Positions 1-64,000 of a DNA stretch of 64,000 nt are shown here, in pieces. Location of the stretch: contig JAZRVL010000049.1 of NCBI GenBank assembly GCA_045599105.1, positions 6,507 through 70,506 of the forward strand, read 5' to 3'. A program made the position numbers and the translations under genes. Position 1 is the first letter of the stretch. Each line of letters starts with the position of its first letter. Source of the DNA: Kiritimatiellia bacterium (GTDB lineage Bacteria; Verrucomicrobiota; Kiritimatiellia; RFP12; UBA1067). Under the pieces are notes generated by a model that made no database searches, was not told the DNA's origin, and saw only the letters and a list, made by a program, of their open reading frames with translations.

Positions 1-2462
1 GATAACTCCGTTGCAAGTTTAATTCGCTGCGCCTCTCCGCCTGAAAGCGTCGTCGCCGATTGCCCAAGTTGAATATACCCAAGCCCCACATCCACCAATG
101 TCTTTAACTTACGCGCAAGCGACGGTACTTTCCCAAAAAACTCATACGCCTCACTCACTGTCATTGCCAGCACCTCGGCAATATTCTTGCCTCCGTAGGT
201 GACCTCCAACGTCTCTGAGTTAAAACGCCGTCCGTTACATTGTTCACACGGCACATACACATCAGGTAGAAAGCTCATCTCGAGCTTTTGTACGCCATCG
301 CCTCCGCACACCTCGCACCGCCCGCCCTTTACATTAAAGGAGAAACGTCCCGCCGTGTATCCGCGCGCTTTGGCGGCTTCCGTTGCTGCAAAAAGCTCCC
401 TTATTTCCGAGAAAAATCCAACATACGTCGCAGGATTGGAGCACGGCGTGCGACCAATCGGCGATTGATCGATCTCAATGACTTTATCAAACGCCTCCAC
501 TCCCGTAAGCTTACGATATTTGCCTGGCTTTTCTTTGCTTCCATAAAGCTTTTGCTTTAGTGCCAAGCGCAAGGTCTCGTCGATTAGCGTGGACTTGCCA
601 GAGCCCGAAACTCCCGTTACCACCGTAAAGGATCCCACGGGAATCTTAACCGTGATGTTTTTAAGGTTGTGCTCGCTTGCGCCTGCGAGTACGAGAAACT
701 TCTTGGGCGAGTTATCGCACTTCGCCTCTTCACTAACCCGCTTGCGTCCAACTAAATAATCCGCTGTAAGCGACTTTGATTTAAGTAGACCTTTGAAGTC
801 CCCTTGATATACGACCTCGCCGCCTTCACGCCCCGCACCTGGTCCTAAATCAACGATATAATCCGCTGCACGCATCATCTCTGCATCATGCTCAACAATG
901 ACGACCGTGTTGCCTCGATTACGCAAATCTTTTAAGGTTCCAATAAGTCGTTCGTTGTCACGCGGATGCAAACCGATTGTGGGCTCGTCAAGGACATAAA
1001 GTACTCCTGTAAGTCCCGAGCCAATTTGCGTCGCTAAACGAATTCGTTGCATCTCACCGCCTGAAAGTGTCGCACTCGCACGATCGAGTGTGAGATAATC
1101 AAGTCCCACATCGACCAAGAACTTAAGTCGTCTAACGATTTCTCCGAGGATGTCCTTCATTCCTCGAAACTCAAGCGGCTCAAAGAATGCAAGCGCCTCG
1201 GTTATTGGCATCGCCATCACTTCGACAATTGTCTTTCCTCCAACTGTGGCTGAACGCGCCTCTGGACGAAGGCGTGCGCCTTTGCACTCTGGACACGTCC
1301 GATAACTTCGATACGCACCCCACTTTTCGCGTGTCTCGTCGTCCTCCGCCTCTTCCAAGCGCTTCTCCAACGTCGCAATAACCCCTTCGAACGGTCGATC
1401 TTCGTTGCGCCACGGCAAGACCAAATCATCCTTAAAGCCATGCATCAAATTATGCCTAAAGGTGGCGGACAATTTTTCGTACGGTGTTGATAAGCGCACT
1501 TTGTACTGATGCGCAATTTGCTCCAAAAGCGCATTATAGTACATAATCGCATTGTGCCCCGCCCGCCTCCACGGATGAATACACTCTCTTAAAGGCAATG
1601 TCTTATCTGGAACAATTAAATCCTCGTCAAAGTAATAAAGCTGCCCCAATCCACCACACCGCTCACACGCACCAAATGGCGAGTTAAAGGAAAACGAACG
1701 CGCCTTTAGCTCCCCAAACGAAATCTCGCAGTGTGGACATGCATTTAGCTCCGAGTGGACTTCATCATTAGCATAAAGCGTCCCTGAGCCCACTTTAAGC
1801 GCTGTCTCGACTGAATCCACAAGTCGTGTCCGCTCTGCTGGCATAACCAGTCTATCGACTACCACTTCGATATTGTGCGCCTTTTTCTTGTCAAGCTCAG
1901 GCACTTCCTCAAGTAAATAAATCTCTCCATCCACTCTAACGCGCGCAAATCCATTGCGCTTTAAGCTCGCAAACACCTCTTCGTGGCGACCTTTCTTGCC
2001 CTTCACTACTGGCGCATAAAGGATGAGCTTACCTGGTTTTTTAATAAGCGCATCAACTATCTCTTCGGCCGATTGTCTAACCACCGCGCGACCGCACTTT
2101 GGGCAATGCGCCGTCGCTACCGACCCATAAAGGACACGCAAATAATCGTGAATTTCAGTGACTGTCGCTACGATGGAGCGTGGATTGCCACTCGTTGTAT
2201 GTTGCTCAATGGAGATTGCCGGCGAAAGCCCTTCAATGCGCTCCACTTCGGGTTTTGCCAATCGATCCAAAAATTGCCGTGCGTACGCCGAAAGCGACTC
2301 CACATAGCGCCGTTGCCCTTCCGCATACAAAGTATCAAACGCAAGTGACGACTTGCCGCTTCCCGATAGCCCAGTAACCACCGTAAGCGAATTGCGGGGG
2401 ATCGTTACATCAATGCCCTTGAGGTTGTGAACTCGGGCGTTTTTGATGACAATATCATTCAC
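1..2462 (-). CDS. uvrA: excinuclease ABC subunit A (UvrA); 3' end runs off the left edge
   Basis: Absent from the ORF track because no stop codon lies in the window. My translation of the minus strand from GTG at 2462-2460 gives [41 protein letters not shown]... The first 80 nt read on the minus strand as [26 protein letters not shown], an ABC signature typical of the UvrA C-terminal half. The GTG overlaps the rho stop (GTGA). Confidence 0.9.
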
Positions 2463-3928
2463 TGCAAATTCTTAAGATCAAGTGCCAAAAGAAACTCAGG
2501 ATTGGATTTGGTTTTCTTTAGTGAATTAAGAACACTGCGCATCGAACTCTCCGAGCCTGCCGCAGACAAAATTCTCCTAAGTCCCCATGTTTTTTCGAGC
2601 TCCATTGGGTCGAGTAGGAGATCCTCTTTGCGCGTACCCGACTTATCAATATCAATCGCCGGAAAGATTCGCTTATCCGCAAGCGCACGGTCGAGGACGA
2701 TTTCCATATTGCCCGTACCCTTGAACTCCTCAAAGATAACTTCGTCCATACGGCTACCAGTGTCGACGAGTCCTGTCGCAATGATAGTAAGCGACCCTCC
2801 TCCCTCGATGTTGCGCGCTGCGCCAAAGAAGCGCTTCGGCCGATGCATCGCCAGCGCATCCACGCCGCCCGTAAGTATCTTGCCCGAATGTGGTTGTACC
2901 GTATTATAGGCTCGCGCCATACGCGTAATCGAGTCCAGGAGGATGACCACATCGCGCCCGTTCTCGACTTGGCGCTTGGACATCTCAATCACCATCTCCG
3001 CTACATTGACATGATGTTGTGGCTCTTCATCAAAGGTCGAGGAAAGCACCATCGCCTTGGTGTTGCGCTGCATGTCCGTTACCTCCTCTGGTCGCTCGTC
3101 AATCAACAGAATGATGAGCATCGCCTCGGGATGATTGGCGGTAATGGCATTCGCCATCTTTTGCAAAAGGATGGTCTTACCTACCCGTGGTGGAGCGATG
3201 ATAAGTCCCCGCTGACCAAATCCAATCGGTGTAAATAAATCAATGACTCGCGTTGAATACTCTTTTGCCTCCGTCTCAAGGATAATACGCCGCGTTGGAA
3301 AAGTCGCCGTCAAGTTCTCGAAATGCACCACACGCGCTGCCACCGACGGCTCTTTGCCATTTACAAGATTGACGTTGCCAAGACAAAAGTAGCGGTCGCG
3401 ATCACGCGGATCCCGAATCGGCCCTTCGATGATATCACCCGTCCTTAAAGCATGTCGACGAATTTGTTGCAGTGTGACAAACACGTCCTCTGGGCACGCA
3501 AGGAAGTTATTCTTCGCCGAGCGCAAAAATCCGTGGCCTTCGCGCACAATCTCCAAACATCCCGACGCAATGACCGACCCACCACGCGCGAGATAGGAGC
3601 GAATCGCCGCAAAGATAAGCTCGTGTTTCCGATAGCTTCCAAGCTCCTCTGGGTCCGCTCCCGGCATCATCCTCTCCACAATGAGTGGTGCCGGCCACGT
3701 TTGAATATCCGCAAGCCGATATTCCTCCAACTCTGGATTACGCCGTGGATTCACCTCCTCCGTTGTCGTCGCTACTGCGGGACGCTCGGTGGGAAGCGGT
3801 GCGTTTAAAAGTGGGTTTACTGACTCTACTCCCGAGGGTGTGGACGGCGGGCGCTTATTAAACGCTTTGCGCCGTGGCACAAATTTCTTTTTCATTGAAT
3901 CGGCAAACACATCGAACTCTTCAGCCAT
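2459..3928 (-). CDS. rho: transcription termination factor Rho
   Basis: 489-aa ORF with Walker [34 protein letters not shown] and C-terminal [35 protein letters not shown]. An alternative start at codon 12 (ATG 3895-3893) would give an ATGA overlap with the coaE stop. Confidence 0.93.
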
Positions 3929-4413
3929 GATACTAATTTCTTCGCTTCTTTGCGTAGCTCGTCTACTGAGCCATTGTTGTTGATTACGTATTGGGATTTG
4001 CGTGCCTTATCGGCATTCGGCAGTTGCGCCCTAAGCCGCACTTCGGCATCTTCGCGGCTATATCCGCGATTTGCCATCATCCGCTCAATTTGGTTTTCTC
4101 GATTGGAGACGACAGCGCATATTATATCATATTCTTTCTCCCAATCGACCTCAAAAAGTAAAGGAATCACATGAACCTTATTCGGCTCTGCATTTAATCG
4201 TGCCTTGATGAGCGGATGCAATCTCGTCTCCAACGCTTTACGTGCCGCTGGATCTTTAAAGACCGTCTTTCTTAGCCGTTCACGTTCTTCTTCACTAATG
4301 AGTTCATGCGCAATATCATCCGCATCAAGAGTATGAACGCCAAGCTCATTCAGATATTTACAAAGGAGGGATTTGCCACAGGCAATCCCTCCCGTAAGAC
4401 AGATTTTTTTCAT
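3892..4413 (-). CDS. coaE: dephospho-CoA kinase
   Basis: 173 aa with N-terminal P-loop [15 protein letters not shown]; size and layout are typical of CoaE. Confidence 0.85.
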
Positions 4414-4419
4414 TTAATC

Positions 4420-7400
4420 TTATTCAGCCACAGGCGCTGCCTTGACCTCGGCCTCTTCTGCCATAGCTTCATCGCCTGGGCGGTATTCACGACCCGTGGG
4501 CTTGATGAGGCGTCCGGTCACGAAGATGAGCAAGTTGCGCTTGATTGTCTGCTCGGAGTGGCTGCGGAAAAGCCGTCCGATAAATGGCAAGTCGCCAAGG
4601 AACGGAACCTTGTCGTCCATCGCCTTGCGCTGCTCGGTGATAAGGCCACCCAAAACCACCGTTGAGCCCGGTGTAATATAGACCTTGGTATCAATCGAGC
4701 GCACGTGGAAGAACGGCTGCTCCATCGGTGCCTCGTAATAAGTCATGTTGTCCGCCTGCGACTTGGTGAGATTGCTAAGCGCATTCTCCGCCGCCGAAGT
4801 TTCGGTTTCGATAATCCAATTCTTGGTCTTCGCTGGAATATCACCGATTGCGCTAATTGACTGCGCAAGACCTTCAAAGATACCGCCAATGCCCTCAAAG
4901 TTTTGGAGTGAGCTATTACCAGTGAATGGAATACGCATACCGTAGTTCTTCCAAGTTGGCTCGTCAATGACTTCAGGTTTGAGCTCAAGCTCAATCACAT
5001 TACCGCTTTGGATGTAGGACGGAGTGACATTAAGAATGACACCGACTTCACGCATTTCAAAGTTCTGTGGCTCAACGATCGCGAGAATTGACGACTGCGA
5101 ACTACTGTTGTATCCACCGCCCGAGCTTGACGACTGAAGCTGGACATCATAATCTTTTGGATAGAGATATTCCGTGACTACCTTGATGACCGCCTGCTGA
5201 CCATTACTTGTCAAAATCTTTGGTGCCGACAAGAGGTCGGTGTCACTCCGTTGCGCGAGCATGTGGAGAATCATCGACAGATCTGCGCTACCAAGAAACG
5301 CGTTAACCCGCATAAACTGATCATTAGTTGACTTGCCATCACCCGAAATATGATTGCCCATAGTTGAAAGGTAACGATTGCCTGTCCCATAATCGCTATT
5401 CGCACCACCAAAGGCATTAAGCCCAATGCGCTCACGCGATCCAGGTGAACGATTCCAAGAAGTTCCCGACGATCCGATAGATGCTGACGATCCACCCGTA
5501 CCAGTTGTAGTTCCGCCAGTATCCTTAGTTGGGACATCAAAACCCGATGACGTTCCACTACCAGCAGTCGCTGAAATCGGACTAAATGTGCCACCATGAA
5601 TACCAAGCGCCCTTGCAACACTATGATTAAGGTTGATACCCACGTCATTATTAAGTATCCACTCGAAGCCGAGCGAATTGAGATCCTCTTGTGCAACTTC
5701 CACAAAGCGAGTTTCAATCTCAATCATCTTGGGTTGCGCGTCGAGTGCTTCCAATACCTTTTCGAACTGTGCCAAGTTTTCTAACGTATTGTGCACAAAG
5801 AGTTTACCGAGTGCCTTGATATGTACAATCGACGAGCCCTCTGGCCAATTAACGCCAAGTTGAGTGAATACATTCTTCCAATCGCGCTGCTCTTCATCAT
5901 CCTTTGCACTTGCGCGATTGCTCGCTCCAAAACGATTACCACCCTTGCCCGAGTTGAGTTCCTCTGCGGCGGAGGCGACATGTTCGGAAAGGACATCCTG
6001 AACATCATATTGTCTGGAGACCATATCGGAGCTCGCTTCACCCTTGGCCATTACCATCACTACCGATCCATTAACCACAAACTTGTAGTCAACTGTATCA
6101 CAGACAAGCTTAAGTGCATCATAGAACGAAATATCACTTGCCGAAATCGCCGTAATCACCGCCAAACCATTTGATGGTGCCTCTGCCTCGCCACCAAATC
6201 CTTCGCTCTCCTCGCTTTGCGTAATCGTAAGTGGCTGTGGCGTACGAAGAACAAAGTTAAAGCCACGCTTCTCCGGTGGGAGATCTGGGCGGTCATAATC
6301 CTTGGACATCTGACGGAACGAATCCACCGCTTCCACAATCGTCGCCGGCGGCTTAAAGGAGATATTGGGTAAGCGCATATCTTTCATTCGGCGGATGATT
6401 TCCTGCTCCTGCGAGCGCTCTGGATCCTCACCCAATGCGACCTTGCGCGTCTCCGAGTCCGCTTCCCGAAGCTGCGCCGCGTTGACCGCATAAATCGGCC
6501 GCCACGCTTCATCTACATCGGCGATCATCCCCTCGCGAGCTGCCTCACGCTCCTGCTTCAAAATCGTCTGACGCTTACGCTCAATCGTCTTTTTAAGCCG
6601 CATCGCCTCTTGATTTGAAGGATCATTGACGAGTACAATTTCTGCTTCCTCAAGCGCCTTTTCCATCTTGCGAAGCGAGAGATATTGACGTGCCCGCTTG
6701 AGATGATTGCGAATTTGCGCACGCTCGTTCTTGTAGTCCTTGTCGTTCTTTTGGTGCTTAAGTTCACTCACATCGACCTTGTCGGCCGCTGGATCTCCCT
6801 CCGCTTTCCATGCCTCCAGTACTGCGCGCGCCTTGGGGTGACGCATATCCAACGCCTTTTCCATGATCTTTACTGCGCGATCACGTCGCCCATACTCATC
6901 TTCTTGGAATGCCGAGCGATAAAGCCCCTCGGCAATTCCCTGGTCGCACTCCTTGCGCAACTTTTTCATTGCCGGGCGATCGTTGAGTAACTTGGCTGCA
7001 AGTCCGTAGTGACGAACCGCCTCGGTATATGACTCCTCCTCCATCGCTGCGCGTGCTTCAGCAATTTCGCGTTTGGCTTGCGCATCAAGTGCACCCCGAC
7101 GCAAGCGCTCGGTCGCTGCAAGCTCTGCCACAATCGCCGCATCGCCAGTCGCCATTACTGGCTTAGCCAGAGTTGCAGTTTTAGTGGCAACTGTTGCCGT
7201 CGCCGCCGCTGGTGCGCCATCTGTTGCGAGGTCATCCAAAAGATTTAAAACTTCATCTACTTCCTCGTCCGATGCTGGCTCATTACTTGGAGTCGCATTA
7301 ATCGTAAGCTCGGTTGGCTCGGCAGTCTCAGCGACTGGCGCAGGTGCAGGAGCAGGTTCGGGTTCTGTCACTGGCGCCGGCTCAACTACTGGCTCGGGCA

Positions 7401-7590
7401 CCACCACTGGCTCCGGTTCGGCAACTGGCTCGGGTGCTGGCTCGGCTACTGGTGCCGGCTCTGGCGTTTCCGACTCCACCTCGAGATCTTTGAGTAAATC
7501 ATCGAGATCCTCTTGTGCAAAGTTAACTTGCGATGCCATCGCTACGGACAAAGCTGCACCAATGGCGATAAACTTCCTAATATTAGTCAT
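4420..7590 (-). CDS. PilQ/GspD-family secretin with a long N-terminal extension
   Basis: Secretin C-domain motifs LLSAPKILTSNGQQAVIKVVTE and DKVPFLGDLPFIGRLFRSHSEQTIKRNLLIFVTGRLI. Signal peptide IAIGAALSVAMASQVNFAQE. The longest ORF starts at GTG 7599. I prefer ATG 7590 because AAGGAG lies 12 nt upstream of it and only 3 nt upstream of the GTG. Confidence 0.8.
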   Translation of the reverse strand: MTNIRKFIAIGAALSVAMASQVNFAQEDLDDLLKDLEVESETPEPAPVAEPAPEPVAEPEPVVVPEPVVEPAPVTEPEPAPAPAPVAETAEPTELTINATPSNEPASDEEVDEVLNLLDDLATDGAPAAATATVATKTATLAKPVMATGDAAIVAELAATERLRRGALDAQAKREIAEARAAMEEESYTEAVRHYGLAAKLLNDRPAMKKLRKECDQGIAEGLYRSAFQEDEYGRRDRAVKIMEKALDMRHPKARAVLEAWKAEGDPAADKVDVSELKHQKNDKDYKNERAQIRNHLKRARQYLSLRKMEKALEEAEIVLVNDPSNQEAMRLKKTIERKRQTILKQEREAAREGMIADVDEAWRPIYAVNAAQLREADSETRKVALGEDPERSQEQEIIRRMKDMRLPNISFKPPATIVEAVDSFRQMSKDYDRPDLPPEKRGFNFVLRTPQPLTITQSEESEGFGGEAEAPSNGLAVITAISASDISFYDALKLVCDTVDYKFVVNGSVVMVMAKGEASSDMVSRQYDVQDVLSEHVASAAEELNSGKGGNRFGASNRASAKDDEEQRDWKNVFTQLGVNWPEGSSIVHIKALGKLFVHNTLENLAQFEKVLEALDAQPKMIEIETRFVEVAQEDLNSLGFEWILNNDVGINLNHSVARALGIHGGTFSPISATAGSGTSSGFDVPTKDTGGTTTGTGGSSASIGSSGTSWNRSPGSRERIGLNAFGGANSDYGTGNRYLSTMGNHISGDGKSTNDQFMRVNAFLGSADLSMILHMLAQRSDTDLLSAPKILTSNGQQAVIKVVTEYLYPKDYDVQLQSSSSGGGYNSSSQSSILAIVEPQNFEMREVGVILNVTPSYIQSGNVIELELKPEVIDEPTWKNYGMRIPFTGNSSLQNFEGIGGIFEGLAQSISAIGDIPAKTKNWIIETETSAAENALSNLTKSQADNMTYYEAPMEQPFFHVRSIDTKVYITPGSTVVLGGLITEQRKAMDDKVPFLGDLPFIGRLFRSHSEQTIKRNLLIFVTGRLIKPTGREYRPGDEAMAEEAEVKAAPVAE
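7321..7464 (-). repeat. coding low-complexity Pro/Glu/Ala/Val tract (PEPxPVxE-like) in the secretin N-terminus
   Basis: Protein reads PEPAPVAEPAPEPVAEPEPVVVPEPVVEPAPVTEPEPAPAPAPVAE. The DNA shows imperfect tandem actggctcggg-like units. Confidence 0.7.
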
Positions 7591-7622
7591 ATTGACCACC
7601 TGCTCCTTATTTTCAGTTATAA

Positions 7623-7651
7623 ATTATACTATTTCTTATTTCCTTATTCAA
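7623..7651 (-). promoter_or_regulatory. candidate sigma70-type promoter in front of the secretin gene
   Basis: The minus strand reads TTGAAT (7651-7646), a 17-nt spacer, then TATAAT (7628-7623), followed by AAGGAG and the ATG at 7590. The -35 element overlaps the stop of the upstream gene. Confidence 0.4.
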
Positions 7652-8735
7652 GGGTTTTAAGCGTACGCTTTTTTCCCGAAATTGTGTTTTTAAAAGTTAC
7701 TTCGGCTTGATTACCCACTGGCTTGATCTCCACCACTTGGTATTTTTCCTGATTGAGCTCAATCTCCGAACCAGTTACCACCTCAAAAGTCTTGCTTTCG
7801 CCCCGAGTGTAGACGAGTGTCGCTTGAACGTCAATCGGGGTCAATTTTGCGGTGCGCTCTTGCGCGACGAGCTTGATGATCTTTTTGTCCTTGATGCGCT
7901 CGATCGTCACCTCCGAAACATCTTGATCGCGCGTCATCCCCTCTGTACCTGGAACCGCGACCTTGGCGGTCTTGGGCTCGTAGTTCTTGATCAAAAAGCC
8001 CGTCTTATAAGTCTTATCCAAATCGCCCAACTCTTCTCCGACCGTCGCCATCATTGAAACCCCCTTGCGCCCGAAACCATTGAGTCGATTAGGATCAAAA
8101 AACTCCAATCTCCATCCTGCGGGAATCTGCTGACCCTTACGGAAGACAAATGGAACATACGTCTCCTTGAGTGGTAATTGAATGGTGACTGAGTCCAGAT
8201 AATCCGGATGCGACTTCTTGTCGGTAGGATCCGTCTTGGCCTCGTATTCCTCGAGGTTGGTAAATCCATCGCCGTCTTTATCTTGATTGCTGTCGTCATT
8301 GGCGGGATTTAGCCCGTAACGCTTCTCCCATTCATCGGCCATCCCGTCATTATCCGCGTCCGCGACCACTGTTTCCGCCGCTTCTTGTGCCTCCCCGCAG
8401 AACGGACACTTCGGGAATTTCTTGGGATCTCCCACAATTGACCGTGAACACTTTTTGCACTTGACTCTCCGCTCGCTGGCGAGGAAATTTTCTTGTTCAC
8501 CCGCAATCGCTGTGAGCGATGCTGGATTTTTGGTGAGCTTGACTGCCGATAAATAGTCCGCCTTGTCGATTGCCTCAACAACAACTTTGGCGGGCTTCAT
8601 CCGCTCAATTCGTGACATCACCGCACTTACCGCGCTATTTTCATCCGTGTCGCCCGACATCATCCAAAACGCCAAAGCGCCAATCAGTGCGAGCGTGCCC
8701 ACTCCAACTACTATCCATTCGTAGTGCTTCTTCAT
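7644..8735 (-). CDS. membrane-anchored protein in the PilP/GspC slot, with a Cys4 ribbon and TSP3-like calcium motifs
   Basis: 363 aa with N-terminal TM WIVVGVGTLALIGALAFWMM. Carries CKKCSRSIVGDPKKFPKCPFCGE, then DADNDGMADEWEKRYGLNPANDDSNQDKDGDGFTNLEEYEAKTDPTD. ATGA overlap with the upstream gene at 8732-8735. Confidence 0.7.
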   Translation of the reverse strand: MKKHYEWIVVGVGTLALIGALAFWMMSGDTDENSAVSAVMSRIERMKPAKVVVEAIDKADYLSAVKLTKNPASLTAIAGEQENFLASERRVKCKKCSRSIVGDPKKFPKCPFCGEAQEAAETVVADADNDGMADEWEKRYGLNPANDDSNQDKDGDGFTNLEEYEAKTDPTDKKSHPDYLDSVTIQLPLKETYVPFVFRKGQQIPAGWRLEFFDPNRLNGFGRKGVSMMATVGEELGDLDKTYKTGFLIKNYEPKTAKVAVPGTEGMTRDQDVSEVTIERIKDKKIIKLVAQERTAKLTPIDVQATLVYTRGESKTFEVVTGSEIELNQEKYQVVEIKPVGNQAEVTFKNTISGKKRTLKTLE

Positions 8736-9667
8736 TTCGCCTCCTCTTCCAGCGACTTGAAATCATATACTGCCAACTTCAAATTAACCGTCAGCGGCGC
8801 ATCTGTCGTAGGATCCGTGATTAACTGATTCTTGGCCGGCGCTTCCGTTTCGCTATCCGTCGATTGACGCCGTCCGCGACGAGAAGTTCTAACCTCGCTC
8901 TTTTTCTCGCCCGCCAGTGCACTGGCGAGTGTATCTTGATCACGCTGAAACGCGAGACTTTCGATCACGATGAAACGCTCTGCGGTAGTAAGGGCATTAA
9001 GTGTTGCCACGAGTGCGACAGGCTTTGCCGATACCATAAACTCATACCTCATGGTTGATGGGGTCTTGGTTGTCTCGGCGGCTTTTGCATTATTGCGCGT
9101 AGAGCGCTTTTTGTTCTTGCTGTTGGTAGCGACCTTACTTGCCTCTTCTTTGATTACTGTTAACGCAAGTAACTTGGCGACTCCCGATGATTTCATCGTG
9201 TCAGCAATCGTTGTAATATCGTCCCATTGTCGTTGTAAAGTTTTAAGCTCCGCTTCTGCTGGCATCGATCCACCCGTGATATAGTCCTTGAAAGGACCAA
9301 ACTCAAACTCGGCGTCAATCCGCTTTGCATCTCGCCCTAAAAATTCCTTGAATGCCGCGGGAGTGGTTGCTTCAAATTTGCGATCACCCTTGGCAACTAA
9401 CCGCTCGGCATCGCCCAACCACTCGATGAATGCTTTAGTTTCATCTTTTAGCGCTTTTACATTCTCCTTTGTAGGATAGATAGCTTTGCGCGAAAGTTGC
9501 TCCACCTTGGTAAGACTTGTTTCTAATCCCTCCGTTCCCTCTTCGTAATCGCCTTCGAGCGCGACCACTTTTCCGCTGTACGCACTATACGCAAGATAAG
9601 CAGCGACAATCACGACAAGCGCAAGCGCACCGCTGACTATCGCAAGTAATTTTTTGGTCTTGCTCAT
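8732..9667 (-). CDS. PilO-slot membrane protein, Amuc_1100-like
   Basis: 311 aa with N-terminal TM LLAIVSGALALVVIVAAYLAY. By my recollection of Amuc_1100 it shares TTPAAFKEFL, LVATLNALTTAERFIVIESLAFQRD and C-terminal LTVNLKLAVYDF-type blocks. It sits between the PilM/N fusion and the secretin. Confidence 0.55.
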   Translation of the reverse strand: MSKTKKLLAIVSGALALVVIVAAYLAYSAYSGKVVALEGDYEEGTEGLETSLTKVEQLSRKAIYPTKENVKALKDETKAFIEWLGDAERLVAKGDRKFEATTPAAFKEFLGRDAKRIDAEFEFGPFKDYITGGSMPAEAELKTLQRQWDDITTIADTMKSSGVAKLLALTVIKEEASKVATNSKNKKRSTRNNAKAAETTKTPSTMRYEFMVSAKPVALVATLNALTTAERFIVIESLAFQRDQDTLASALAGEKKSEVRTSRRGRRQSTDSETEAPAKNQLITDPTTDAPLTVNLKLAVYDFKSLEEEAK

Positions 9668-11220
9668 TTAAACTTCACCTCCACCGTAAATTGTTCTAAG
9701 TCGCCGTTTTTACCGATTGTTGACATATCCGTAATCTTGATGGTGGATGGATCAACTACTGCCTTGCCCTTGAGTTTCTCAACCACGATTTCCGAAACTG
9801 TCTTGCCGTTTGCGCCCTTGACCCGATCGCGCCATGACCGAATCGTGATTTTGCCATCGCTCGACCACTTCTCAATCCACATCCCAGGAAGTAACGATTC
9901 TCTTACAGCGTTCATCCGCTGCACTGCACTTGAACGCGCCACCATTAAACTCCTAAGTGCATCGGCTTGTGCTTTGACACTCTCAAGCTCCTTGTTGGCA
10001 TTGACAATTTCTCGATCCACTGCACCGAGTGAATTTGCCTTTATCAATACTGCGTCACGTTGCGCCCCGATGATCTCCGCCTCCTTGTTGTAAACAAGCA
10101 TCACCACGACTAACGCGAGTGCAATTAACGACCCGCCAGCAATGAGATATGGGATGCGCGCCCGCTCTGCCCGATCGGCAACAATTGATGGTGGAAGCAG
10201 GTTAATTGCAAATCGTGCTACTCCCGCTGCATGAAGTGCAAGTCCCCTGGTCGCTGGAAGAAATACATCCTCTTCGTCGAGCGCTTCAACGTCAATCTCG
10301 AGCGACTCCGCAAAGAACTGATCAATCTGCGCCAAAAGCACACTACCACCAGTGAGATATAACTTGGTTGGCATTCCCCCGTGTTGTTGGCTCCGATAGA
10401 AATTAATTGACCGCGAAATTTCCGCATGGAGTCTGGTCATCACCGCTCGACATGCTTTTGAAATCATATCCACGGTTGGATCCGCGTCTTCCATGACACC
10501 GCCTGATGCGACATAACCCTTCTCTCGCTTGAGTGCCTCGGCTTCCTCCAGCGAACAGCCGAGCGCGTTGGCGATTTCCTTGGTGATCGCATTACCCGCA
10601 ATTGGAATTGAGCGATTGTAGAGTTTATCGCCTTCCACAACAACCAACGATGTTGTTCGCGCTCCAATATCAAGGATAATTGTGCAATTCTCCTCTTCGT
10701 CAGGATGATTGGCTTTTAAGACATTAGTGAGTGCGAGCGGCGAGACATCTACAAACTCAGGACTAAACCCAAGTCCAGTAAGCGCGGAAGTGATGGCCTC
10801 AATCTGATCGACCTTAGCTGCGACAATCATTACCGACTTATCGCCATTCTCCGTGTCCCCGAGAATTTGCCGATCCGCAACCATTTCGTCAATCGGGAAG
10901 GGAATTCCTTGCTCGATTTCGTATTTGACGAGTTGTTCGAATTTCTCTTTACCACCCACCATTGGAATTGCCGCAAACTTCGGAAACACCATCTGTCCCG
11001 AAATTGCGAGCGCAAGCTTACCGGGCTTAATACCCTTGGTAGTCATGATTTCACGAAGCGCTGGCGCGAGAATGGTCTCCGCATTGCCTCCGTCGAGTGG
11101 CGAAGCGAGCTCCGCGATACCATATTTAAGGAGCTTTACCGCCCCCTTGGCGCCAAGCTCGTATTCTGCGAGCGTGACATTCGCAGCTCCTATATTAAGC
11201 GTTTGAATTGTTTTGGCCAT
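9664..11220 (-). CDS. PilM-PilN fusion (GspL-like) assembly protein
   Basis: Actin-like ATPase fold motifs LDIGARTTSLVVVEGDKLYNRSIPIAGNAITKEIA. These are followed by the PilN hallmark INLLPPSIV and the TM IPYLIAGGSLIALALVVVMLVY. The start is taken at MAKTIQTLNIG (ATG 11220-11218) rather than the longest ORF (11286), which would overlap the upstream gene by 46 nt. Confidence 0.8.
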   Translation of the reverse strand: MAKTIQTLNIGAANVTLAEYELGAKGAVKLLKYGIAELASPLDGGNAETILAPALREIMTTKGIKPGKLALAISGQMVFPKFAAIPMVGGKEKFEQLVKYEIEQGIPFPIDEMVADRQILGDTENGDKSVMIVAAKVDQIEAITSALTGLGFSPEFVDVSPLALTNVLKANHPDEEENCTIILDIGARTTSLVVVEGDKLYNRSIPIAGNAITKEIANALGCSLEEAEALKREKGYVASGGVMEDADPTVDMISKACRAVMTRLHAEISRSINFYRSQQHGGMPTKLYLTGGSVLLAQIDQFFAESLEIDVEALDEEDVFLPATRGLALHAAGVARFAINLLPPSIVADRAERARIPYLIAGGSLIALALVVVMLVYNKEAEIIGAQRDAVLIKANSLGAVDREIVNANKELESVKAQADALRSLMVARSSAVQRMNAVRESLLPGMWIEKWSSDGKITIRSWRDRVKGANGKTVSEIVVEKLKGKAVVDPSTIKITDMSTIGKNGDLEQFTVEVKFK

Positions 11221-11240
11221 ATTACAAGTTTTCCAAAAGT

Positions 11241-11945
11241 TTACTGAAGTGTTGCCTCGTAATCGTTCGGGCAAACAAGTCCCCAAATCGTCTTGGAGCG
11301 ATCCACGAGTCCCTGACGACGCTCGATCATCGGAGTATCGTCATCGGTCTTGGCATTCATGATTTTATTGTCTTCCCAGAACTTTGTCCCTGACTCTATA
11401 CCCTTGATTTCGCTCCAGCTGTCTCCTCCCAATGTGTCTCCCTTTTCGTTGGTAATCTCAAGTCCTACCGCCCTGGGCTCGCCATAACGCTCCAAATACG
11501 ATGGTGGCAGCACTACCGATGCGCCGTGTTGACCTGCAGGAATGTTGAAATAAGTGACCGTCGTCGTGAAATAACTATAAGGCGCCAGTCCTTCTTTATT
11601 GCCCTTGTTCTCCTTGGCGAGCTTGGAGTCCAGTAAAACGTGCCAAGTAAAAGTGAGCTGATCCAAAAACTTTGAGCCATCGTCCTTGCCAAAAGTTGTA
11701 TACTTTGTTTTCAGAACGATCCACTGCCGCGGCTTTTTAAAGTACTCGTTAAGCCCATTGATGTTTGGTGCCATTGCGAGCGCACCCTGTCCGAGCTGCA
11801 CTTGCTCGATGAGAATCTTCGCCGCCTTACCAGTCGTCTCCATTTCGTCATTGCCTGGCATCGCCTTTTGCCTACCGCGGGTTGCCGCGCCTGCCGCTAC
11901 CGCCATCGTGATCACCATCGCCATCGCCAAGAATTTCGTGTTCAT
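11241..11945 (-). CDS. secreted protein of unknown function (Amuc_1102 position)
   Basis: 234 aa with signal peptide MNTKFLAMAMVITMAVAAGAA. It is the first gene of the platform cluster. I recognise no motif. Confidence 0.6.
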   Translation of the reverse strand: MNTKFLAMAMVITMAVAAGAATRGRQKAMPGNDEMETTGKAAKILIEQVQLGQGALAMAPNINGLNEYFKKPRQWIVLKTKYTTFGKDDGSKFLDQLTFTWHVLLDSKLAKENKGNKEGLAPYSYFTTTVTYFNIPAGQHGASVVLPPSYLERYGEPRAVGLEITNEKGDTLGGDSWSEIKGIESGTKFWEDNKIMNAKTDDDTPMIERRQGLVDRSKTIWGLVCPNDYEATLQ

Positions 11946-11968
11946 TTGTGCTCGTTCCTTTCTTTTTG

Positions 11969-12955
11969 TTAAAGTACTTTCATTTTGGGAAGGTCTTGAA
12001 TATCTACAATTCCAACTACTTTACCCTCGCGGTTACATACGGGTAAATCATCTATTCGCTTCTTCTCAAAAATCTTAAGGAGCTCCGCCGCGTATGCATC
12101 CTCATAAACAAAGGCCGGCTTTTTTGTCATATAGTCCGCAATCGGTGATGCAAGCGACTTGTCGCTACCGCCTTGAGACATTACCCGTCTAAAATCACCA
12201 TCCGTGAAAAATCCCTCCAGTGCGCCCGTACTATTGACAATCGCCGCTGCTCCTCCCTTCGCCGCAGTCATTGCCATTACCGTCTCCATCACCGTCGCAC
12301 TCTGATTAACCAATGCGAGTCGTTCGCCTTTGCGCATAATATCCGAGACCTTCATGACCAATGCTCGCCCGATTGCGCCCGCTGGATGGTTCATCGCATA
12401 CTCTTCGATTTTGAACTCCTGCGCATCAATCATCACCATCGCGAGCGCATCTCCCATCGCAAGCGTCGCAGTTACAGAATTCGTGGGCGCCATTCCAAAA
12501 GGGCACGCCTCTTTGCCGCACGGAATTTCAATATGAATATCACTTAAAGTTGCAAGGGTTGACTTGCTATTGCCCGTAAGTGAAATTACTTTAAGTCCAT
12601 GACGACGAATCGCTGGGATAAGACGAATCACTTCGTCGCTCTCGCCACTAAAGGAAAGGGCAATTAGAATATCCCGCGAAGAAACCATTCCCAAATCTCC
12701 GTGCATCGCTTGCACAGGATTTAAGACGATTGAACGCGTTCCTGTCGATGCAAAGATTGCGCTCATCTTCTCCGCGACATGAAGATTTTTGCCAACTCCC
12801 GTGACGACCACTATCCCGCCCGCCTTAATCGCGACTTGCATCATCGCAATTGCCTCCACAAAGCTCTCGCTCAGGGAGTCGCGAGTTTTCTTGAGTCCTT
12901 CGATTTCTACTTCGAAGACCTCGCGTGCACGTTTAAGTTGGTTTTCTTTAGTCAC
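11969..12955 (-). CDS. kdsD: arabinose-5-phosphate isomerase (KpsF/GutQ family, SIS + CBS pair)
   Basis: SIS motifs VVVTGVGKNLHVAEKMSAIFASTGTRS and ALSFSGESDE, with a C-terminal CBS pair. GTG start lies 1 nt after the pta stop. Confidence 0.85.
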   Translation of the reverse strand: MTKENQLKRAREVFEVEIEGLKKTRDSLSESFVEAIAMMQVAIKAGGIVVVTGVGKNLHVAEKMSAIFASTGTRSIVLNPVQAMHGDLGMVSSRDILIALSFSGESDEVIRLIPAIRRHGLKVISLTGNSKSTLATLSDIHIEIPCGKEACPFGMAPTNSVTATLAMGDALAMVMIDAQEFKIEEYAMNHPAGAIGRALVMKVSDIMRKGERLALVNQSATVMETVMAMTAAKGGAAAIVNSTGALEGFFTDGDFRRVMSQGGSDKSLASPIADYMTKKPAFVYEDAYAAELLKIFEKKRIDDLPVCNREGKVVGIVDIQDLPKMKVL

Positions 12956-12956
12956 G

Positions 12957-13994
12957 TTACTTGGTCGTTGATTGAAGGAGTGTTACGCACACGGTCGCAA
13001 CGATATCCTCGGCACTGCATCCGCGAGATAAATCATTCATCGCCTTGGCAAGTCCCTGCAAGTTGGGTCCTATCGCATCAGCGCCACCGATTCGTTGTGC
13101 AACTTTGTATGCGATATTGCCCGCTTGCAAATCTGGAAAGATAAAGACATTTGCATTGCCCTGAATCTCTCCATTTGGATTCTTTTGCTTGCCAACCGAG
13201 GGAACAATTGCCGCATCAAACTGCATTTCACCATCCATCTTGATCCCCGCCTCGGCAAACTTTGGCCGTGCGAGCTCTACCGCCTTTTGGACTTTTTCGA
13301 CGAGTTCACCCGCGGCACTACCCTTGGTGGAGAAAGATAGATACGCTACTCTTGGCTCGTTGCCCGTCAAATCTTTATAGCTTTGCGCCGTTGCAAGTCC
13401 GATATCCACGAGCTGCTCTGCCGTTGGGTTGGGAATGACTCCGCAGTCGCCAAATGCCAGCACACTGTCACCTGAGGCCGTCGGGATCTTAAGATCGATG
13501 ATAAAACAACTTGATGCGGTCTTTACTCCTTTTTGAGTGCCAAGCGTATGAAACGCCGCGCGCAGCATATCACCGGTAGAAGCAATCGATCCTGCTACGA
13601 GTCCATTTACTCGTCCTGTCTTCACCATCATTCCGCCGAAATAAATCCGCTTGGTGCGCAGTGTCGTCTCCGCGCCTTTAAGATCAATGAGCTTTTGCTT
13701 CTCCGCTGGCTTTTTGGACTCCTTGGCATTCCACGCTTCAAGGTATGCCTTTTCCAACTCCGCATCACCAAGCGTGTAATCGATGACCTTGATTCCGCGA
13801 TCCGCGAGTTTAACTCCCGCCTTCGCCTCAGCGTCCGCAATTTCCGCTGATGTACCAAGAACGATTGGGGTGGCGATCTTGCGATCAACACACGTACACG
13901 CCGCGGTAATGACGCGTGGATCTTGTCCTTCGGGAAGAACTACCGTCCCGTTTAGTTTCGACGCCCGCTCAATGATATCTTTAATTGCGTTCAT
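12957..13994 (-). CDS. pta: phosphate acetyltransferase
   Basis: 345 aa with VVLPEGQDPRVITAA and FPDLQAGNIAYK motifs. ATGA overlap with ackA. Confidence 0.9.
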   Translation of the reverse strand: MNAIKDIIERASKLNGTVVLPEGQDPRVITAACTCVDRKIATPIVLGTSAEIADAEAKAGVKLADRGIKVIDYTLGDAELEKAYLEAWNAKESKKPAEKQKLIDLKGAETTLRTKRIYFGGMMVKTGRVNGLVAGSIASTGDMLRAAFHTLGTQKGVKTASSCFIIDLKIPTASGDSVLAFGDCGVIPNPTAEQLVDIGLATAQSYKDLTGNEPRVAYLSFSTKGSAAGELVEKVQKAVELARPKFAEAGIKMDGEMQFDAAIVPSVGKQKNPNGEIQGNANVFIFPDLQAGNIAYKVAQRIGGADAIGPNLQGLAKAMNDLSRGCSAEDIVATVCVTLLQSTTK

Positions 13995-15133
13995 TTCGTC
14001 AACACCTCCACCGTATCCCGTGCAATCATTAGCTCCTCATTGGTCGGAAGCACGATGACTGGGATTTTTGAACCTTTAGCTGAAATGACTTTCACTTCGC
14101 CACGCACCTTGTTGGCGCTCTTGTCGAGCTTGATGCCGAGCGCCCCAAGACGATTGACAATCCGCGAGCGTGCCTCATCGGAGTTTTCACCGATTCCACC
14201 TGTCATGATGATTGCATCCGCTCCCCCAATAATCGTATTGTAAGCGCCGATATAAAGAGCAACCCGATAAGCAAGCATTTCGAGCGCAAGCTCGGCCTGC
14301 TTGTCACCTTTCGCTGCCTTCGTGCAAAGATCGCGACAATCACCGCCCTTCACTCCACCGACCGCTTGAAGACCCGACTGCTTGTTTAGGATGGTGTCCA
14401 TCTCTGCGGGCGAAAGCTTTTCACTCGCCATAATGGACAAAACTGCCGCCGCATCGATGTCACCGCACCGCGTTCCCATCACAAGACCCGCAAGTGGCGT
14501 CAAACCCATCGTCGTATCCACAACTCCACCGTTCTTAATTGCCGCGAGCGAGGATCCGTTGCCGAGATGGCAAGTGACCAAATTCACTTTTGCAACGGGC
14601 TTTTTGAGAAACTTCGCTGCCGCCTGCGTAATGAAACGATGACTTGTTCCGTGGAAACCATATTTGCGGATTCCGTACTTCTTGTAGTACTTGGGATCGA
14701 TTGCGTACATTCCGGCGCAATCGGGCATCGTCGCGATGTGGAAGGCGGTATCGAAGACGCCGACGTTGGGAACGCCCTTGAAGATCTTCTCGCATGCTTC
14801 CACTCCGCCCAAATTAGCTGGCATGTGCAGAGGGCCGAACTTCACGAGCTTCTTGGCTTTCGCCATATTCGCCTTGTTCATAAGCGCCGACTTGGTAAAT
14901 ACCTCGCCGCCATGAAGGATGCGATGACCAATTGCATCAATACCCTTGGCTTGATCGCCGAGATCGGCGACTACCTTCTTGAGCGCCTCGGCGTGATTCT
15001 TGGGCCCACCCGCACCGATGCGTTCGACGAGACCCTTGGCGAGCCGCGTCTCGCTCTTCATATCGAAGAGCTGGTACTTGAGCGAGCTCGATCCCGAATT
15101 TACTACGAGAACTTTTCTAATCTGCTTTTTCAT
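13991..15133 (-). CDS. ackA: acetate kinase
   Basis: VLVVNSGSSSLKYQLFDM, HRILHGGE, GFHGTSH, TCHLGNGSSLAAIKNG and IIMTGGIGENS. The start lies 5 nt after the stop of the 4021-aa gene. Confidence 0.92.
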   Translation of the reverse strand: MKKQIRKVLVVNSGSSSLKYQLFDMKSETRLAKGLVERIGAGGPKNHAEALKKVVADLGDQAKGIDAIGHRILHGGEVFTKSALMNKANMAKAKKLVKFGPLHMPANLGGVEACEKIFKGVPNVGVFDTAFHIATMPDCAGMYAIDPKYYKKYGIRKYGFHGTSHRFITQAAAKFLKKPVAKVNLVTCHLGNGSSLAAIKNGGVVDTTMGLTPLAGLVMGTRCGDIDAAAVLSIMASEKLSPAEMDTILNKQSGLQAVGGVKGGDCRDLCTKAAKGDKQAELALEMLAYRVALYIGAYNTIIGGADAIIMTGGIGENSDEARSRIVNRLGALGIKLDKSANKVRGEVKVISAKGSKIPVIVLPTNEELMIARDTVEVLTK

Positions 15134-15138
15134 TTTTC

Positions 15139-18100
15139 TTACTTTTGGGATACCTTGATTTGATACATCGCGCCTGTCGCGTCCTCGTCCTCAAGCGGCA
15201 TTTCGATTACCGCCTCGGTCTTGCCAAGCGTAATCGTGCCCTCCTTGGCGACGATCGGCTTTGCGGCGAGCGAAGTGTACTTCAAGATCCGGTACTCAAC
15301 CGTGAGGTTCTCCACCGCTGGGAAGGTGTAGAAGACCGCGAGTTCCGAATCCGCCGCGGCCGACTCGACATCGGCCACGACCTTGAACTTCGCCTTGCCG
15401 TCCTCTACCACGAAGTTGGCGATTGAAAGCGAGTGTTCGGCGATCTTGGCGTCGGTCGTCGCCTTGATAATGGCGTCGTTCGGATCCTCGCCTTCCCCGA
15501 CATCGAGATTCATCATCGCCGCCAGCAAGTTGGCGTTGCCAAGCGAGACGCTCATCAGCGTAGCAAGGCCCTTCGAGACCGGGTTCTCATTCGTCGTCAG
15601 TTCGCCGACCAAACTCTTCATCGAAACATAACTTCCGGCGGTGCGTGGCGCGAGCTCGGTGGCGCCCTTGGTGCTTAGATTTTTGCTCTGCGTCCATTCC
15701 CAGGCATCGGGCAAACCATCCTGATCGGTGTCGCAATCGTCGATGTAGACGGTTACCAGATTATGCGTTCCGACCTTCGGCCCGACCTTGATCGACTTCG
15801 GGGTGTAGATTATGCCGTCGCGCTGATCACGAACGCAGGCGTATCCCCAACTTTCCCAATTATCGCGCTTGCCGTTATTGTTGGTGTCGATGTAGGCCAT
15901 TACATAATAGCTACCCTCGGTAAGCCCGATGATCGAGGCGTTCTTGACTGGCGCAGTCGTGCTATTGGAGACGCTACTCTTGTCCGCGGTCTTGACATAA
16001 CCCGCAGAGGCGGAAAGGCCGGAGAAGTCGGGCGTATCGAACGCTTCGACGCGAACCGTACCTTCATCAAGAACAACCGTGTGGCCGAAGTACTTGACCG
16101 CGACTTCAATCGTGCCGTAATCGAGCTGATCCTCGGGAACGTTCATCTTGAAGCTTACCGCGTTGCTCCACTTATCCGAACGGAACTTCGCATTATAGGA
16201 AGTAATCTTCCACTTGTAGGTCTTATCGTTCTTAAATTCCTCACCATCAATAGTTGAATCCCCGACGCAGATTGGCGCGGTCCAGCAATAGTAACCGTCT
16301 GCACCACGCGCAGGCATCAACTGAATACCGCTCTTCCAAGAGAAATCATCTCCTTCAACCGAAATCTGGAATGCCGTATAAGTATTATATCCATTATCCG
16401 TCCACTTAAAGGTTGGCCGTGGTGAATATACTACTCCGTCGCTCGTTCCGCCAGGTGCGATTGGCGTTGGCACTTTGCGGTCTGTAAAGCTATCATAACG
16501 GCGAACAATGCACTGCGCCTGAACTAACGCATTCGAAACATCAAGTAACGAACTCATAGTGACTTTATTTTTAGCGTTAGCACCCTCTTCAATTGCAACA
16601 TTTCCTAAGACAACTCCAAAAACTACTTCGGCAACATCATTATCGGACGAACCTTCGGGAATCATTCCCCAACCGATATCGTAGATACCATTGTCTGGAT
16701 CCAAAATATCACCTTCGTGAATATAATTGCGCCCAGCATCGGAGTAATCAATGACCTTGTCCATCACCTTATAACCATTAATATTTACCTCCGTTGCCGT
16801 GGTTTGTCCATTCATCTTAAAGCCCTGCATATAGATTCGCGTCCAATGGGTCGTTGGATCAACCGCAGCGCCACTCGCCTCGGACTCGATCACATCCCCA
16901 GTATCCGAACGAACAACCTGTCGATCGGTCATGCCAGTAGTGAGCTGATAACGTGCAAACACTGGATTGGTATCGGTAAGCTCAATTGCGAACTTGCCAT
17001 AATTCCAACCCACATCCACATTATACGCAACTCCAAATGGTTCACCTGGGTCGTACTTGCCGTTTGCGTCGATCGTATCGGCGAAGACGATGAAGTTGTT
17101 CTTACCTTCCTTGAGGTGACCTACCGAGTTATTGCTCTCGCTACGTGGATCGGCATCACCCAAATAGTACGTTGAGGTCCTACCCGCACTCACTGGCTTC
17201 GACGACCAAGCTATTCTTGTGTATGACTGGGCAAAGGTATAGACCGACACAATTGTCGCGCCAATCGTCGCCGACGTTGGATCCGCCAAGTCTCCAGTAA
17301 AGATTGCATACTCTGGAAGCTTGGAGAAGTCCACAACCACCTCTCCTGTCGCATAATCGATCTCGCCCAACACTTCGCCATTGAGCTCATAGACCAAGTC
17401 TCCCTTGCCAGAATTATCATTGCGCATCGAGTCGTGCACCAAGCTTTCCCAGTCGGCACTTTCGGCTCCATGTGAATAACTCTGTCCAGACATCAAGTCA
17501 ACGACCAACCAATTCGGGTCCTTGAACTCGATCTTAAACGACCCTGCAACCACACTACCTGGCGAGAGATGCGTCATGATTTCCTTGGATGGATTCATAC
17601 CCAAGAATTTGGTCTTGGCCATGACGTTCGTATTTGAAGTGGTCTGTCTATCATCACCCGTATTGACCTCGCCAATCGTCCACTTTGCGTCAGGAATCGA
17701 TTGGAAGGTGCGACTCTTCTCGTCCGCACAATTCCACGCCTGCACCACAATCGGGCAGTTCACGTTCTGCTCACCGAGGTAAGTGATTGACGCCTCTACA
17801 ATCGGAACTGGATATTGCGCCACTTCAATTCCATCAATGGCAAGTGACGCATTCTTTGTAGGATCGGTGTCGGCCTGGAATTCCGCATAGTTCGACCAAC
17901 CATCACCATCTGGATCCTTATTGGCATCATAGATGTATGGGCTGACTGCCGAGAGGTTCTTCCACTGAACTTCCCAAGTATCAGCCATGTGATCATGATC
18001 CGTGAAGACATCGCCAATATAGAGCTTGCCGAGCTTCACATAAGCATCAGGCACATAGCCGTTGGTCTTGGGATTGATTGGATCGAAAGACTTTCCAGGA

Positions 18101-21100
18101 ATCATGTACACCTCGTTGAGCAGGTACTCAACGTAGTTCGAAAGCCCATCCTTGTCACTATCTTCGTGGCCATTCTTGCCCGAGATACCGTATATCTGCT
18201 CCCACCAATCTGGAAGTCCGTTGCCGTTAAAGTCGGCAATATCGCGGAAGGCGGGATCGGGAACCGTGCTGCCAGGCAAAAGTCCAGCGACAAGATCGCG
18301 CATATAGTCGGCGGGATTGCCCATGTACCAATCTGGCACACCGTCGCCATTGGAATCGATTCCTGTAAGCGTCCAGGCGGTCATCGCGCCCTGCCCGTCC
18401 CAATAATCGCTCTCGCGCTTGGCGAAAGCGCCGCCGAGCGGCAAAAGATCGGTGACACCCACCATACGGCTACGATTATCAAATCTCCGCTTGAGGTAAA
18501 GTCCCTCGTATTCTGGATGCATCTCTTCGTAGCGCAACACTTTGAAGCGACGATTGTCATTGTCGTTTTCATACGTCGCCCAACCGTATGGATTGGCCGA
18601 GTTCGGAATCTTGAAGCTATCAAATCCCGAAGTGTTCGACGGCACGTACGCCGCACGCGCATCCGCCCAATAGATCGAGTCGGCAAACGATCCATCCATT
18701 GCGCTTAAGTGCGCTACCGTATTTTCAATCCACGGAAGCACCGTCGCGTCCGTATAAACCGTGCTCTTGCACTTGAGGGTCGTTTGATCAACCCACCAGC
18801 TCGGCGCGAGCAAGTTATCATCCACCGTATTATCGGGCGCAAAAGCTCCCTTCACATTAAACGCCCCCGGCACCAACGCCACATCCTCCTCCTTGGTCGC
18901 GCCCGGCAACGACGTGAAGTCGTAGTGCATCATGAGCTGCGGCGGAATGGCCGCCGTGCCCATCACGTTCGCGTTGTCGTTGCGTCTTGCTTCGTTGCTC
19001 CACGCCTCGAAGACCTTCGTGCGATTTTCTTCAACATCCGATAGCGTATAGGCCTTGCCCTTCTCCGAGTTGATTTCCGCTTCCGTCCGCGCACCATCCC
19101 AAATCCGAACTTCCGCGACATAACCCTTGAAGAAGTCGGTAAGCGCACCAACCTCGTCGATAGTCGCCGGATACGTCGTCTCGAGTTCCGGATGGAAGGT
19201 TATCGGATACTTGATGTGCCGCGCACCAATCACGAACGATCCCGGCGCCACGGTGAAATCGGCAGCCGGGTAATCCGCGCTTGACGCCGGATCCTGCAAG
19301 ATCGGAACGATGCCGTTCGCCGGAATGAGCGAACTTTGCGCATAAGCTTCCTGCTCGCCGTTGACGTAGAGTCTCAGCTCCTTGCCGTCGTAGGAGAGAG
19401 CGAGATGAGTCCACTCGCCGAGCTTGGCGCTCTCGCGGGAGACGACGATGCAACCTGCGCCCGGAGTCCCCGAGGGAACCGCCGCCGAATCGTCGAACGA
19501 GCCGACGAACTTGCCTTCCTTAAGTTCGAGCCGGAAGTTGGCGCGCCACTGCTCCGTGCCCTGCTCCGCGCCCGCGGTCGCCGGAGTGTACACCGCTCCG
19601 CGCTCGAGAATCGTTCCCTCGGCCTCGGGCTTCACCCAGCACTCGACCGTGAACTGACGGAACATATCGTATGCCGCATCCGTATTGAGCTTTTCGCTAT
19701 GCGGATTGATGTAGGTTCCGGTGCGTTGATAGGCGACGCCCTTGTTGTCTTCGCCGCCGAGATAAATCGCCGCGCGACGATAGGGATCGGACGTGACGAG
19801 CGGATCGGTCGCGGCGATGATACCCGCGGTAAGTTCGCGCGAATCCGCCGTCCAGTCGTTATCGGTATCGTAACCCTCGTTACCCTCAAAGGTAAACATA
19901 TAGTCACGTCCAGTATCCTGGCTCTCGCCCACGATGGCCCACGGCAACTTTTCGCTATAATAAGCATAGCTCAGTCTCGTTACCGAAAGTGGCGCCGACG
20001 GCTCGGTCATCCAAAGCGGAGTCGGATCGGTGTGGCTCGTAGTCGGGCTGGTCATATTGCCCGTAATTGCTTCCTCGAAGTTACGGATCTTGTCGTTGTC
20101 GGGGTCGGCGTCGGGCGCGCCCGCGAGCCACGGATAACGATCAAAGTCGTAATTGGCCTCAATCTCGCCAAATCTCGTCCAAGCATTTTCCTTGGCATTG
20201 ATGATAATAGTCTTAGTTTCGCCCTCCGCATTAGTTACCTTAATCTCACCGAGGGATTCAGAGATAATATCACGGCCCGACTCGCCACCATAAAGCGGGT
20301 TAAGACCGTGGTAGAGTTCCCAATAGTCGTCCATACCATCTACATCACTATCCCACTGACGCGGATCGGTGGAAGCATAGACGATAGCCGGCAACCTTGC
20401 CGCGCCAAAGAACGTTACCTCATACACTGGGGATGGCGGCTGCATATAAAGCATGCTCGCGTTAGGATCCCACGTGCGTGGTGGCGGAGCAAAGTAACCA
20501 GTTGCCGCCCAATCCCAATCGTTTGGATCCAATGCACCCTCAGCATAAAGTGCGGCCATTGCCGGATTTTCCTTAATTGCCAGTGCATAGAAATTGGTCT
20601 CACTCGTATAGTCAAACGAAGGATACGTATACGCACTGACCCGCTCGCTGACCGTAATTGGATCTGGCTCCTCCAAGCTAAATGGATTAATAACCGGCCA
20701 CTTGACGATTCGACCATTGAGCGGGGTTTCGCTATCGTCATAGCGGAACGAGCGAACTGCCTGCACTAAGTATTCCTGATAGTTCTGAAGTCCATCGCCG
20801 TCAAAATCAAAGTCGCGATAAGTGCCTGTACGATAGTCCATAAGCTCTGCCATATCCATATAGGTATAGGCGTCAAAGGAATAGGTTCCGTCCATACCGC
20901 CCGCGATAAAGTGGCCGTTACCATTACGGCTATTACGATCGGGATCTGGCGTATCGATAATCGGCGTAATCCCATTTAAGGTTCCGTCCGCCGCTTTGAG
21001 CTTGTCCGTATAGACCGCAGGCCCCGAGACCGGATTGCCCTCGCCATTTACCACGAAGCCCGCGAACTGCCATTCCCACAAATCCGGCAATCCATCACCG

Positions 21101-24100
21101 TCGGTATCAAAGGAGTTCGGGTTAAGTCCGCCGCCTCGATAGCATGTTTCAAAACGCGCAAACCCTTTGCGCTTATCGATGCTTCCGTCGTAATTGAAGG
21201 TAAAGCGTTGCTCCGTACGATAGTTTACGCGTCCATCGTAAAAGATGCCTTCCCAGGAATTGCCTTCTTGCCAATCTGTAATACCGTCGCCATCCGTATC
21301 GCTACTGGCGGGATTGGTTGGATAGAACTTGTTCGGCCAAACCGAATCGAAGTTCGCCATAATCGACGGACAATCCTCGTAAACAAGCGTCGAGGTCGTA
21401 CCCGCGAATTCCAGCACCGTATTGAGCTTGTCCCCGTCGCCATCAGGAGTGTTGGCAACATCCTGATTGGTAATCGGATCAAGCCCGGCTACCTTTCTAA
21501 GATAAAGCTCCCAGCCATCTGGAAGTCCATCACCATCGGTATCCGCACCATGATTACTATTGGCGTGGGTAGTTTCCGTGCCAGCATACTGCACCGAATA
21601 CGGCTTGGATGGATTGGTGGTGTTAGCGAGCATCCGCCCGAGCATCGTCGTCGGACGACCATCAAACCCACCATAATTCTGACGGTACTTGAACAGGCGA
21701 TATTCGTAAATCGTGTTGTAGGGTGCGGTATTCTCACAAGGTCCTCCCCAACCTGTCCTCGGATCAAATCCACCGAAATAGTCATAAACCTGATCGTGAA
21801 TAACGGCAAAATTATCCGCCGCATTGACGATTACGCGCATATTGTCGCAGTCGGCCTCGGTAATCTTGTGCGTAGCTCCGGCAAGAGTGAGGTCTGGTGC
21901 CGGCAAATACTCGTCCCCGAGTTTAAACAAGGACGCGCCCAGAGTCTCTCTCAGCTTGTTGATATCCTCAATTGGCGTAGTAACAGTTGCAATTTTCGCA
22001 CCATAGAACTTAGTCGGCGCCGCTGGCAATGGATCGGGCTCTTCCAATACAATCGGCAAGTACCAACCGCACTTTTGCGGATCGCGCGCGACATCATCGC
22101 CGACGGTCTTGGTAACGCTATTCCACCAATAAGCCACCCACGCATCATAGAAATCCTTGTCGTTGGTGATGTAGATATCGTAAAGCCCCAACTCGTTCTT
22201 GCGCTCAATAAAGAGCGTTGGCTCGCGAGGCATTGCGGTATCATTGGTATTGACCCGCAAATTGCTGTAGGCCATAAAGTCGCCATCGTTGTTCGGATCC
22301 TGCGAAGGATTGATTTCGCGCGGATCGAGCGGATTGAGACCGTTCATAATTTCCCAACCGTCGATCATGCCGTCGCCATCGGTGTCGCACTGCACTGGAT
22401 TCGTGCCGATAAGGAATTCCTCAATATCCGAAATTCCATCGTTATCGAAGTCACGACCCGCGAGCGTCCCGCGCGTCGCCGCATTACCCTCGCTCGAACC
22501 CGTTACTGTTGGATTAAACGCATTGGCAATATCAACCGACTTAATTTCCTCTGGCTTGTCGATGTCCGCTTCCACAAAGCGCTTGCCAGTCATCGGCTTT
22601 TGCCAGACCCCATTATTGTCTGGATAACCAACCGTCGCCCCGTACCAGAACCAATATTCGTAGCCGTCGGGAAGCCCATCCTTATCCGTATCCGCCTCGG
22701 TTGGATTGGTCGGATTCTCTGGCGTCCACTTGCAATCCGTGCTCGCCCAAAACGCAGTCAGCTTGGCTTTTTGATCATCATCAAGATCTGCTAACTCCTT
22801 GAACTCTTCCTTGTCCTGATCATTCTTCTTAGAAACTGGAACTGACTGTTCAAGTCCTGGATGACCCTGCTCGTTAAAGTATGTACGGAAGGCCATTTCT
22901 TCCCAAATCGTAAAGTCGCGATCAGGAATTGTCTTATTTTCATCTGCATTTGGATAACGCGCGTTAAGACCTACACCAAAACCACGAATTTCCAAGAACG
23001 CATTGAACGCCCGTTCCAACTTCTCCCAGTTATTGGAAGTATTGGGCACAATTGCGTATCCGCCCGCGCTCATCGCCGGCAAGAAGTCTGCGTCGTCATT
23101 ATCTGCCGACATATCACGAAGGTCATTAACCCCCTCGCCTTCACCAGCGGAGGCCAAATTATACTCAACTACCTTTCTATCTGGAATACCATCTTGGTTA
23201 ATATCACCGCAGTTATCGGCCTCACGATATTCCTTGGAGAAGATGGCTTCCATAATGGTATCTTCATAACCGAGGTTATCACCATTCTTTTGATCTGGAA
23301 GTGCAACTGGGCTTTGGGTCATCGGTTCACCCGCAACTTCAGGCGCAAAGCCGCCGTAAATCACACTGCTTGCACCATTGCCTTCGCCAGTTGTCGTCTT
23401 CAACCAAGCATAAAGATACGAATCCTTCTTGTCCGCCGGGTCATATGTATAATACGCTGTAGGAGTCCCATCAACTGTCTTGCTTCCATACTCATCAATT
23501 GATTCATCATAAAGTCCTAAATTACCATTATCCTCATCGCCACATTTATATCCAGCTGCGGAAATGTATGCGCTCGCACTCACCCCCATGTTCCAATCAA
23601 GCTTAAAGCCACTGGCACCAGCGAAAATACCATTTGCCCAAACATGGCCCTTACCAATACCCGCAGCCGTATTGTACTTCTGCGAAAGCGCCGACGTTGA
23701 AAATCCCGATGCAGGTCCATGCGCCAAAGTTGTAAGTTTCTTCGACGCTTGAACATCAAAGAACCACTGATGCGAAACAAATCCCGTTCCGTTGTAATTG
23801 TCCTTATCAGTCACGGTAACTTGTACCGACTGAATACCTGGATTTGCAAATTTCGGGGTAAAGGTATATGTGTTTTTCTCATCTGGTCCAGTTGCAGTTT
23901 CAGTTTGCGAATTGCCTCCCACTGTCCATGACACCGTAAGAGGATTATCAGTAGTGGTGTCCTGTGAAACATCACTGAGGGTGTACTTAAATTCACACTT
24001 CGTTCCCACCGCTACTACAAATGCGTTCGTTACGTCATTCTCCGCACACGGCATTGCCGAAAAGACAATTTCCGGCTTGCAGTTCTCCACCGTGGCGTAG

Positions 24101-27100
24101 GAAGTAGTCGAGGTAAAGTAATCTTTCCATTTCGTTCCTGGCGCAGTCGGAACATCCGTATCCGTAGTCACCTCCGCCTTTATCGAGAAGCCCGTCTCCG
24201 AGGTGATTTTCGTACCATCCGCCTCCTGGAGCCAAATCTCCGTACGTGGCTGATTGGCCTTGATTGTGAGCGTGTAATACTTCTCCTCCTCATTCCACGC
24301 AAGTCCACCACCACCAAGTTTAAAGCACTTGTACGGATCGACTTCACTATTCTCGCACGTAACCGTGAGCTTAATATCAAGATCTTTCGATGCGGTTTCG
24401 CTGAGCTTAACGAACATATGCGCACTTTGATTCTTTGAGCCCGTCATATTCTCGTAAAAGAGCTTATTGCTGAACTCTTCCCCGTTCTCATCCGTCAATG
24501 CGACATACGGATGATCCGAGACATCTACATAAAAGACAAACTCTTCGCCCCAACGCATTGTTCCGTCAGGATCGCGCATATCCTTGTCGAGCAACCTGAC
24601 CGTAACTGTCGCTTCACCCGCCGAAGTAAATGCGTACGTAAATTTGGCCTCGCTCGGATTGCCAATAATCTCCGTAGCGTCCTTTGTGGTGCCGTCAAAC
24701 TCAACGATTTCATACTCAACCCTAAACCCGTCTTTTTTATCATCGGTATCAACTGCGGTACGATCCACCGTCGATGGCTCGTCAATCTCAAAGCTAAACT
24801 CCCGATTGACCCCCATCGGCGCGCTTATTAGATCACCTCTGTTATTGTGCATTGATTCACCAGACTTAGTAACAAAAGTGTTGCGATTGCCCATCGTAAT
24901 CTTAGTAATCGTCGGAATTACGTTCATCGAAGTAATTCTAAGGTCCTTTGACTGATAGCCAGGAACTTGCTTGTCGTCATCATCATCATATTCCATTTCC
25001 GTGCACAAAACAACCTCGAAACGAAGTTCTGTGCCATCCGCCACGCCATCGGTCAAGGTAATCGTCGACGCCTGGGATTCAAAGTCGTCACGTGAAATCT
25101 TCATACCTTGAGTGCCAGTTGTATTGCCAATAATGGCCTTGCCCGTTGCGCTCGCCTTGGTTGTATCATCCACTGGCTTTAAAAAGGCATAGCACACATC
25201 CGTCGCGCCTTCATAAGCCACCGAAAGCCCAACCTTAACCATGACATTAGCGCCTTCGTCGACTTCCACCAAAGAATCAATGTAGGTCTTGCCTTTGTCC
25301 AAGCTCACCAGCACCGTCGCGCGCGCCGACTCGGAAACCGTAACCGTAGTAATCGCTGGCTCACTTACAATGCTGGCATCCGAGCCAAGTTTAACTCTAA
25401 AGCTCGTTTCGTAAGTTCCCGAATTGTACTTTAACGAAGGACGCTCATCCGTTAATTTTCCATCACCGTCCACCTTCTTCAACACTCCTGTCGCATCAGG
25501 CCTCCAAGTCTCGTCAAATGCTTTCCACGCGCTATCGGATGCTTTCTTTTTATATTCAATCGTATATCCGTCACTGTCGTTCAGGTTCTTGTAGTTATCC
25601 GAAACCGTCAAGTCAAATGCGTAATCAACGTTACCCACTGCCGATGTAGTCGGTGGCACGGTGAGAACTGGCTTTTCATACTTAAGATGCATCGTTGACG
25701 GATTCATCGTCTTAAAGTATCCACCATCACCTTCAACCGAAGGCGTGAATAATATCTGGTGCTCACCCGCAGCCGTATGATTGTCCGCACCCAACGCATA
25801 AACATAAAGCGTAATCTTCGCACCATTTACGATATCCGTATTTGGATCGCCAGTATTTGCAAAATGCTTTGTCCACGCAGTTTGCGTAGTCCACGCAGCA
25901 CCCCCGTTTTGCTCGGAGATGCGTACATACTTAGACCAAGGATCTGATGCGTCCGTATCGTAGAGCGACGGAGTAACCGTAACATCAAATCCATCTCCCG
26001 TGTAGCCCGAGGCAATCTCTACCGTAAGCTCCGTTGCTGCGACCGTCTGATCGTTACCCGCGGGCACAATTATATTCGCGTCTGTCGCAGTGACCGTGAT
26101 GTTCGGCTCAAGCTTCTTGATTACCGCAACTGGAATGGTCAAATAGCTTTGCTCAGTCAATCCCGCCGAAGTCGTAACAAATCCGGGGTTCTCGCTGAGA
26201 TAAAGTACAGTTGACTCACCTTCCTTATCAGCTGGTGCGCTAATTGGGAATCGATAATCAATCTTGTCCGCCTCAATTGTAATGGTATGCACCTTGCGTG
26301 TAATGGTGGATTTTCCATCTTTTGCCGGCATATCCATCGGGACGCCTTCCGGCAAATCTACTATCGCATCATCATCACTCCACACATAAACCGTAGAGGA
26401 AAGCTTAGGTGTCCCCGTCACTTGAATCGCTGGTGACGAAGGAGCAGGCGAGTTGGAGCCCGCATGTACAGCACGCCAAATATTGGCGCTCTTGTCATAC
26501 CAGCTATTCTCCTCGTTCTCCCGATCCCGGAAGTCCACGGTACGCACATAAAACCCACTTATTGAAAGATCGGTATTTGACTTATTTGGAGCAAGACTCT
26601 CTGGCTGAGGTGCGTAGCGATAATCTACATTAGGATTAAAGATAAGCGCTGCCAAATCAGGACCCACCTCTCCATTGGTAATTTGCCATCCTGCAGTCCC
26701 ATTAAATCCATTAATTAAATTAATTTTAGTCCCTGAATTTGTAAGCGCAAAGCGCACTGGCAACGCCAAATCACCTGGCTGCACAACATACTTACAAATG
26801 ATGTCAGTATAAATTTTATATGTGCCATTAATTTCATAGTCTTCAACTTCAGCTTCACGAATAATGCCATTGCCCATTGCCAATGCAATTTTCGGACGAT
26901 TTACCGCCCATGCAACATCGTCAGAATAACTACCGACATAATGTAATGCCCATGGCTTTTTGCTTTCATAACCCGTAACATCCTTGTAGTCAGTGCTTAA
27001 AAGGCGAATCACAAAGCGAACTTCCTTGCCACCAACGAGTGGATTATCTAAGCTACTCACTGGTTCAGTAATGGCCGTACCACTAATACTATTACCTTGC

Positions 27101-27204
27101 CAGGCTCTAACCTCGTAGACCGCTGCGACATCAGCCGCCTTGGCCACCATCGCAAGTAGCCCAACTGCAATCATCGAGAATAATTTATTCATCTTCATAT
27201 CCAT
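15139..27204 (-). CDS. giant secreted protein (4021 aa): Ig-like N-terminal half, TSP3-like calcium-motif arrays, LamG domain
   Basis: Single uninterrupted ORF with signal peptide MNKLFSMIAVGLLAMVAKAADV. About 17-18 DxDxDGxxDxWE-type motifs by eye. LamG block FTVECWVKPE...WTHLALSYDGKELRLYVNGEQ...GYVAEVRIWDGARTEAEINS. Confidence 0.85.
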   Translation of the reverse strand: MDMKMNKLFSMIAVGLLAMVAKAADVAAVYEVRAWQGNSISGTAITEPVSSLDNPLVGGKEVRFVIRLLSTDYKDVTGYESKKPWALHYVGSYSDDVAWAVNRPKIALAMGNGIIREAEVEDYEINGTYKIYTDIICKYVVQPGDLALPVRFALTNSGTKINLINGFNGTAGWQITNGEVGPDLAALIFNPNVDYRYAPQPESLAPNKSNTDLSISGFYVRTVDFRDRENEENSWYDKSANIWRAVHAGSNSPAPSSPAIQVTGTPKLSSTVYVWSDDDAIVDLPEGVPMDMPAKDGKSTITRKVHTITIEADKIDYRFPISAPADKEGESTVLYLSENPGFVTTSAGLTEQSYLTIPVAVIKKLEPNITVTATDANIIVPAGNDQTVAATELTVEIASGYTGDGFDVTVTPSLYDTDASDPWSKYVRISEQNGGAAWTTQTAWTKHFANTGDPNTDIVNGAKITLYVYALGADNHTAAGEHQILFTPSVEGDGGYFKTMNPSTMHLKYEKPVLTVPPTTSAVGNVDYAFDLTVSDNYKNLNDSDGYTIEYKKKASDSAWKAFDETWRPDATGVLKKVDGDGKLTDERPSLKYNSGTYETSFRVKLGSDASIVSEPAITTVTVSESARATVLVSLDKGKTYIDSLVEVDEGANVMVKVGLSVAYEGATDVCYAFLKPVDDTTKASATGKAIIGNTTGTQGMKISRDDFESQASTITLTDGVADGTELRFEVVLCTEMEYDDDDDKQVPGYQSKDLRITSMNVIPTITKITMGNRNTFVTKSGESMHNNRGDLISAPMGVNREFSFEIDEPSTVDRTAVDTDDKKDGFRVEYEIVEFDGTTKDATEIIGNPSEAKFTYAFTSAGEATVTVRLLDKDMRDPDGTMRWGEEFVFYVDVSDHPYVALTDENGEEFSNKLFYENMTGSKNQSAHMFVKLSETASKDLDIKLTVTCENSEVDPYKCFKLGGGGLAWNEEEKYYTLTIKANQPRTEIWLQEADGTKITSETGFSIKAEVTTDTDVPTAPGTKWKDYFTSTTSYATVENCKPEIVFSAMPCAENDVTNAFVVAVGTKCEFKYTLSDVSQDTTTDNPLTVSWTVGGNSQTETATGPDEKNTYTFTPKFANPGIQSVQVTVTDKDNYNGTGFVSHQWFFDVQASKKLTTLAHGPASGFSTSALSQKYNTAAGIGKGHVWANGIFAGASGFKLDWNMGVSASAYISAAGYKCGDEDNGNLGLYDESIDEYGSKTVDGTPTAYYTYDPADKKDSYLYAWLKTTTGEGNGASSVIYGGFAPEVAGEPMTQSPVALPDQKNGDNLGYEDTIMEAIFSKEYREADNCGDINQDGIPDRKVVEYNLASAGEGEGVNDLRDMSADNDDADFLPAMSAGGYAIVPNTSNNWEKLERAFNAFLEIRGFGVGLNARYPNADENKTIPDRDFTIWEEMAFRTYFNEQGHPGLEQSVPVSKKNDQDKEEFKELADLDDDQKAKLTAFWASTDCKWTPENPTNPTEADTDKDGLPDGYEYWFWYGATVGYPDNNGVWQKPMTGKRFVEADIDKPEEIKSVDIANAFNPTVTGSSEGNAATRGTLAGRDFDNDGISDIEEFLIGTNPVQCDTDGDGMIDGWEIMNGLNPLDPREINPSQDPNNDGDFMAYSNLRVNTNDTAMPREPTLFIERKNELGLYDIYITNDKDFYDAWVAYWWNSVTKTVGDDVARDPQKCGWYLPIVLEEPDPLPAAPTKFYGAKIATVTTPIEDINKLRETLGASLFKLGDEYLPAPDLTLAGATHKITEADCDNMRVIVNAADNFAVIHDQVYDYFGGFDPRTGWGGPCENTAPYNTIYEYRLFKYRQNYGGFDGRPTTMLGRMLANTTNPSKPYSVQYAGTETTHANSNHGADTDGDGLPDGWELYLRKVAGLDPITNQDVANTPDGDGDKLNTVLEFAGTTSTLVYEDCPSIMANFDSVWPNKFYPTNPASSDTDGDGITDWQEGNSWEGIFYDGRVNYRTEQRFTFNYDGSIDKRKGFARFETCYRGGGLNPNSFDTDGDGLPDLWEWQFAGFVVNGEGNPVSGPAVYTDKLKAADGTLNGITPIIDTPDPDRNSRNGNGHFIAGGMDGTYSFDAYTYMDMAELMDYRTGTYRDFDFDGDGLQNYQEYLVQAVRSFRYDDSETPLNGRIVKWPVINPFSLEEPDPITVSERVSAYTYPSFDYTSETNFYALAIKENPAMAALYAEGALDPNDWDWAATGYFAPPPRTWDPNASMLYMQPPSPVYEVTFFGAARLPAIVYASTDPRQWDSDVDGMDDYWELYHGLNPLYGGESGRDIISESLGEIKVTNAEGETKTIIINAKENAWTRFGEIEANYDFDRYPWLAGAPDADPDNDKIRNFEEAITGNMTSPTTSHTDPTPLWMTEPSAPLSVTRLSYAYYSEKLPWAIVGESQDTGRDYMFTFEGNEGYDTDNDWTADSRELTAGIIAATDPLVTSDPYRRAAIYLGGEDNKGVAYQRTGTYINPHSEKLNTDAAYDMFRQFTVECWVKPEAEGTILERGAVYTPATAGAEQGTEQWRANFRLELKEGKFVGSFDDSAAVPSGTPGAGCIVVSRESAKLGEWTHLALSYDGKELRLYVNGEQEAYAQSSLIPANGIVPILQDPASSADYPAADFTVAPGSFVIGARHIKYPITFHPELETTYPATIDEVGALTDFFKGYVAEVRIWDGARTEAEINSEKGKAYTLSDVEENRTKVFEAWSNEARRNDNANVMGTAAIPPQLMMHYDFTSLPGATKEEDVALVPGAFNVKGAFAPDNTVDDNLLAPSWWVDQTTLKCKSTVYTDATVLPWIENTVAHLSAMDGSFADSIYWADARAAYVPSNTSGFDSFKIPNSANPYGWATYENDNDNRRFKVLRYEEMHPEYEGLYLKRRFDNRSRMVGVTDLLPLGGAFAKRESDYWDGQGAMTAWTLTGIDSNGDGVPDWYMGNPADYMRDLVAGLLPGSTVPDPAFRDIADFNGNGLPDWWEQIYGISGKNGHEDSDKDGLSNYVEYLLNEVYMIPGKSFDPINPKTNGYVPDAYVKLGKLYIGDVFTDHDHMADTWEVQWKNLSAVSPYIYDANKDPDGDGWSNYAEFQADTDPTKNASLAIDGIEVAQYPVPIVEASITYLGEQNVNCPIVVQAWNCADEKSRTFQSIPDAKWTIGEVNTGDDRQTTSNTNVMAKTKFLGMNPSKEIMTHLSPGSVVAGSFKIEFKDPNWLVVDLMSGQSYSHGAESADWESLVHDSMRNDNSGKGDLVYELNGEVLGEIDYATGEVVVDFSKLPEYAIFTGDLADPTSATIGATIVSVYTFAQSYTRIAWSSKPVSAGRTSTYYLGDADPRSESNNSVGHLKEGKNNFIVFADTIDANGKYDPGEPFGVAYNVDVGWNYGKFAIELTDTNPVFARYQLTTGMTDRQVVRSDTGDVIESEASGAAVDPTTHWTRIYMQGFKMNGQTTATEVNINGYKVMDKVIDYSDAGRNYIHEGDILDPDNGIYDIGWGMIPEGSSDNDVAEVVFGVVLGNVAIEEGANAKNKVTMSSLLDVSNALVQAQCIVRRYDSFTDRKVPTPIAPGGTSDGVVYSPRPTFKWTDNGYNTYTAFQISVEGDDFSWKSGIQLMPARGADGYYCWTAPICVGDSTIDGEEFKNDKTYKWKITSYNAKFRSDKWSNAVSFKMNVPEDQLDYGTIEVAVKYFGHTVVLDEGTVRVEAFDTPDFSGLSASAGYVKTADKSSVSNSTTAPVKNASIIGLTEGSYYVMAYIDTNNNGKRDNWESWGYACVRDQRDGIIYTPKSIKVGPKVGTHNLVTVYIDDCDTDQDGLPDAWEWTQSKNLSTKGATELAPRTAGSYVSMKSLVGELTTNENPVSKGLATLMSVSLGNANLLAAMMNLDVGEGEDPNDAIIKATTDAKIAEHSLSIANFVVEDGKAKFKVVADVESAAADSELAVFYTFPAVENLTVEYRILKYTSLAAKPIVAKEGTITLGKTEAVIEMPLEDEDATGAMYQIKVSQK
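17850..18365 (-). repeat. second block of TSP3-like calcium motifs (downstream of the LamG domain in the protein)
   Basis: GIDSNGDGVPDWYMG, DFNGNGLPDWWEQIYG, HEDSDKDGLSNYVEYLL and NKDPDGDGWSNYAEFQADTDPT. Confidence 0.65.
19060..19653 (-). other. LamG / concanavalin-like domain inside the 4021-aa protein
   Basis: FTVECWVKPEAEGTILERG...EWTHLALSYDGKELRLYVNGEQ...VAEVRIWDGARTEAEIN is the classic LamG start, core and end pattern. F2518 maps to 19653-19651. Confidence 0.7.
19836..23205 (-). repeat. main array of TSP3-like calcium motifs
   Basis: Runs from DINQDGIPD to YDTDNDWTADSRE. Examples are EADTDKDGLPDGYEYW, CDTDGDGMIDGWEIMNGLNPLDP, GADTDGDGLPDGWELYL, SFDTDGDGLPDLWEWQF and QWDSDVDGMDDYWELYHGLNPL. 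Confidence 0.7.
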
Positions 27205-27210
27205 TATCCT

Positions 27211-27594
27211 TTACTTTGAAGTTTTATCTGAAATTTTCTGTCTATCGGCAATCTCTTTGCGAATCCGTTCGCGCACTATCGCCTGATTTTCTATCCGACT
27301 TCGCTCAATCTCTTGGCTCACCGCCTCAACCTCCGCTTTGAGCTTTTCAACCTCTTCTCCTACGACTACTCCCGACTTCTTCAACTCCTCCAACCGAGCC
27401 ACCGCCGGTGCCCGCTTCTTCATCAACTGCTTCAGCTTCGCCGCCTGCTGCTTTAGGACATCTTGATACTGCGTATCCTCGGCCCGATCGACGACGACCT
27501 CTTCCTCCTTTTCGTTCTTTCCGCAGCCGCAAACCGCCGAAATCATCAGCGACAGCGCCACGATAGGAAGAAGTATATCATATTTTGGTCTCAT
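27211..27594 (-). CDS. small lipoprotein-like coiled-coil protein
   Basis: 127 aa. A hydrophobic segment LLPIVALSLMISAVCGCG is followed by a Lys/Glu-rich heptad-like sequence. ATGA overlap with the 2843-aa gene stop, and 6 nt before the 4021-aa gene start. Confidence 0.6.
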   Translation of the reverse strand: MRPKYDILLPIVALSLMISAVCGCGKNEKEEEVVVDRAEDTQYQDVLKQQAAKLKQLMKKRAPAVARLEELKKSGVVVGEEVEKLKAEVEAVSQEIERSRIENQAIVRERIRKEIADRQKISDKTSK

Positions 27595-30500
27595 TTTTCC
27601 TCCTTTTCGCCAAAATCATACCAATTGACTGGTGAAAGTGTTTCAATACCGATGTTGCTAATTTCCGTATTGATTTTAAACCAATTAAATACTGGCGCTT
27701 CGTCTCGCCTGCCCCACCATTCTCCCCAACCATCCTTCCAGGTCGGTGAATAACGTGAATATGGGTCAATGATTTCAATTGATGATTGAAACTCTTTTTC
27801 CGATCCCGCAGGATAGAACGAATTAGGTCCGAAGATAAACCACCTTAAAGGCACCCACCCCTTATTATAGGGCAAATTGTTGACAATCTTGCCAGTAACC
27901 TTAAAGGTTACGCTCGTCCAACTCGAAATATCGCCGCGAATATAATCCAACGAAGTCTTGCCAGGATCCACCGAGCGCAACACATCAGGTGCGCGCGGCG
28001 AGCCAGTAACCACCTCCTCGCGAGTATTGGTTATACACATATAGACACTGAGTCGACGATTTTCCTTGATATCACCCTCCTCAGCATCCTCGTCAATAAC
28101 AACTCTGGACGGTCTTTCAACAAACCCCACCTTGAACGCCCAATCTGCTTGGAACGGATTAATATCAAGCCAATACATTTCGGTAAGCGAAAGCTCACGC
28201 TTAATCTCACCATTCATTTTCATAAGCCCCGCAATATGAATCTCTTGCGGGCTATCGTCGCACTCAAACATTTCTCCATGCGCATTCATTCCCTTATTTA
28301 ACCAATCCACAATCGCCATCCGATATGGATCATCCGCTTTCACATACTCATCAAGACGCGAATCGGGCTTGCTCTTGGCCCTAACTTCAATCGTCTCTGT
28401 CGCATTCCGTGCTACATTTACCGTCACCTTCCCCCGCGTTTCGCTAAGCACTATCGGCACTCCATTGGTAGTAACCTCTCCAAGCTCATACCAATTTTCA
28501 ATATTGTAGACAATATTGGTTCCGTCGGGCGACTCCTTGGGCACGATTACAAGCACTGGTTCCGTTGTATCAATCGCCTCGCCCACCGTTTGTGTAAAAT
28601 GCCCTGGCTCTGGCTCTACATAGCAATAAACAAACACGGTTGATCCACTCGGTGTCGGATGGTTGGGATCAATTGTCTGACCCTCGTTCTTGCGCCCCGG
28701 GGTGCGCTTCGGCGTATTCGACCAATTTTCGACGCCCTCGCCGTGCGAAGTAAGGACGCTTAGCGAGTGATCGCCATCAAGCATATCATTACCAATATCA
28801 AACCACGCTCCACCCGCTTCACCTGCGTTAAGGTCAAGCGCCAACTTCTCTGCCGAATATTCGTATCCCTTCTCCGAACTGATTTCGTTGTAGATATTGG
28901 TGCCTTCAAGTACAATTTCCTGTTCAATTACGCCCGAATCGCGCACGAGCCGAATCGCCACCGGATAGAAGTCGGAGGCAATGTGCCCATCCGCCGCGAA
29001 TGTACAATCGTTAACCGCCAACTTCCACGTTCCATCCACGTCTCCTCCTGCGCTCACGATATTATCCGAAGACCCCGGGCTTGCCACCGAAAGGAACACG
29101 CACTTCGAATCCTCGTGCGTTTTCTTGGAGGAGGTCGCCTCGCCCGGCGCAAGCTTACGTGTCAAGCTTGTAGTATCCGTGAACAAGCATGCTGTGTTGG
29201 TCGTACCCTCCATTGAAATGAAGTCCAAATGCCATCCTGGGATTGATGCCTCATACGGAATTGCCACTTCCACAAACTGATAATTCTCGTCGCGATTCTT
29301 ATATGACAACTCGTCCACATATCCGCCGAACACGTTCACCTCGTTAATCCACGCCCAACCCGGGCTCACCGAGTCGAGAATCGTATATGCGGCAAATGAA
29401 TTATAGGACTTGTATTCAACATCATTATAGTCGATGCCCACATACCACTGCGGCTTCTCCCAGTCGTTCTTGCGCATCAGCGTCTTGACGGGCTTGTCGG
29501 ATTCGGTAGTGTAATACTCGACTTCCAGCATATACTGTACGACGCTTCCCGGCTCTTTGATTGCGCCGATGCAGGAACTGTTGTCGTAGGAGCCGCGGAA
29601 AACGAGCGGCGCATCTTCGCACTCCACGAGTTGAAGGTGGCCCGTCTTTTTGTCGTTCTGCCAATTGTCATATCCCCATGTCATCAATCCGTTGTACCAA
29701 TGCAAGGTGACCTTGATGCCCTTCTTGAAATCAATATCGTCCGGCAGCTGCGAAGCGTACACTTCAGCCTGCACGCCGAAATCCTCGTTAGCGAGCGGTT
29801 GCTCCGTCTTGTCTTGATAGCCCGGATTGAATGCACGCCCCTTGAGATTGCTTCTGAAGGCAAACACATTCCTGAACGCGAGCATCGGCCGCACCGCCTC
29901 GCAAACCACGACTTCGTCGAACGCAACTCTCACCGGGACGTCTGGCCGCGGATCGTCTGCCTTGCCCATCTCCTGCGCATCCTTAACCCCTACTACCGCA
30001 AAGCGGAATACCTTGTACTCATCGCCCGGCTCTGTGCGATAGGAGTAAGTATGATAAAGGTTGTCAGTTACATCAAAGTGGGTTACGTACTTCCACTGAC
30101 TGTCATCGGTCAAATCTCCGCTCTTTGCGCCATAAACTGTAATTCGCGCCGTTTCTCCCTTATTGACATCGTACCGCCGTGCCTTGAAAATAACCTCGCC
30201 CACTTCCGCATCCTTAAATGTCGGGGTCTGTACAAATGGCTGATGCTCCTTGTAGGCGGCTTGTTCTTCGTAAATCGTATCACTATACACGGAATTGTTT
30301 AGTGCCACCGAAAGTCCGAAATCTTCCAATGGCCCGCCGTCGGCAACATTGTCCGCTAAATACATAAGTTGACCGTCCCCGCTCTTATGCAAATCAGCGC
30401 TCGTGCGTAAATTCCAGCCCCACCAACACGAAGTATCAAGCACTGGCTCGTCTCGACAAAATACTTGCGTAATGATAACTCGCCCATAATTCGGGTTCTT

Positions 30501-33500
30501 TTGCATCCCCGCTGCTTTAACAGTCTCTGGGTCTACCACAATTCGCATCGTTCCTACAACATCATGAAGCCCAATATAGTAAGAACAAATTCCATTCGCT
30601 GGCAATGTGGAGAAGTCAAAACTCGTCACCGTCGTCCATCGCGAATCGTCGGCATCTGCCGCCGTCAAATCCCGCAAACTCGTTATATCGACTTTGTTAG
30701 TGGCGATTTGCAGCAGGAGTCTGGCGCTCGAATCCGCATTTTGATAGGCAAAAGTAAACATTCCGAGTCCAATTCCACGCGCCATTTCCGTGCTGCTACC
30801 CTCGTATCCATCCATTAAGGGCGAGCGAATGGATGCCGGCGCCCCATCCATCGTGCGCATCGGTGAAAGTTCAACGCGATGCGGGCCCTCCTCACCTTCA
30901 TCATAAATTTCGCAATCCACCCATGCCGAAGTAAAGACGAAATTAGTTGGCGAACCATAGCTCGTATCTTTGAAGAACGGCTGATTAACCGTGTTTGTAT
31001 AATCATCACCTCGCCATTGCGTAAAGCTAATATCATCAATGACCACATCCACCCGCGCATCGTCAAGCTCACCTCCATGCACAATTCGCAGCGCTGCATC
31101 CTCACGAATATACAAGGGGAGAGTGATTGGATCAGATATCATATATCCATCGATCTTGGCGCTTGCTACCGTAGTCCAGTCCGAAGTTCCCCGCTTTGCC
31201 CATTGTACGTCTACGGTTTGCGCTAAACTATCCGCCAATATGCCCCACGCGCCTTCCGCTTCGGTATATCTGTAACGCCCGTCCTCGAGCGCCCAGTATT
31301 TTGCAAGCTTATCCTGCTCGGATTTTACTGCGCCATTAAACACTACTGGATTTGTATCAAAGTATTCTGCCGTTCCACGATTGACAGAACCTAACCAGGT
31401 TACTGGCTTATCATAATAACGTGGAGCACGGAAAGTTGCTGGGCAATTCGCCGAGGCAACGCCAAAACTTCCTTTGTTGAGCGAAGTGTCCGAGTCCCAG
31501 TAGCAGACACTCATGAAATTATCATTTGCACTTGGCATCGCATTGAAGCTGCTCCGAGCGCGACAATAACCTGCTTGAACCTTTACGCCGCCGCTTGAAC
31601 GATCAACCGAAATATACATCACTGGCCGATTACCATCCGATCCACGAACAAATGGCGTATTCGCCCAATTTGAAAATGCCCCAATATTATGTTGCCCGCT
31701 TGTGAGGGTCGTTGCTTTGAGCGTTCCACCGCTCACCTTCCACTTCAGCAACTCATAAGCCATCTGGCGCTCATCAATCCTGGTCACCCTAAACTCATAG
31801 CATCCAACCATTGGGCGATAGTTCGCAACTACTGAAATTTGGCCATTGCCTGTAAAGTCCTCAATCCGATTGTCGTTGTTAATGGGCTGTTGATCCGACA
31901 TCACCGCCTGCGCTACGAAAGTATAATTCTCCAAGTCCGCATGTCCGTCAGCAAAACTATATGCAATATCGCCAAATTGAGTAGTTTGCGCGACACGCCC
32001 AGAAAAAGTCACCTTTTCCAATCCACGTGGAGCTTCAGCTGCATTTTGGAACTCAAGATAACCTTGCCCTTGACCCTCCATCTGAAACGCCATTCCCGAT
32101 TTTTGGAATCTTTCGTGAACCCACATACCATGTCCAGCCGTCCATCCGTTTGGCGTTTTGCTAGAGATAAAGGGAACATATCCAACATATCCTGTGTCGG
32201 GGGATATTACTGCATTAAACACTTCTTTCCAATAAGGACTTGTAGGATCGCTTCGTTTCCAATTTTCAAAGCGCTCAATAAATGATTTCATACGTCCTGC
32301 AACTCCGCTGATACGACCTTCCGCTTCCGAGGAACCCACAAAAATCTCCTCCATCTTATTCGCATCATTCCATCCATTGAAGTTTTGATAATCGGCACGA
32401 GTAACCGTAAGCGACCGAGAACTGTCGTCAATCATGAACATCAAATGTCCCGTTGCTGCCGTGCACTCAACCTTTGACCACTGATCCGCATCTCCCTTGA
32501 CAAGTTGAGCACTCTTGGTATTGGCAAGCGACGGCAAATCAAACTCCGACTTCCAATAATTGGTAACGCAGGTTTCCAAATCTTCTCCAAGTGCAATTCC
32601 CTCCAAGCGGAACTCCAACCCGCCTTCAATCGCTTCCGGCGTACGCACATAGCCCCGCCATTGATGCTCACCGACCACCGCGAGTGGCGTCTCAACGACT
32701 GGTGCGTCCTTTCCAGCGCGAGTAAACACCCTCACCAATCCATAATTGCTCTTGCCCTCGCGGAGGCGCACGAACCAATCTGTGCCCATCGTCGGATACA
32801 CATTTTCCGCAACTCCTGCGTGATTAGTCACCACCGAAATCTCTTCACTATATCCTGGAACGCCAACTCCACTACCGCTATAGTCAACATAGCTATAGTA
32901 TGGTGCTTGAATATCCGTTTCGTAATAAAACTCTACATCACCGACCTCTGCAGGTAACGTCAATGACTGGGCAGACTTAAATCCTTTATCTGGGTCTAAA
33001 AATACCGTCTGCCAATCATTCATCGATTGATTCAAATAGCGCCAACGATAACGCATCCGTGCCGACGAAATAAAGGAGTTGGGGTTTACAATCAACGATG
33101 GATCGCCTGCCGTTCGATAGGTAGCAACCGCTTGCGCATAAACTGTATCGGCGATTGAAGGATAAGTTGGAATACAAGCACCTTCAAAGCCCATCACTTC
33201 CTTGCCACGACGAGTGCTATCATACTGCCCCGCTGGCGCCAAATCCACCTTCATTGCTGGATACGAGGCAATCACATTATCAATTAGAATGAGCGCCTTG
33301 CCATCAGGACTTGCCGAACGCTCTGGGTCAATGGATATACGACGAATTCTAAAGCGTGCAAGTCCATCTGCATCAATTGGTACATAAACCCGATAGAAAG
33401 TATCCATGGCCGCGCCCTTGTCGATATCAAGTTTAAGGACATCCGTTTCAGGGAGTTCCTCTTTAGCTACGCCATCAACAATTTTTATTGGCCACATCTT

Positions 33501-36059
33501 AATGGGCTTCCAATAGTCGGACTCATCGGCTGCATAAGCCGCCGCCTCGCCAAACACCGCCTCCACTACAATTTGATAACTATTGGTGCCCTTGTATTCT
33601 GGACTTGTCCAACCATTTACCGCATCAAAGTAAATCGTGCCCACTCCATTCGTATAGCAAGGCGAAACCACTGCTGCATCAAGCACGTTACGCATCACGA
33701 TTTGCCCGACGTCGCGCCGCCTAATTGCACGCGTTGAGTGTTCGCCAATTCTAAGTGAATGCTCGCTATCGTATGGTAAATAGTTTTGATCCCCTGCGAG
33801 TGGCGCTGTGTCATCATTACGCGGGAAGGTATTGCCGTGACGGCAATCTTTAAGCCGCCATAGCTCAGTCGTACTTTCGTCTTCCGCTAAATAAGCGTAA
33901 TATCTGGAGCTTGTGCCCGGCCGCAAGTTATAAAGCTCAATTTCATCCATTCCCTCATGCACCCAATAACTTGGCGTTTGCTTCATTGCACCTGCATTAT
34001 ATGCATCGTACCAACCCTGATAATTAATCGACGGAGCGGAGCGCGAGCCCTCGCGCCAGTCGTTGTTCATAAGGAGCACGCGCCCTTCTGCGCTCGAACC
34101 GAGCGAAGTATACGCATTATGTCCAACAACATTGATTTCTATGCGATGAACGAGTTGCTCATAATCGTCAGTCGCTTCTGGAACAAACGCCACAATATAC
34201 GTACCAGCACGAGTCATTTCATGATAATCGATAAGGTGTTCATCGGGATTTGTCACGTAATAGAAGTAATATGTCACAGCAGCATTGTCAGCGAGTTTGC
34301 CTTTATTGATAGTCAACGATGCCGGCGGTTTTTGAAGTTCCCAACGAACTGGATCTACCTTCGGATCTTCAACGAAATAATTGACCTTCTTTCGATTTCG
34401 TGTCACTAACGATGAAAATTCAACTATCGTTTCATCGGTAACTTCGTCCAATTTGGTTTGTGGTGGCGCTTTTTCATCATCCGAACGCCAATAAAGGACG
34501 ATCTTGTCGCCCGCTTGCGCGTTAGGCGCTAAAATCTTGATCGTCGAAACGCCCTCGACGTTCCACGACTCGATTTCGTAGTTGAGCATTTGCCCGTTTT
34601 TGTCTAAAATGAAGAATCCGCCCTCCGCTCGTGCGTGATTAAAGCCAATTGGATTTCCTTCAACGATAGAGAACTTAAAGAGCTCGCTGACCCCATTTGG
34701 CAACGTTATTTCAACATTGTCCGCAAATTTATTAGCCGATTCCTCATCCCAAAGATAGAAACTCGTTATTGCCTCGGCGCCTTCCCAATTATCAGATTCA
34801 TCAACTATTGCCTTAATATACCAAAGTCCCGCAGTCTTGGGCACCAATGTTGGCAGGGTGAATGGTAGCCATTCCTCTGCAGTCGCACTCTCGGCGTAAG
34901 TGTATTTAACTTGGGTTCCCCAGCGTGGGGTACAATTTGGGCTGTTTGCCCTCTCACCTATCTTCCAACCCTTGAGAGCGAGGTTGTCAATCCGATTAGT
35001 GGCTTTTTTAATTTCCCATTCAACTGTAACTACATCGCGCGTGTGATCAGTCCATTCAAAGCCATCATTTAGCGTTACTGTCGTAGTGTAATGCCCCGCA
35101 TAGATCTGATCAAGATAACCCGTACGAGTATATCCTTTTGACTCAAAAACTGCATTGGTGGCATTGCCCGTATAGTAAAAACTCTGCGGAGTAATTGGAC
35201 GATCAAGTGGCTCTGCGGAAACTGCGCTAATTCTAATAACGACGACGCCGTCGCCACCCTTTCCTCCAGGGGTTTTCTCCGAGCCACCGCCACCACCCGA
35301 GCCTCTCACACCATCGCTCGCCGCCATTTGTCCATTAGGACCAAACGCACCATTACCGCCGACTCCACTACCGCCTAAACCACGGTTATTGCCGACGAGC
35401 ACCGCGCCGCCGCCGCCCGCTGCATAGTAAAGCTCCTCGCCCGTAATATCGCATTCTTTGCCACTACCGCCCGCGCCACCAAAGACAAGAATATCTTTTA
35501 TTGAGGGCTCGCCACCACCTTTGCCAGCATAGTTATTACCGCCATTGCCAAATTTATCGCCCATCGCACCGCCCGAAGCCGTCCAATCAGCGAGTATTTT
35601 TCCGTCAAGCGCAATTGTCGTGTCGCCGCCCGCCGTCCCCTCTCCGCCGGCGCCAACGGTAATTGTATAAACACCGTTATTGAGCGAAATCGTCCCGTCG
35701 CTAAGCAAAAGTTGACCCGCATCACCTCCGCCACCACCGACGTTCTTCGCCTTGGTCTCGTCGCTCATCGTTGACGATCCCGCACCACCACCGCCGACCG
35801 CGAGGATACGCGCAACCGCCGAGCCAGGCAAAGTCAAAGTGCCATTATTTACCGTATTCGTATAAACAAAGACGATATCACCCTCACCTTCTGGTCCCGA
35901 CGGCCAAAGCACTTTCGCGCCCGTATATTCAAGCGTTACGCCCTGAAATGGCACACTCTCTGCGCGCGTCGTCCACACGATGAGCGATGCTAAAAGCGCA
36001 AATATTCCTCTTAAATACTTATTCAAAACGTAGTTCCAATCTAAAGAAGTTATAGCCAT
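27591..36059 (-). CDS. giant secreted protein (about 2820-2843 aa) with an N-terminal glycine-rich domain
   Basis: Uninterrupted ORF with signal-like LNKYLRGIFALLASLIVWTTRAES. The start is ambiguous: ATG 36122 (104-nt overlap with the upstream gene), ATG 36059 (41-nt overlap) or TTG 36026 (8-nt overlap, giving MNKYLRG...). Confidence 0.8.
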   Translation of the reverse strand: MAITSLDWNYVLNKYLRGIFALLASLIVWTTRAESVPFQGVTLEYTGAKVLWPSGPEGEGDIVFVYTNTVNNGTLTLPGSAVARILAVGGGGAGSSTMSDETKAKNVGGGGGDAGQLLLSDGTISLNNGVYTITVGAGGEGTAGGDTTIALDGKILADWTASGGAMGDKFGNGGNNYAGKGGGEPSIKDILVFGGAGGSGKECDITGEELYYAAGGGGAVLVGNNRGLGGSGVGGNGAFGPNGQMAASDGVRGSGGGGGSEKTPGGKGGDGVVVIRISAVSAEPLDRPITPQSFYYTGNATNAVFESKGYTRTGYLDQIYAGHYTTTVTLNDGFEWTDHTRDVVTVEWEIKKATNRIDNLALKGWKIGERANSPNCTPRWGTQVKYTYAESATAEEWLPFTLPTLVPKTAGLWYIKAIVDESDNWEGAEAITSFYLWDEESANKFADNVEITLPNGVSELFKFSIVEGNPIGFNHARAEGGFFILDKNGQMLNYEIESWNVEGVSTIKILAPNAQAGDKIVLYWRSDDEKAPPQTKLDEVTDETIVEFSSLVTRNRKKVNYFVEDPKVDPVRWELQKPPASLTINKGKLADNAAVTYYFYYVTNPDEHLIDYHEMTRAGTYIVAFVPEATDDYEQLVHRIEINVVGHNAYTSLGSSAEGRVLLMNNDWREGSRSAPSINYQGWYDAYNAGAMKQTPSYWVHEGMDEIELYNLRPGTSSRYYAYLAEDESTTELWRLKDCRHGNTFPRNDDTAPLAGDQNYLPYDSEHSLRIGEHSTRAIRRRDVGQIVMRNVLDAAVVSPCYTNGVGTIYFDAVNGWTSPEYKGTNSYQIVVEAVFGEAAAYAADESDYWKPIKMWPIKIVDGVAKEELPETDVLKLDIDKGAAMDTFYRVYVPIDADGLARFRIRRISIDPERSASPDGKALILIDNVIASYPAMKVDLAPAGQYDSTRRGKEVMGFEGACIPTYPSIADTVYAQAVATYRTAGDPSLIVNPNSFISSARMRYRWRYLNQSMNDWQTVFLDPDKGFKSAQSLTLPAEVGDVEFYYETDIQAPYYSYVDYSGSGVGVPGYSEEISVVTNHAGVAENVYPTMGTDWFVRLREGKSNYGLVRVFTRAGKDAPVVETPLAVVGEHQWRGYVRTPEAIEGGLEFRLEGIALGEDLETCVTNYWKSEFDLPSLANTKSAQLVKGDADQWSKVECTAATGHLMFMIDDSSRSLTVTRADYQNFNGWNDANKMEEIFVGSSEAEGRISGVAGRMKSFIERFENWKRSDPTSPYWKEVFNAVISPDTGYVGYVPFISSKTPNGWTAGHGMWVHERFQKSGMAFQMEGQGQGYLEFQNAAEAPRGLEKVTFSGRVAQTTQFGDIAYSFADGHADLENYTFVAQAVMSDQQPINNDNRIEDFTGNGQISVVANYRPMVGCYEFRVTRIDERQMAYELLKWKVSGGTLKATTLTSGQHNIGAFSNWANTPFVRGSDGNRPVMYISVDRSSGGVKVQAGYCRARSSFNAMPSANDNFMSVCYWDSDTSLNKGSFGVASANCPATFRAPRYYDKPVTWLGSVNRGTAEYFDTNPVVFNGAVKSEQDKLAKYWALEDGRYRYTEAEGAWGILADSLAQTVDVQWAKRGTSDWTTVASAKIDGYMISDPITLPLYIREDAALRIVHGGELDDARVDVVIDDISFTQWRGDDYTNTVNQPFFKDTSYGSPTNFVFTSAWVDCEIYDEGEEGPHRVELSPMRTMDGAPASIRSPLMDGYEGSSTEMARGIGLGMFTFAYQNADSSARLLLQIATNKVDITSLRDLTAADADDSRWTTVTSFDFSTLPANGICSYYIGLHDVVGTMRIVVDPETVKAAGMQKNPNYGRVIITQVFCRDEPVLDTSCWWGWNLRTSADLHKSGDGQLMYLADNVADGGPLEDFGLSVALNNSVYSDTIYEEQAAYKEHQPFVQTPTFKDAEVGEVIFKARRYDVNKGETARITVYGAKSGDLTDDSQWKYVTHFDVTDNLYHTYSYRTEPGDEYKVFRFAVVGVKDAQEMGKADDPRPDVPVRVAFDEVVVCEAVRPMLAFRNVFAFRSNLKGRAFNPGYQDKTEQPLANEDFGVQAEVYASQLPDDIDFKKGIKVTLHWYNGLMTWGYDNWQNDKKTGHLQLVECEDAPLVFRGSYDNSSCIGAIKEPGSVVQYMLEVEYYTTESDKPVKTLMRKNDWEKPQWYVGIDYNDVEYKSYNSFAAYTILDSVSPGWAWINEVNVFGGYVDELSYKNRDENYQFVEVAIPYEASIPGWHLDFISMEGTTNTACLFTDTTSLTRKLAPGEATSSKKTHEDSKCVFLSVASPGSSDNIVSAGGDVDGTWKLAVNDCTFAADGHIASDFYPVAIRLVRDSGVIEQEIVLEGTNIYNEISSEKGYEYSAEKLALDLNAGEAGGAWFDIGNDMLDGDHSLSVLTSHGEGVENWSNTPKRTPGRKNEGQTIDPNHPTPSGSTVFVYCYVEPEPGHFTQTVGEAIDTTEPVLVIVPKESPDGTNIVYNIENWYELGEVTTNGVPIVLSETRGKVTVNVARNATETIEVRAKSKPDSRLDEYVKADDPYRMAIVDWLNKGMNAHGEMFECDDSPQEIHIAGLMKMNGEIKRELSLTEMYWLDINPFQADWAFKVGFVERPSRVVIDEDAEEGDIKENRRLSVYMCITNTREEVVTGSPRAPDVLRSVDPGKTSLDYIRGDISSWTSVTFKVTGKIVNNLPYNKGWVPLRWFIFGPNSFYPAGSEKEFQSSIEIIDPYSRYSPTWKDGWGEWWGRRDEAPVFNWFKINTEISNIGIETLSPVNWYDFGEKEEK
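35229..35840 (-). other. glycine-rich domain in the 2843-aa protein
   Basis: ILAVGGGGAGSS...VGGGGGDAGQLL...YTITVGAGGEG...FGGAGGSGK...YYAAGGGGAVLVG...GSGGGGGSEKTPGGKGGDGVVVIRI. From memory this matches the bacterial and phage glycine-rich-domain family that ends in G-V-V-I-R. Confidence 0.55.
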
Positions 36060-38658
36060 CGGTAATCTTCGGCTCGGTGCAATCGGTCCAATCGTCGGTA
36101 AGTTGCGCCTTGCCTTGGACATGCCAAACTCCGTTGAACTCCCACACGGGCTTACCGATCGTAATTACTCCCGTCGTCGAATCAACCGCAATCGAAGGAA
36201 TCCGCAAGTCGCCCGTAAAGCCGTTCAGGAGATATTCGCGGTTAAAGTCCTCTTTATTCAACCTTTCTGGCAAATATCCCTTGCCCTGCGCCCAAATGAT
36301 AATCTTCTTGAAGCGCTCATCGTCTGCCGTTGCTTCGTCGTTTTCGATCCCAAGCTCTTGCGCAATCTCTCTCGCCGAACGCGACGAGTCCTTCGCATTT
36401 GTCGCGCTAATCGTCGCCGAGGCCGCTTCCGCGCCAGCGTCTACAGTGAAGGAAAGCCCATCCGGCGTAATCCCGACGGGTTCGGAAATCGTAGCGTCAA
36501 TATACCACGGTGCAAGCGTCAGCTCAATCGTGTAGGTCGTTTCGAAATCGACTTCGACCGGCTCGCCAGCGACAAGTTCCTTAATAGGTTCATCGCCCTT
36601 CATCAATTTCGCCGACTCAATGCCCTCTCCGAAAGTAGCGGTGAAATTCACGGAAGCAGGAGGAGGAGGAATAGCTTCCGCTACAATCGTGCAAACGGGA
36701 TCTTCCGCACCAGAAATAATCGTGAACGTCGTTTCCGACAAGGTCGCGCCGCCCTCGGCAGTCCACGTGCCTTGTCGGTAATTTTCCGCGTAAACGTCCT
36801 CGGTAATTTCCAAAGTTGTCGATTCTCCCACGAAATTAAGCAATTTCTCTCCCGCCTCGGTTACTTCCATCGGCGTTCCGTTCGCCTTAAAGCTCTTAAC
36901 CCCTTCCGTCCACTTTAACTTGTAAGTGCCGCCTTGGGTAATCGTCCAGTAGCCATCCTCCAATTCGCAGCCCCGTCCCTTTGCAAGGTTGCCCATATAA
37001 CTAAATGCACCATCTGTCGTATTTTCAGGGTTTTTGAACGACCCGTTAACTATCGACAAAGCTTCACTTGCGCCGAACTCGTCGGTAAGCACTGTTTCAA
37101 TCGTAACGCCCTTGTCGTTTTCAAGATTGCCAATCGTCACCGTGCCCGGGATGCCCGAGATATTAAAGAGTCCTTCCGCATCTCCCACCATCTTACCGCC
37201 GCCGACCGTATCAATCAGGGTAAAGCCCTTGCACTCCTCGTTGATGGTAAAGAGCACGCCCGAAATACCTTCCTTGGTAATTGTATGACCCTTAAGATCG
37301 AGCGTAATCGCCGGCATTTCACTACCGATCAGATACCCTTCTTCCATACTCGTTTCCAGTGCCGTTGAGAAGTCGTCGGCAAGCTCGATCGTAATCGGCT
37401 CGCTACCCAGATCGGCGAAAACCTCCGAAAGAAGCGAATAGGTATTATCGCCGACCTTAAAGCGGGGTGCCGCCTTGGGATTCACGACGATGGTGCAAAC
37501 CGCATTCGCGGCGGTAATCGTAAAGGTATCGTTGTCGAGCGTCGCACCGCCCTCGGTTGTCCACGTACCCGCTTCATAGACCGCTTCGTTGTAGGTAACC
37601 TCGGTAATCTCCGCCCTGTCGCTCGCGCCGGTAAAAGCGATTTCCTTCGCGCCGGCGCCTCCCTCAACCGAAACCGCCTCGCCGTTCAGCTTAAATCCCG
37701 TGACCCCTTCCGTCCACTTCAAGGTCCACACGCCACTCTGCGCGAACGCGGGAGCCGAAGCGTAATCGACTATCGACAAATCGTCGATCTTCCCCACGCC
37801 GTTGAAGCCGGCCGCGGCAATCACATTCGCGTCGTCGGTTCCCGCGGCAATCAAGCTCGGGAAAAGCCGTTTCTGCGCATAAAGATCCTTCGCCGTCGCA
37901 TTAAGCTTGCCTTTAAGATAATAATTAAACGCTTCTGCATAATCATTCGCACTCGACTCCGCACACGCAACTGGCACTTGATCTCCATCAATAAAAATCT
38001 CAAATCCAACTACCGCAGGCTCATCGGTAATGATATTGTCAATTGCCCGCACCGTGAGTCGATGCCATGAGTCGGGCTCAATTGCAATATCAAGCTTGAA
38101 ATCAACTCTGGAAATATCGCGATCCGATTCACCAATTGATCCTGCAGTCACGTAGAGATTGGTATCAGCACCGCCATCAGTTCCAAGCCAAACAAGAATT
38201 TTTGCCCGTTCGAAATCGGTCGGCGTCTCCAACCCATCAATCGCGCTAAACTCCATCAAAGTGTCAATGATAATCCCATTACTAATTGCTGGTGCATCTT
38301 GATGGCTTGGCAAAAAGCCAATATTATTTACCGACGTACGATACAATGGATTTATCGACGACTCCATAAGTACATATTTATTCCCAGGGCCATCCTCAAC
38401 CAACTTTGGCTCGTCTGGCTTATAAACATAACTATCACCGGTTCCTAAATAGGCACCAACGATTGCGGTTTGTTCCTTGTAATCTGATTGCCAGAAGCGA
38501 ACATCACTGCCCTGGCCGGAATCATCGCATTGCACATCAATTTTATAATTGGCGCCAAACTGCTCAAACCCTATCAAATTAGAAAGCGGCTCTCCTACCG
38601 CCCTCGCGCTAAGCACGACGGCAAATACCGACAATAATGTCAATATCTTAAGTTTCAC
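36019..38658 (-). CDS. secreted protein (879 aa) with a LamG-like N-terminal domain and a duplicated 84-aa module
   Basis: GTG start with signal peptide MKLKILTLLSVFAVVLSARA. DSWHRLTVRAI...GFEIFIDGDQV is LamG-like. First gene of the giant operon. Confidence 0.8.
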   Translation of the reverse strand: MKLKILTLLSVFAVVLSARAVGEPLSNLIGFEQFGANYKIDVQCDDSGQGSDVRFWQSDYKEQTAIVGAYLGTGDSYVYKPDEPKLVEDGPGNKYVLMESSINPLYRTSVNNIGFLPSHQDAPAISNGIIIDTLMEFSAIDGLETPTDFERAKILVWLGTDGGADTNLYVTAGSIGESDRDISRVDFKLDIAIEPDSWHRLTVRAIDNIITDEPAVVGFEIFIDGDQVPVACAESSANDYAEAFNYYLKGKLNATAKDLYAQKRLFPSLIAAGTDDANVIAAAGFNGVGKIDDLSIVDYASAPAFAQSGVWTLKWTEGVTGFKLNGEAVSVEGGAGAKEIAFTGASDRAEITEVTYNEAVYEAGTWTTEGGATLDNDTFTITAANAVCTIVVNPKAAPRFKVGDNTYSLLSEVFADLGSEPITIELADDFSTALETSMEEGYLIGSEMPAITLDLKGHTITKEGISGVLFTINEECKGFTLIDTVGGGKMVGDAEGLFNISGIPGTVTIGNLENDKGVTIETVLTDEFGASEALSIVNGSFKNPENTTDGAFSYMGNLAKGRGCELEDGYWTITQGGTYKLKWTEGVKSFKANGTPMEVTEAGEKLLNFVGESTTLEITEDVYAENYRQGTWTAEGGATLSETTFTIISGAEDPVCTIVAEAIPPPPASVNFTATFGEGIESAKLMKGDEPIKELVAGEPVEVDFETTYTIELTLAPWYIDATISEPVGITPDGLSFTVDAGAEAASATISATNAKDSSRSAREIAQELGIENDEATADDERFKKIIIWAQGKGYLPERLNKEDFNREYLLNGFTGDLRIPSIAVDSTTGVITIGKPVWEFNGVWHVQGKAQLTDDWTDCTEPKITDGYNFFRLELRFE
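36679..36930 (-). repeat. 84-aa module, copy 2 (aa 577-660 of the 879-aa protein)
   Basis: GTYKLKWTEGVKSFKANGTPMEV...GTWTAEGGATLSETTFTIISGAEDPVCTIVA aligns with copy 1. Confidence 0.75.
37483..37734 (-). repeat. 84-aa module, copy 1 (aa 309-392 of the 879-aa protein)
   Basis: GVWTLKWTEGVTGFKLNGEAVSV...GTWTTEGGATLDNDTFTITAANAVCTIVV. Confidence 0.75.
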
Positions 38659-38681
38659 AAGTACTATCCCAACGCAGGGAA

Positions 38682-38690
38682 ATTATATCA
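38682..38690 (-). promoter_or_regulatory. extended -10 element TGATATAAT upstream of the giant operon
   Basis: The minus strand reads TATGATATAAT. This places the -10 hexamer (38687-38682) 23 nt upstream of the GTG at 38658. A weak -35 TTGTGT lies 18 nt upstream. The same 9-mer occurs at 54933-54941 and 55828-55836. Confidence 0.45.
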
Positions 38691-38718
38691 TACTTCGCTC
38701 GCTAAACACAAGCATTTA

Positions 38719-38789
38719 GTTGGAGAAATTAGTTGAAGCTCATTTTCCCCAACTTGGAAAAAATATCCAACATTGGACAAAAAGTCCAA
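38719..38789. promoter_or_regulatory. three TTGG(A)-N-(T)CCAA palindromes upstream of the giant-operon promoter
   Basis: GTTGGAGA (38719-26) pairs with TCCCCAAC (38746-53). TTGGA (38754-58) pairs with TCCAA (38766-70). TTGGAC (38773-78) pairs with GTCCAA (38784-89). Confidence 0.35.
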
Positions 38790-38953
38790 GAAAATTTAAA
38801 ACCAAAAGGAAACGAAACCATAAAATATCTAATCTTTGGCGCGGTAGCGCTTATGTGCGGTTATGGTGATTTGTGGAGCGAATGAGCAATCTGATGAGTT
38901 AACCCTTTACTCATCTACCCCTCGGGCTTTGTACTAGTAGCAAAAGACCTTGG

Positions 38954-39397
38954 CTATGGTAATGCTACGCTAACAAGCTTGGAAACGAGCTTGCCATCAG
39001 CTTGGCCTTTAACGCGCGATATAACTTCTTTCATGACTTTGCCCATGTCCTTCTTAGAAGTTGCGCCCAAATCCGCAATTGTCGCTTTAACGACAAGAGC
39101 TACTTCCGCTTCCGAAAGCTGCGCTGGAAGATATTTCTTTAAAAGCTCCATCTCCACCTTTTCACCTTCAACCAACTCTACACGTCCTGCCGCTTCAAAT
39201 TGCGCAATTGACTCCTCGCGTTGTTTGACCGCTTTGGCAATCACTGAAAGTACAGCATCATCTGTTATCTCTTTGCCAGCATTGACCGTCAAGTCCTTTG
39301 CTTTAGCAATGACCCCACGAATCGCATTGACATTCTTCATATCGTGGCTCTTCATCGCCAATTTCATATCTTCCATCAAAGTATCATACATTGACAT
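38954..39397 (-). CDS. yqeY: GatB/YqeY domain protein
   Basis: 147 aa; MSMYDTLMEDMKLAMKSHDMKNVNAIRGV...YLPAQLSEAEV fits the YqeY family pattern. Confidence 0.8.
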   Translation of the reverse strand: MSMYDTLMEDMKLAMKSHDMKNVNAIRGVIAKAKDLTVNAGKEITDDAVLSVIAKAVKQREESIAQFEAAGRVELVEGEKVEMELLKKYLPAQLSEAEVALVVKATIADLGATSKKDMGKVMKEVISRVKGQADGKLVSKLVSVALP

Positions 39398-39418
39398 AGT
39401 TTTGTTTCCTTATTTTAT

Positions 39419-40018
39419 TTACATTCTGCCACTTAAAGCGTCAATGAGATCACAAAGGCGCTTATAACAAATCGCCAAGTCGTCATTGGTGACTTGATAC
39501 ATATATTCGCCTGCCCTTGCCATCTCGCCTTCAGCATTGGCGAGTCGCTTTTCAATCGTAGCGAGCGAATCTGTCCCACGCCCTTCTAAGCGATCTCTTA
39601 GCTCATCCATTGATGGCGGATTGATAAAGATATCGACATAGCCAATTTTCATGGGATCGGTATTGGGCAAGGAGCGCACATAGTCACGCACTTTCTTGGC
39701 GCCTTGGACATCAATATCAAGGATCATTGAGTTGCCTTCTTTGAGGACTTCCTCAATGGGGGACTTAAGTGTCCCATAATAATTGTCATGTACTAAGGCG
39801 TACTCAATAAATGCATTTTCTTTAATAAGCTCTTCAAATCGCGCTTTAGTCTTGAAGTGATAGTCAACGCCATCTTCTTCTTCGCCCCGCATCTCCCGCG
39901 TCGTACATGAAATTGAATAAACGAAATCTGGGTACTCTTGTAAGAGCATATCAATGAGCGTTGATTTACCGCAACCCGATGGTGCGGACATTACAATAAA
40001 AAGTGGTTTCGTTTTCAT
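39419..40018 (-). CDS. gmk: guanylate kinase
   Basis: P-loop IVMSAPSGCGKSTL, CTTREMRGEE and 199-aa size. Confidence 0.92.
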   Translation of the reverse strand: MKTKPLFIVMSAPSGCGKSTLIDMLLQEYPDFVYSISCTTREMRGEEEDGVDYHFKTKARFEELIKENAFIEYALVHDNYYGTLKSPIEEVLKEGNSMILDIDVQGAKKVRDYVRSLPNTDPMKIGYVDIFINPPSMDELRDRLEGRGTDSLATIEKRLANAEGEMARAGEYMYQVTNDDLAICYKRLCDLIDALSGRM

Positions 40019-40533
40019 AAGCTCGCAAAAATCTTTTCTGGCTCCATCATTCGTCCCTTGCCTTTGACTCCGCAGGCAAGCTCGCCATCGCCAGGCTCAA
40101 TTACTTTGATGCCTCGCTTTACTAAGGATGCAATGTTCTCTTGAGTTATGGGGCTATCCCACATTCCCATATTCATTGCCGGAGCAACTACAATTGGCGC
40201 TTTGGTTGCGAGAAGCGTCGCCGATAGCAAATCATCCGCAAGCCCATGGCGCATCTTGGCAATGATGTTGGCAGTAGCTGGAGCTACTACTACCAAGTCC
40301 GCCGACTCAGCCAGCGAAATGTGCTCTGGCTTCCACGAAACGGGCGGAGCAAATTGATCAACATAAACGGGATTGCGCGAGAGCGTCTGAAAGGTAAGGG
40401 GCGTTACAAACTTCGTTGCCTCTTCGGTCATGACAACGGTAACTTCATCTCCCGCCTTGATAAACAAGCGCACCAATTCACACGCCTTATAAGCGGCAAT
40501 TGAACCTGTAACTCCAAGTAATACTTTACGCAT
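40015..40533 (-). CDS. coaC: phosphopantothenoylcysteine decarboxylase-type flavoprotein (CoaC domain only)
   Basis: LLGVTGSIAAYKACELVRL, VVAPATANIIAKM, APAMNMGMW and GELACGVKGKGRMMEP. There is no CoaB half. The start is taken at MRKVLLG (ATG 40533), 8 nt into the upstream gene. Confidence 0.8.
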   Translation of the reverse strand: MRKVLLGVTGSIAAYKACELVRLFIKAGDEVTVVMTEEATKFVTPLTFQTLSRNPVYVDQFAPPVSWKPEHISLAESADLVVVAPATANIIAKMRHGLADDLLSATLLATKAPIVVAPAMNMGMWDSPITQENIASLVKRGIKVIEPGDGELACGVKGKGRMMEPEKIFASL

Positions 40534-41047
40534 AACTTTTATCTCCATTATCAATTAAGTAAGCTACCGCATGGGCCTTTTGAATGTCCTTAAAGTCTGG
40601 CCGATAATATTCAGGCGTTGCTTCCTCAGCATAAACGAAAACCACTTTATTGGGATAGGTTGACGCCTCCACAAGTCCCATTTCATACGTATTTTCACTG
40701 GCGGCAATTGCCGTATAGCTCGCATGATTTTTAGTGATAATCGAAAAATGCCCAGGCATGGCATTATGCACCGAATTAGAAAATCCTGCCGGCGACATCT
40801 CACCTTCACTGCGAAATTGCTGCATCAGTTTCAAGGTAGTTCCAATCTCGCCCCAACGACTCGCAAATACTACTGGCACTTCCTCGCCATGAGGGTAAAC
40901 TTGCCAGGCAACCGCAATCGCCGCTTTTTCAAGTGGCGTTAAACGCCGACGTTCCGCTGGCGACAAAAAGCTCAAGTCTGGCGTAGGTGAGGAGTCAACT
41001 TCGCACCAATTAGCTTCTTTTAAAATATTTAGCCTAAGCTTATTCAC
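40526..41047 (-). CDS. beta-ketoacyl-synthase N-terminal-domain / chain-length-factor-like protein
   Basis: PAERRRLTPLEKAA, VVFASRWGEIGTT and MSPAGFSNSVHNAMPGHFSI match my memory of the small KS-like family that lacks a catalytic Cys. Confidence 0.6.
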   Translation of the reverse strand: MNKLRLNILKEANWCEVDSSPTPDLSFLSPAERRRLTPLEKAAIAVAWQVYPHGEEVPVVFASRWGEIGTTLKLMQQFRSEGEMSPAGFSNSVHNAMPGHFSIITKNHASYTAIAASENTYEMGLVEASTYPNKVVFVYAEEATPEYYRPDFKDIQKAHAVAYLIDNGDKSYA

Positions 41048-41055
41048 TTTGAGTA

Positions 41056-41676
41056 TTATATCAAAAATACCTTTGCATTCTCGTCGGTCAACTTTTCTAA
41101 TTGCTCAAAGGTCATTGCCCGCAAATCGGCGAGCTTCATTAGTACATCCTTAATACTGAAAGATATTTCTCCTGTCCTATCCGTTTCTACGAGCAAACGG
41201 TCGCTGGGAATCTTTTTACATAGCGCATGATAATTAACTGCGTGGTTATTAAGGATTGCAGGGCCAACTGAAATAAAACCATTTACCTTTACAATCTCTG
41301 GAATAAGTCCATCCGAACGGGAAAAGCCGTGAAAGAGAAAAGCTGGTATCTCACCTACGTATGGCTTAATTGTCTTAACTACATCTCCCCAGCATTTAGC
41401 GCCATGAAGAATCGTTGGCCGATGAAACGCCGAGGCAAGTTTAAGTTGAGCGATAAATACATCTCGCATTTTACCACTCACTTGCCGCGTCTTTAATCGA
41501 TCAAGTCCAATTTCACCAACAAGCAAATGCGGATTGACGGTAAGCGACTCACGCAAAAACTCCACACTCGCGCAATTGTTTGCCTCCCACGGATGAATGC
41601 CCTTTGCATCACGGCCAATCAAAATTTCACGAATGCAACTATCGTTGGCTGAAATATGACAATGCGCGTCAATCAT
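41056..41676 (-). CDS. TatD-family metal-dependent hydrolase (short paralog)
   Basis: MIDAHCHIS, ILHGAKCW and LLVETDR fit the TatD pattern. Confidence 0.7.
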   Translation of the reverse strand: MIDAHCHISANDSCIREILIGRDAKGIHPWEANNCASVEFLRESLTVNPHLLVGEIGLDRLKTRQVSGKMRDVFIAQLKLASAFHRPTILHGAKCWGDVVKTIKPYVGEIPAFLFHGFSRSDGLIPEIVKVNGFISVGPAILNNHAVNYHALCKKIPSDRLLVETDRTGEISFSIKDVLMKLADLRAMTFEQLEKLTDENAKVFLI

Positions 41677-42359
41677 TTCCCAAAGCGAAGCTTAAGCGCG
41701 ATCTTGATTGACTCAAGGGCAATACTGGGGGTAATTTTGGAGTAACCCATTGCCCGATCCGTAAAGACGATAGGTACTTCCCTAATCGTAAGACCCGCTT
41801 TCCATGCGTAGTGATTCATTTCTAATTGGAAAGAATATCCCGCACTATTAACCCGCTTAAAGTCGATTCTTTCCAGTGCTAATTTACTCCACGCCTTAAA
41901 TCCACCCGTAGGATCGCTAAGTGGCATCCCAGTTACTAAGCGAATAAAGATGCCGCCCATTCGTGAAATTAAACGACGCGAAAAAGGCCAGCCAGGGGTC
42001 AAGCCACCTTTAACATATCTTGAGCCAATAACCAAATCCGCCTCAGTGCTCAAAAGTCGAGCAATGTCTTTGGGATTGTGCGAAAAGTCAGCGTCCATCT
42101 GCACCACTTTACTTGCACCCAACTTTAGCGCCCTTTCAAATCCAGCAATATAAGCCCTACCAAGTCCTGCTTTCTTTTCACGGTGTAGTACATGAATGCG
42201 TGGATTTTCTTTTTGCATTGCATCTAATATGGCGCCTGTTCCATCAGGCGAGTTGTCGTCAACAAAAAGAATCTCTACATCAGCTATCTTTAGTACAGCT
42301 TCAGCCATCGGCCGAACGTTATCCTTTTCGTCGTAAGTAGGAATTACGACAACGTTCAT
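41673..42359 (-). CDS. GT2 polyprenol-phosphate mannosyltransferase-like glycosyltransferase
   Basis: MNVVVIPTYDEKDN, FVDDNSPDGTG and VQMDADFSHNP. The start is taken at ATG 42359, which gives an ATGA overlap with the ispF stop. The longest ORF begins at 42377. Confidence 0.8.
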   Translation of the reverse strand: MNVVVIPTYDEKDNVRPMAEAVLKIADVEILFVDDNSPDGTGAILDAMQKENPRIHVLHREKKAGLGRAYIAGFERALKLGASKVVQMDADFSHNPKDIARLLSTEADLVIGSRYVKGGLTPGWPFSRRLISRMGGIFIRLVTGMPLSDPTGGFKAWSKLALERIDFKRVNSAGYSFQLEMNHYAWKAGLTIREVPIVFTDRAMGYSKITPSIALESIKIALKLRFGK

Positions 42360-42829
42360 ACCTTCTCCAAAAGACACACTGCCTCGGCAATAATGCCAAG
42401 AGCGGCTCCTACATCATCCAACTTTTCGTTCGTCTTGCCTTTAACTGAAATTTGGTCAAAGCCAATCGCACAAACTGACGATAGACGATTTCTAATAGCA
42501 TCTACCTTATCGCGCAAACGTGGACGCTCGCAAATAACTGTCGCATCAATATTGGAAATGGTATAGCCATGAGATCGCACTTCCTTTACGACTGCGCTTA
42601 AAAGCTCCATTGAGTTTGCCCCACGCCACTTCTCATCGGTATCTGGAAAGTGCGAGCCAATATCTCCTAATGCGGCTGCCCCTAAAAGCGCATCAATGAT
42701 AGCATGCGCCAAAACATCCGCATCGGAGTGACCTTTAAGTCCCACTTCACCCAAAAACTCCACTCCACCTAAAATGAGCTTACGCCCACTCTCGAAGCGA
42801 TGCGAGTCATAACCAAAGCCAACTCTCAT
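42356..42829 (-). CDS. ispF: 2-C-methyl-D-erythritol 2,4-cyclodiphosphate synthase
   Basis: MRVGFGYDSHRF, GHSDADVLAHAI and 157-aa size. Confidence 0.92.
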   Translation of the reverse strand: MRVGFGYDSHRFESGRKLILGGVEFLGEVGLKGHSDADVLAHAIIDALLGAAALGDIGSHFPDTDEKWRGANSMELLSAVVKEVRSHGYTISNIDATVICERPRLRDKVDAIRNRLSSVCAIGFDQISVKGKTNEKLDDVGAALGIIAEAVCLLEKV

Positions 42830-43230
42830 TTAAGTGCAATCCTATCTGCGAGCGCCTTCAGCTCGGCCATATCTCCAGCATGGCTTTCAAAGGCAATCGG
42901 CTCCGAGCCATAGCGCGGAACAATATGAAAGTGAATGTGCTTAACTGTTTGTCCCGCAGCTTCACCATTATTCTGCAAAATATTAAATCCATCACACGGC
43001 AGCACCGCTTTTAGATGGGCAGCGACTTTCTTTACGCGCGCAATCGTCTCGGCAAGTGTCTTTTCGTCCGTATCTAAAAGTCCCTCGCTATGCGATTTGG
43101 GAATCACTAACGTATGTCCACGCGTAAACGGATTGATGTCGAGATACGCCAAAACTAAATCGTCCTCATAAACCTTGAAGGAGGGAATCTCGCCGGCAGC
43201 GATCGCACAAAAGATACAATTGTTTTTCAT
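42826..43230 (-). CDS. HIT-family hydrolase
   Basis: Histidine triad VKHIHFHIVPR; 134 aa. Confidence 0.85.
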   Translation of the reverse strand: MKNNCIFCAIAAGEIPSFKVYEDDLVLAYLDINPFTRGHTLVIPKSHSEGLLDTDEKTLAETIARVKKVAAHLKAVLPCDGFNILQNNGEAAGQTVKHIHFHIVPRYGSEPIAFESHAGDMAELKALADRIALK

Positions 43231-43874
43231 GATAATGACCTTCTTAAAGCTTCAACTGCTTTTTTCATATCGCTTTGTTTAAAAAGGTAACTGCCAGCCA
43301 CGAATTGATTGGCGCCAGCTTTGTGGGCAAGCGGAATAGTTTCCGCATTGCCTCCACCATCAATCATAATATTTAACTTAGAATAACATCTACGGATATT
43401 ACTTACTTTGGGTAAGCACTCAGCAATGAACGATTGTCCACCATAGCCCGGATGGACCGTCATTACCAACACCTCATCCACTTCGCCTAAATAAGGTGCC
43501 ACCTTTTCTACTGGCGTTTCCGGATTAAGGACAATCGCATTTTTAAGCCCGAGCGCGCGTATGCGCTTAAGCTCAGTATGTAAATCACAATCAGCTTCCA
43601 CATGGATTTGAATCGTTTGGGAGCCAGCTTGCGCAAACTTCTCAATATACAAATCTGGACGATTCATCATGAGATGTACATTGCGATAAAACTTAGGACA
43701 TGTCTTGCGGCAAAACTCCACAATCGACGGACCAAAGCTCATGTTGGGCACAAAGGTAGGATCCATAATGTCCAAGTGAATCGCATCCGCAGTTGACGCT
43801 TCAGCGCGAATAAGTTCATCGGCGAGGTGTCCTAAATCGGCAGCTAAGAACGAAGGGAGAATTTCAAGTTTCAT
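43227..43874 (-). CDS. rpe: ribulose-phosphate 3-epimerase
   Basis: IHLDIMDPTFVPNMSFGP and VMTVHPGYGGQSF. Confidence 0.9.
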   Translation of the reverse strand: MKLEILPSFLAADLGHLADELIRAEASTADAIHLDIMDPTFVPNMSFGPSIVEFCRKTCPKFYRNVHLMMNRPDLYIEKFAQAGSQTIQIHVEADCDLHTELKRIRALGLKNAIVLNPETPVEKVAPYLGEVDEVLVMTVHPGYGGQSFIAECLPKVSNIRRCYSKLNIMIDGGGNAETIPLAHKAGANQFVAGSYLFKQSDMKKAVEALRRSLS

Positions 43875-43883
43875 GATTTTAAG

Positions 43884-44387
43884 TTAGATTATATCATTTT
43901 CTTTGGCTTCGCGTCGGGCGCGAAAGAAATTCTGAAGCAATGCTTTCGACTCTGCTTCTTTGACGCCATCGATAATTTCGGGGTGGTGATTGATCCCAGG
44001 ATGCGAAAAGATATTAAAAACCGTTCCTCCTCCACGCTTGGGATCACTCACTCCCCAAACTACCGTCTTTATTCGTGCAAGCACAATCGCCCCTGCGCAC
44101 ATCGGGCAGGGCTCTTTGGTGACGTAAAGCCGCGCATTGGTAAGCCGCCAATTGCCAGTTGCTTGAAAGGCCTGAGTAAGCGCCAATATCTCCGCATGTG
44201 CTGTCGCATCTATGAGATCTTCGGTCTGGTTGTGAGCGCGAGCTAAGATGCGCACTTGCGCGGGATTTGCTTCGCCTTCAACTTCCTCAACAATCACACA
44301 TCCCGTTGGCACTTCGCCGTCGCTTGCAGCTTTCTCCGCTTCCCGAAGCGCCATCGCCATAAAGTATTCATCTATCTGGTTAGTCAT
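43884..44387 (-). CDS. tadA: tRNA-specific adenosine deaminase
   Basis: Deaminase zinc motifs HAEILAL and PCPMCAGAIVLARI. Confidence 0.9.
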   Translation of the reverse strand: MTNQIDEYFMAMALREAEKAASDGEVPTGCVIVEEVEGEANPAQVRILARAHNQTEDLIDATAHAEILALTQAFQATGNWRLTNARLYVTKEPCPMCAGAIVLARIKTVVWGVSDPKRGGGTVFNIFSHPGINHHPEIIDGVKEAESKALLQNFFRARREAKENDII

Positions 44388-45094
44388 AAGGCCAACACCT
44401 TCTCCGCATTTTGAAAAGTTAACTCCGCAAAGTCCTCATCGCTTACGCCTCTAAGGGTAGATAAAAATTGACATGTGTAAGCGAGAAACGCAGGTTCATT
44501 TTCTTTACCACGCATTGGAACTGGCGCTAAATAGGGCGAATCGGTCTCAATCAAAATGCGCTCATTAGGAATCATCATTGCAACTTCGCGCACATTTTCC
44601 GCTGCTTTAAAAGTAACAATCCCCGAAATTGAAATATAAAATCCCAAATCCAAAAACTCTTTCGCCGCTTTAACCGTCCCTGTATAGGAGTGAATAATTC
44701 CCCGCGAAGGAACTTCCTTTAATAGGCTAATTGTGTCATCGTCCGCTTCGCGCGTATGAATGACGACTGGCAAATTGCGCGCGCGAGCAAGCTCTAACTG
44801 TTCATAAAAAAGCTGTAGCTGTTTGTCGCGCGTTTCGGGTGAGTAATGGTAATCAAGCCCAATCTCTCCTATTGCCTGTGCTTTACCTAAAGCTGGAAGC
44901 TCTTTATCAATTTGATCTCGATCATACCCAAGCGCATGAATGGGAGAGGCGATAATAGCCGAAGCATTAAGCGCTTGAGAGCCCCCTACTGCCATAAACT
45001 TTTCTACGCCTGCCTTACGAGCACGCGCAACTATCGGCTCGATCACTGCGGGATCGCACGACTCAAAATGACAGTGAGTATCAAATAAACGCAT
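44384..45094 (-). CDS. TatD-family hydrolase
   Basis: MRLFDTHCHF, GEIGLDYHY, VVIHTREADDD and IETDSPYLAP. Confidence 0.85.
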   Translation of the reverse strand: MRLFDTHCHFESCDPAVIEPIVARARKAGVEKFMAVGGSQALNASAIIASPIHALGYDRDQIDKELPALGKAQAIGEIGLDYHYSPETRDKQLQLFYEQLELARARNLPVVIHTREADDDTISLLKEVPSRGIIHSYTGTVKAAKEFLDLGFYISISGIVTFKAAENVREVAMMIPNERILIETDSPYLAPVPMRGKENEPAFLAYTCQFLSTLRGVSDEDFAELTFQNAEKVLAL

Positions 45095-45101
45095 CGCTAT
45101 T

Positions 45102-45572
45102 TCAAGCGCGAACTTTAACGATTAGCTTGTGCGCTTTTTTAGGAGTGTCAGTTGTCACTGCTGGCGCATGGGCACAAGTTATTGGATAAGTAATACAAAA
45201 CTCGCCTTTTTTAAGCGTGAAGTACTCCACTGCTTGCTCATAAACTCCACCATCGCTTGCCTCGTCAAACGAGCCCTTGGCTAACGCATTAAAAACAGCA
45301 AGCCCAATTTTCTCATCCGCCGCAAGTGGTACATGAATATCAAAATACTTGTGATGGACTTCGGGCTTGCGCTCAGAGGGAAGCACATAGTCCGCCTCAA
45401 CATTATTAACAAACACTTCATCACCGGCAATCTCATTGCGCCCCACTTTAAGCGAAGCAAACTCTCCACGCTTTAAAAACTCCACCGCTTTGGCAAAGGC
45501 AGGGCTAAGCGACTGATAAGCGGAAAGGTTTTCGAGTTTATCAATGATATAGACATTTTCGAGTTTTTGCAT
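45102..45572 (-). CDS. YhcH/YjgK/YiaL-family (DUF386, EbgC-like) protein
   Basis: 156 aa. The N-terminal pattern IIDKLENLSAY...PAFAKAVEFL...GRNEIAGDEVFVNN...EVHHKYFDIHV is typical of this family. Confidence 0.7.
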   Translation of the reverse strand: MQKLENVYIIDKLENLSAYQSLSPAFAKAVEFLKRGEFASLKVGRNEIAGDEVFVNNVEADYVLPSERKPEVHHKYFDIHVPLAADEKIGLAVFNALAKGSFDEASDGGVYEQAVEYFTLKKGEFCITYPITCAHAPAVTTDTPKKAHKLIVKVRA

Positions 45573-45574
45573 TT

Positions 45575-46246
45575 TTACAGTCCTTTCGGTAGGATGGATG
45601 AAAATTCTAAACGCTTACCCGTTTGAGGGTGGCGAAGAGTGAGCAAGCTCGCATGAAGATGTAAACGGTCAGCTTTTTTAGCACCATATTTTCTATCACC
45701 CACAACTGGATAACCAGCTTCTGAAAAGTGAACGCGGATTTGGTTTTTGCGACCCGACTTAAGGCTTACTTTAACAAGCGTCGTTCCTCGCTCAGCTTTA
45801 ATTCGCTCCCAAATAGTCCGTGCAAGTTTACCTAAAGATGCATCCTTAACACTATGGACTTTCATGGTCTTGGGATCATCTTTAAGATACGAAACAAATT
45901 CACCTTGCGCTTCTTTAAGCTCGCCTTCGACTCGCGCAAAATAAGTTTTTTCGGTAAGCTCGTTCCAGTTCGAGCGAAGCACCTCAGAAAACTCTTCACT
46001 CTTGGCAAAGATCATCACCCCTGAAGTATCTCGATCTAATCGGTGGACAAGATAAACACGCTTTGAACTTTTTAGCTGTCCTTTACGCACATAAGCGGTA
46101 AGTAAGTTTTCGGCTGTCACTTGACTTTCACGAGCAGCTCGACCAACGAGTGCCGTATGCGTAGTTAAAAGACCAGCTGGCTTATCAATTACAATAAGCT
46201 CTTTATCTTCGTAAATAATTTCAAATGGTAGAAACTTTGACTTCAT
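45575..46246 (-). CDS. RluA-family pseudouridine synthase
   Basis: Catalytic HRLDRDTSGVMIFAK and KNQIRVHF. Confidence 0.85.
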   Translation of the reverse strand: MKSKFLPFEIIYEDKELIVIDKPAGLLTTHTALVGRAARESQVTAENLLTAYVRKGQLKSSKRVYLVHRLDRDTSGVMIFAKSEEFSEVLRSNWNELTEKTYFARVEGELKEAQGEFVSYLKDDPKTMKVHSVKDASLGKLARTIWERIKAERGTTLVKVSLKSGRKNQIRVHFSEAGYPVVGDRKYGAKKADRLHLHASLLTLRHPQTGKRLEFSSILPKGL

Positions 46247-47790
46247 CGCTCAAGTAATCGTCCGTTGCGCTTGTCCGTGAACTTACCTTCAAAATATGAA
46301 AGACTGCCGTTAACTAAAACCGCTTTAACTCCCTCGGCAAAAGTATGCGGCCGTGCATAAGTTGCACGCGAAATAAAATCGCTTTCGCGCCAAACGGCGA
46401 TGTCGGCAAAGTTACCTTTTTTAAGGTACCCTCTTCGTTTTAACTCAAAGCGCTCTGCCACTAAAGCCGTCATTCGCCGAATCGTTGCTTCCCGAGAAAA
46501 ACCTAATGAGCGTACTCGATGATAAAACTCACACATTGTACCATATGCGCGAGGATGAGGATGGTCGAGTCCCAATGGGCCTAAAGGCGAGCGCAATGAA
46601 GCATCCGAACCTGGAAGTATCCACTCGCGCCGATAAATCTCATTTAGATTATCCTCCGACATCGTAAAGAAAAAAGCCCCTGTCTTACATTCATCTTTCT
46701 CCAGTACGTGCACAATAAATTCACCGACCGAATTAGGTGCAAGCTCGGCAATCGTGCGCCCAGAGTAACTACGCGTCTCATCCGTCCAAGCACCCCCAAT
46801 CATCACTTTCGACCAATCATTTTGGGAGTTATTAAGCTCACTTATAATTCGCGAGCGTTGAGTAGGATCTTGGAGGCGACTGCACTCACCTTTAGCCGCA
46901 CCTTCTTGCGCCCAGTCGGGAAGTACCACATCAAGATCAGTTCCTGCTGCACAATAAGGATAACGGTCAGATCCCATAATTAAACCCTCGGCCATGGCCC
47001 TTTCAATCTTGGTAAGAACTTTATCTAACTTGGACCAATTTTTCTCTCCGCTCGTTTTAAGGTGCGAGATTTCAGTGCGAATCCCAGTCACCTGCGCAAG
47101 GTTAATTACTTCATCAATTGCGCATTCTATTTCATCTCCCTCGCTGCGCATATGCGTTGCGTAAAAGCCACCTTTTTTTGCTGCCACTTTGGCAAGCGCA
47201 ATTACTTCCTCATTGGTTGAATATTTGCCTGGTTGATAAATAAGACCCGTCGTAAGACCATAACCACCTTCGTCCAATGATGTAGCAAGGAGCTTTTGCA
47301 TCGCTTTTATTTCATCCAAAGTTGCTGGACGCGTTGCATAGCCTATCACTGAAGACCGAAGTGTATTGTGACCAATAAACTCAACTGTATTAGTCGCAGG
47401 GCGTACTTCCTCCAGCACTTTGCGATATTCTTGGAGGGAGTGCCACGTTAACTTATCACCTAAAAGCGTAGCCCAATCCGATGAAAGTCGCGCCTCGCCA
47501 TAACGTGGCGCAATTGACCCACCACATTGACCATTAATTTCAGTCGTGATGCCTTGCGAAAGTTTAGAGGGCGCATTGGGCTCTAAAATGAGATACGCAT
47601 CACTATGCGAATGTGCATCAATAAAGCCAGGCGTAACTAAACAGTCGCTCGCGTCAATTATTTCGTCCGCTTCAACTTTTAATGGTAACGCACTTACTTC
47701 AACAATCTTTTCCCCGTCAACTAACACATCACCGACAAAACTACTTGCAAGTGTGCCGTCGACAATAGTGCCATTCTTAATGAGGGTCAT
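46243..47790 (-). CDS. D-aminoacylase-like amidohydrolase
   Basis: GFIDAHSHSD, YATHMRSEGD and a 515-aa amidohydrolase layout. Confidence 0.72.
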   Translation of the reverse strand: MTLIKNGTIVDGTLASSFVGDVLVDGEKIVEVSALPLKVEADEIIDASDCLVTPGFIDAHSHSDAYLILEPNAPSKLSQGITTEINGQCGGSIAPRYGEARLSSDWATLLGDKLTWHSLQEYRKVLEEVRPATNTVEFIGHNTLRSSVIGYATRPATLDEIKAMQKLLATSLDEGGYGLTTGLIYQPGKYSTNEEVIALAKVAAKKGGFYATHMRSEGDEIECAIDEVINLAQVTGIRTEISHLKTSGEKNWSKLDKVLTKIERAMAEGLIMGSDRYPYCAAGTDLDVVLPDWAQEGAAKGECSRLQDPTQRSRIISELNNSQNDWSKVMIGGAWTDETRSYSGRTIAELAPNSVGEFIVHVLEKDECKTGAFFFTMSEDNLNEIYRREWILPGSDASLRSPLGPLGLDHPHPRAYGTMCEFYHRVRSLGFSREATIRRMTALVAERFELKRRGYLKKGNFADIAVWRESDFISRATYARPHTFAEGVKAVLVNGSLSYFEGKFTDKRNGRLLER

Positions 47791-47796
47791 AAACTC

Positions 47797-48255
47797 TTAA
47801 GTTGCAATATACTTTTCACCACACATAGAGCAGACTGCGCCCGCATGAACTTCAGTGTGACAATTAGAACATTGACGAACAAGAACCTCCCCACAAAGTG
47901 CGCAGTATCTCCCACCAACTGGATCGGCCGCACTTAAATCGGGTAAATAAAATGTTTTGCCCTCCACTTGATAAGCATGATTGGATGGACAGTGAGGATT
48001 TGGGCAATAACCTTTAACCGCTGAAACACTGCTTATCTCTTGGGGAGTAGGTGTATCAGAAAATAGCTCAACGTTAAACTTCTTGGCTAGCTTTTCTACC
48101 ACCTCATCACTAAGTTTCGTGGGCTGACCCTGCTCAAACATCGACAAAGCTGATTGCTTACAACCAACTTCCTTAGCAACTTCTACTTGACCCAACTTAG
48201 CCAAGCGACGAGCTTCGCGAATCTTATAACAAATTTCTGGCCTTATATTAATCAC
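47797..48255 (-). CDS. XRE-family HTH regulator fused to a double Cys4 ribbon domain
   Basis: HTH IREARRLAKLGQVEVAKEVGCKQSALSMFEQG. Followed by CPNPHC...CALCGE and CSNCH...CSMCGE. GTG start. Confidence 0.75.
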   Translation of the reverse strand: MINIRPEICYKIREARRLAKLGQVEVAKEVGCKQSALSMFEQGQPTKLSDEVVEKLAKKFNVELFSDTPTPQEISSVSAVKGYCPNPHCPSNHAYQVEGKTFYLPDLSAADPVGGRYCALCGEVLVRQCSNCHTEVHAGAVCSMCGEKYIAT

Positions 48256-48263
48256 GAGTTGAT

Positions 48264-48292
48264 ATTATAAACTTTATTGACATAATTATCAA
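48264..48292 (-). promoter_or_regulatory. near-consensus sigma70 promoter of the XRE gene
   Basis: The minus strand reads TTGATA (48292-48287), exactly 17 nt, then TATAAT (48269-48264). Only 8 nt separate the -10 element from the GTG at 48255. Confidence 0.5.
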
Positions 48293-48328
48293 CATGGGTT
48301 GATATATTTGTTGATAACTTTTGATATT

Positions 48329-48889
48329 TTAGTATGTCCTCCGAAGAATTTCGTCAGTAAGTAGATATTCTTCGCCTTTTTTATACAAAATACCGCACTT
48401 TTCAAGCTCAGCAATGACTGGACCCGAGAGGATATTGTTGTTATCATTGAAGAATTTTGTCAATCCATCGCGCTTTTTGGCAAGATTTCCACTTGGTTCA
48501 TTGGCGACGAGGACGGCTTCAAGGAGCTGTGCACGGCGAATACGTCCAGCTTTTTCTGCTTCATCGCGTGCTACACTCACAGCTTCAAGGACATGATCGC
48601 GAGTTTCTCCCTCAAAACGATCAGCAAGTTCAAGATTGCGGTCGATAAGGGAAACTTGGTTGGAAGTGTGAGTCTCAGTATTGGTTGAAAGAACATCACC
48701 GACCTTAGCAAGAGTAGAACGCATCTCTTCAATCCTGGCTTTAAGTGTCCCAACTTCAGACATCAAGCGCGCATTTTCTCTAAAGAGCTCTTTTAGGTGC
48801 TCTTCTTGTTCGACTTTTTCGGCCGCTAGTTCTTCGACGACCGCTTTTTGGACATCAACTTCCTCAGGAATAAATTCAGTTACCTCCAT
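48329..48889 (-). CDS. coiled-coil protein of unknown function
   Basis: The ORF has a Glu/Leu/Lys-rich heptad-like N-terminal half. The start is taken at MEVTEF (ATG 48889), which overlaps the upstream gene by 14 nt. The longest ORF (48952) overlaps it by 77 nt. Confidence 0.55.
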   Translation of the reverse strand: MEVTEFIPEEVDVQKAVVEELAAEKVEQEEHLKELFRENARLMSEVGTLKARIEEMRSTLAKVGDVLSTNTETHTSNQVSLIDRNLELADRFEGETRDHVLEAVSVARDEAEKAGRIRRAQLLEAVLVANEPSGNLAKKRDGLTKFFNDNNNILSGPVIAELEKCGILYKKGEEYLLTDEILRRTY

Positions 48890-50117
48890 TGAGATGCTCT
48901 CCTTTTTTCTCGCAGCCCTCATAGATAAATAGTCGACAATCAATAGGACCATTAAAGAACGGGATGCGATTGCGATAGTAAAGATTGACTAATTTTGAAA
49001 GCTCAGGGTTGCCGGTAATAAGCGCACCAATCCAACCTCCGCACTTTGCATTCATAAACTCACCAATGCGCTCATATATTGGTGCAAGTTCTTTTGGATC
49101 GCCAAGACGAATTCCATACTCGGGATTGAAAAATACCGCACCCTTTTCATCAGGAATTGGCGAGTCGGCAAAGTCACAGGCCTTGAACTCTATATATTGC
49201 GCAACACCAGCAGCAATTGCATTGGTGTGTGCGTTTTCAACTGCTTCAGGCGAAATGTCGGTAGCAATAATACGGGGCAAAGCTTTTGTTTGCTCGCTTT
49301 CACGAGCAGCTAAGACGAGCTCTTTCCAAATTTGCTCAGGTGTTGCCCCTGCACGTTGACGAGGAGCCACTTTGGGCGCACTCTCACCAGGAATAATCCG
49401 ATTAAAATCTTTAATCGACTGAAATGCAAAATGCGCCTTTAAGCTTCCTGGAGCTTTATTCATCGCCATCATTACTGCTTCAATCGCAGGTGTGCCTGAA
49501 CCACACATCGGAGAGAGAAATGGGGTAGTTTTATTCCAGCCCATCGCCATAAGGCACGCAGCTGCTAATGTCTCTTGCATAGGAGCTGAACCTGGAATTT
49601 TGCGATATCCACGCTTGGAAAGTGGTTCTCCAGAAGTATCAAGATAAATTATCGCTTCGTCTTTCTCCCAATAAACAAATATTGCCGCCCCAATATTTTC
49701 GCCACCTGAATCTGGACGTCGCTGACACTTTTCACGCATTCGATCAGCAATTGCATCTTTGGTATAAAGCGAAGGAATTCTTGTATCGCAAATTGTATAA
49801 TTGTGGACAATTGAACTTACCGAAAAATAACCATCCGCGTCCAGTAGATTTTCCCAATCAATTGACTTAACCGACTCGTAGAGATCCCTAATATTTCGAC
49901 AAGTAGTTCTAAGTAGTGGTACTAATACTCGATGAGCACAACGCAAATAAAGGTTGAGTTTCATCACATCGCGCATTGAGCCACGCACTACAACAGTATT
50001 CTCCGTAACTTCAATCGGAGTATACCCAAGCTCGCAAACTTCAATATCTACCCAACGCGAAAGCTCTTTTGCGCAAGAGATAATGATTGGGTAATTCTGG
50101 TCAGTCCAAAGCTTCAC
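48876..50117 (-). CDS. THUMP-domain class I SAM-dependent RNA methyltransferase (RlmL/UPF0020-like)
   Basis: SAM motif SPMCGSGTPAIEA and NPPY-like FFNPEYGIRLG. The start is taken at GTG 50117, which overlaps the dnaN stop as GTGA. The longest ORF begins at 50162. Confidence 0.78.
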   Translation of the reverse strand: MKLWTDQNYPIIISCAKELSRWVDIEVCELGYTPIEVTENTVVVRGSMRDVMKLNLYLRCAHRVLVPLLRTTCRNIRDLYESVKSIDWENLLDADGYFSVSSIVHNYTICDTRIPSLYTKDAIADRMREKCQRRPDSGGENIGAAIFVYWEKDEAIIYLDTSGEPLSKRGYRKIPGSAPMQETLAAACLMAMGWNKTTPFLSPMCGSGTPAIEAVMMAMNKAPGSLKAHFAFQSIKDFNRIIPGESAPKVAPRQRAGATPEQIWKELVLAARESEQTKALPRIIATDISPEAVENAHTNAIAAGVAQYIEFKACDFADSPIPDEKGAVFFNPEYGIRLGDPKELAPIYERIGEFMNAKCGGWIGALITGNPELSKLVNLYYRNRIPFFNGPIDCRLFIYEGCEKKGEHLNGGN

Positions 50118-51208
50118 GAAATGCGAAGCGGCATAAGTACGTAGAGAAATGGATCCGAACACTTAATGACGGCCGGAGAATGACCATTGTTGAGATGAAT
50201 AATAACTTCATCATCATCAATCGCCTTTAACGGATCCATCACAAAAGCAGGATTAAACATAATTTCAATCTTTTCTCCTGCATATTTAATCGGAACTTCA
50301 TCTTTGGCTTCACCAACATCACTCACCGCAGAAGTGACTACGAGTTTACCCTCAGAAAAAATTAACTTAGTTGAATGAGCTTCATCCATTGTCATTACAC
50401 TTGCACGCTCAAGTGCATTCAAAAGAAGTTGACGATCAATTGTAATTGACTGGACAGTTTCTTTTGGAATAACTTGGGTGTAGTTAGGATAAATATCATC
50501 CATGAGTTTAGAATAAATCATTGTAGAACCTAACTTAAAGCAAACTTGTGTCTTTTGAATCATAATTGCTAAGTCTCCATCATCCGTAAGTGAACGCTGA
50601 AGCTCTACAACTGCTTTTGAAGGAAGAATAATATCTTTTTCTGCACTCTTAGGAAATTCAATTTCTTTTTCAATGAGTGCCAAACGACGACCATCAGTAG
50701 CTACCATCGTAAGCTTTTCATCTTTAAATCTAATTAATACTCCTTTAAGAGTACGACGAGTATCATCTTGACTTGCAGCATAAGCTACTTTACGAAGCAT
50801 TTCTTTAAAAATTAATTGAGAAACATTGTAAGCATAAGCTTCATCATCTTTAGGAAGACGAGGAAACTCTGATTCTGGCATGCCGGAAAGTTTAAACTTA
50901 GCACTACCAGCTTTAATGTCGGCTTTTTCTTTAGCATCAACATCAATTTCAACTACCCCTTCTTCAACTTTAGTAATTGAGTTGAAAAGTAATTTTACAG
51001 GAAGAGTAGTAACTCCTTGATCTAAAACTTCACATTCACAAATAGCTTTAATTGAAATATCAAGATCAGTAGTGGTCATTTTAAGTTCTTTACCTTTAGC
51101 TTCTAACATTACATTTTGTAGAATAGGTAAAGATCCTTTTCCAGCTACAATATTTTGAACGCTCTTTAATCCATCAAGAAAGGTAGAACGAGTAATTTTA
51201 AATTTCAT
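50114..51208 (-). CDS. dnaN: DNA polymerase III beta sliding clamp
   Basis: MKFKITRSTFLDGLKSVQNIV, MVATDGRRLA and C-terminal YVLMPLRI; 364 aa. Confidence 0.93.
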   Translation of the reverse strand: MKFKITRSTFLDGLKSVQNIVAGKGSLPILQNVMLEAKGKELKMTTTDLDISIKAICECEVLDQGVTTLPVKLLFNSITKVEEGVVEIDVDAKEKADIKAGSAKFKLSGMPESEFPRLPKDDEAYAYNVSQLIFKEMLRKVAYAASQDDTRRTLKGVLIRFKDEKLTMVATDGRRLALIEKEIEFPKSAEKDIILPSKAVVELQRSLTDDGDLAIMIQKTQVCFKLGSTMIYSKLMDDIYPNYTQVIPKETVQSITIDRQLLLNALERASVMTMDEAHSTKLIFSEGKLVVTSAVSDVGEAKDEVPIKYAGEKIEIMFNPAFVMDPLKAIDDDEVIIHLNNGHSPAVIKCSDPFLYVLMPLRIS

Positions 51209-51434
51209 TATTAAATCCTCTTTTAGGTTGTGTTAATGTAGATTGTATCAAATAATATTATATTTATAAATAGAGAATAATTATTATTATTAGAATTGTT
51301 GATAAATATAGTAAGTAATTTATAACCTTTTATTTATAGGGTTTTATTACAATTTGAAAGTAGATAATTATAATATATTATTTTAATTGATTTAGATAAG
51401 ATAGAAGTTATTATCATTTATTTATACATTATAA
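51209..51434. other. very AT-rich dnaA-dnaN spacer; candidate DNA-unwinding element / oriC segment
   Basis: The 60-nt line at 51241 has 7 G+C. ATTTATA occurs four times (51262, 51318, 51332, 51420). Box-like 9-mers in one orientation: TGTTGATAA 51297-51305, AGTAGATAA 51359-51367 and TTTAGATAA 51391-51399. Confidence 0.5.
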
Positions 51435-52859
51435 TCAATCCATCGAATCAGAAAGTTTATAACCTAAAGAAGCAAGAATATCTTCAACATCAGCTTTTAA
51501 AGTAGAATCAACCGTAATTCTTTGTTGAATGGTATTAACTCCATTTAAGATAGTTGCGTGTTTTTTATCAAAAGCAGTAGATATTTCTTTTAATCCTTTA
51601 GAAGTATATTTACGAGCAATAAACATTGCAACTTGTCTTGGAGTAACTAATGATTGTGTTCTTTCATGAGAAAGAATATCTTTCATTGAAACTCCAAACT
51701 TTTTAGCACAAACTTGTTGAATTTCTTCAATAGTGAGTTTTCTTAATGATTGTTCCTTTTTAATAAAGTCATCTAAAAGGTCATTAAGATTAAATTTATT
51801 TAAAATAATTGTTGGATTAGCTGAAATATAAACTTCAATAGTAGCTAAAGCACCTTCCATCGCTCGAACATGACTTTTAATATTATCAGCAATATATTCA
51901 AGTGCAAAGTCAGGAATCTTAACTTCTGAATCTTCAGATTTCTTTTTAAGAATAGCTAAACGAGTTTCATAGTTAGGAGAGTCAATTTCTTGTAACATAC
52001 CACCTTCAAAGCGAGAAATAAGTCTAGTTTCAATTGATGGAGGTAAGTTTTTAGGAGCCACATCCGACGTCATTACAATTTGTTTTTTCTTATCCTTAAG
52101 TGCATTAAAAGTATTAAAAAACTCTTCTTGGATTTCTTTGCCCTTTTGGAAAAATTGAACGTCGTCTAAAAGTAGAACATCAAGTTTACGATATTTTTCA
52201 CGAAACTTTGGAATATTATTATCCTTCATGTAGTTAACGTATTCATTGAGGTATTCCTCAGCCGTAAGATAACAAATTGCTAGTGAAGGATTAGAACTTT
52301 TGAGTTCGTTACCAATTGCTTGCATGAGATGAGTTTTTCCAAGTCCAGTACCTCCATGGATAAAAAGTGGGTTACAACCACTTTTACCAGGATTCATAAC
52401 CACTGCTTTAGCAGCTGCAATTGCAAAGCTATTAGAAGGTCCACTTACAAACTTCTCAAAAGTATAATCTTCATTGAGTGGCATCGTAGAAACGAAAGTA
52501 CTCACAATAGAGGAATGTAAAGCTACTTCAGAAGTTGCAGGTGAAATAGATGGAACAACTAAAGAAGGTTTAGCATTGGAGTCAAAAAGTACTTCAATGC
52601 GAATTGTTTCTGGTGCACCGGCAAGGAGAAAGCTACCCTTTAGTTTGTTAACATATTCTTTGCGAATTAAATCCGCAGCAAATTCAGTCGAGGTGTAAAT
52701 CGTGAAAAGATTATTTTCTCTAGAGACAGAAGTAATCATTCCAAGATATCTTTCAGCCTGACTTTTTTCCTCTGGACGAGATGCAACTGATGATAAATAA
52801 ATCGTTTTTGCGCTTTCCCAGATCTGCCGAGAGGAAGTGTCTATTGTGTTGTTATTCAT
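51435..52859 (-). CDS. dnaA: chromosomal replication initiator DnaA
   Basis: LFIHGGTGLGKTHLMQAIGN, LLLDDVQFF, RAMEGAL and the C-terminal DNA-binding signature PRQVAMFIARKYT. Confidence 0.95.
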   Translation of the reverse strand: MNNNTIDTSSRQIWESAKTIYLSSVASRPEEKSQAERYLGMITSVSRENNLFTIYTSTEFAADLIRKEYVNKLKGSFLLAGAPETIRIEVLFDSNAKPSLVVPSISPATSEVALHSSIVSTFVSTMPLNEDYTFEKFVSGPSNSFAIAAAKAVVMNPGKSGCNPLFIHGGTGLGKTHLMQAIGNELKSSNPSLAICYLTAEEYLNEYVNYMKDNNIPKFREKYRKLDVLLLDDVQFFQKGKEIQEEFFNTFNALKDKKKQIVMTSDVAPKNLPPSIETRLISRFEGGMLQEIDSPNYETRLAILKKKSEDSEVKIPDFALEYIADNIKSHVRAMEGALATIEVYISANPTIILNKFNLNDLLDDFIKKEQSLRKLTIEEIQQVCAKKFGVSMKDILSHERTQSLVTPRQVAMFIARKYTSKGLKEISTAFDKKHATILNGVNTIQQRITVDSTLKADVEDILASLGYKLSDSMD

Positions 52860-52869
52860 ATGGGCGCGT

Positions 52870-52878
52870 AATATAGCA
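52870..52878 (-). promoter_or_regulatory. extended -10-like element TGCTATATT upstream of dnaA
   Basis: Read on the minus strand. Only 10 nt separate it from the dnaA ATG, and I see no convincing -35 element. Confidence 0.3.
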
Positions 52879-52924
52879 TAAAAAGTTGATGTGGTGTTGA
52901 AAAAGAAATCTACTTATGTAGACA

Positions 52925-52951
52925 ACTTATCTACAAATTGTGTAGATAAGT
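52925..52951. promoter_or_regulatory. perfect 11-bp inverted repeat carrying two convergent DnaA-box-like 9-mers
   Basis: ACTTATCTACA (52925-35), AATTG, TGTAGATAAGT (52941-51). TTATCTACA differs from the E. coli consensus TTATCCACA at one position. The repeat lies between the mnmG stop and the dnaA start. Confidence 0.5.
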
Positions 52952-52958
52952 ATGTAAC

Positions 52959-54701
52959 TCAGATATGTCCTCGTTTGATTATTATCGCTAAAATTGCAAT
53001 ATCTGCTGGATTTACTCCAGATATTCTACTTGCCTGCGATAATGTCTCAGGACGATATTTCTTTAGCTTTTCACGGCTCTCAAATCGAACAGCAGTGCAC
53101 TTATCATAGTCAAGCCACTGTGGGATTTTGATGTTTTCATCAACCTTGGCACGTTCAGCAGCCTTTTTCTCTTGTTCAATATAAGGAGCATAATGACGCA
53201 TAATTTCTAATTCATTGACAAGTGCCATACTCACATCACCAATAGGCAACATACCATTACTTTCAAGGTAGTCGCGCTCACGCCTACGCTGATCAAGGAT
53301 ATTTGGCTCAATAACACCTATCAGTTGAGTTGCTTCTAACAATCGATAGCGTGCGTTATCTTGTCGGAGTAGCAGTCGCCTTTCAGCACGACTCGTAAAC
53401 ATTCGATACGGCTCGTCAGTACCTTTGGTTACTAAGTCGTCAATCATCACTCCAATGTAAGCATCTTGTCGACTTAAAACTAATGGCTCCTTACCTTTTA
53501 TGTAGAAAGCAGCATTTACGCCCGCCATTATCCCTTGGGCAGCAGCTTCTTCATATCCAGTAGTACCGTTGATCTGTCCAGCAAAGAATAGCCCATTTAT
53601 GCGTTTAGATTCAAGCGAATGCTTTAATTCACGTGCATCAATGCCATCGTATTCAATGGCGTAGGCATAGGCCAAAAACTCCGCATTTTCCAATCCAACC
53701 ACCGAATGTACCATTTGCTCCTGTATTGGTTTTGGTAGGCAGCAGCTAAGTCCATTAGGATAAATGACTGTACCAGTAGAATTCTCAGGTTCTAACATTA
53801 CATGATGTTGTTCGGCCGAAAAGCGCACTATTTTATCCTCAATTGAAGGACAATATCTCACCCCAGTACCTGCAATTGCACCACCATATAATGCAGAAGA
53901 TGCCAAATTATCACGAATAATCGAATGAGTTGTAGGATTAGTATGAGTCAACCAGCAAGGAAACTCAGGTAATGTTCCACGTGGAACATTATCCTTTGAA
54001 TGTTCCACGTGGAACAATGGGCGTGGAATCTCTCCATCTTGACGTTGACAAAGAGAAAAGTTGCAGGAACTGGCCTTAATCCGTGGCGGAGTTCCAGTTT
54101 TAAGCCGAATTAGATCAAAACCAAGTCCTTTTAAGCATTCAGAAAGTTTATTTACGGCTGGTCTGCCATCACCACCAGATTCCTCGCATTCCTTACCAAT
54201 CCAGATGCGCCCACGTAAGGCAGTGCCAGAGGTAATTACTGTTGCTTGTGCAGTAAAAATACCACTTTTTTCGGTTTTTATGGTATGTAATCCGTCTTTT
54301 TCGTTGGGATCAACTGAAACAACATCATCCTCAAGTACAGTCAATTTTGTCTGAGAAGCAACTACACGTTGCATTCTTTCAGAGTATTCAATCTTTGCGC
54401 ATTGGCTACGTGTTGCCCATACTGCTGGGCCACGACTACGATTCAGTGTCTTGGACTGTAAGGCGGTCGCGTCGGCATTCTTTCCCATCTCTCCGCCTAA
54501 AGCGTCAAGTTCATATACTAAATGGCTTTTAGCCAATCCGCCAATTGATGGATTACATGGCATTTTGGCGATTGATGATTTCTGAGAGGTAATGAGAAGG
54601 GTGGCTACACCCATTCTTGCAGCTACAAGCGCGGCTTCGCTTCCGGCGTGCCCTCCGCCGATTACCACTAAATCAAAATGAACGCTCTTTGTCATGCGCA
54701 A
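52959..54701 (-). CDS. mnmG: tRNA uridine 5-carboxymethylaminomethyl modification enzyme MnmG (GidA)
   Basis: [31 protein letters not shown] and [19 protein letters not shown]; 580 aa. Confidence 0.93.
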
Positions 54702-54951
54702 TATTATATCAAATTATTTACGCATTTGTGAACAATTATTTATAAGTAGTTATGCGACTATAATACAACTCAAAAGTCAATAAAACCCAATAAAAACAAG
54801 GTGTTTCACAAGGAAGAGCATTTTGTCAAGATGAAAGTTATCTAATTATATCAACACTTATTTACGAGTTATCAACAAAATGGCGGTAAGTGTAAATAAA
54901 ATGCAATGTGGTTGAATTTATATTATGGAATATGATATAATTGCTATGTAA
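54702..54951. other. divergence point of coding strands; AT-rich spacer with DnaA-box-like 9-mers (second oriC candidate)
   Basis: TTATCTAAT 54838-46, ATATCAACA 54848-56, TTATCAACA 54869-77 and TGTGAACAA 54727-35. All genes to the left are on the minus strand and all genes to the right are on the plus strand. Confidence 0.45.
54912..54941 (+). promoter_or_regulatory. candidate promoter with extended -10 TGATATAAT
   Basis: TTGAAT (54912-17), 18 nt, TATAAT (54936-41) with TG at 54933-34. Ten nt (54942-54951) lie between the -10 hexamer and the ATG at 54952. Confidence 0.4.
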
Positions 54952-55818
54952 ATGAAAGTGGTATTTCTATTTGTTGATGGTGTTGGACTTAAGGATCCAT
55001 CTTCGGATAATCCCATAAATAGTGAGGTTTGTCCAACTTTATGCCGTCTTTTTGAGCATCATGCCAAGCCAATTGATGCGTGTTTAGGAGTTGAAGGTCT
55101 ACCACAATCGGCTACTGGGCAAGCTACGATGTTTACGGGGGTAAATTGTGCGGAAGCAATGGGTAAACATTGTGAGGGATTTCCCAGTCCAGCATTGCGC
55201 ACAATCATAGAGAAGGGGAATATTTTCCTTTCCTTAAGGGAGATGGGCAAGCGAGTTTGTTTCGCTGATGCCTATTTGGTGGATTCGGCAGCTGACCTCG
55301 CACTTCATCGTTTTAAGTCGGTAACGACAGTAATGGCACTAACGGTGCCAGAAACCATTCGCACGGTTGATGATTTGGTAGCGGATAGTGCGCTAATGCA
55401 AGATATAACTTGTGAAACCATTCAAGACCGTTATCCTGATGTGCCGATTATTTCACCTCAACGTGCCGCTGAGAATCTCTTTAAATTAGCGCACGAGTAT
55501 GACTTTACATTATACGAATTTTTCCAAACTGATGTTTCAGGGCATTCTATGGATTACGATCGTGCGTGCGCAGTTCTTAGAGTTTACGATCGCTTTTTGA
55601 CTTCGCTTGTACGTTATATTGAGGCGGCGGGAATTACACTTGTGATAACCGCTGACCATGGCAATATCGAATCGATTTATGATCGTGGTCATACGCGCAA
55701 TCCTGTACCATTTGTGGTCTTTGGTCCCAAGGAAAAGTTTTTACGCGATCGAGTTTCGTCGCTTAAAGATGTAACTCCTGCAATCATCGCCGCATTTGAT
55801 GAGGAACGTGAAATTTAA
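54952..55818 (+). CDS. alkaline-phosphatase-superfamily metalloenzyme (iPGM / phosphopentomutase-like core)
   Basis: FVDGVGL, PQSATGQATMFTG and ITADHGNIE resemble metal-ligand and nucleophile motifs of the cofactor-independent mutase family; 288 aa. Confidence 0.55.
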   Translation: MKVVFLFVDGVGLKDPSSDNPINSEVCPTLCRLFEHHAKPIDACLGVEGLPQSATGQATMFTGVNCAEAMGKHCEGFPSPALRTIIEKGNIFLSLREMGKRVCFADAYLVDSAADLALHRFKSVTTVMALTVPETIRTVDDLVADSALMQDITCETIQDRYPDVPIISPQRAAENLFKLAHEYDFTLYEFFQTDVSGHSMDYDRACAVLRVYDRFLTSLVRYIEAAGITLVITADHGNIESIYDRGHTRNPVPFVVFGPKEKFLRDRVSSLKDVTPAIIAAFDEEREI

Positions 55819-55827
55819 CGACAAATG

Positions 55828-55836
55828 TGATATAAT
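55828..55836 (+). promoter_or_regulatory. extended -10 TGATATAAT upstream of the ROK-like gene
   Basis: Reads TGTGATATAAT. A GAAAGGA Shine-Dalgarno sequence at 55852-58 precedes the ATG at 55868. Confidence 0.4.
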
Positions 55837-55867
55837 AGAACTAACCCTCAAGAAAGGATAATTAACT

Positions 55868-57268
55868 ATGGCATGTTCATGTGGTAAAAAGTGTGCGTGT
55901 GACAAGAGCGAGTTTATCGCTCCAATGCAAGCGCTGTGGAAGGTGTATGATGGTATTGATGCTAAGGCAAATGCGGATATTGTTGCAATTGCGTGGGAGC
56001 GCGAGGATGGAAAAATCTTCCGCTACGATTTGCCAATTCCGAAGCGGCTCAACCCAGAGGCAGTAAAGTTTGTCTCTTATGTAGTTGATCGCATTGCGAA
56101 GTTCATCGTTTGGTCGGCGGGTGGTTGGAAGCTTTATCTCGCAGGTCCTGATGCGGTCGTTAAACCAGTTGCCAAGGCCTATACGAAGAGCGGTGCACGC
56201 AAGTTTGATTTTAACTTCTTCTCGGATCTTTATCGTCGTCCGGTCGAGGCGGTGATTCTTCCACTCAAGAAGATGCCTGAGACAAACGAGAAGATGCAGT
56301 ACGTAAAGACGGTTGCAGATGGCTGCCGTATTGGTTTTGATTTGGGCGCATCAGACTTCAAGATTTCGGCGCTCAATAAAGGCAAGGTTGTGTTCTCCAA
56401 GGAGTTTCCGTGGGATCCGCGCAACAATGCTGACCCTGAATATCACTACTCGAAGCTCACTGCGGGGCTTAAGGAGGCGGCGAAGTCGCTCCCACGCGTG
56501 GATGCGATTGGTGGCTCGACCGCGGGTACGCTCGTTGGTAAGACGATGGGTGTCGCCTCGCTCTTCCGTGCGATTCGTGAGAAGAATCCCAAGAAGTATT
56601 CGATTGCTCAGAATATGTTCCTTCGCGTAGAGAAGGATTGGGGAGTTCCATTCGAGATTTATAACGATGGTGACGTGACTGCGCTTGCAGGTATGATTAC
56701 GATGAACAAGAAGGGTATTCTCGGCGTAGCGATGGGATCATCGGAAGCGGTTGGATACATTACTCCAAAGGGTGCACTTACTGGTCGCATCACTGAGCTT
56801 GCGTTCGCGCCAGTTGATTTCAATCCTTGCGCACCACGTGACGAGTGGTCGGGTGACGCGGGCGTTGGCTCGATGGCGTTCTCGCAGCAGGCGGTAAATT
56901 GGCTTGCTGAGAAGTATGGCTTTAAGTTCCCGAAGTCGATGAAGCTCCCCGAGCGGCTCAAAGTTGTCCAAGCGGCAATGGAGAAGGGTGATGCGAGGGC
57001 GCTTAAGGTTTATATTCAGATTGGCCGCTTCCTTGCGCATGCGATTCCGTGGTACAATGAGTTCTACGACTACGAGAATATGATGATTCTCGGTCGTGTT
57101 ACTTCGGGTCTCGGCGGAGAGGTGATTCTCGAGACTGCCAAGGCGGCACTCAAGGATCTTTATCCTGAATGGGCGGAGAAGATTGACATCTTTATGCCTG
57201 ACGAGAAGGCGCGTCGCCTCGGCCAGTCGGTCGCTGCAGCGCAAATTCCAGTCATCAAAAAGCGCTAA
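55868..57268 (+). CDS. ROK / ASKHA-superfamily sugar-kinase-like protein with a Cys-rich N-terminus
   Basis: RIGFDLGASDFKISA, NDGDVTALAG and GVAMGSSEAVGYI. The N-terminus MACSCGKKCACDK is unusual for this family. Confidence 0.55.
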   Translation: MACSCGKKCACDKSEFIAPMQALWKVYDGIDAKANADIVAIAWEREDGKIFRYDLPIPKRLNPEAVKFVSYVVDRIAKFIVWSAGGWKLYLAGPDAVVKPVAKAYTKSGARKFDFNFFSDLYRRPVEAVILPLKKMPETNEKMQYVKTVADGCRIGFDLGASDFKISALNKGKVVFSKEFPWDPRNNADPEYHYSKLTAGLKEAAKSLPRVDAIGGSTAGTLVGKTMGVASLFRAIREKNPKKYSIAQNMFLRVEKDWGVPFEIYNDGDVTALAGMITMNKKGILGVAMGSSEAVGYITPKGALTGRITELAFAPVDFNPCAPRDEWSGDAGVGSMAFSQQAVNWLAEKYGFKFPKSMKLPERLKVVQAAMEKGDARALKVYIQIGRFLAHAIPWYNEFYDYENMMILGRVTSGLGGEVILETAKAALKDLYPEWAEKIDIFMPDEKARRLGQSVAAAQIPVIKKR

Positions 57269-57307
57269 ATAGCACTTTTTAATTCTTTTGCGGATATTAT
57301 TCCGCGA

Positions 57308-57336
57308 TTGACCTTTCTCCTACTGTGTGGTAAAAT
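57308..57336 (+). promoter_or_regulatory. sigma70 promoter with extended -10 in front of the 2197-aa gene
   Basis: TTGACC (57308-13), exactly 17 nt, TGGTAAAAT (57328-36). GGGAG at 57349-53 precedes the ATG at 57364. The hairpin GCGGA-tattat-TCCGC (57290-57305) sits just upstream. Confidence 0.5.
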
Positions 57337-57363
57337 TATCTACATAGTGGGAGTAAAGTTATT

Positions 57364-60300
57364 ATGAAAAAAATGCTCAAATGTCTACATTTGTTCGCGG
57401 GGATTCTTTTCGCCAGTTTGTCATTTGCCGCAGTCGAGCCGGTTGCGGTATGGAGTGGTGACTTGGCGGATAATTCCACCAAGAATGATATTACGCTTAC
57501 GCTTAATGGAAATTCGGTTAGCGAAGGGGTTGTGACAATTGATCAGGCGAAGGGAATTCAGTTTTACAATAATAAATTTAATACTAAAATTATTACAGTT
57601 CTCGTAAAGTATTCCAATTTTGATGTAACTGCTACTACTTCACGGGCCATGATTACGGTTGGTGGTGTTAGTGGTAGTACGGCAACTGGCAAAAACGATG
57701 ATGGTATAGGTATATATGCGAATGGTGCTGCTGTTAAGGGCCTAAAAAATGGTGCGGCGGCAACTACCGGTACAAGTAGTGGTAGTTTTAGTTCATCGGG
57801 GGTAATTGCACTTACGCATAACGGTACTAGTGGTGGAACTAACGGATATTTGGGTGATGGCACTAAGGTTTATGCTGGGACAACATTAAAAATTACAAGT
57901 CCAGCACCACTATACACCCGCTTTATTGGCGTAGGCGGGAACTATGCTGTAACTGGCAAACTTGCCGCGGCTACTGGTATGAAGATTGAGGGTGTAGCAA
58001 TTTTTGAGACCGTGCTTTCGACTACCGACATTGCCGAGTATGAATTCCCAACCCCAGGCCCTGGTCCCGAACCCGAGCCCAAGCTCAAACCAGCAGTTTT
58101 GTGGAATGGAGATTTTGATGTTACCGAAAAGGATGGCTATACTCTTAATTTAAATAATCACACGGTAGCAGCTGATGGCTCGCACATTTTAATGGGCGCT
58201 GGGACGAATGGCATTGAGATTGATTGGGACACGGGTATTGGAGCGGCGACAGTTATTTTTAAATGCGAGAATGTATCGACGGAAGTTGTAGCTCAGAAAA
58301 ATTCATGTTATGCCACTGTTTACAATACGCAAAGTTTAAATCGTGTTGGAGTAATACGCCGTCCTACAGATGGAAAGCTTCAGGGGATTTGGGCTAATAC
58401 ACCTTGGGGGGATAGTCCAACGCCAGACTTTCCAACCAGCACGGGCAATCAGATTTATGCACTTGGATATCAGTATGATAAAGGGACTATTTTCTGTTCA
58501 TATGTAAATGACGCATGGACTACCTTATTGGATGAGGCTGGACTTGGCTCGCCTGCATACGATAATAATTCAATTAAGGGATTTTCTATTTTGGGTTATC
58601 GTGGGTCTTCCGATAATATGATTGCACTTGAGGGTGCTAAAGTTACGGCTGTTGCGGTTTTCGATAAGAAGCTTACGGCAGAGGAGATTGCCGCTTATGA
58701 GTTTCCCAGTAAACCATCTGGTCCCAAACTTGTTTGGGAAGGTAATTCTGCAAGCGAAGGCAAGATATTGTCTCAGGCGGTAGAGAAAGGTAAACCGTTT
58801 ACACTGATTATCAATATGGTTAATCCGGATGAGAATACACCAGTTGGTTCGTATATTATCAACAAGGTGCCTAGCGCTGGGCAGTCATTTACACCGTTTT
58901 GCATAGCGACTGACTTGTTCGCTGATTTTGACACGAGCGGGAGCGTACCCAATAGCAGCGTGTATTTTTACGAAAAGAAGTCTGGTGGATTCTGGGTTGG
59001 GGTCGGCTCCCGTAGTAACGAGGGGAATGGCACGTCAAAAGAAGAGATAAAGGGTGACGATGTGGCTGCATATGACTCGATTTACGTTGCCTACTCTGGA
59101 ACCGTTGGTGCGGATGGTGTGGTGGCAAACTATACGAGGATGATTTATGCGCACAATAAGAATACTGATCAGTATTATACGCTTTCCGATACGACTGCCT
59201 CGCTGACGATTTCAGATTCGCTCGACACGATGAATGTCAATTCATCTGCGGATGCGCTTAATTTCAAGGTTTATCTGGATAACGCCCAGCGTGATACGGA
59301 TGGAATCAAGCAAGCGATTGAAGACATCATAAATCCTCCGGCATTTATAGTTGAGGCGACGATTTCGGGAGGAACAATTAAGGTTAGCGACATTAACGCA
59401 CTTGACGAGCTTAAATCGGCAACTGCGGAGACCACGGTAAATCTTACGATTACGGCTTCTTCAACGCTTGAATTTGATGAGCCGTTTAAGTGCAAGCAGT
59501 GCAATGTTATTTTAGATGGAACGCTCACATTTGCAGGCGAGGGATTACCTGACTATGAAGAATATAGCAAGTTTAACTTTAAAAAGGTAACCTCCATTGA
59601 CTATGAATGGATTGCGATAGGCAGTGGCATGGCAATTAACTTTCATTCAAGTGGAAGATCTTTGGGCGATAGTGATGAAGCAGGGATTCCCGGGTTAACG
59701 ATTTATGGAAATTGCTGGAATAACTATGATGAGGCAACTGGAAATATTACCGCTAAAATGTTTGCGCATAATGGCTCCGATATTATTGTCGACACTATGC
59801 CCGTTAATTGGTCGTGTGCAAACATATATCAGTGGGACGATGCTTCGGTAACCGCCCCATATCTTAAGGGTTATCTTGATGATACGAATAGTGCACTTGC
59901 CTTTAGCGCTACTGTTCCATTTGGGTGTTATGATTTGTATATTATTTGTGCTACTGATAATGGAAATGTAACCTTTTCACCCAAGGTGGTGAATGGAGTT
60001 AAATATACTGCAAACTCGAGCGGAGAGGCGATTAAAGGTTCTGAGGGTTGGGGAATGTCGCACGGTTCAACGCCAATTCTTGGAACAAACGTTATGCGAG
60101 TTTCCGGCCTTACTGCACAGAATCTTACGATTAGCGCGCCCCGCGAAAATGGGCGCGGATGTATTGCGGCGATTGTTGTTGTCAAGGTGCAATCGGCGAA
60201 AATTGTTGATGTCGATTGTGGCGATGGCAAGTCTATGAGCGAGATTAATGCGATTGATGCAGATGCGGTCAATTTGCGTTTTAACGATGGCGGCGTTTTG

Positions 60301-63300
60301 ACAATGGATCAATCGCCAAATAAGCCGTGTAACATTGTCGGTACAAGTGCGGTTACTTTGGATGGATTGGGGAATGCGACAATAACTGATGATGATTGGA
60401 ACAAATTTGATTTTACCAGAGCTACAGGAAACATTACTATCAAGGTTAATGCTTCCAATGGATTAGTCGCACCTGCATTAAAAAGCATGATTCAAAGTGC
60501 TGGCGATAATTTGACTTTTATCTTCAAAGGTTTGGAAGATGCGGGCGTGACCTTGGATTTCGGTCAAACGCGCGAGTCAATTAATTGTCATGTGGTGTTT
60601 GATGGCGGAACGCATGCGATGACCTATTTGAACAATAATACGAATGTTCCATTCGGAGTAAATGGAACGGCCGATAAGCCGACTTTACTGGTGACGAATG
60701 GGGCGACATTGAATTTCACGGCTAAGGATATTTCTTGGTATAGTGGGGTAGTGGATGTAAACGGAGTTATTCGCGTTAATGATGGAGCAACGCTTAATTT
60801 CTTGCAAAGCGAAGCGACAACCTTCTTTTATCGTCAACGTCTTTGGCTCGATCCTGGTTCAACGATGACATTTAATTATGGCATTACGCATTATGGTAGT
60901 GGGGATGAATCAGATTTCCGCTGGCAAGGTGGCACAACTAATGGTATGGAGCAAATTTATGTTCCTGCGAGTGATGTGGATATGACAGATAAGCCGGCAA
61001 TTATCCAGCAGCTTGGCGATGGCGATTTGCATCTCGCTTCGGATGCTACGCGCGGTCTTGCCATCTTCGTGGGCGAGAACTCGAAATTGCAATTGGATAC
61101 GGAGTTTAGCCGGGCGGAAGACGCGGCTACCATTAAAACCGGTGGAGGCATCTTGGAGTTTAAGCGCGATGTTACGGCGCCCATAACAATATATGGCGGT
61201 GGAATAGGATTTGCGAGCGAGTGCAGTACAAGCGACTTGATTTTTGAAAGCGATAATACTTTAATTGAGGTGGCGGCGGGGATTACCGTTTCTCCCAACA
61301 TAACGCGCAATGGCCACTCGATTGTAAAACTTGGCGAGGGCGCATTAATGCTGAATGCTGGATATGAAGGCGAGCTAACGCTTAAGGAAGGTGTATTAAA
61401 GCTCAAACTTTCCGTTGCACAGATGGCTACTGGTTATACGGCGGCCGGGGTGACCTTTGGCGAAGGTATTACCGGTATTACTTTTGTCTTGCCCGACGGC
61501 ACGGAGATTCCGACTGAGGGAAAGACTTATGAGGGCGGTGGACTTCTTTGGACTGGCGAGGCCGGAGATAAGTTTTGGAAAACCCCAGGTAACTGGTCGA
61601 CGGGAACTGTGCCGACCGCTGACGATGCGGTGGCGATTAGTTTCGCGGCGGAGATAATTGTCGAGGCGGGCGATACCTGCAAGATGTTGTCAATCCAAAA
61701 TGATGTTTCGCTATCGGGTTCGTTTGATAACTTGGGAATGGCGGCAATTGATCCCGAAAAGACCTTGACAATAACGGTCGCTGCAAGTGAAGAGAAAGTC
61801 TTTCCGAGTGTTACGGGCGCTGGCTCTTTGGTTAAGGCGGGAGATGGTGTATTGGTAGTGGCAAATGTTCCGGAAGGGCCAATGGAAATAGCGAGTGGGA
61901 AATTAATTGTTACTGCAAACGCTCCGGCAACGATAAGCACGGTGATAAGCGGTGAAGGGTGCTTTGAGAAGCGTGGACCGGAAGCGCTTACTTTGACTGC
62001 CGAAAACACTCTTACCGGTGGATTGATTGTGGGCGAAGGTGTTTTGAAGATGGGCGCAGGCAAGTGCTTGGGCCCATACTACACAGAAGAAGTTGGCTAT
62101 GCCACCATTGTCGTAAAAGAGGGTGCCGCGCTTGATACCAATGGGCAAACGAATGGTGGTTCGCTTGCGCGGACGTATGCGGTGCAATTTGAAGCGAATG
62201 CGATCTTGACCGATACGGGAACGAGAACAAATGATCTCAAATTCTTCCCGCTAAGCAAGATTATCGCGCTTGGGGACATGTTTATTGATGTGGACGAAGA
62301 GAAGAATGTCGGTATTTCACTTCATTATAATTCAGACGGCGTTGAACTTGATTTAGGCGAGCACACGGTCACTAAACGCGGTGAAGGCGAGTTTGTGCTT
62401 GGCTCGGGGGCGCCGATTATTGGTACGGGTAAGTTGTTGATTCAAGAAGGAACGCTTACCACTCAACCGAAGAATGGCGGCGCGACTTCCGTTGCCGAGG
62501 ATGGTACGATAGAGTTCGCAGACGGCACTGTTTTTAATCCTACCAGTTATTCAGGTGCAAATGGTGATATTACGGCAGCCAATATTATCTACAATGGCAT
62601 TATTTTCGGTGAAACTGGAACCTTGACCGCAACCAAGAAGTTATCCGGCAAGGGCATAGCCAATAATGTTGTTGTGGGCGATGGAGCGACGATTGACGCG
62701 ACGGGAGAAGGCGAATTTCTTGTTTCTTCCGTAAGATTTGGCAGTGCATTAACGGTGATTAGCGAAACGGGCGCAGATCTCTTTATGGTTGGGGGCGCGA
62801 GGCCCGCTTTACCGACTTCATTAACGGTGCTTTTGCCGGATGGCTCGCCTAATAGAGGTAGCTTTTCTCTTCAGTATGTCGATTCGAAAGTTGTTCTTGC
62901 TTGCACGGTAATTGCCTTTGAGTTGCCGGTAATCGAAAACGCCTCTTTCAAGGTTGAGGGCGGGGAAATTGTAGATGAGCATTATGCTCGAGTTGCAATT
63001 GGAGGTAATGCAACGATAAGCTATACGACGAACGCGGGTTATAGCTTTTACGATGAGATGGGCGCTTATACCGGTAAGTCGCTTATTAAATTTGTGCTTG
63101 AGTCTTTAGCGCAGGATCCCAAGATTACCGAACTTTTGAAAGACGTAACGACACGCCAAGCCGTGGTCTCGATTAGAAGCGGGGACGAGACTGAATATTA
63201 CTTCGACTTCATGGAAGCATTTGATTTGCTACAGGAGAATGACGAGCTCATTCTTTATGCCGATGCAATCCTCACGCTAACCGATCCGTATGAAGTTTTG

Positions 63301-63957
63301 GCGAATACGGTAATTACGCTTAACGGTTTTGAGTTACGCGGTAGCGAGGCGGTGTCGTTCTTGATTGACGGCGGGATAGCGTTTTATCTTTACGAGCAAT
63401 ATGTGTTTAATCCTGCTGATGAAGGCACGGTGAACGATAACATTACTTTCACCTTAACGGACGGCATCATTTATTCGTATGCACCGCTGAAGATTTCGTC
63501 TGATTCGTACATAAAAATCTATAGTGAAATCAACGGGTATACGTATGCGCCGTCCACCAAGTTGGAAACGATTACCGCAAGTCTTCGTGCTGGCGAGGCG
63601 GTCGAATTGCCAGACGGCAGCGAGCCAAAGTTGATTGAGGCACTGGAGACATTCGGCTATGATCTTGAGAAGGTCTCTACAATGAGTGTAGGCGAATATA
63701 AAGTTATTATTTCGCCGGACGAGGCGGTGAATGGCTCGAAGATCGAGAGCTTTGAGATTGCGGGCGGCAAGGCGACGATTACGATTCCCGCGAAGTCCAA
63801 TCTGTACTATGGGCTTGAGTATGCGAACAATCCCGCCTTCAGCGGTTCGCAGGTAAAGTGGGCGGAGCAGGGGGCGAAGACGCTTTCCGCCGACGCCGAA
63901 GGCGCGAACATGTTCTACCGCGTTCTTATCACCGATAAAGATCCGACGATAAAGTGA
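57364..63957 (+). CDS. giant secreted protein (2197 aa): three LamG-like modules plus autotransporter-associated beta-strand (PATR) repeats
   Basis: Signal peptide MKKMLKCLHLFAGILFASLSFAA. PATR-like units include GAGSLVKAGDGVLVVANVPEGPMEIASGKLIV and GEGCFEKRGPEALTLTAENTLTGGLIVGEGVLKMG. There is no C-terminal beta-barrel-like ending. Confidence 0.85.
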   Translation: MKKMLKCLHLFAGILFASLSFAAVEPVAVWSGDLADNSTKNDITLTLNGNSVSEGVVTIDQAKGIQFYNNKFNTKIITVLVKYSNFDVTATTSRAMITVGGVSGSTATGKNDDGIGIYANGAAVKGLKNGAAATTGTSSGSFSSSGVIALTHNGTSGGTNGYLGDGTKVYAGTTLKITSPAPLYTRFIGVGGNYAVTGKLAAATGMKIEGVAIFETVLSTTDIAEYEFPTPGPGPEPEPKLKPAVLWNGDFDVTEKDGYTLNLNNHTVAADGSHILMGAGTNGIEIDWDTGIGAATVIFKCENVSTEVVAQKNSCYATVYNTQSLNRVGVIRRPTDGKLQGIWANTPWGDSPTPDFPTSTGNQIYALGYQYDKGTIFCSYVNDAWTTLLDEAGLGSPAYDNNSIKGFSILGYRGSSDNMIALEGAKVTAVAVFDKKLTAEEIAAYEFPSKPSGPKLVWEGNSASEGKILSQAVEKGKPFTLIINMVNPDENTPVGSYIINKVPSAGQSFTPFCIATDLFADFDTSGSVPNSSVYFYEKKSGGFWVGVGSRSNEGNGTSKEEIKGDDVAAYDSIYVAYSGTVGADGVVANYTRMIYAHNKNTDQYYTLSDTTASLTISDSLDTMNVNSSADALNFKVYLDNAQRDTDGIKQAIEDIINPPAFIVEATISGGTIKVSDINALDELKSATAETTVNLTITASSTLEFDEPFKCKQCNVILDGTLTFAGEGLPDYEEYSKFNFKKVTSIDYEWIAIGSGMAINFHSSGRSLGDSDEAGIPGLTIYGNCWNNYDEATGNITAKMFAHNGSDIIVDTMPVNWSCANIYQWDDASVTAPYLKGYLDDTNSALAFSATVPFGCYDLYIICATDNGNVTFSPKVVNGVKYTANSSGEAIKGSEGWGMSHGSTPILGTNVMRVSGLTAQNLTISAPRENGRGCIAAIVVVKVQSAKIVDVDCGDGKSMSEINAIDADAVNLRFNDGGVLTMDQSPNKPCNIVGTSAVTLDGLGNATITDDDWNKFDFTRATGNITIKVNASNGLVAPALKSMIQSAGDNLTFIFKGLEDAGVTLDFGQTRESINCHVVFDGGTHAMTYLNNNTNVPFGVNGTADKPTLLVTNGATLNFTAKDISWYSGVVDVNGVIRVNDGATLNFLQSEATTFFYRQRLWLDPGSTMTFNYGITHYGSGDESDFRWQGGTTNGMEQIYVPASDVDMTDKPAIIQQLGDGDLHLASDATRGLAIFVGENSKLQLDTEFSRAEDAATIKTGGGILEFKRDVTAPITIYGGGIGFASECSTSDLIFESDNTLIEVAAGITVSPNITRNGHSIVKLGEGALMLNAGYEGELTLKEGVLKLKLSVAQMATGYTAAGVTFGEGITGITFVLPDGTEIPTEGKTYEGGGLLWTGEAGDKFWKTPGNWSTGTVPTADDAVAISFAAEIIVEAGDTCKMLSIQNDVSLSGSFDNLGMAAIDPEKTLTITVAASEEKVFPSVTGAGSLVKAGDGVLVVANVPEGPMEIASGKLIVTANAPATISTVISGEGCFEKRGPEALTLTAENTLTGGLIVGEGVLKMGAGKCLGPYYTEEVGYATIVVKEGAALDTNGQTNGGSLARTYAVQFEANAILTDTGTRTNDLKFFPLSKIIALGDMFIDVDEEKNVGISLHYNSDGVELDLGEHTVTKRGEGEFVLGSGAPIIGTGKLLIQEGTLTTQPKNGGATSVAEDGTIEFADGTVFNPTSYSGANGDITAANIIYNGIIFGETGTLTATKKLSGKGIANNVVVGDGATIDATGEGEFLVSSVRFGSALTVISETGADLFMVGGARPALPTSLTVLLPDGSPNRGSFSLQYVDSKVVLACTVIAFELPVIENASFKVEGGEIVDEHYARVAIGGNATISYTTNAGYSFYDEMGAYTGKSLIKFVLESLAQDPKITELLKDVTTRQAVVSIRSGDETEYYFDFMEAFDLLQENDELILYADAILTLTDPYEVLANTVITLNGFELRGSEAVSFLIDGGIAFYLYEQYVFNPADEGTVNDNITFTLTDGIIYSYAPLKISSDSYIKIYSEINGYTYAPSTKLETITASLRAGEAVELPDGSEPKLIEALETFGYDLEKVSTMSVGEYKVIISPDEAVNGSKIESFEIAGGKATITIPAKSNLYYGLEYANNPAFSGSQVKWAEQGAKTLSADAEGANMFYRVLITDKDPTIK
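57433..59340 (+). repeat. three tandem LamG-like modules of about 200-230 aa
   Basis: The modules open with VAVWSGDL, AVLWNGDF and KLVWEGNS. They close with KIEGVAIFETVLSTTDIAEYEFP, KVTAVAVFDKKLTAEEIAAYEFP and NFKVYLDNAQRDTDGIKQAIEDI. They are separated by PGPGPEPEPK and SKPSGPK linkers. Confidence 0.6.
61130..62465 (+). repeat. PATR-type beta-strand repeat region
   Basis: IKTGGGILEFKRDV, KLGEGALMLNAGYEGELTLKEGVLKLK, two further units near 61816-62060, and TKRGEGEFVLGSGAPIIGTGKLLIQEGTLT. Confidence 0.6.
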
Positions 63958-64000
63958 AATTCAAGATAGCGATTTTTGCGTTTCTCCTTTCGCTGTCGCT
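63954..64000 (+). CDS. 5' end of a further secreted-protein gene (runs off the right edge)
   Basis: A GTG at 63954 overlaps the TGA of the 2197-aa gene (GTGA). My translation is MKFKIAIFAFLLSLS, which is signal-peptide-like. Only 15 codons are visible. Confidence 0.35.
   Translation, partial: MKFKIAIFAFLLSLS

Follow-up and report, generated by a model that had tools for sequence, protein, structure and literature searches.

The locus considered here raises the question of what a cassette of four genes, two of which encode giant proteins, does for a bacterium, and by which route such products could cross the outer membrane. The genome belongs to the gut/rumen Kiritimatiellae, which are abundant and almost uncultured. 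A preliminary description of this DNA proposed that the proteins are the cargo or extracellular fibre of a nearby secretin machine. Below, the window means the whole 64-kb stretch of DNA that was analysed.

The four-gene cassette is real. It spans 23.5 kb near oriC, is surrounded by housekeeping genes, and consists of four co-directional ORFs on the minus strand, A, B, L and C, encoding 879, 2822 or 2843 (depending on the ATG), 127 and 4021 aa, respectively (Table 1). These are the same ORFs as had been listed before (879 + 2843 + 127 + 4021 aa). At 50% GC, chance cannot keep a frame open over 4021 codons. The ORF coordinates also bear out the tight junctions noted earlier, namely the A/B overlap (36019-36059), the 4-nt B/L overlap (27591-27594) and the 6-nt gap between L and C (27205-27210). 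The extended −10 element TGATATAAT reported upstream of the cassette was read at the same place, and the element itself, the leader TTGGGATAGTA and the GTG start are kept in the relatives L001 and L002, the sequence farther upstream being unalignable. A generic sigma-70 scan missed the TGATATAAT element because there is no −35 match. Promoter and terminator scans of the window gave chance-level output, from which the operon limits are not definable, and tRNAs or Rfam families were not found in the window. The A/B overlap does not stem from a frameshift in a single gene, given that the two ORFs lie 40 nt apart in L001 and in L003 have an ORF on the other strand between them. Nor are A, B and C paralogues, as BLASTP between them gave zero matches, and a phage origin of the locus was rejected because the flanking genes are housekeeping and phage genes are absent from the window.

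Table 1. Features of the cassette and of the genes downstream of it (positions are those of the window).
Feature	Positions	Strand	Basis
Extended −10 promoter element TGATATAAT (TGnTATAAT)	38682..38690	−	24 nt upstream of gene A GTG
Gene A, 879 aa, GTG start	36019..38658	−	ORF
Gene B, 2822 aa	27591..36059	−	ORF, second ATG 36059; 2843 aa from first ATG 36122
Gly_rich_2 of B, residues 95-298 of the 2843-aa form	35229..35840	−	Pfam PF21722, E 4.9e-9
Gene L, 127 aa, predicted lipoprotein	27211..27594	−	lipobox ...AVCG/C
Gene C, 4021 aa	15139..27204	−	ORF
Dispersed TSP3-type DxDxDGxxDxxE motifs of C, residues 1505-3837	15694..22692	−	Pfam TSP3_bac, regex
Laminin_G_3 (LamG) of C, residues 2515-2622	19339..19662	−	Pfam E 8.5e-17
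C-terminal ~100-aa beta-sandwich of C	15142..15441	−	family consensus; AF2 six strands, residues 904-999 of model
ackA	13991-15133	−	NCBIfam above cut-off; 5 nt from C stop
pta	12957-13994	−	NCBIfam above cut-off
kdsD	11969-12955	−	NCBIfam kpsF above cut-off
Akkermansia-type PilMNOPQ-like platform, five genes	4420..11945	−	NCBIfam; Pfam Secretin, PilM_2
Amuc_1102-like	11241-11945	−	NCBIfam Amuc_1102_rel E 1e-6
PilM/N-like Amuc_1101	9664-11286	−	NCBIfam Amuc_1101_fam E 1e-100; Pfam PilM_2
Amuc_1100-like	8732-9667	−	NCBIfam Amuc_1100_fam E 5e-11
Amuc_1099-like with TSP3	7644-8735	−	NCBIfam Amuc_1099_fam E 3e-25, above cut-off
Secretin, Amuc_1098-like	4420-7599	−	NCBIfam Amuc_1098_fam E 4e-128; Pfam Secretin

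Of the four proteins, A varies most. Its signal peptide MKLKILTLLSVFAVVLSARA, conserved in the alignment of homologues, is followed by an N-terminal LamG-like jelly roll (WHRLT...IDDLS) and Ig-like repeats, and the protein ends with a ...NFFRLELRFE strand. Zero sequence matches to A were obtained in Pfam, NCBIfam, PHROG and PDB, and nine homologues were found. An unannotated ORF of 477-991 aa occupies the position of A in seven of the eight contexts examined; those of L001-L004 are matched by the window A in tblastn, and those of L090, L092 and L093 were counted by position. A metagenome scan with the A alignment returned five short loci with an unusable context. The flank upstream of A is different in every context examined.

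B in its 2822-aa form is 100% identical to a database protein (P0001). Its full-length homologues number about 116, and those with a name come from Kiritimatiellae MAGs; invariant residues occur along the entire length of the alignment. Behind the signal peptide lies the glycine-rich domain that the preliminary description had recognised by eye; it is Pfam Gly_rich_2 (E 5e-9), is of the phage-tail-fibre type, and also matches PHROG 863 'tail fiber assembly' (E 5e-8) and, weakly in a profile comparison, the cyanophage Pam3 fibre 7yfw (E 0.002). A long array of jelly-roll/lectin-like beta-sandwiches then follows. The AF2 model of residues 640-1839 is all-beta (pLDDT 78.9), and its Foldseek matches comprise reelin repeats, MAM, the GH16-type jelly roll (at 7-10% identity), carbohydrate-binding domains of Vip3A and phage tail proteins. 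The core family has 304 representatives among 1.84 billion, all giant, and is thus restricted. As modelled, B appears as a 300-kDa chain of tandem jelly-roll/lectin-type beta-sandwiches with a Gly-rich cap.

C has a signal peptide and a beta-rich N-terminal third, carries TSP3 motifs, LamG and a series of tandem Ig/FN3/MG-like sandwiches, and ends in a small beta-sandwich; it is strongly acidic (net charge -274). The LamG module and the TSP3-like array noted earlier were both found in this protein: the regex detected 13 TSP3-type calcium-binding motifs at residues 1505-3825 (Pfam TSP3_bac, E 1e-17), and Laminin_G_3 also matches the LamG of pappalysin-2 (8sl1, E 1e-4). The NCBIfam CglD and Amuc_1099 matches in C are restricted to the TSP3 motifs, and homology of C to CglD or Amuc_1099-like proteins was rejected because the overlap consists of these generic motifs alone. 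In Foldseek, the AF2 model built for the C-terminal 1000 residues (pLDDT 64) resembles macroglobulin/FN3 strings and the BIg domains of SiiE (2yn3, prob 1.0). The family consensus ends with ...SGFFKVxVxx and the window C with ...GAMYQIKVSQK; the GFFKV-type terminal motif is common to C, the A family and a 2197-aa protein encoded at 57364-63957, and the C-terminus HMM weakly matches some A-like proteins (E 4e-5 to 0.05). This terminal beta-sandwich is a candidate anchoring or sorting domain. At least 164 relatives of C occur among GTDB species genomes, and its presence in the clade is near-universal; a homologue search with the C-terminal 1000 aa gave mostly fragments. The models and motifs together depict C as a very acidic 440-kDa chain of Ig/FN3/MG-like sandwiches with LamG and 13 TSP3 calcium sites.

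For C and B, the fold matches are to beta-sandwich arrays of a generic kind and have low global TM-scores; they thus support binding modules but no specific ligand. PDB sequence searches gave nothing besides the LamG and the weak glycine-rich match. The AlphaFold models of B and C revealed no catalytic signature, and the GH16 catalytic ExDxxE motif is absent from both proteins, so that an enzymatic reading of the GH16-like fold of B was dropped. These data bear on the explanation that the giants are a CBM array or a cellulosome-like scaffold, which captures or degrades polysaccharides to feed the cell and is exported by a general T2SS encoded elsewhere. The jelly-roll, GH16-like, CBM-like and LamG folds argue for it, and Kiritimatiellae are glycan specialists. 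Omnitrophota giants have been proposed to combine attachment with carbohydrate degradation (10.1101/2023.11.21.568195). Nevertheless, we find this explanation decidedly improbable: across 7,850 residues, glycoside hydrolase, lyase and sulfatase families remained unmatched in Pfam and NCBIfam, the GH16 motif is missing as stated above, and neither transporters nor enzymes for carbohydrates neighbour the cassette in the window.

The 127-aa ORF had been described as a lipoprotein, and this is upheld by its lipobox GC[GS], kept in eight of nine aligned homologues. L also bears a K/E-rich coiled-coil helix, and its RMxDPxY-type motif is conserved. In 45 loci the HMM of the L family detects an ORF directly in front of C (E 1e-8 to 1e-44), and L precedes C even in the distant L075-L078, which are without B. 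Such conservation characterises L as a predicted lipoprotein and a dedicated partner that always accompanies C.

The B-L-C core was present in all eight homologous contexts examined, and the L-C pair was also found in distant lineages without B. The neighbourhood comparison, which the preliminary description had set as a check, thus showed that the orthologues are not scattered. As evidence against its proposal, that description had further named HMM hits to an adhesin or toxin family with dedicated secretion; Pfam, NCBIfam, PHROG and PDB placed none of A, B, L and C in a characterised family of this kind. The median identity of the C tail is 32%, compared with 80% for AckA and 85% for Pta in the same loci. 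The giants diverge far faster than the housekeeping proteins beside them, a pattern common among exposed surface proteins that meet a host or phages.

Hydropathy revealed a hydrophobic N-terminal h-region in each of the four proteins and no TM-like segments beyond it. On the basis of reading, hydropathy and conservation in homologues, A, B, L and C are all predicted to carry Sec-type signal peptides, that of L being of the lipoprotein type; the signal-like N termini noticed earlier are thereby substantiated, with the peptide of A and the lipobox of L conserved. In type II secretion, the cargo enters the periplasm via Sec or Tat, and the N-terminal signal peptides found here would provide for such entry. 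Secretion or sorting domains were not detected in A, B, L or C by Pfam or NCBIfam. As to RTX export, the cassette proteins have no HemolysinCabind match in Pfam, the nonapeptide regex gave zero matches in A, L and C and one in B, which lies within its Gly-rich domain, and the 64-kb window contains no ABC transporter, MFP or TolC-like (T1SS) genes. Type V secretion is represented by no Autotransporter, TPS (Haemagg_act), POTRA or ShlB matches in Pfam and NCBIfam, and the last residue of the proteins is E or K, without an aromatic OMP signature. Neither NCBIfam nor Pfam matched a T9SS sorting domain (TIGR04183 / TIGR04131) at the C termini; no T9SS is known outside the FCB group. LPXTG, PEP-CTERM and a C-terminal TM segment (motif and hydropathy reading), as well as the class III prepilin signal peptide (GFxxxE), are absent from all four proteins. 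The list of modules missing in the preliminary description (RTX/T1SS, autotransporter, LPXTG, PEP-CTERM, T9SS CTD, prepilin) is therefore reproduced.

The lack of a recognisable module for outer membrane translocation or sorting in all four proteins is what would be expected if the giants were Sec-exported yet kept in the envelope as a calcium-dependent stabilising or glycan-sequestering scaffold, with L fastening C to the outer membrane on its inner face. The coiled-coil, Lpp-like shape of L and the near-universal presence in the clade at a core-genome site near oriC among housekeeping genes are consistent with such a scaffold. However, B and C diverge very fast, as exposed proteins typically do under diversifying selection, both resemble lectin, tail-fibre and adhesin modules, and a normal periplasm would hardly have room for extended proteins of 300 and 440 kDa, which renders an envelope scaffold very improbable.

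What lies downstream bears directly on the export route. The order ackA-pta-kdsD is identical in related genomes, with a median C-to-ackA gap of 38.5 nt across 70 loci and a median gap of 41 nt between kdsD and the Amuc_1102-like gene, and the array goes on past the platform with the tightly packed coaE, rho and uvrA. The platform matches five Amuc families in the order 1102-1101-1100-1099-1098. Amuc_1099_fam alone is above its cut-off (89.7 vs 50 bits), while the other four are below theirs (428.7 vs 750, 338.3 vs 650, 42.7 vs 180 and 28.1 vs 55 bits), so that we regard the platform as a distant homologue of the Akkermansia system. The cassette had been placed directly upstream of this platform. 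The common strand and the upstream position hold, but the two are not adjacent: the secretin and the PilM-like protein are encoded 3.2 kb downstream of the cassette in the same array, behind ackA, pta and kdsD. This Amuc_1098-1102-type secretin system is the sole candidate for an outer membrane conduit in the window.

That the cassette travels with the platform was observed in part of the loci. The order C-ackA-pta-kdsD-platform was found in 57 of the 68 loci having at least 1.5 kb downstream, in genomes that are close relatives (median identity ~80% for AckA and 85% for Pta), whereas L084 keeps C-ackA without the platform, and L076-L078 have L-C with neither ackA nor the platform next door. 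Because the housekeeping genes share the block and the genomes are close, synteny cannot tell functional coupling from a core-genome block. Assembly ATPase (GspE/PilB), GspF/PilC and prepilin peptidase genes, as well as pilins and pseudopilins, were not found in the 64-kb window. In the closest relative, L001, at least seven prepilin-type genes, a GspK-like one included, lie directly upstream of A; a pseudopilin cluster as a general neighbour was rejected, being found in this one context of eight.

On these data we weighed the proposal that the neighbouring Amuc_1098-1102-type machine has A, B and C as its cargo or extracellular fibre, threaded as folded rods through the secretin after Sec export, with L as a tether, pilotin or chaperone. 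No secretin is known to pass a 440-kDa substrate, and Akkermansia, which has the platform, is not known to have such giants; both points count against the proposal. The three intervening housekeeping genes are unrelated, and with coaE, rho and uvrA following, the arrangement may be inherited core synteny among closely related genomes, the more so as the linkage is gone in the distant loci named above. The ATPase, PilC/GspF and pilin are absent from the window, and the TSP3 likeness of C to the Amuc_1099-like protein is a generic motif. On the other hand, the platform lies within the same co-directional, tightly spaced array, its order and short gaps are kept in most loci, whereas every context shows a rearranged flank upstream of A, the cassette of L001 sits between the prepilin gene cluster and the platform, and the Sec signal peptides of the cargo are like those of T2SS substrates. 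There is also a precedent in the PVC supergroup, the Omnitrophota (10.1101/2023.11.21.568195). We consider this proposal unlikely, and the export link of the giants to this secretin is in itself doubtful.

The best explanation, to which we give about an even chance, is that the cassette encodes a lineage-specific, giant, calcium-binding, lectin-like surface adhesin or fibre complex with a dedicated lipoprotein. Surface display is most likely, judging by the signal peptides, folds and evolutionary rate. After Sec export and calcium-assisted folding, B and C would be displayed outside the outer membrane, where they may bind glycans or host/particle surfaces, A being a variable accessory or tip subunit of the B/C assembly. 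In the outer membrane, L could dock or chaperone C, and the GFFKV-type C-terminal beta-sandwich of A and C may serve as a retention or sorting element. A bolder and improbable extension is that the Amuc_1098-1102-type system is no pilus machine but an export/assembly apparatus for Sec-delivered giant lectin fibres, in which B and C would form the fibre, A a variable tip and L the outer membrane docking factor, with the GFFKV beta-sandwich as a new sorting signal.

The cassette, which lies by the replication origin, occurs in at least 164 species-level genomes, and its rate of evolution is four to five times that of its neighbours; its size, spread and fast evolution suggest that it is probably one of the main contacts of the cell with host glycans, particles or phages. 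As for the outer membrane crossing, either a secretin-type system takes cargo far beyond any known size or there is a route not yet recognised, and L and the common C-terminal GFFKV domain are concrete handles for probing it. If the secretin link were true, it would give a function to the Amuc_1098-1102-type cluster, much studied in Akkermansia for its host effects; we know of no canonical pilin for this pilus-like system in Verrucomicrobiota/Kiritimatiellota. If fibre export were true, this would be a new route for proteins of >400 kDa across the diderm envelope.

Among known systems, the giant proteins of Omnitrophota, whose genes adjoin T2SS-like loci (West-Roberts et al. 2023, 10.1101/2023.11.21.568195), come close in architecture. 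Both belong to the PVC supergroup and are very large, beta-rich, multi-domain and mostly unannotated, so that structure prediction is needed; attachment and carbohydrate-related domains are proposed for both, and both have a conserved neighbourhood with a secretin-type system, in Omnitrophota also with class III signal-peptide proteins. A Rotamase gene lies upstream of the cassette in L002, as near the Omnitrophota giants. The latter are, however, single genes for 10,000 to >30,000 aa, whereas the cassette has four genes, proteins of 0.9-4 thousand aa and a dedicated lipoprotein; their secretion locus (gspD/E/F) is upstream and complete, whereas the PilMNOPQ-like set lies downstream, behind three housekeeping genes. 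In Akkermansia muciniphila, Amuc_1098-Amuc_1102 are abundant in the envelope and are believed to build pili-like structures (Ottman et al. 2017, PMC5332112). This likeness concerns the downstream neighbours, not the four giant genes. No giant operon is known from the Akkermansia cluster.

The RTX adhesins SiiE, LapA and MpIBP are likewise acidic, calcium-binding chains of Ig-like beta-sandwiches of several hundred kDa, and an adhesive surface function is likely in both cases. They lack Sec signal peptides, have an RTX array and a T1SS signal at the C terminus, and their genes lie with those for ABC/MFP/TolC components, in contrast to the cassette, where Sec signal peptides are predicted and neither an RTX array nor T1SS genes in the window are present. 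The thrombospondin signature domain and the TSP3 proteins CglD and MtsD of Myxococcus share with C the combination of TSP3 repeats and a lectin-like LamG/L-type lectin module. The match of C to NCBIfam CglD (E 6e-14) scores 50.8 bits against a 400-bit cut-off, and C differs in having no VWA domain, in not being a lipoprotein and in having no gliding-motility genes nearby. Finally, B recalls phage tail fibres, as its Gly_rich_2 domain weakly matches PHROG 863 and the Pam3 fibre and its core fold resembles tail proteins of the lambda gpJ type, but it differs from them by its cellular core-genome site next to oriC, its predicted Sec signal peptide and a size ten times that of a typical fibre.

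The giant operon of four genes claimed in the preliminary description was recovered as four minus-strand ORFs, A, B, L (the lipoprotein gene) and C, which together make up the A-B-L-C cassette. Its junctions also proved to be as described, i.e., A overlaps B, B overlaps L by 4 nt, and L is separated from C by a 6-nt gap. The extended −10 promoter predicted 5′ of A was found at its place. In the alignment with two relatives (B identity of 61% and 40%), the extended −10, the short leader and the GTG start of A are kept, and the sequence further upstream is unalignable between the window and the same two relatives. Consensus promoter scans gave matches at the chance level only; conservation in the alignment is better evidence for this putative promoter than such scans.

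Features of the cassette and its surroundings (window positions)
Feature	Position	Strand	Remarks
uvrA-like gene (putative)	1-2459	-	819 codons; runs off the window start; 3′ of rho; recognised by eye from the sequence
ackA-to-rho block	2459-15133		tightly packed
Pilus-like platform with secretin	4420-11945	-	
C	15139-27204	-	4021-aa ORF
C-terminal element of C	15142-15441	-	reads AMYQIKV in the window
L	27211-27594	-	127-aa ORF
B	27591-36122	-	2843-aa ORF; second ATG at 36059 gives 2822 aa, the database form P0001
A	36019-38658	-	879-aa ORF, GTG start
C-terminal element of A	36019-36100	-	A family ends NFFRLELRFE
Extended −10 promoter TGATATAAT (putative)	38690-38682	-	24 nt 5′ of the A GTG
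ORF	48329-48952	-	207 aa; no Pfam family (E up to 0.001)
dnaN	50114-51208		origin region
dnaA	51435-52859		origin region
mnmG	52959-54701		origin region
ORF	55868-57268	+	466 aa; no Pfam family (E up to 0.001)
2197-aa giant secreted protein	57364-63957	+	signal peptide; C terminus NMFYRVLI, a strand of the same type as in C

To follow the cassette across relatives, we compared eight fetchable contexts of B homologues (B identity 30–61%). In all eight, B is followed by a gene of 125–151 aa and then by a LamG + TSP3 gene of 3,900–6,100 aa, and in seven the place of A is taken by an unannotated ORF of 477–991 aa. A tblastn search with window A recovered this ORF in loci L001–L004; the ORFs of L090, L092 and L093 were counted by position, not by comparison with A. 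Furthermore, the C-terminal 1000 aa of C were used as a query against 185,579 species genomes, which yielded 164 relatives; the analysis covered the best 80 loci. A lipoprotein HMM placed L directly 5′ of C in 45 loci, including the distant L075–L078, where a 3,500-aa C-like gene without B upstream is followed by an unrelated secreted protein of ~1,550 aa. The presence of L before C even in these B-less loci suggests that the L-C pair is the oldest unit, B being a clade-specific addition and A a variable accessory. L075–L078 come from distant, higher-GC Kiritimatiellae, several of them termite-gut and other MAGs, and also carry an Xaa-Pro peptidase-like gene 3′ of the C-like gene; neither ackA nor the platform accompanies the L-C pair there.

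The named B homologues belong to Kiritimatiellae MAGs, where they bear the label ‘glycine-rich domain-containing’ or ‘DUF2341 domain-containing’. Of 1.84 billion cluster representatives, only 304 match the B core (E up to 0.001), each being a giant protein, and literature searches found no earlier description of the A-B-L-C cassette. The cassette family is real, conserved and unannotated. Most of its best 80 C-related loci (of 164) belong to genomes of rumen, gut or faecal origin. Several contigs with this Kiritimatiellae-type block are labelled Lachnospira, Barnesiella, Alistipes, Faecalibacterium, Methanomethylophilaceae and others (L013, L024, L026, L031, L032, L034, L035, L042 and L056); these are probably mis-binned contigs or mislabelled MAGs.

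A hydrophobic signal-type segment opens all four products, as had been read from the sequence, and no TM-like segment follows it in A, B, L or C. The signal peptide of A is conserved among its homologues; the public gene call (P0151, 852 aa) begins 27 codons 3′ of the conserved GTG (38578–38658), so that the signal peptide is missing from the database protein. P0002, a close homologue of B, bears a canonical signal peptide, and the lipobox of L is kept in 8 of 9 homologues. Pfam reported Gly_rich_2 in B and TSP3_bac and Laminin_G_3 in C, in agreement with the domains seen by eye. Searches of A, B, L and C revealed neither an RTX array nor an LPXTG, PEP-CTERM or prepilin motif; no autotransporter, TPS or T9SS-CTD model matched the four proteins, and no T1SS genes lie within the 64-kb window. 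The same negatives bear out the list of export, anchoring and sorting modules reported missing, and the descriptive part of the preliminary description is confirmed.

Conservation in the B family extends from end to end, and many W, G, R, N and D residues are invariant; B is thus not a simple repeat protein. Its glycine-rich domain is similar to families associated with phage tail fibres (PHROG 863, E 5e-8; Pam3 fibre, E 0.002). AlphaFold2 predicted residues 640–1839 of B (28 homologues) as an all-beta chain with a mean pLDDT of 78.9, for which Foldseek retrieved reelin repeats (E 5e-7), MAM domains, Vip3A carbohydrate-binding domains, the GH16-type jelly roll of a Fibrobacter glucanase (probability 1.0, ~9% identity), lambda gpJ and many phage tail proteins. 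The GH16 catalytic motif is absent from both B and C. C has 13 TSP3-type motifs, to which its NCBIfam matches to CglD and Amuc_1099 are confined, a net charge of −274, and a LamG resembling that of pappalysin in a PDB sequence search. Its last 1000 aa were modelled (14 sequences, pLDDT 64) as tandem beta-sandwiches matching macroglobulin and FN3 strings and the BIg domains of SiiE (probability 1.0). The global TM-scores of these Foldseek matches were low, as flexible multi-domain chains would give. A has a LamG-like signature at its N terminus (WHRLT...IDDLS) as well as Ig-like repeats. According to the models, the fold matches of B and C are to arrays of binding-type beta-sandwiches and to nothing more specific. 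An alternative reading of the cassette proteins, as a CBM array that captures nutrients and is exported by a T2SS from elsewhere in the genome, is improbable.

Proteins of the C family close with a small beta-sandwich, and the consensus of its last strand is SGFFKVxV, also seen as [ST]GF[FY][KR]VxV. When the last 25 residues of 1,319 ORF segments from all loci were searched for this motif by regex, 72 segments matched, where ~2 were expected by a rough estimate, and nearly all were members of the C or A family. With an HMM of the C terminus, some A-like proteins were weakly matched (E 4e-5 to 0.05) and window A was unmatched. Looser variants close the 1,534–1,656-aa proteins of L076–L078 (...PQRFLRLKV) and a 688-aa protein of L084 (...QGFVKVWV). 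The element is common to the C and A families and to other large secreted proteins of Kiritimatiellae. The 2197-aa protein has no family match except a sub-threshold PATR repeat, and no BLASTP similarity to A, B or C. No known sorting-domain model matched the C-terminal beta-sandwich, a candidate element for retention or sorting; given this domain, the statement that the proteins lack a sorting module may partly dissolve.

The cassette had been placed directly upstream of a secretin platform. The platform is there, but the adjacency is not direct. The stop codon of C precedes the start of ackA by 5 nt, where a terminator would not fit, and ackA is followed by pta and kdsD, all three above the NCBIfam cut-offs. 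The next five genes match NCBIfam Amuc_1102, Amuc_1101, Amuc_1100, Amuc_1099 and Amuc_1098 in that order, the Amuc_1101-like product being PilM-like with a membrane-spanning tail and the Amuc_1098-like product a secretin; coaE, rho and the putative, open-ended uvrA end the array. These matches indicate a real platform, distantly related to the pilus-like cluster of Akkermansia, which encodes abundant proteins of the envelope (PMC5332112). The ackA-to-rho block, which combines metabolic genes with genes for LPS precursor synthesis, a pilus-like platform and transcription termination, may form one long transcription unit, and its ackA-to-secretin part is kept across ~57 species-level genomes. 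No assembly ATPase, PilC/GspF-type protein or pilin is encoded within the 64-kb window. The PilMNOPQ-like secretin system is the only outer-membrane export candidate visible.

The preliminary description proposed that the cassette proteins are the cargo or extracellular fibre of this machine, with the lipoprotein as tether or chaperone, and set scattered, unlinked orthologs against that proposal. The downstream content of the 80 loci, scored by tblastn with window proteins, showed otherwise: the order ackA-pta-kdsD-1102-PilM-1100-1099-(secretin) is fully kept in 57, as the proposal predicts. Five loci have ackA (with pta and kdsD where reached) before the contig ends, one (L023) has ackA-pta-insert-kdsD and then the contig end, and one (L084) has ackA followed by unrelated genes; four have none of these genes (L076–L078, and L053, whose match is internal to a longer ORF), and 12 with <1.5 kb downstream are uninformative. 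The median gaps are 38.5 nt from C to ackA and 41 nt from kdsD to 1102. In L023, L036 and L043, ~2.4 kb without a match to window proteins separates pta from kdsD. Export through the secretin is also favoured by the flank 5′ of A, which carries different genes in each of the eight contexts while the 36-kb block is never broken, and by the closest relative, L001/L005 (one contig, GCA_045599445.1). There, at least seven prepilin-type genes lie directly 5′ of A (L001 1–7300, with GspG/H/K-, PilV- and Verru_Chthon-cassette-like N termini and a 984-aa GspK-like protein), a stretch taken up by housekeeping genes in the window; in this one of the eight contexts only, the cassette has pilin genes on one side and the platform on the other. 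A precedent exists in Omnitrophota, where giant genes adjoin T2SS-like loci (10.1101/2023.11.21.568195). Nevertheless, platform synteny is weak evidence, since the compared genomes are closely related (AckA and Pta have median identities of 80% and 85% to the window proteins, the C tail 32%), the housekeeping genes of the block are conserved equally, and the more distant L084 and L076–L078 have no platform beside C. We consider export through the neighbouring secretin unlikely, and the cargo role is still hypothetical.

The GC content falls to 0.32 in an AT-rich stretch at 50–52 kb, the cumulative GC skew has its minimum at ~52–54 kb, and genes to the left of this region are on the minus strand and those to the right on the plus strand. 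Together with dnaN, dnaA and mnmG, this sequence evidence marks 50114–54701 as the predicted replication origin region, which puts the cassette 13–36 kb from oriC on the leading strand.

Taken together, the Sec-type leaders, the tie of L to C over a wide evolutionary range, the lectin/Ig/calcium architecture, rapid divergence and clade-wide conservation near oriC point to a surface structure. B and C, together with A, would build a structure at the cell surface that is stabilised by calcium and either adheres or binds glycans, and L would serve as an outer-membrane docking or assembly factor for C. We give this surface reading an even chance; that the proteins instead build a scaffold internal to the cell envelope seems improbable. 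By analogy, the cassette proteins resemble giant surface adhesin-like proteins, being similar in function and shape to the calcium-binding adhesins SiiE and LapA, yet they have none of the defining features of T1SS, T5SS, T9SS or sortase/exosortase substrates. The cassette agrees with the overall pattern of giant PVC proteins found near secretin systems, and differs from them in size, gene set and its dedicated lipoprotein.
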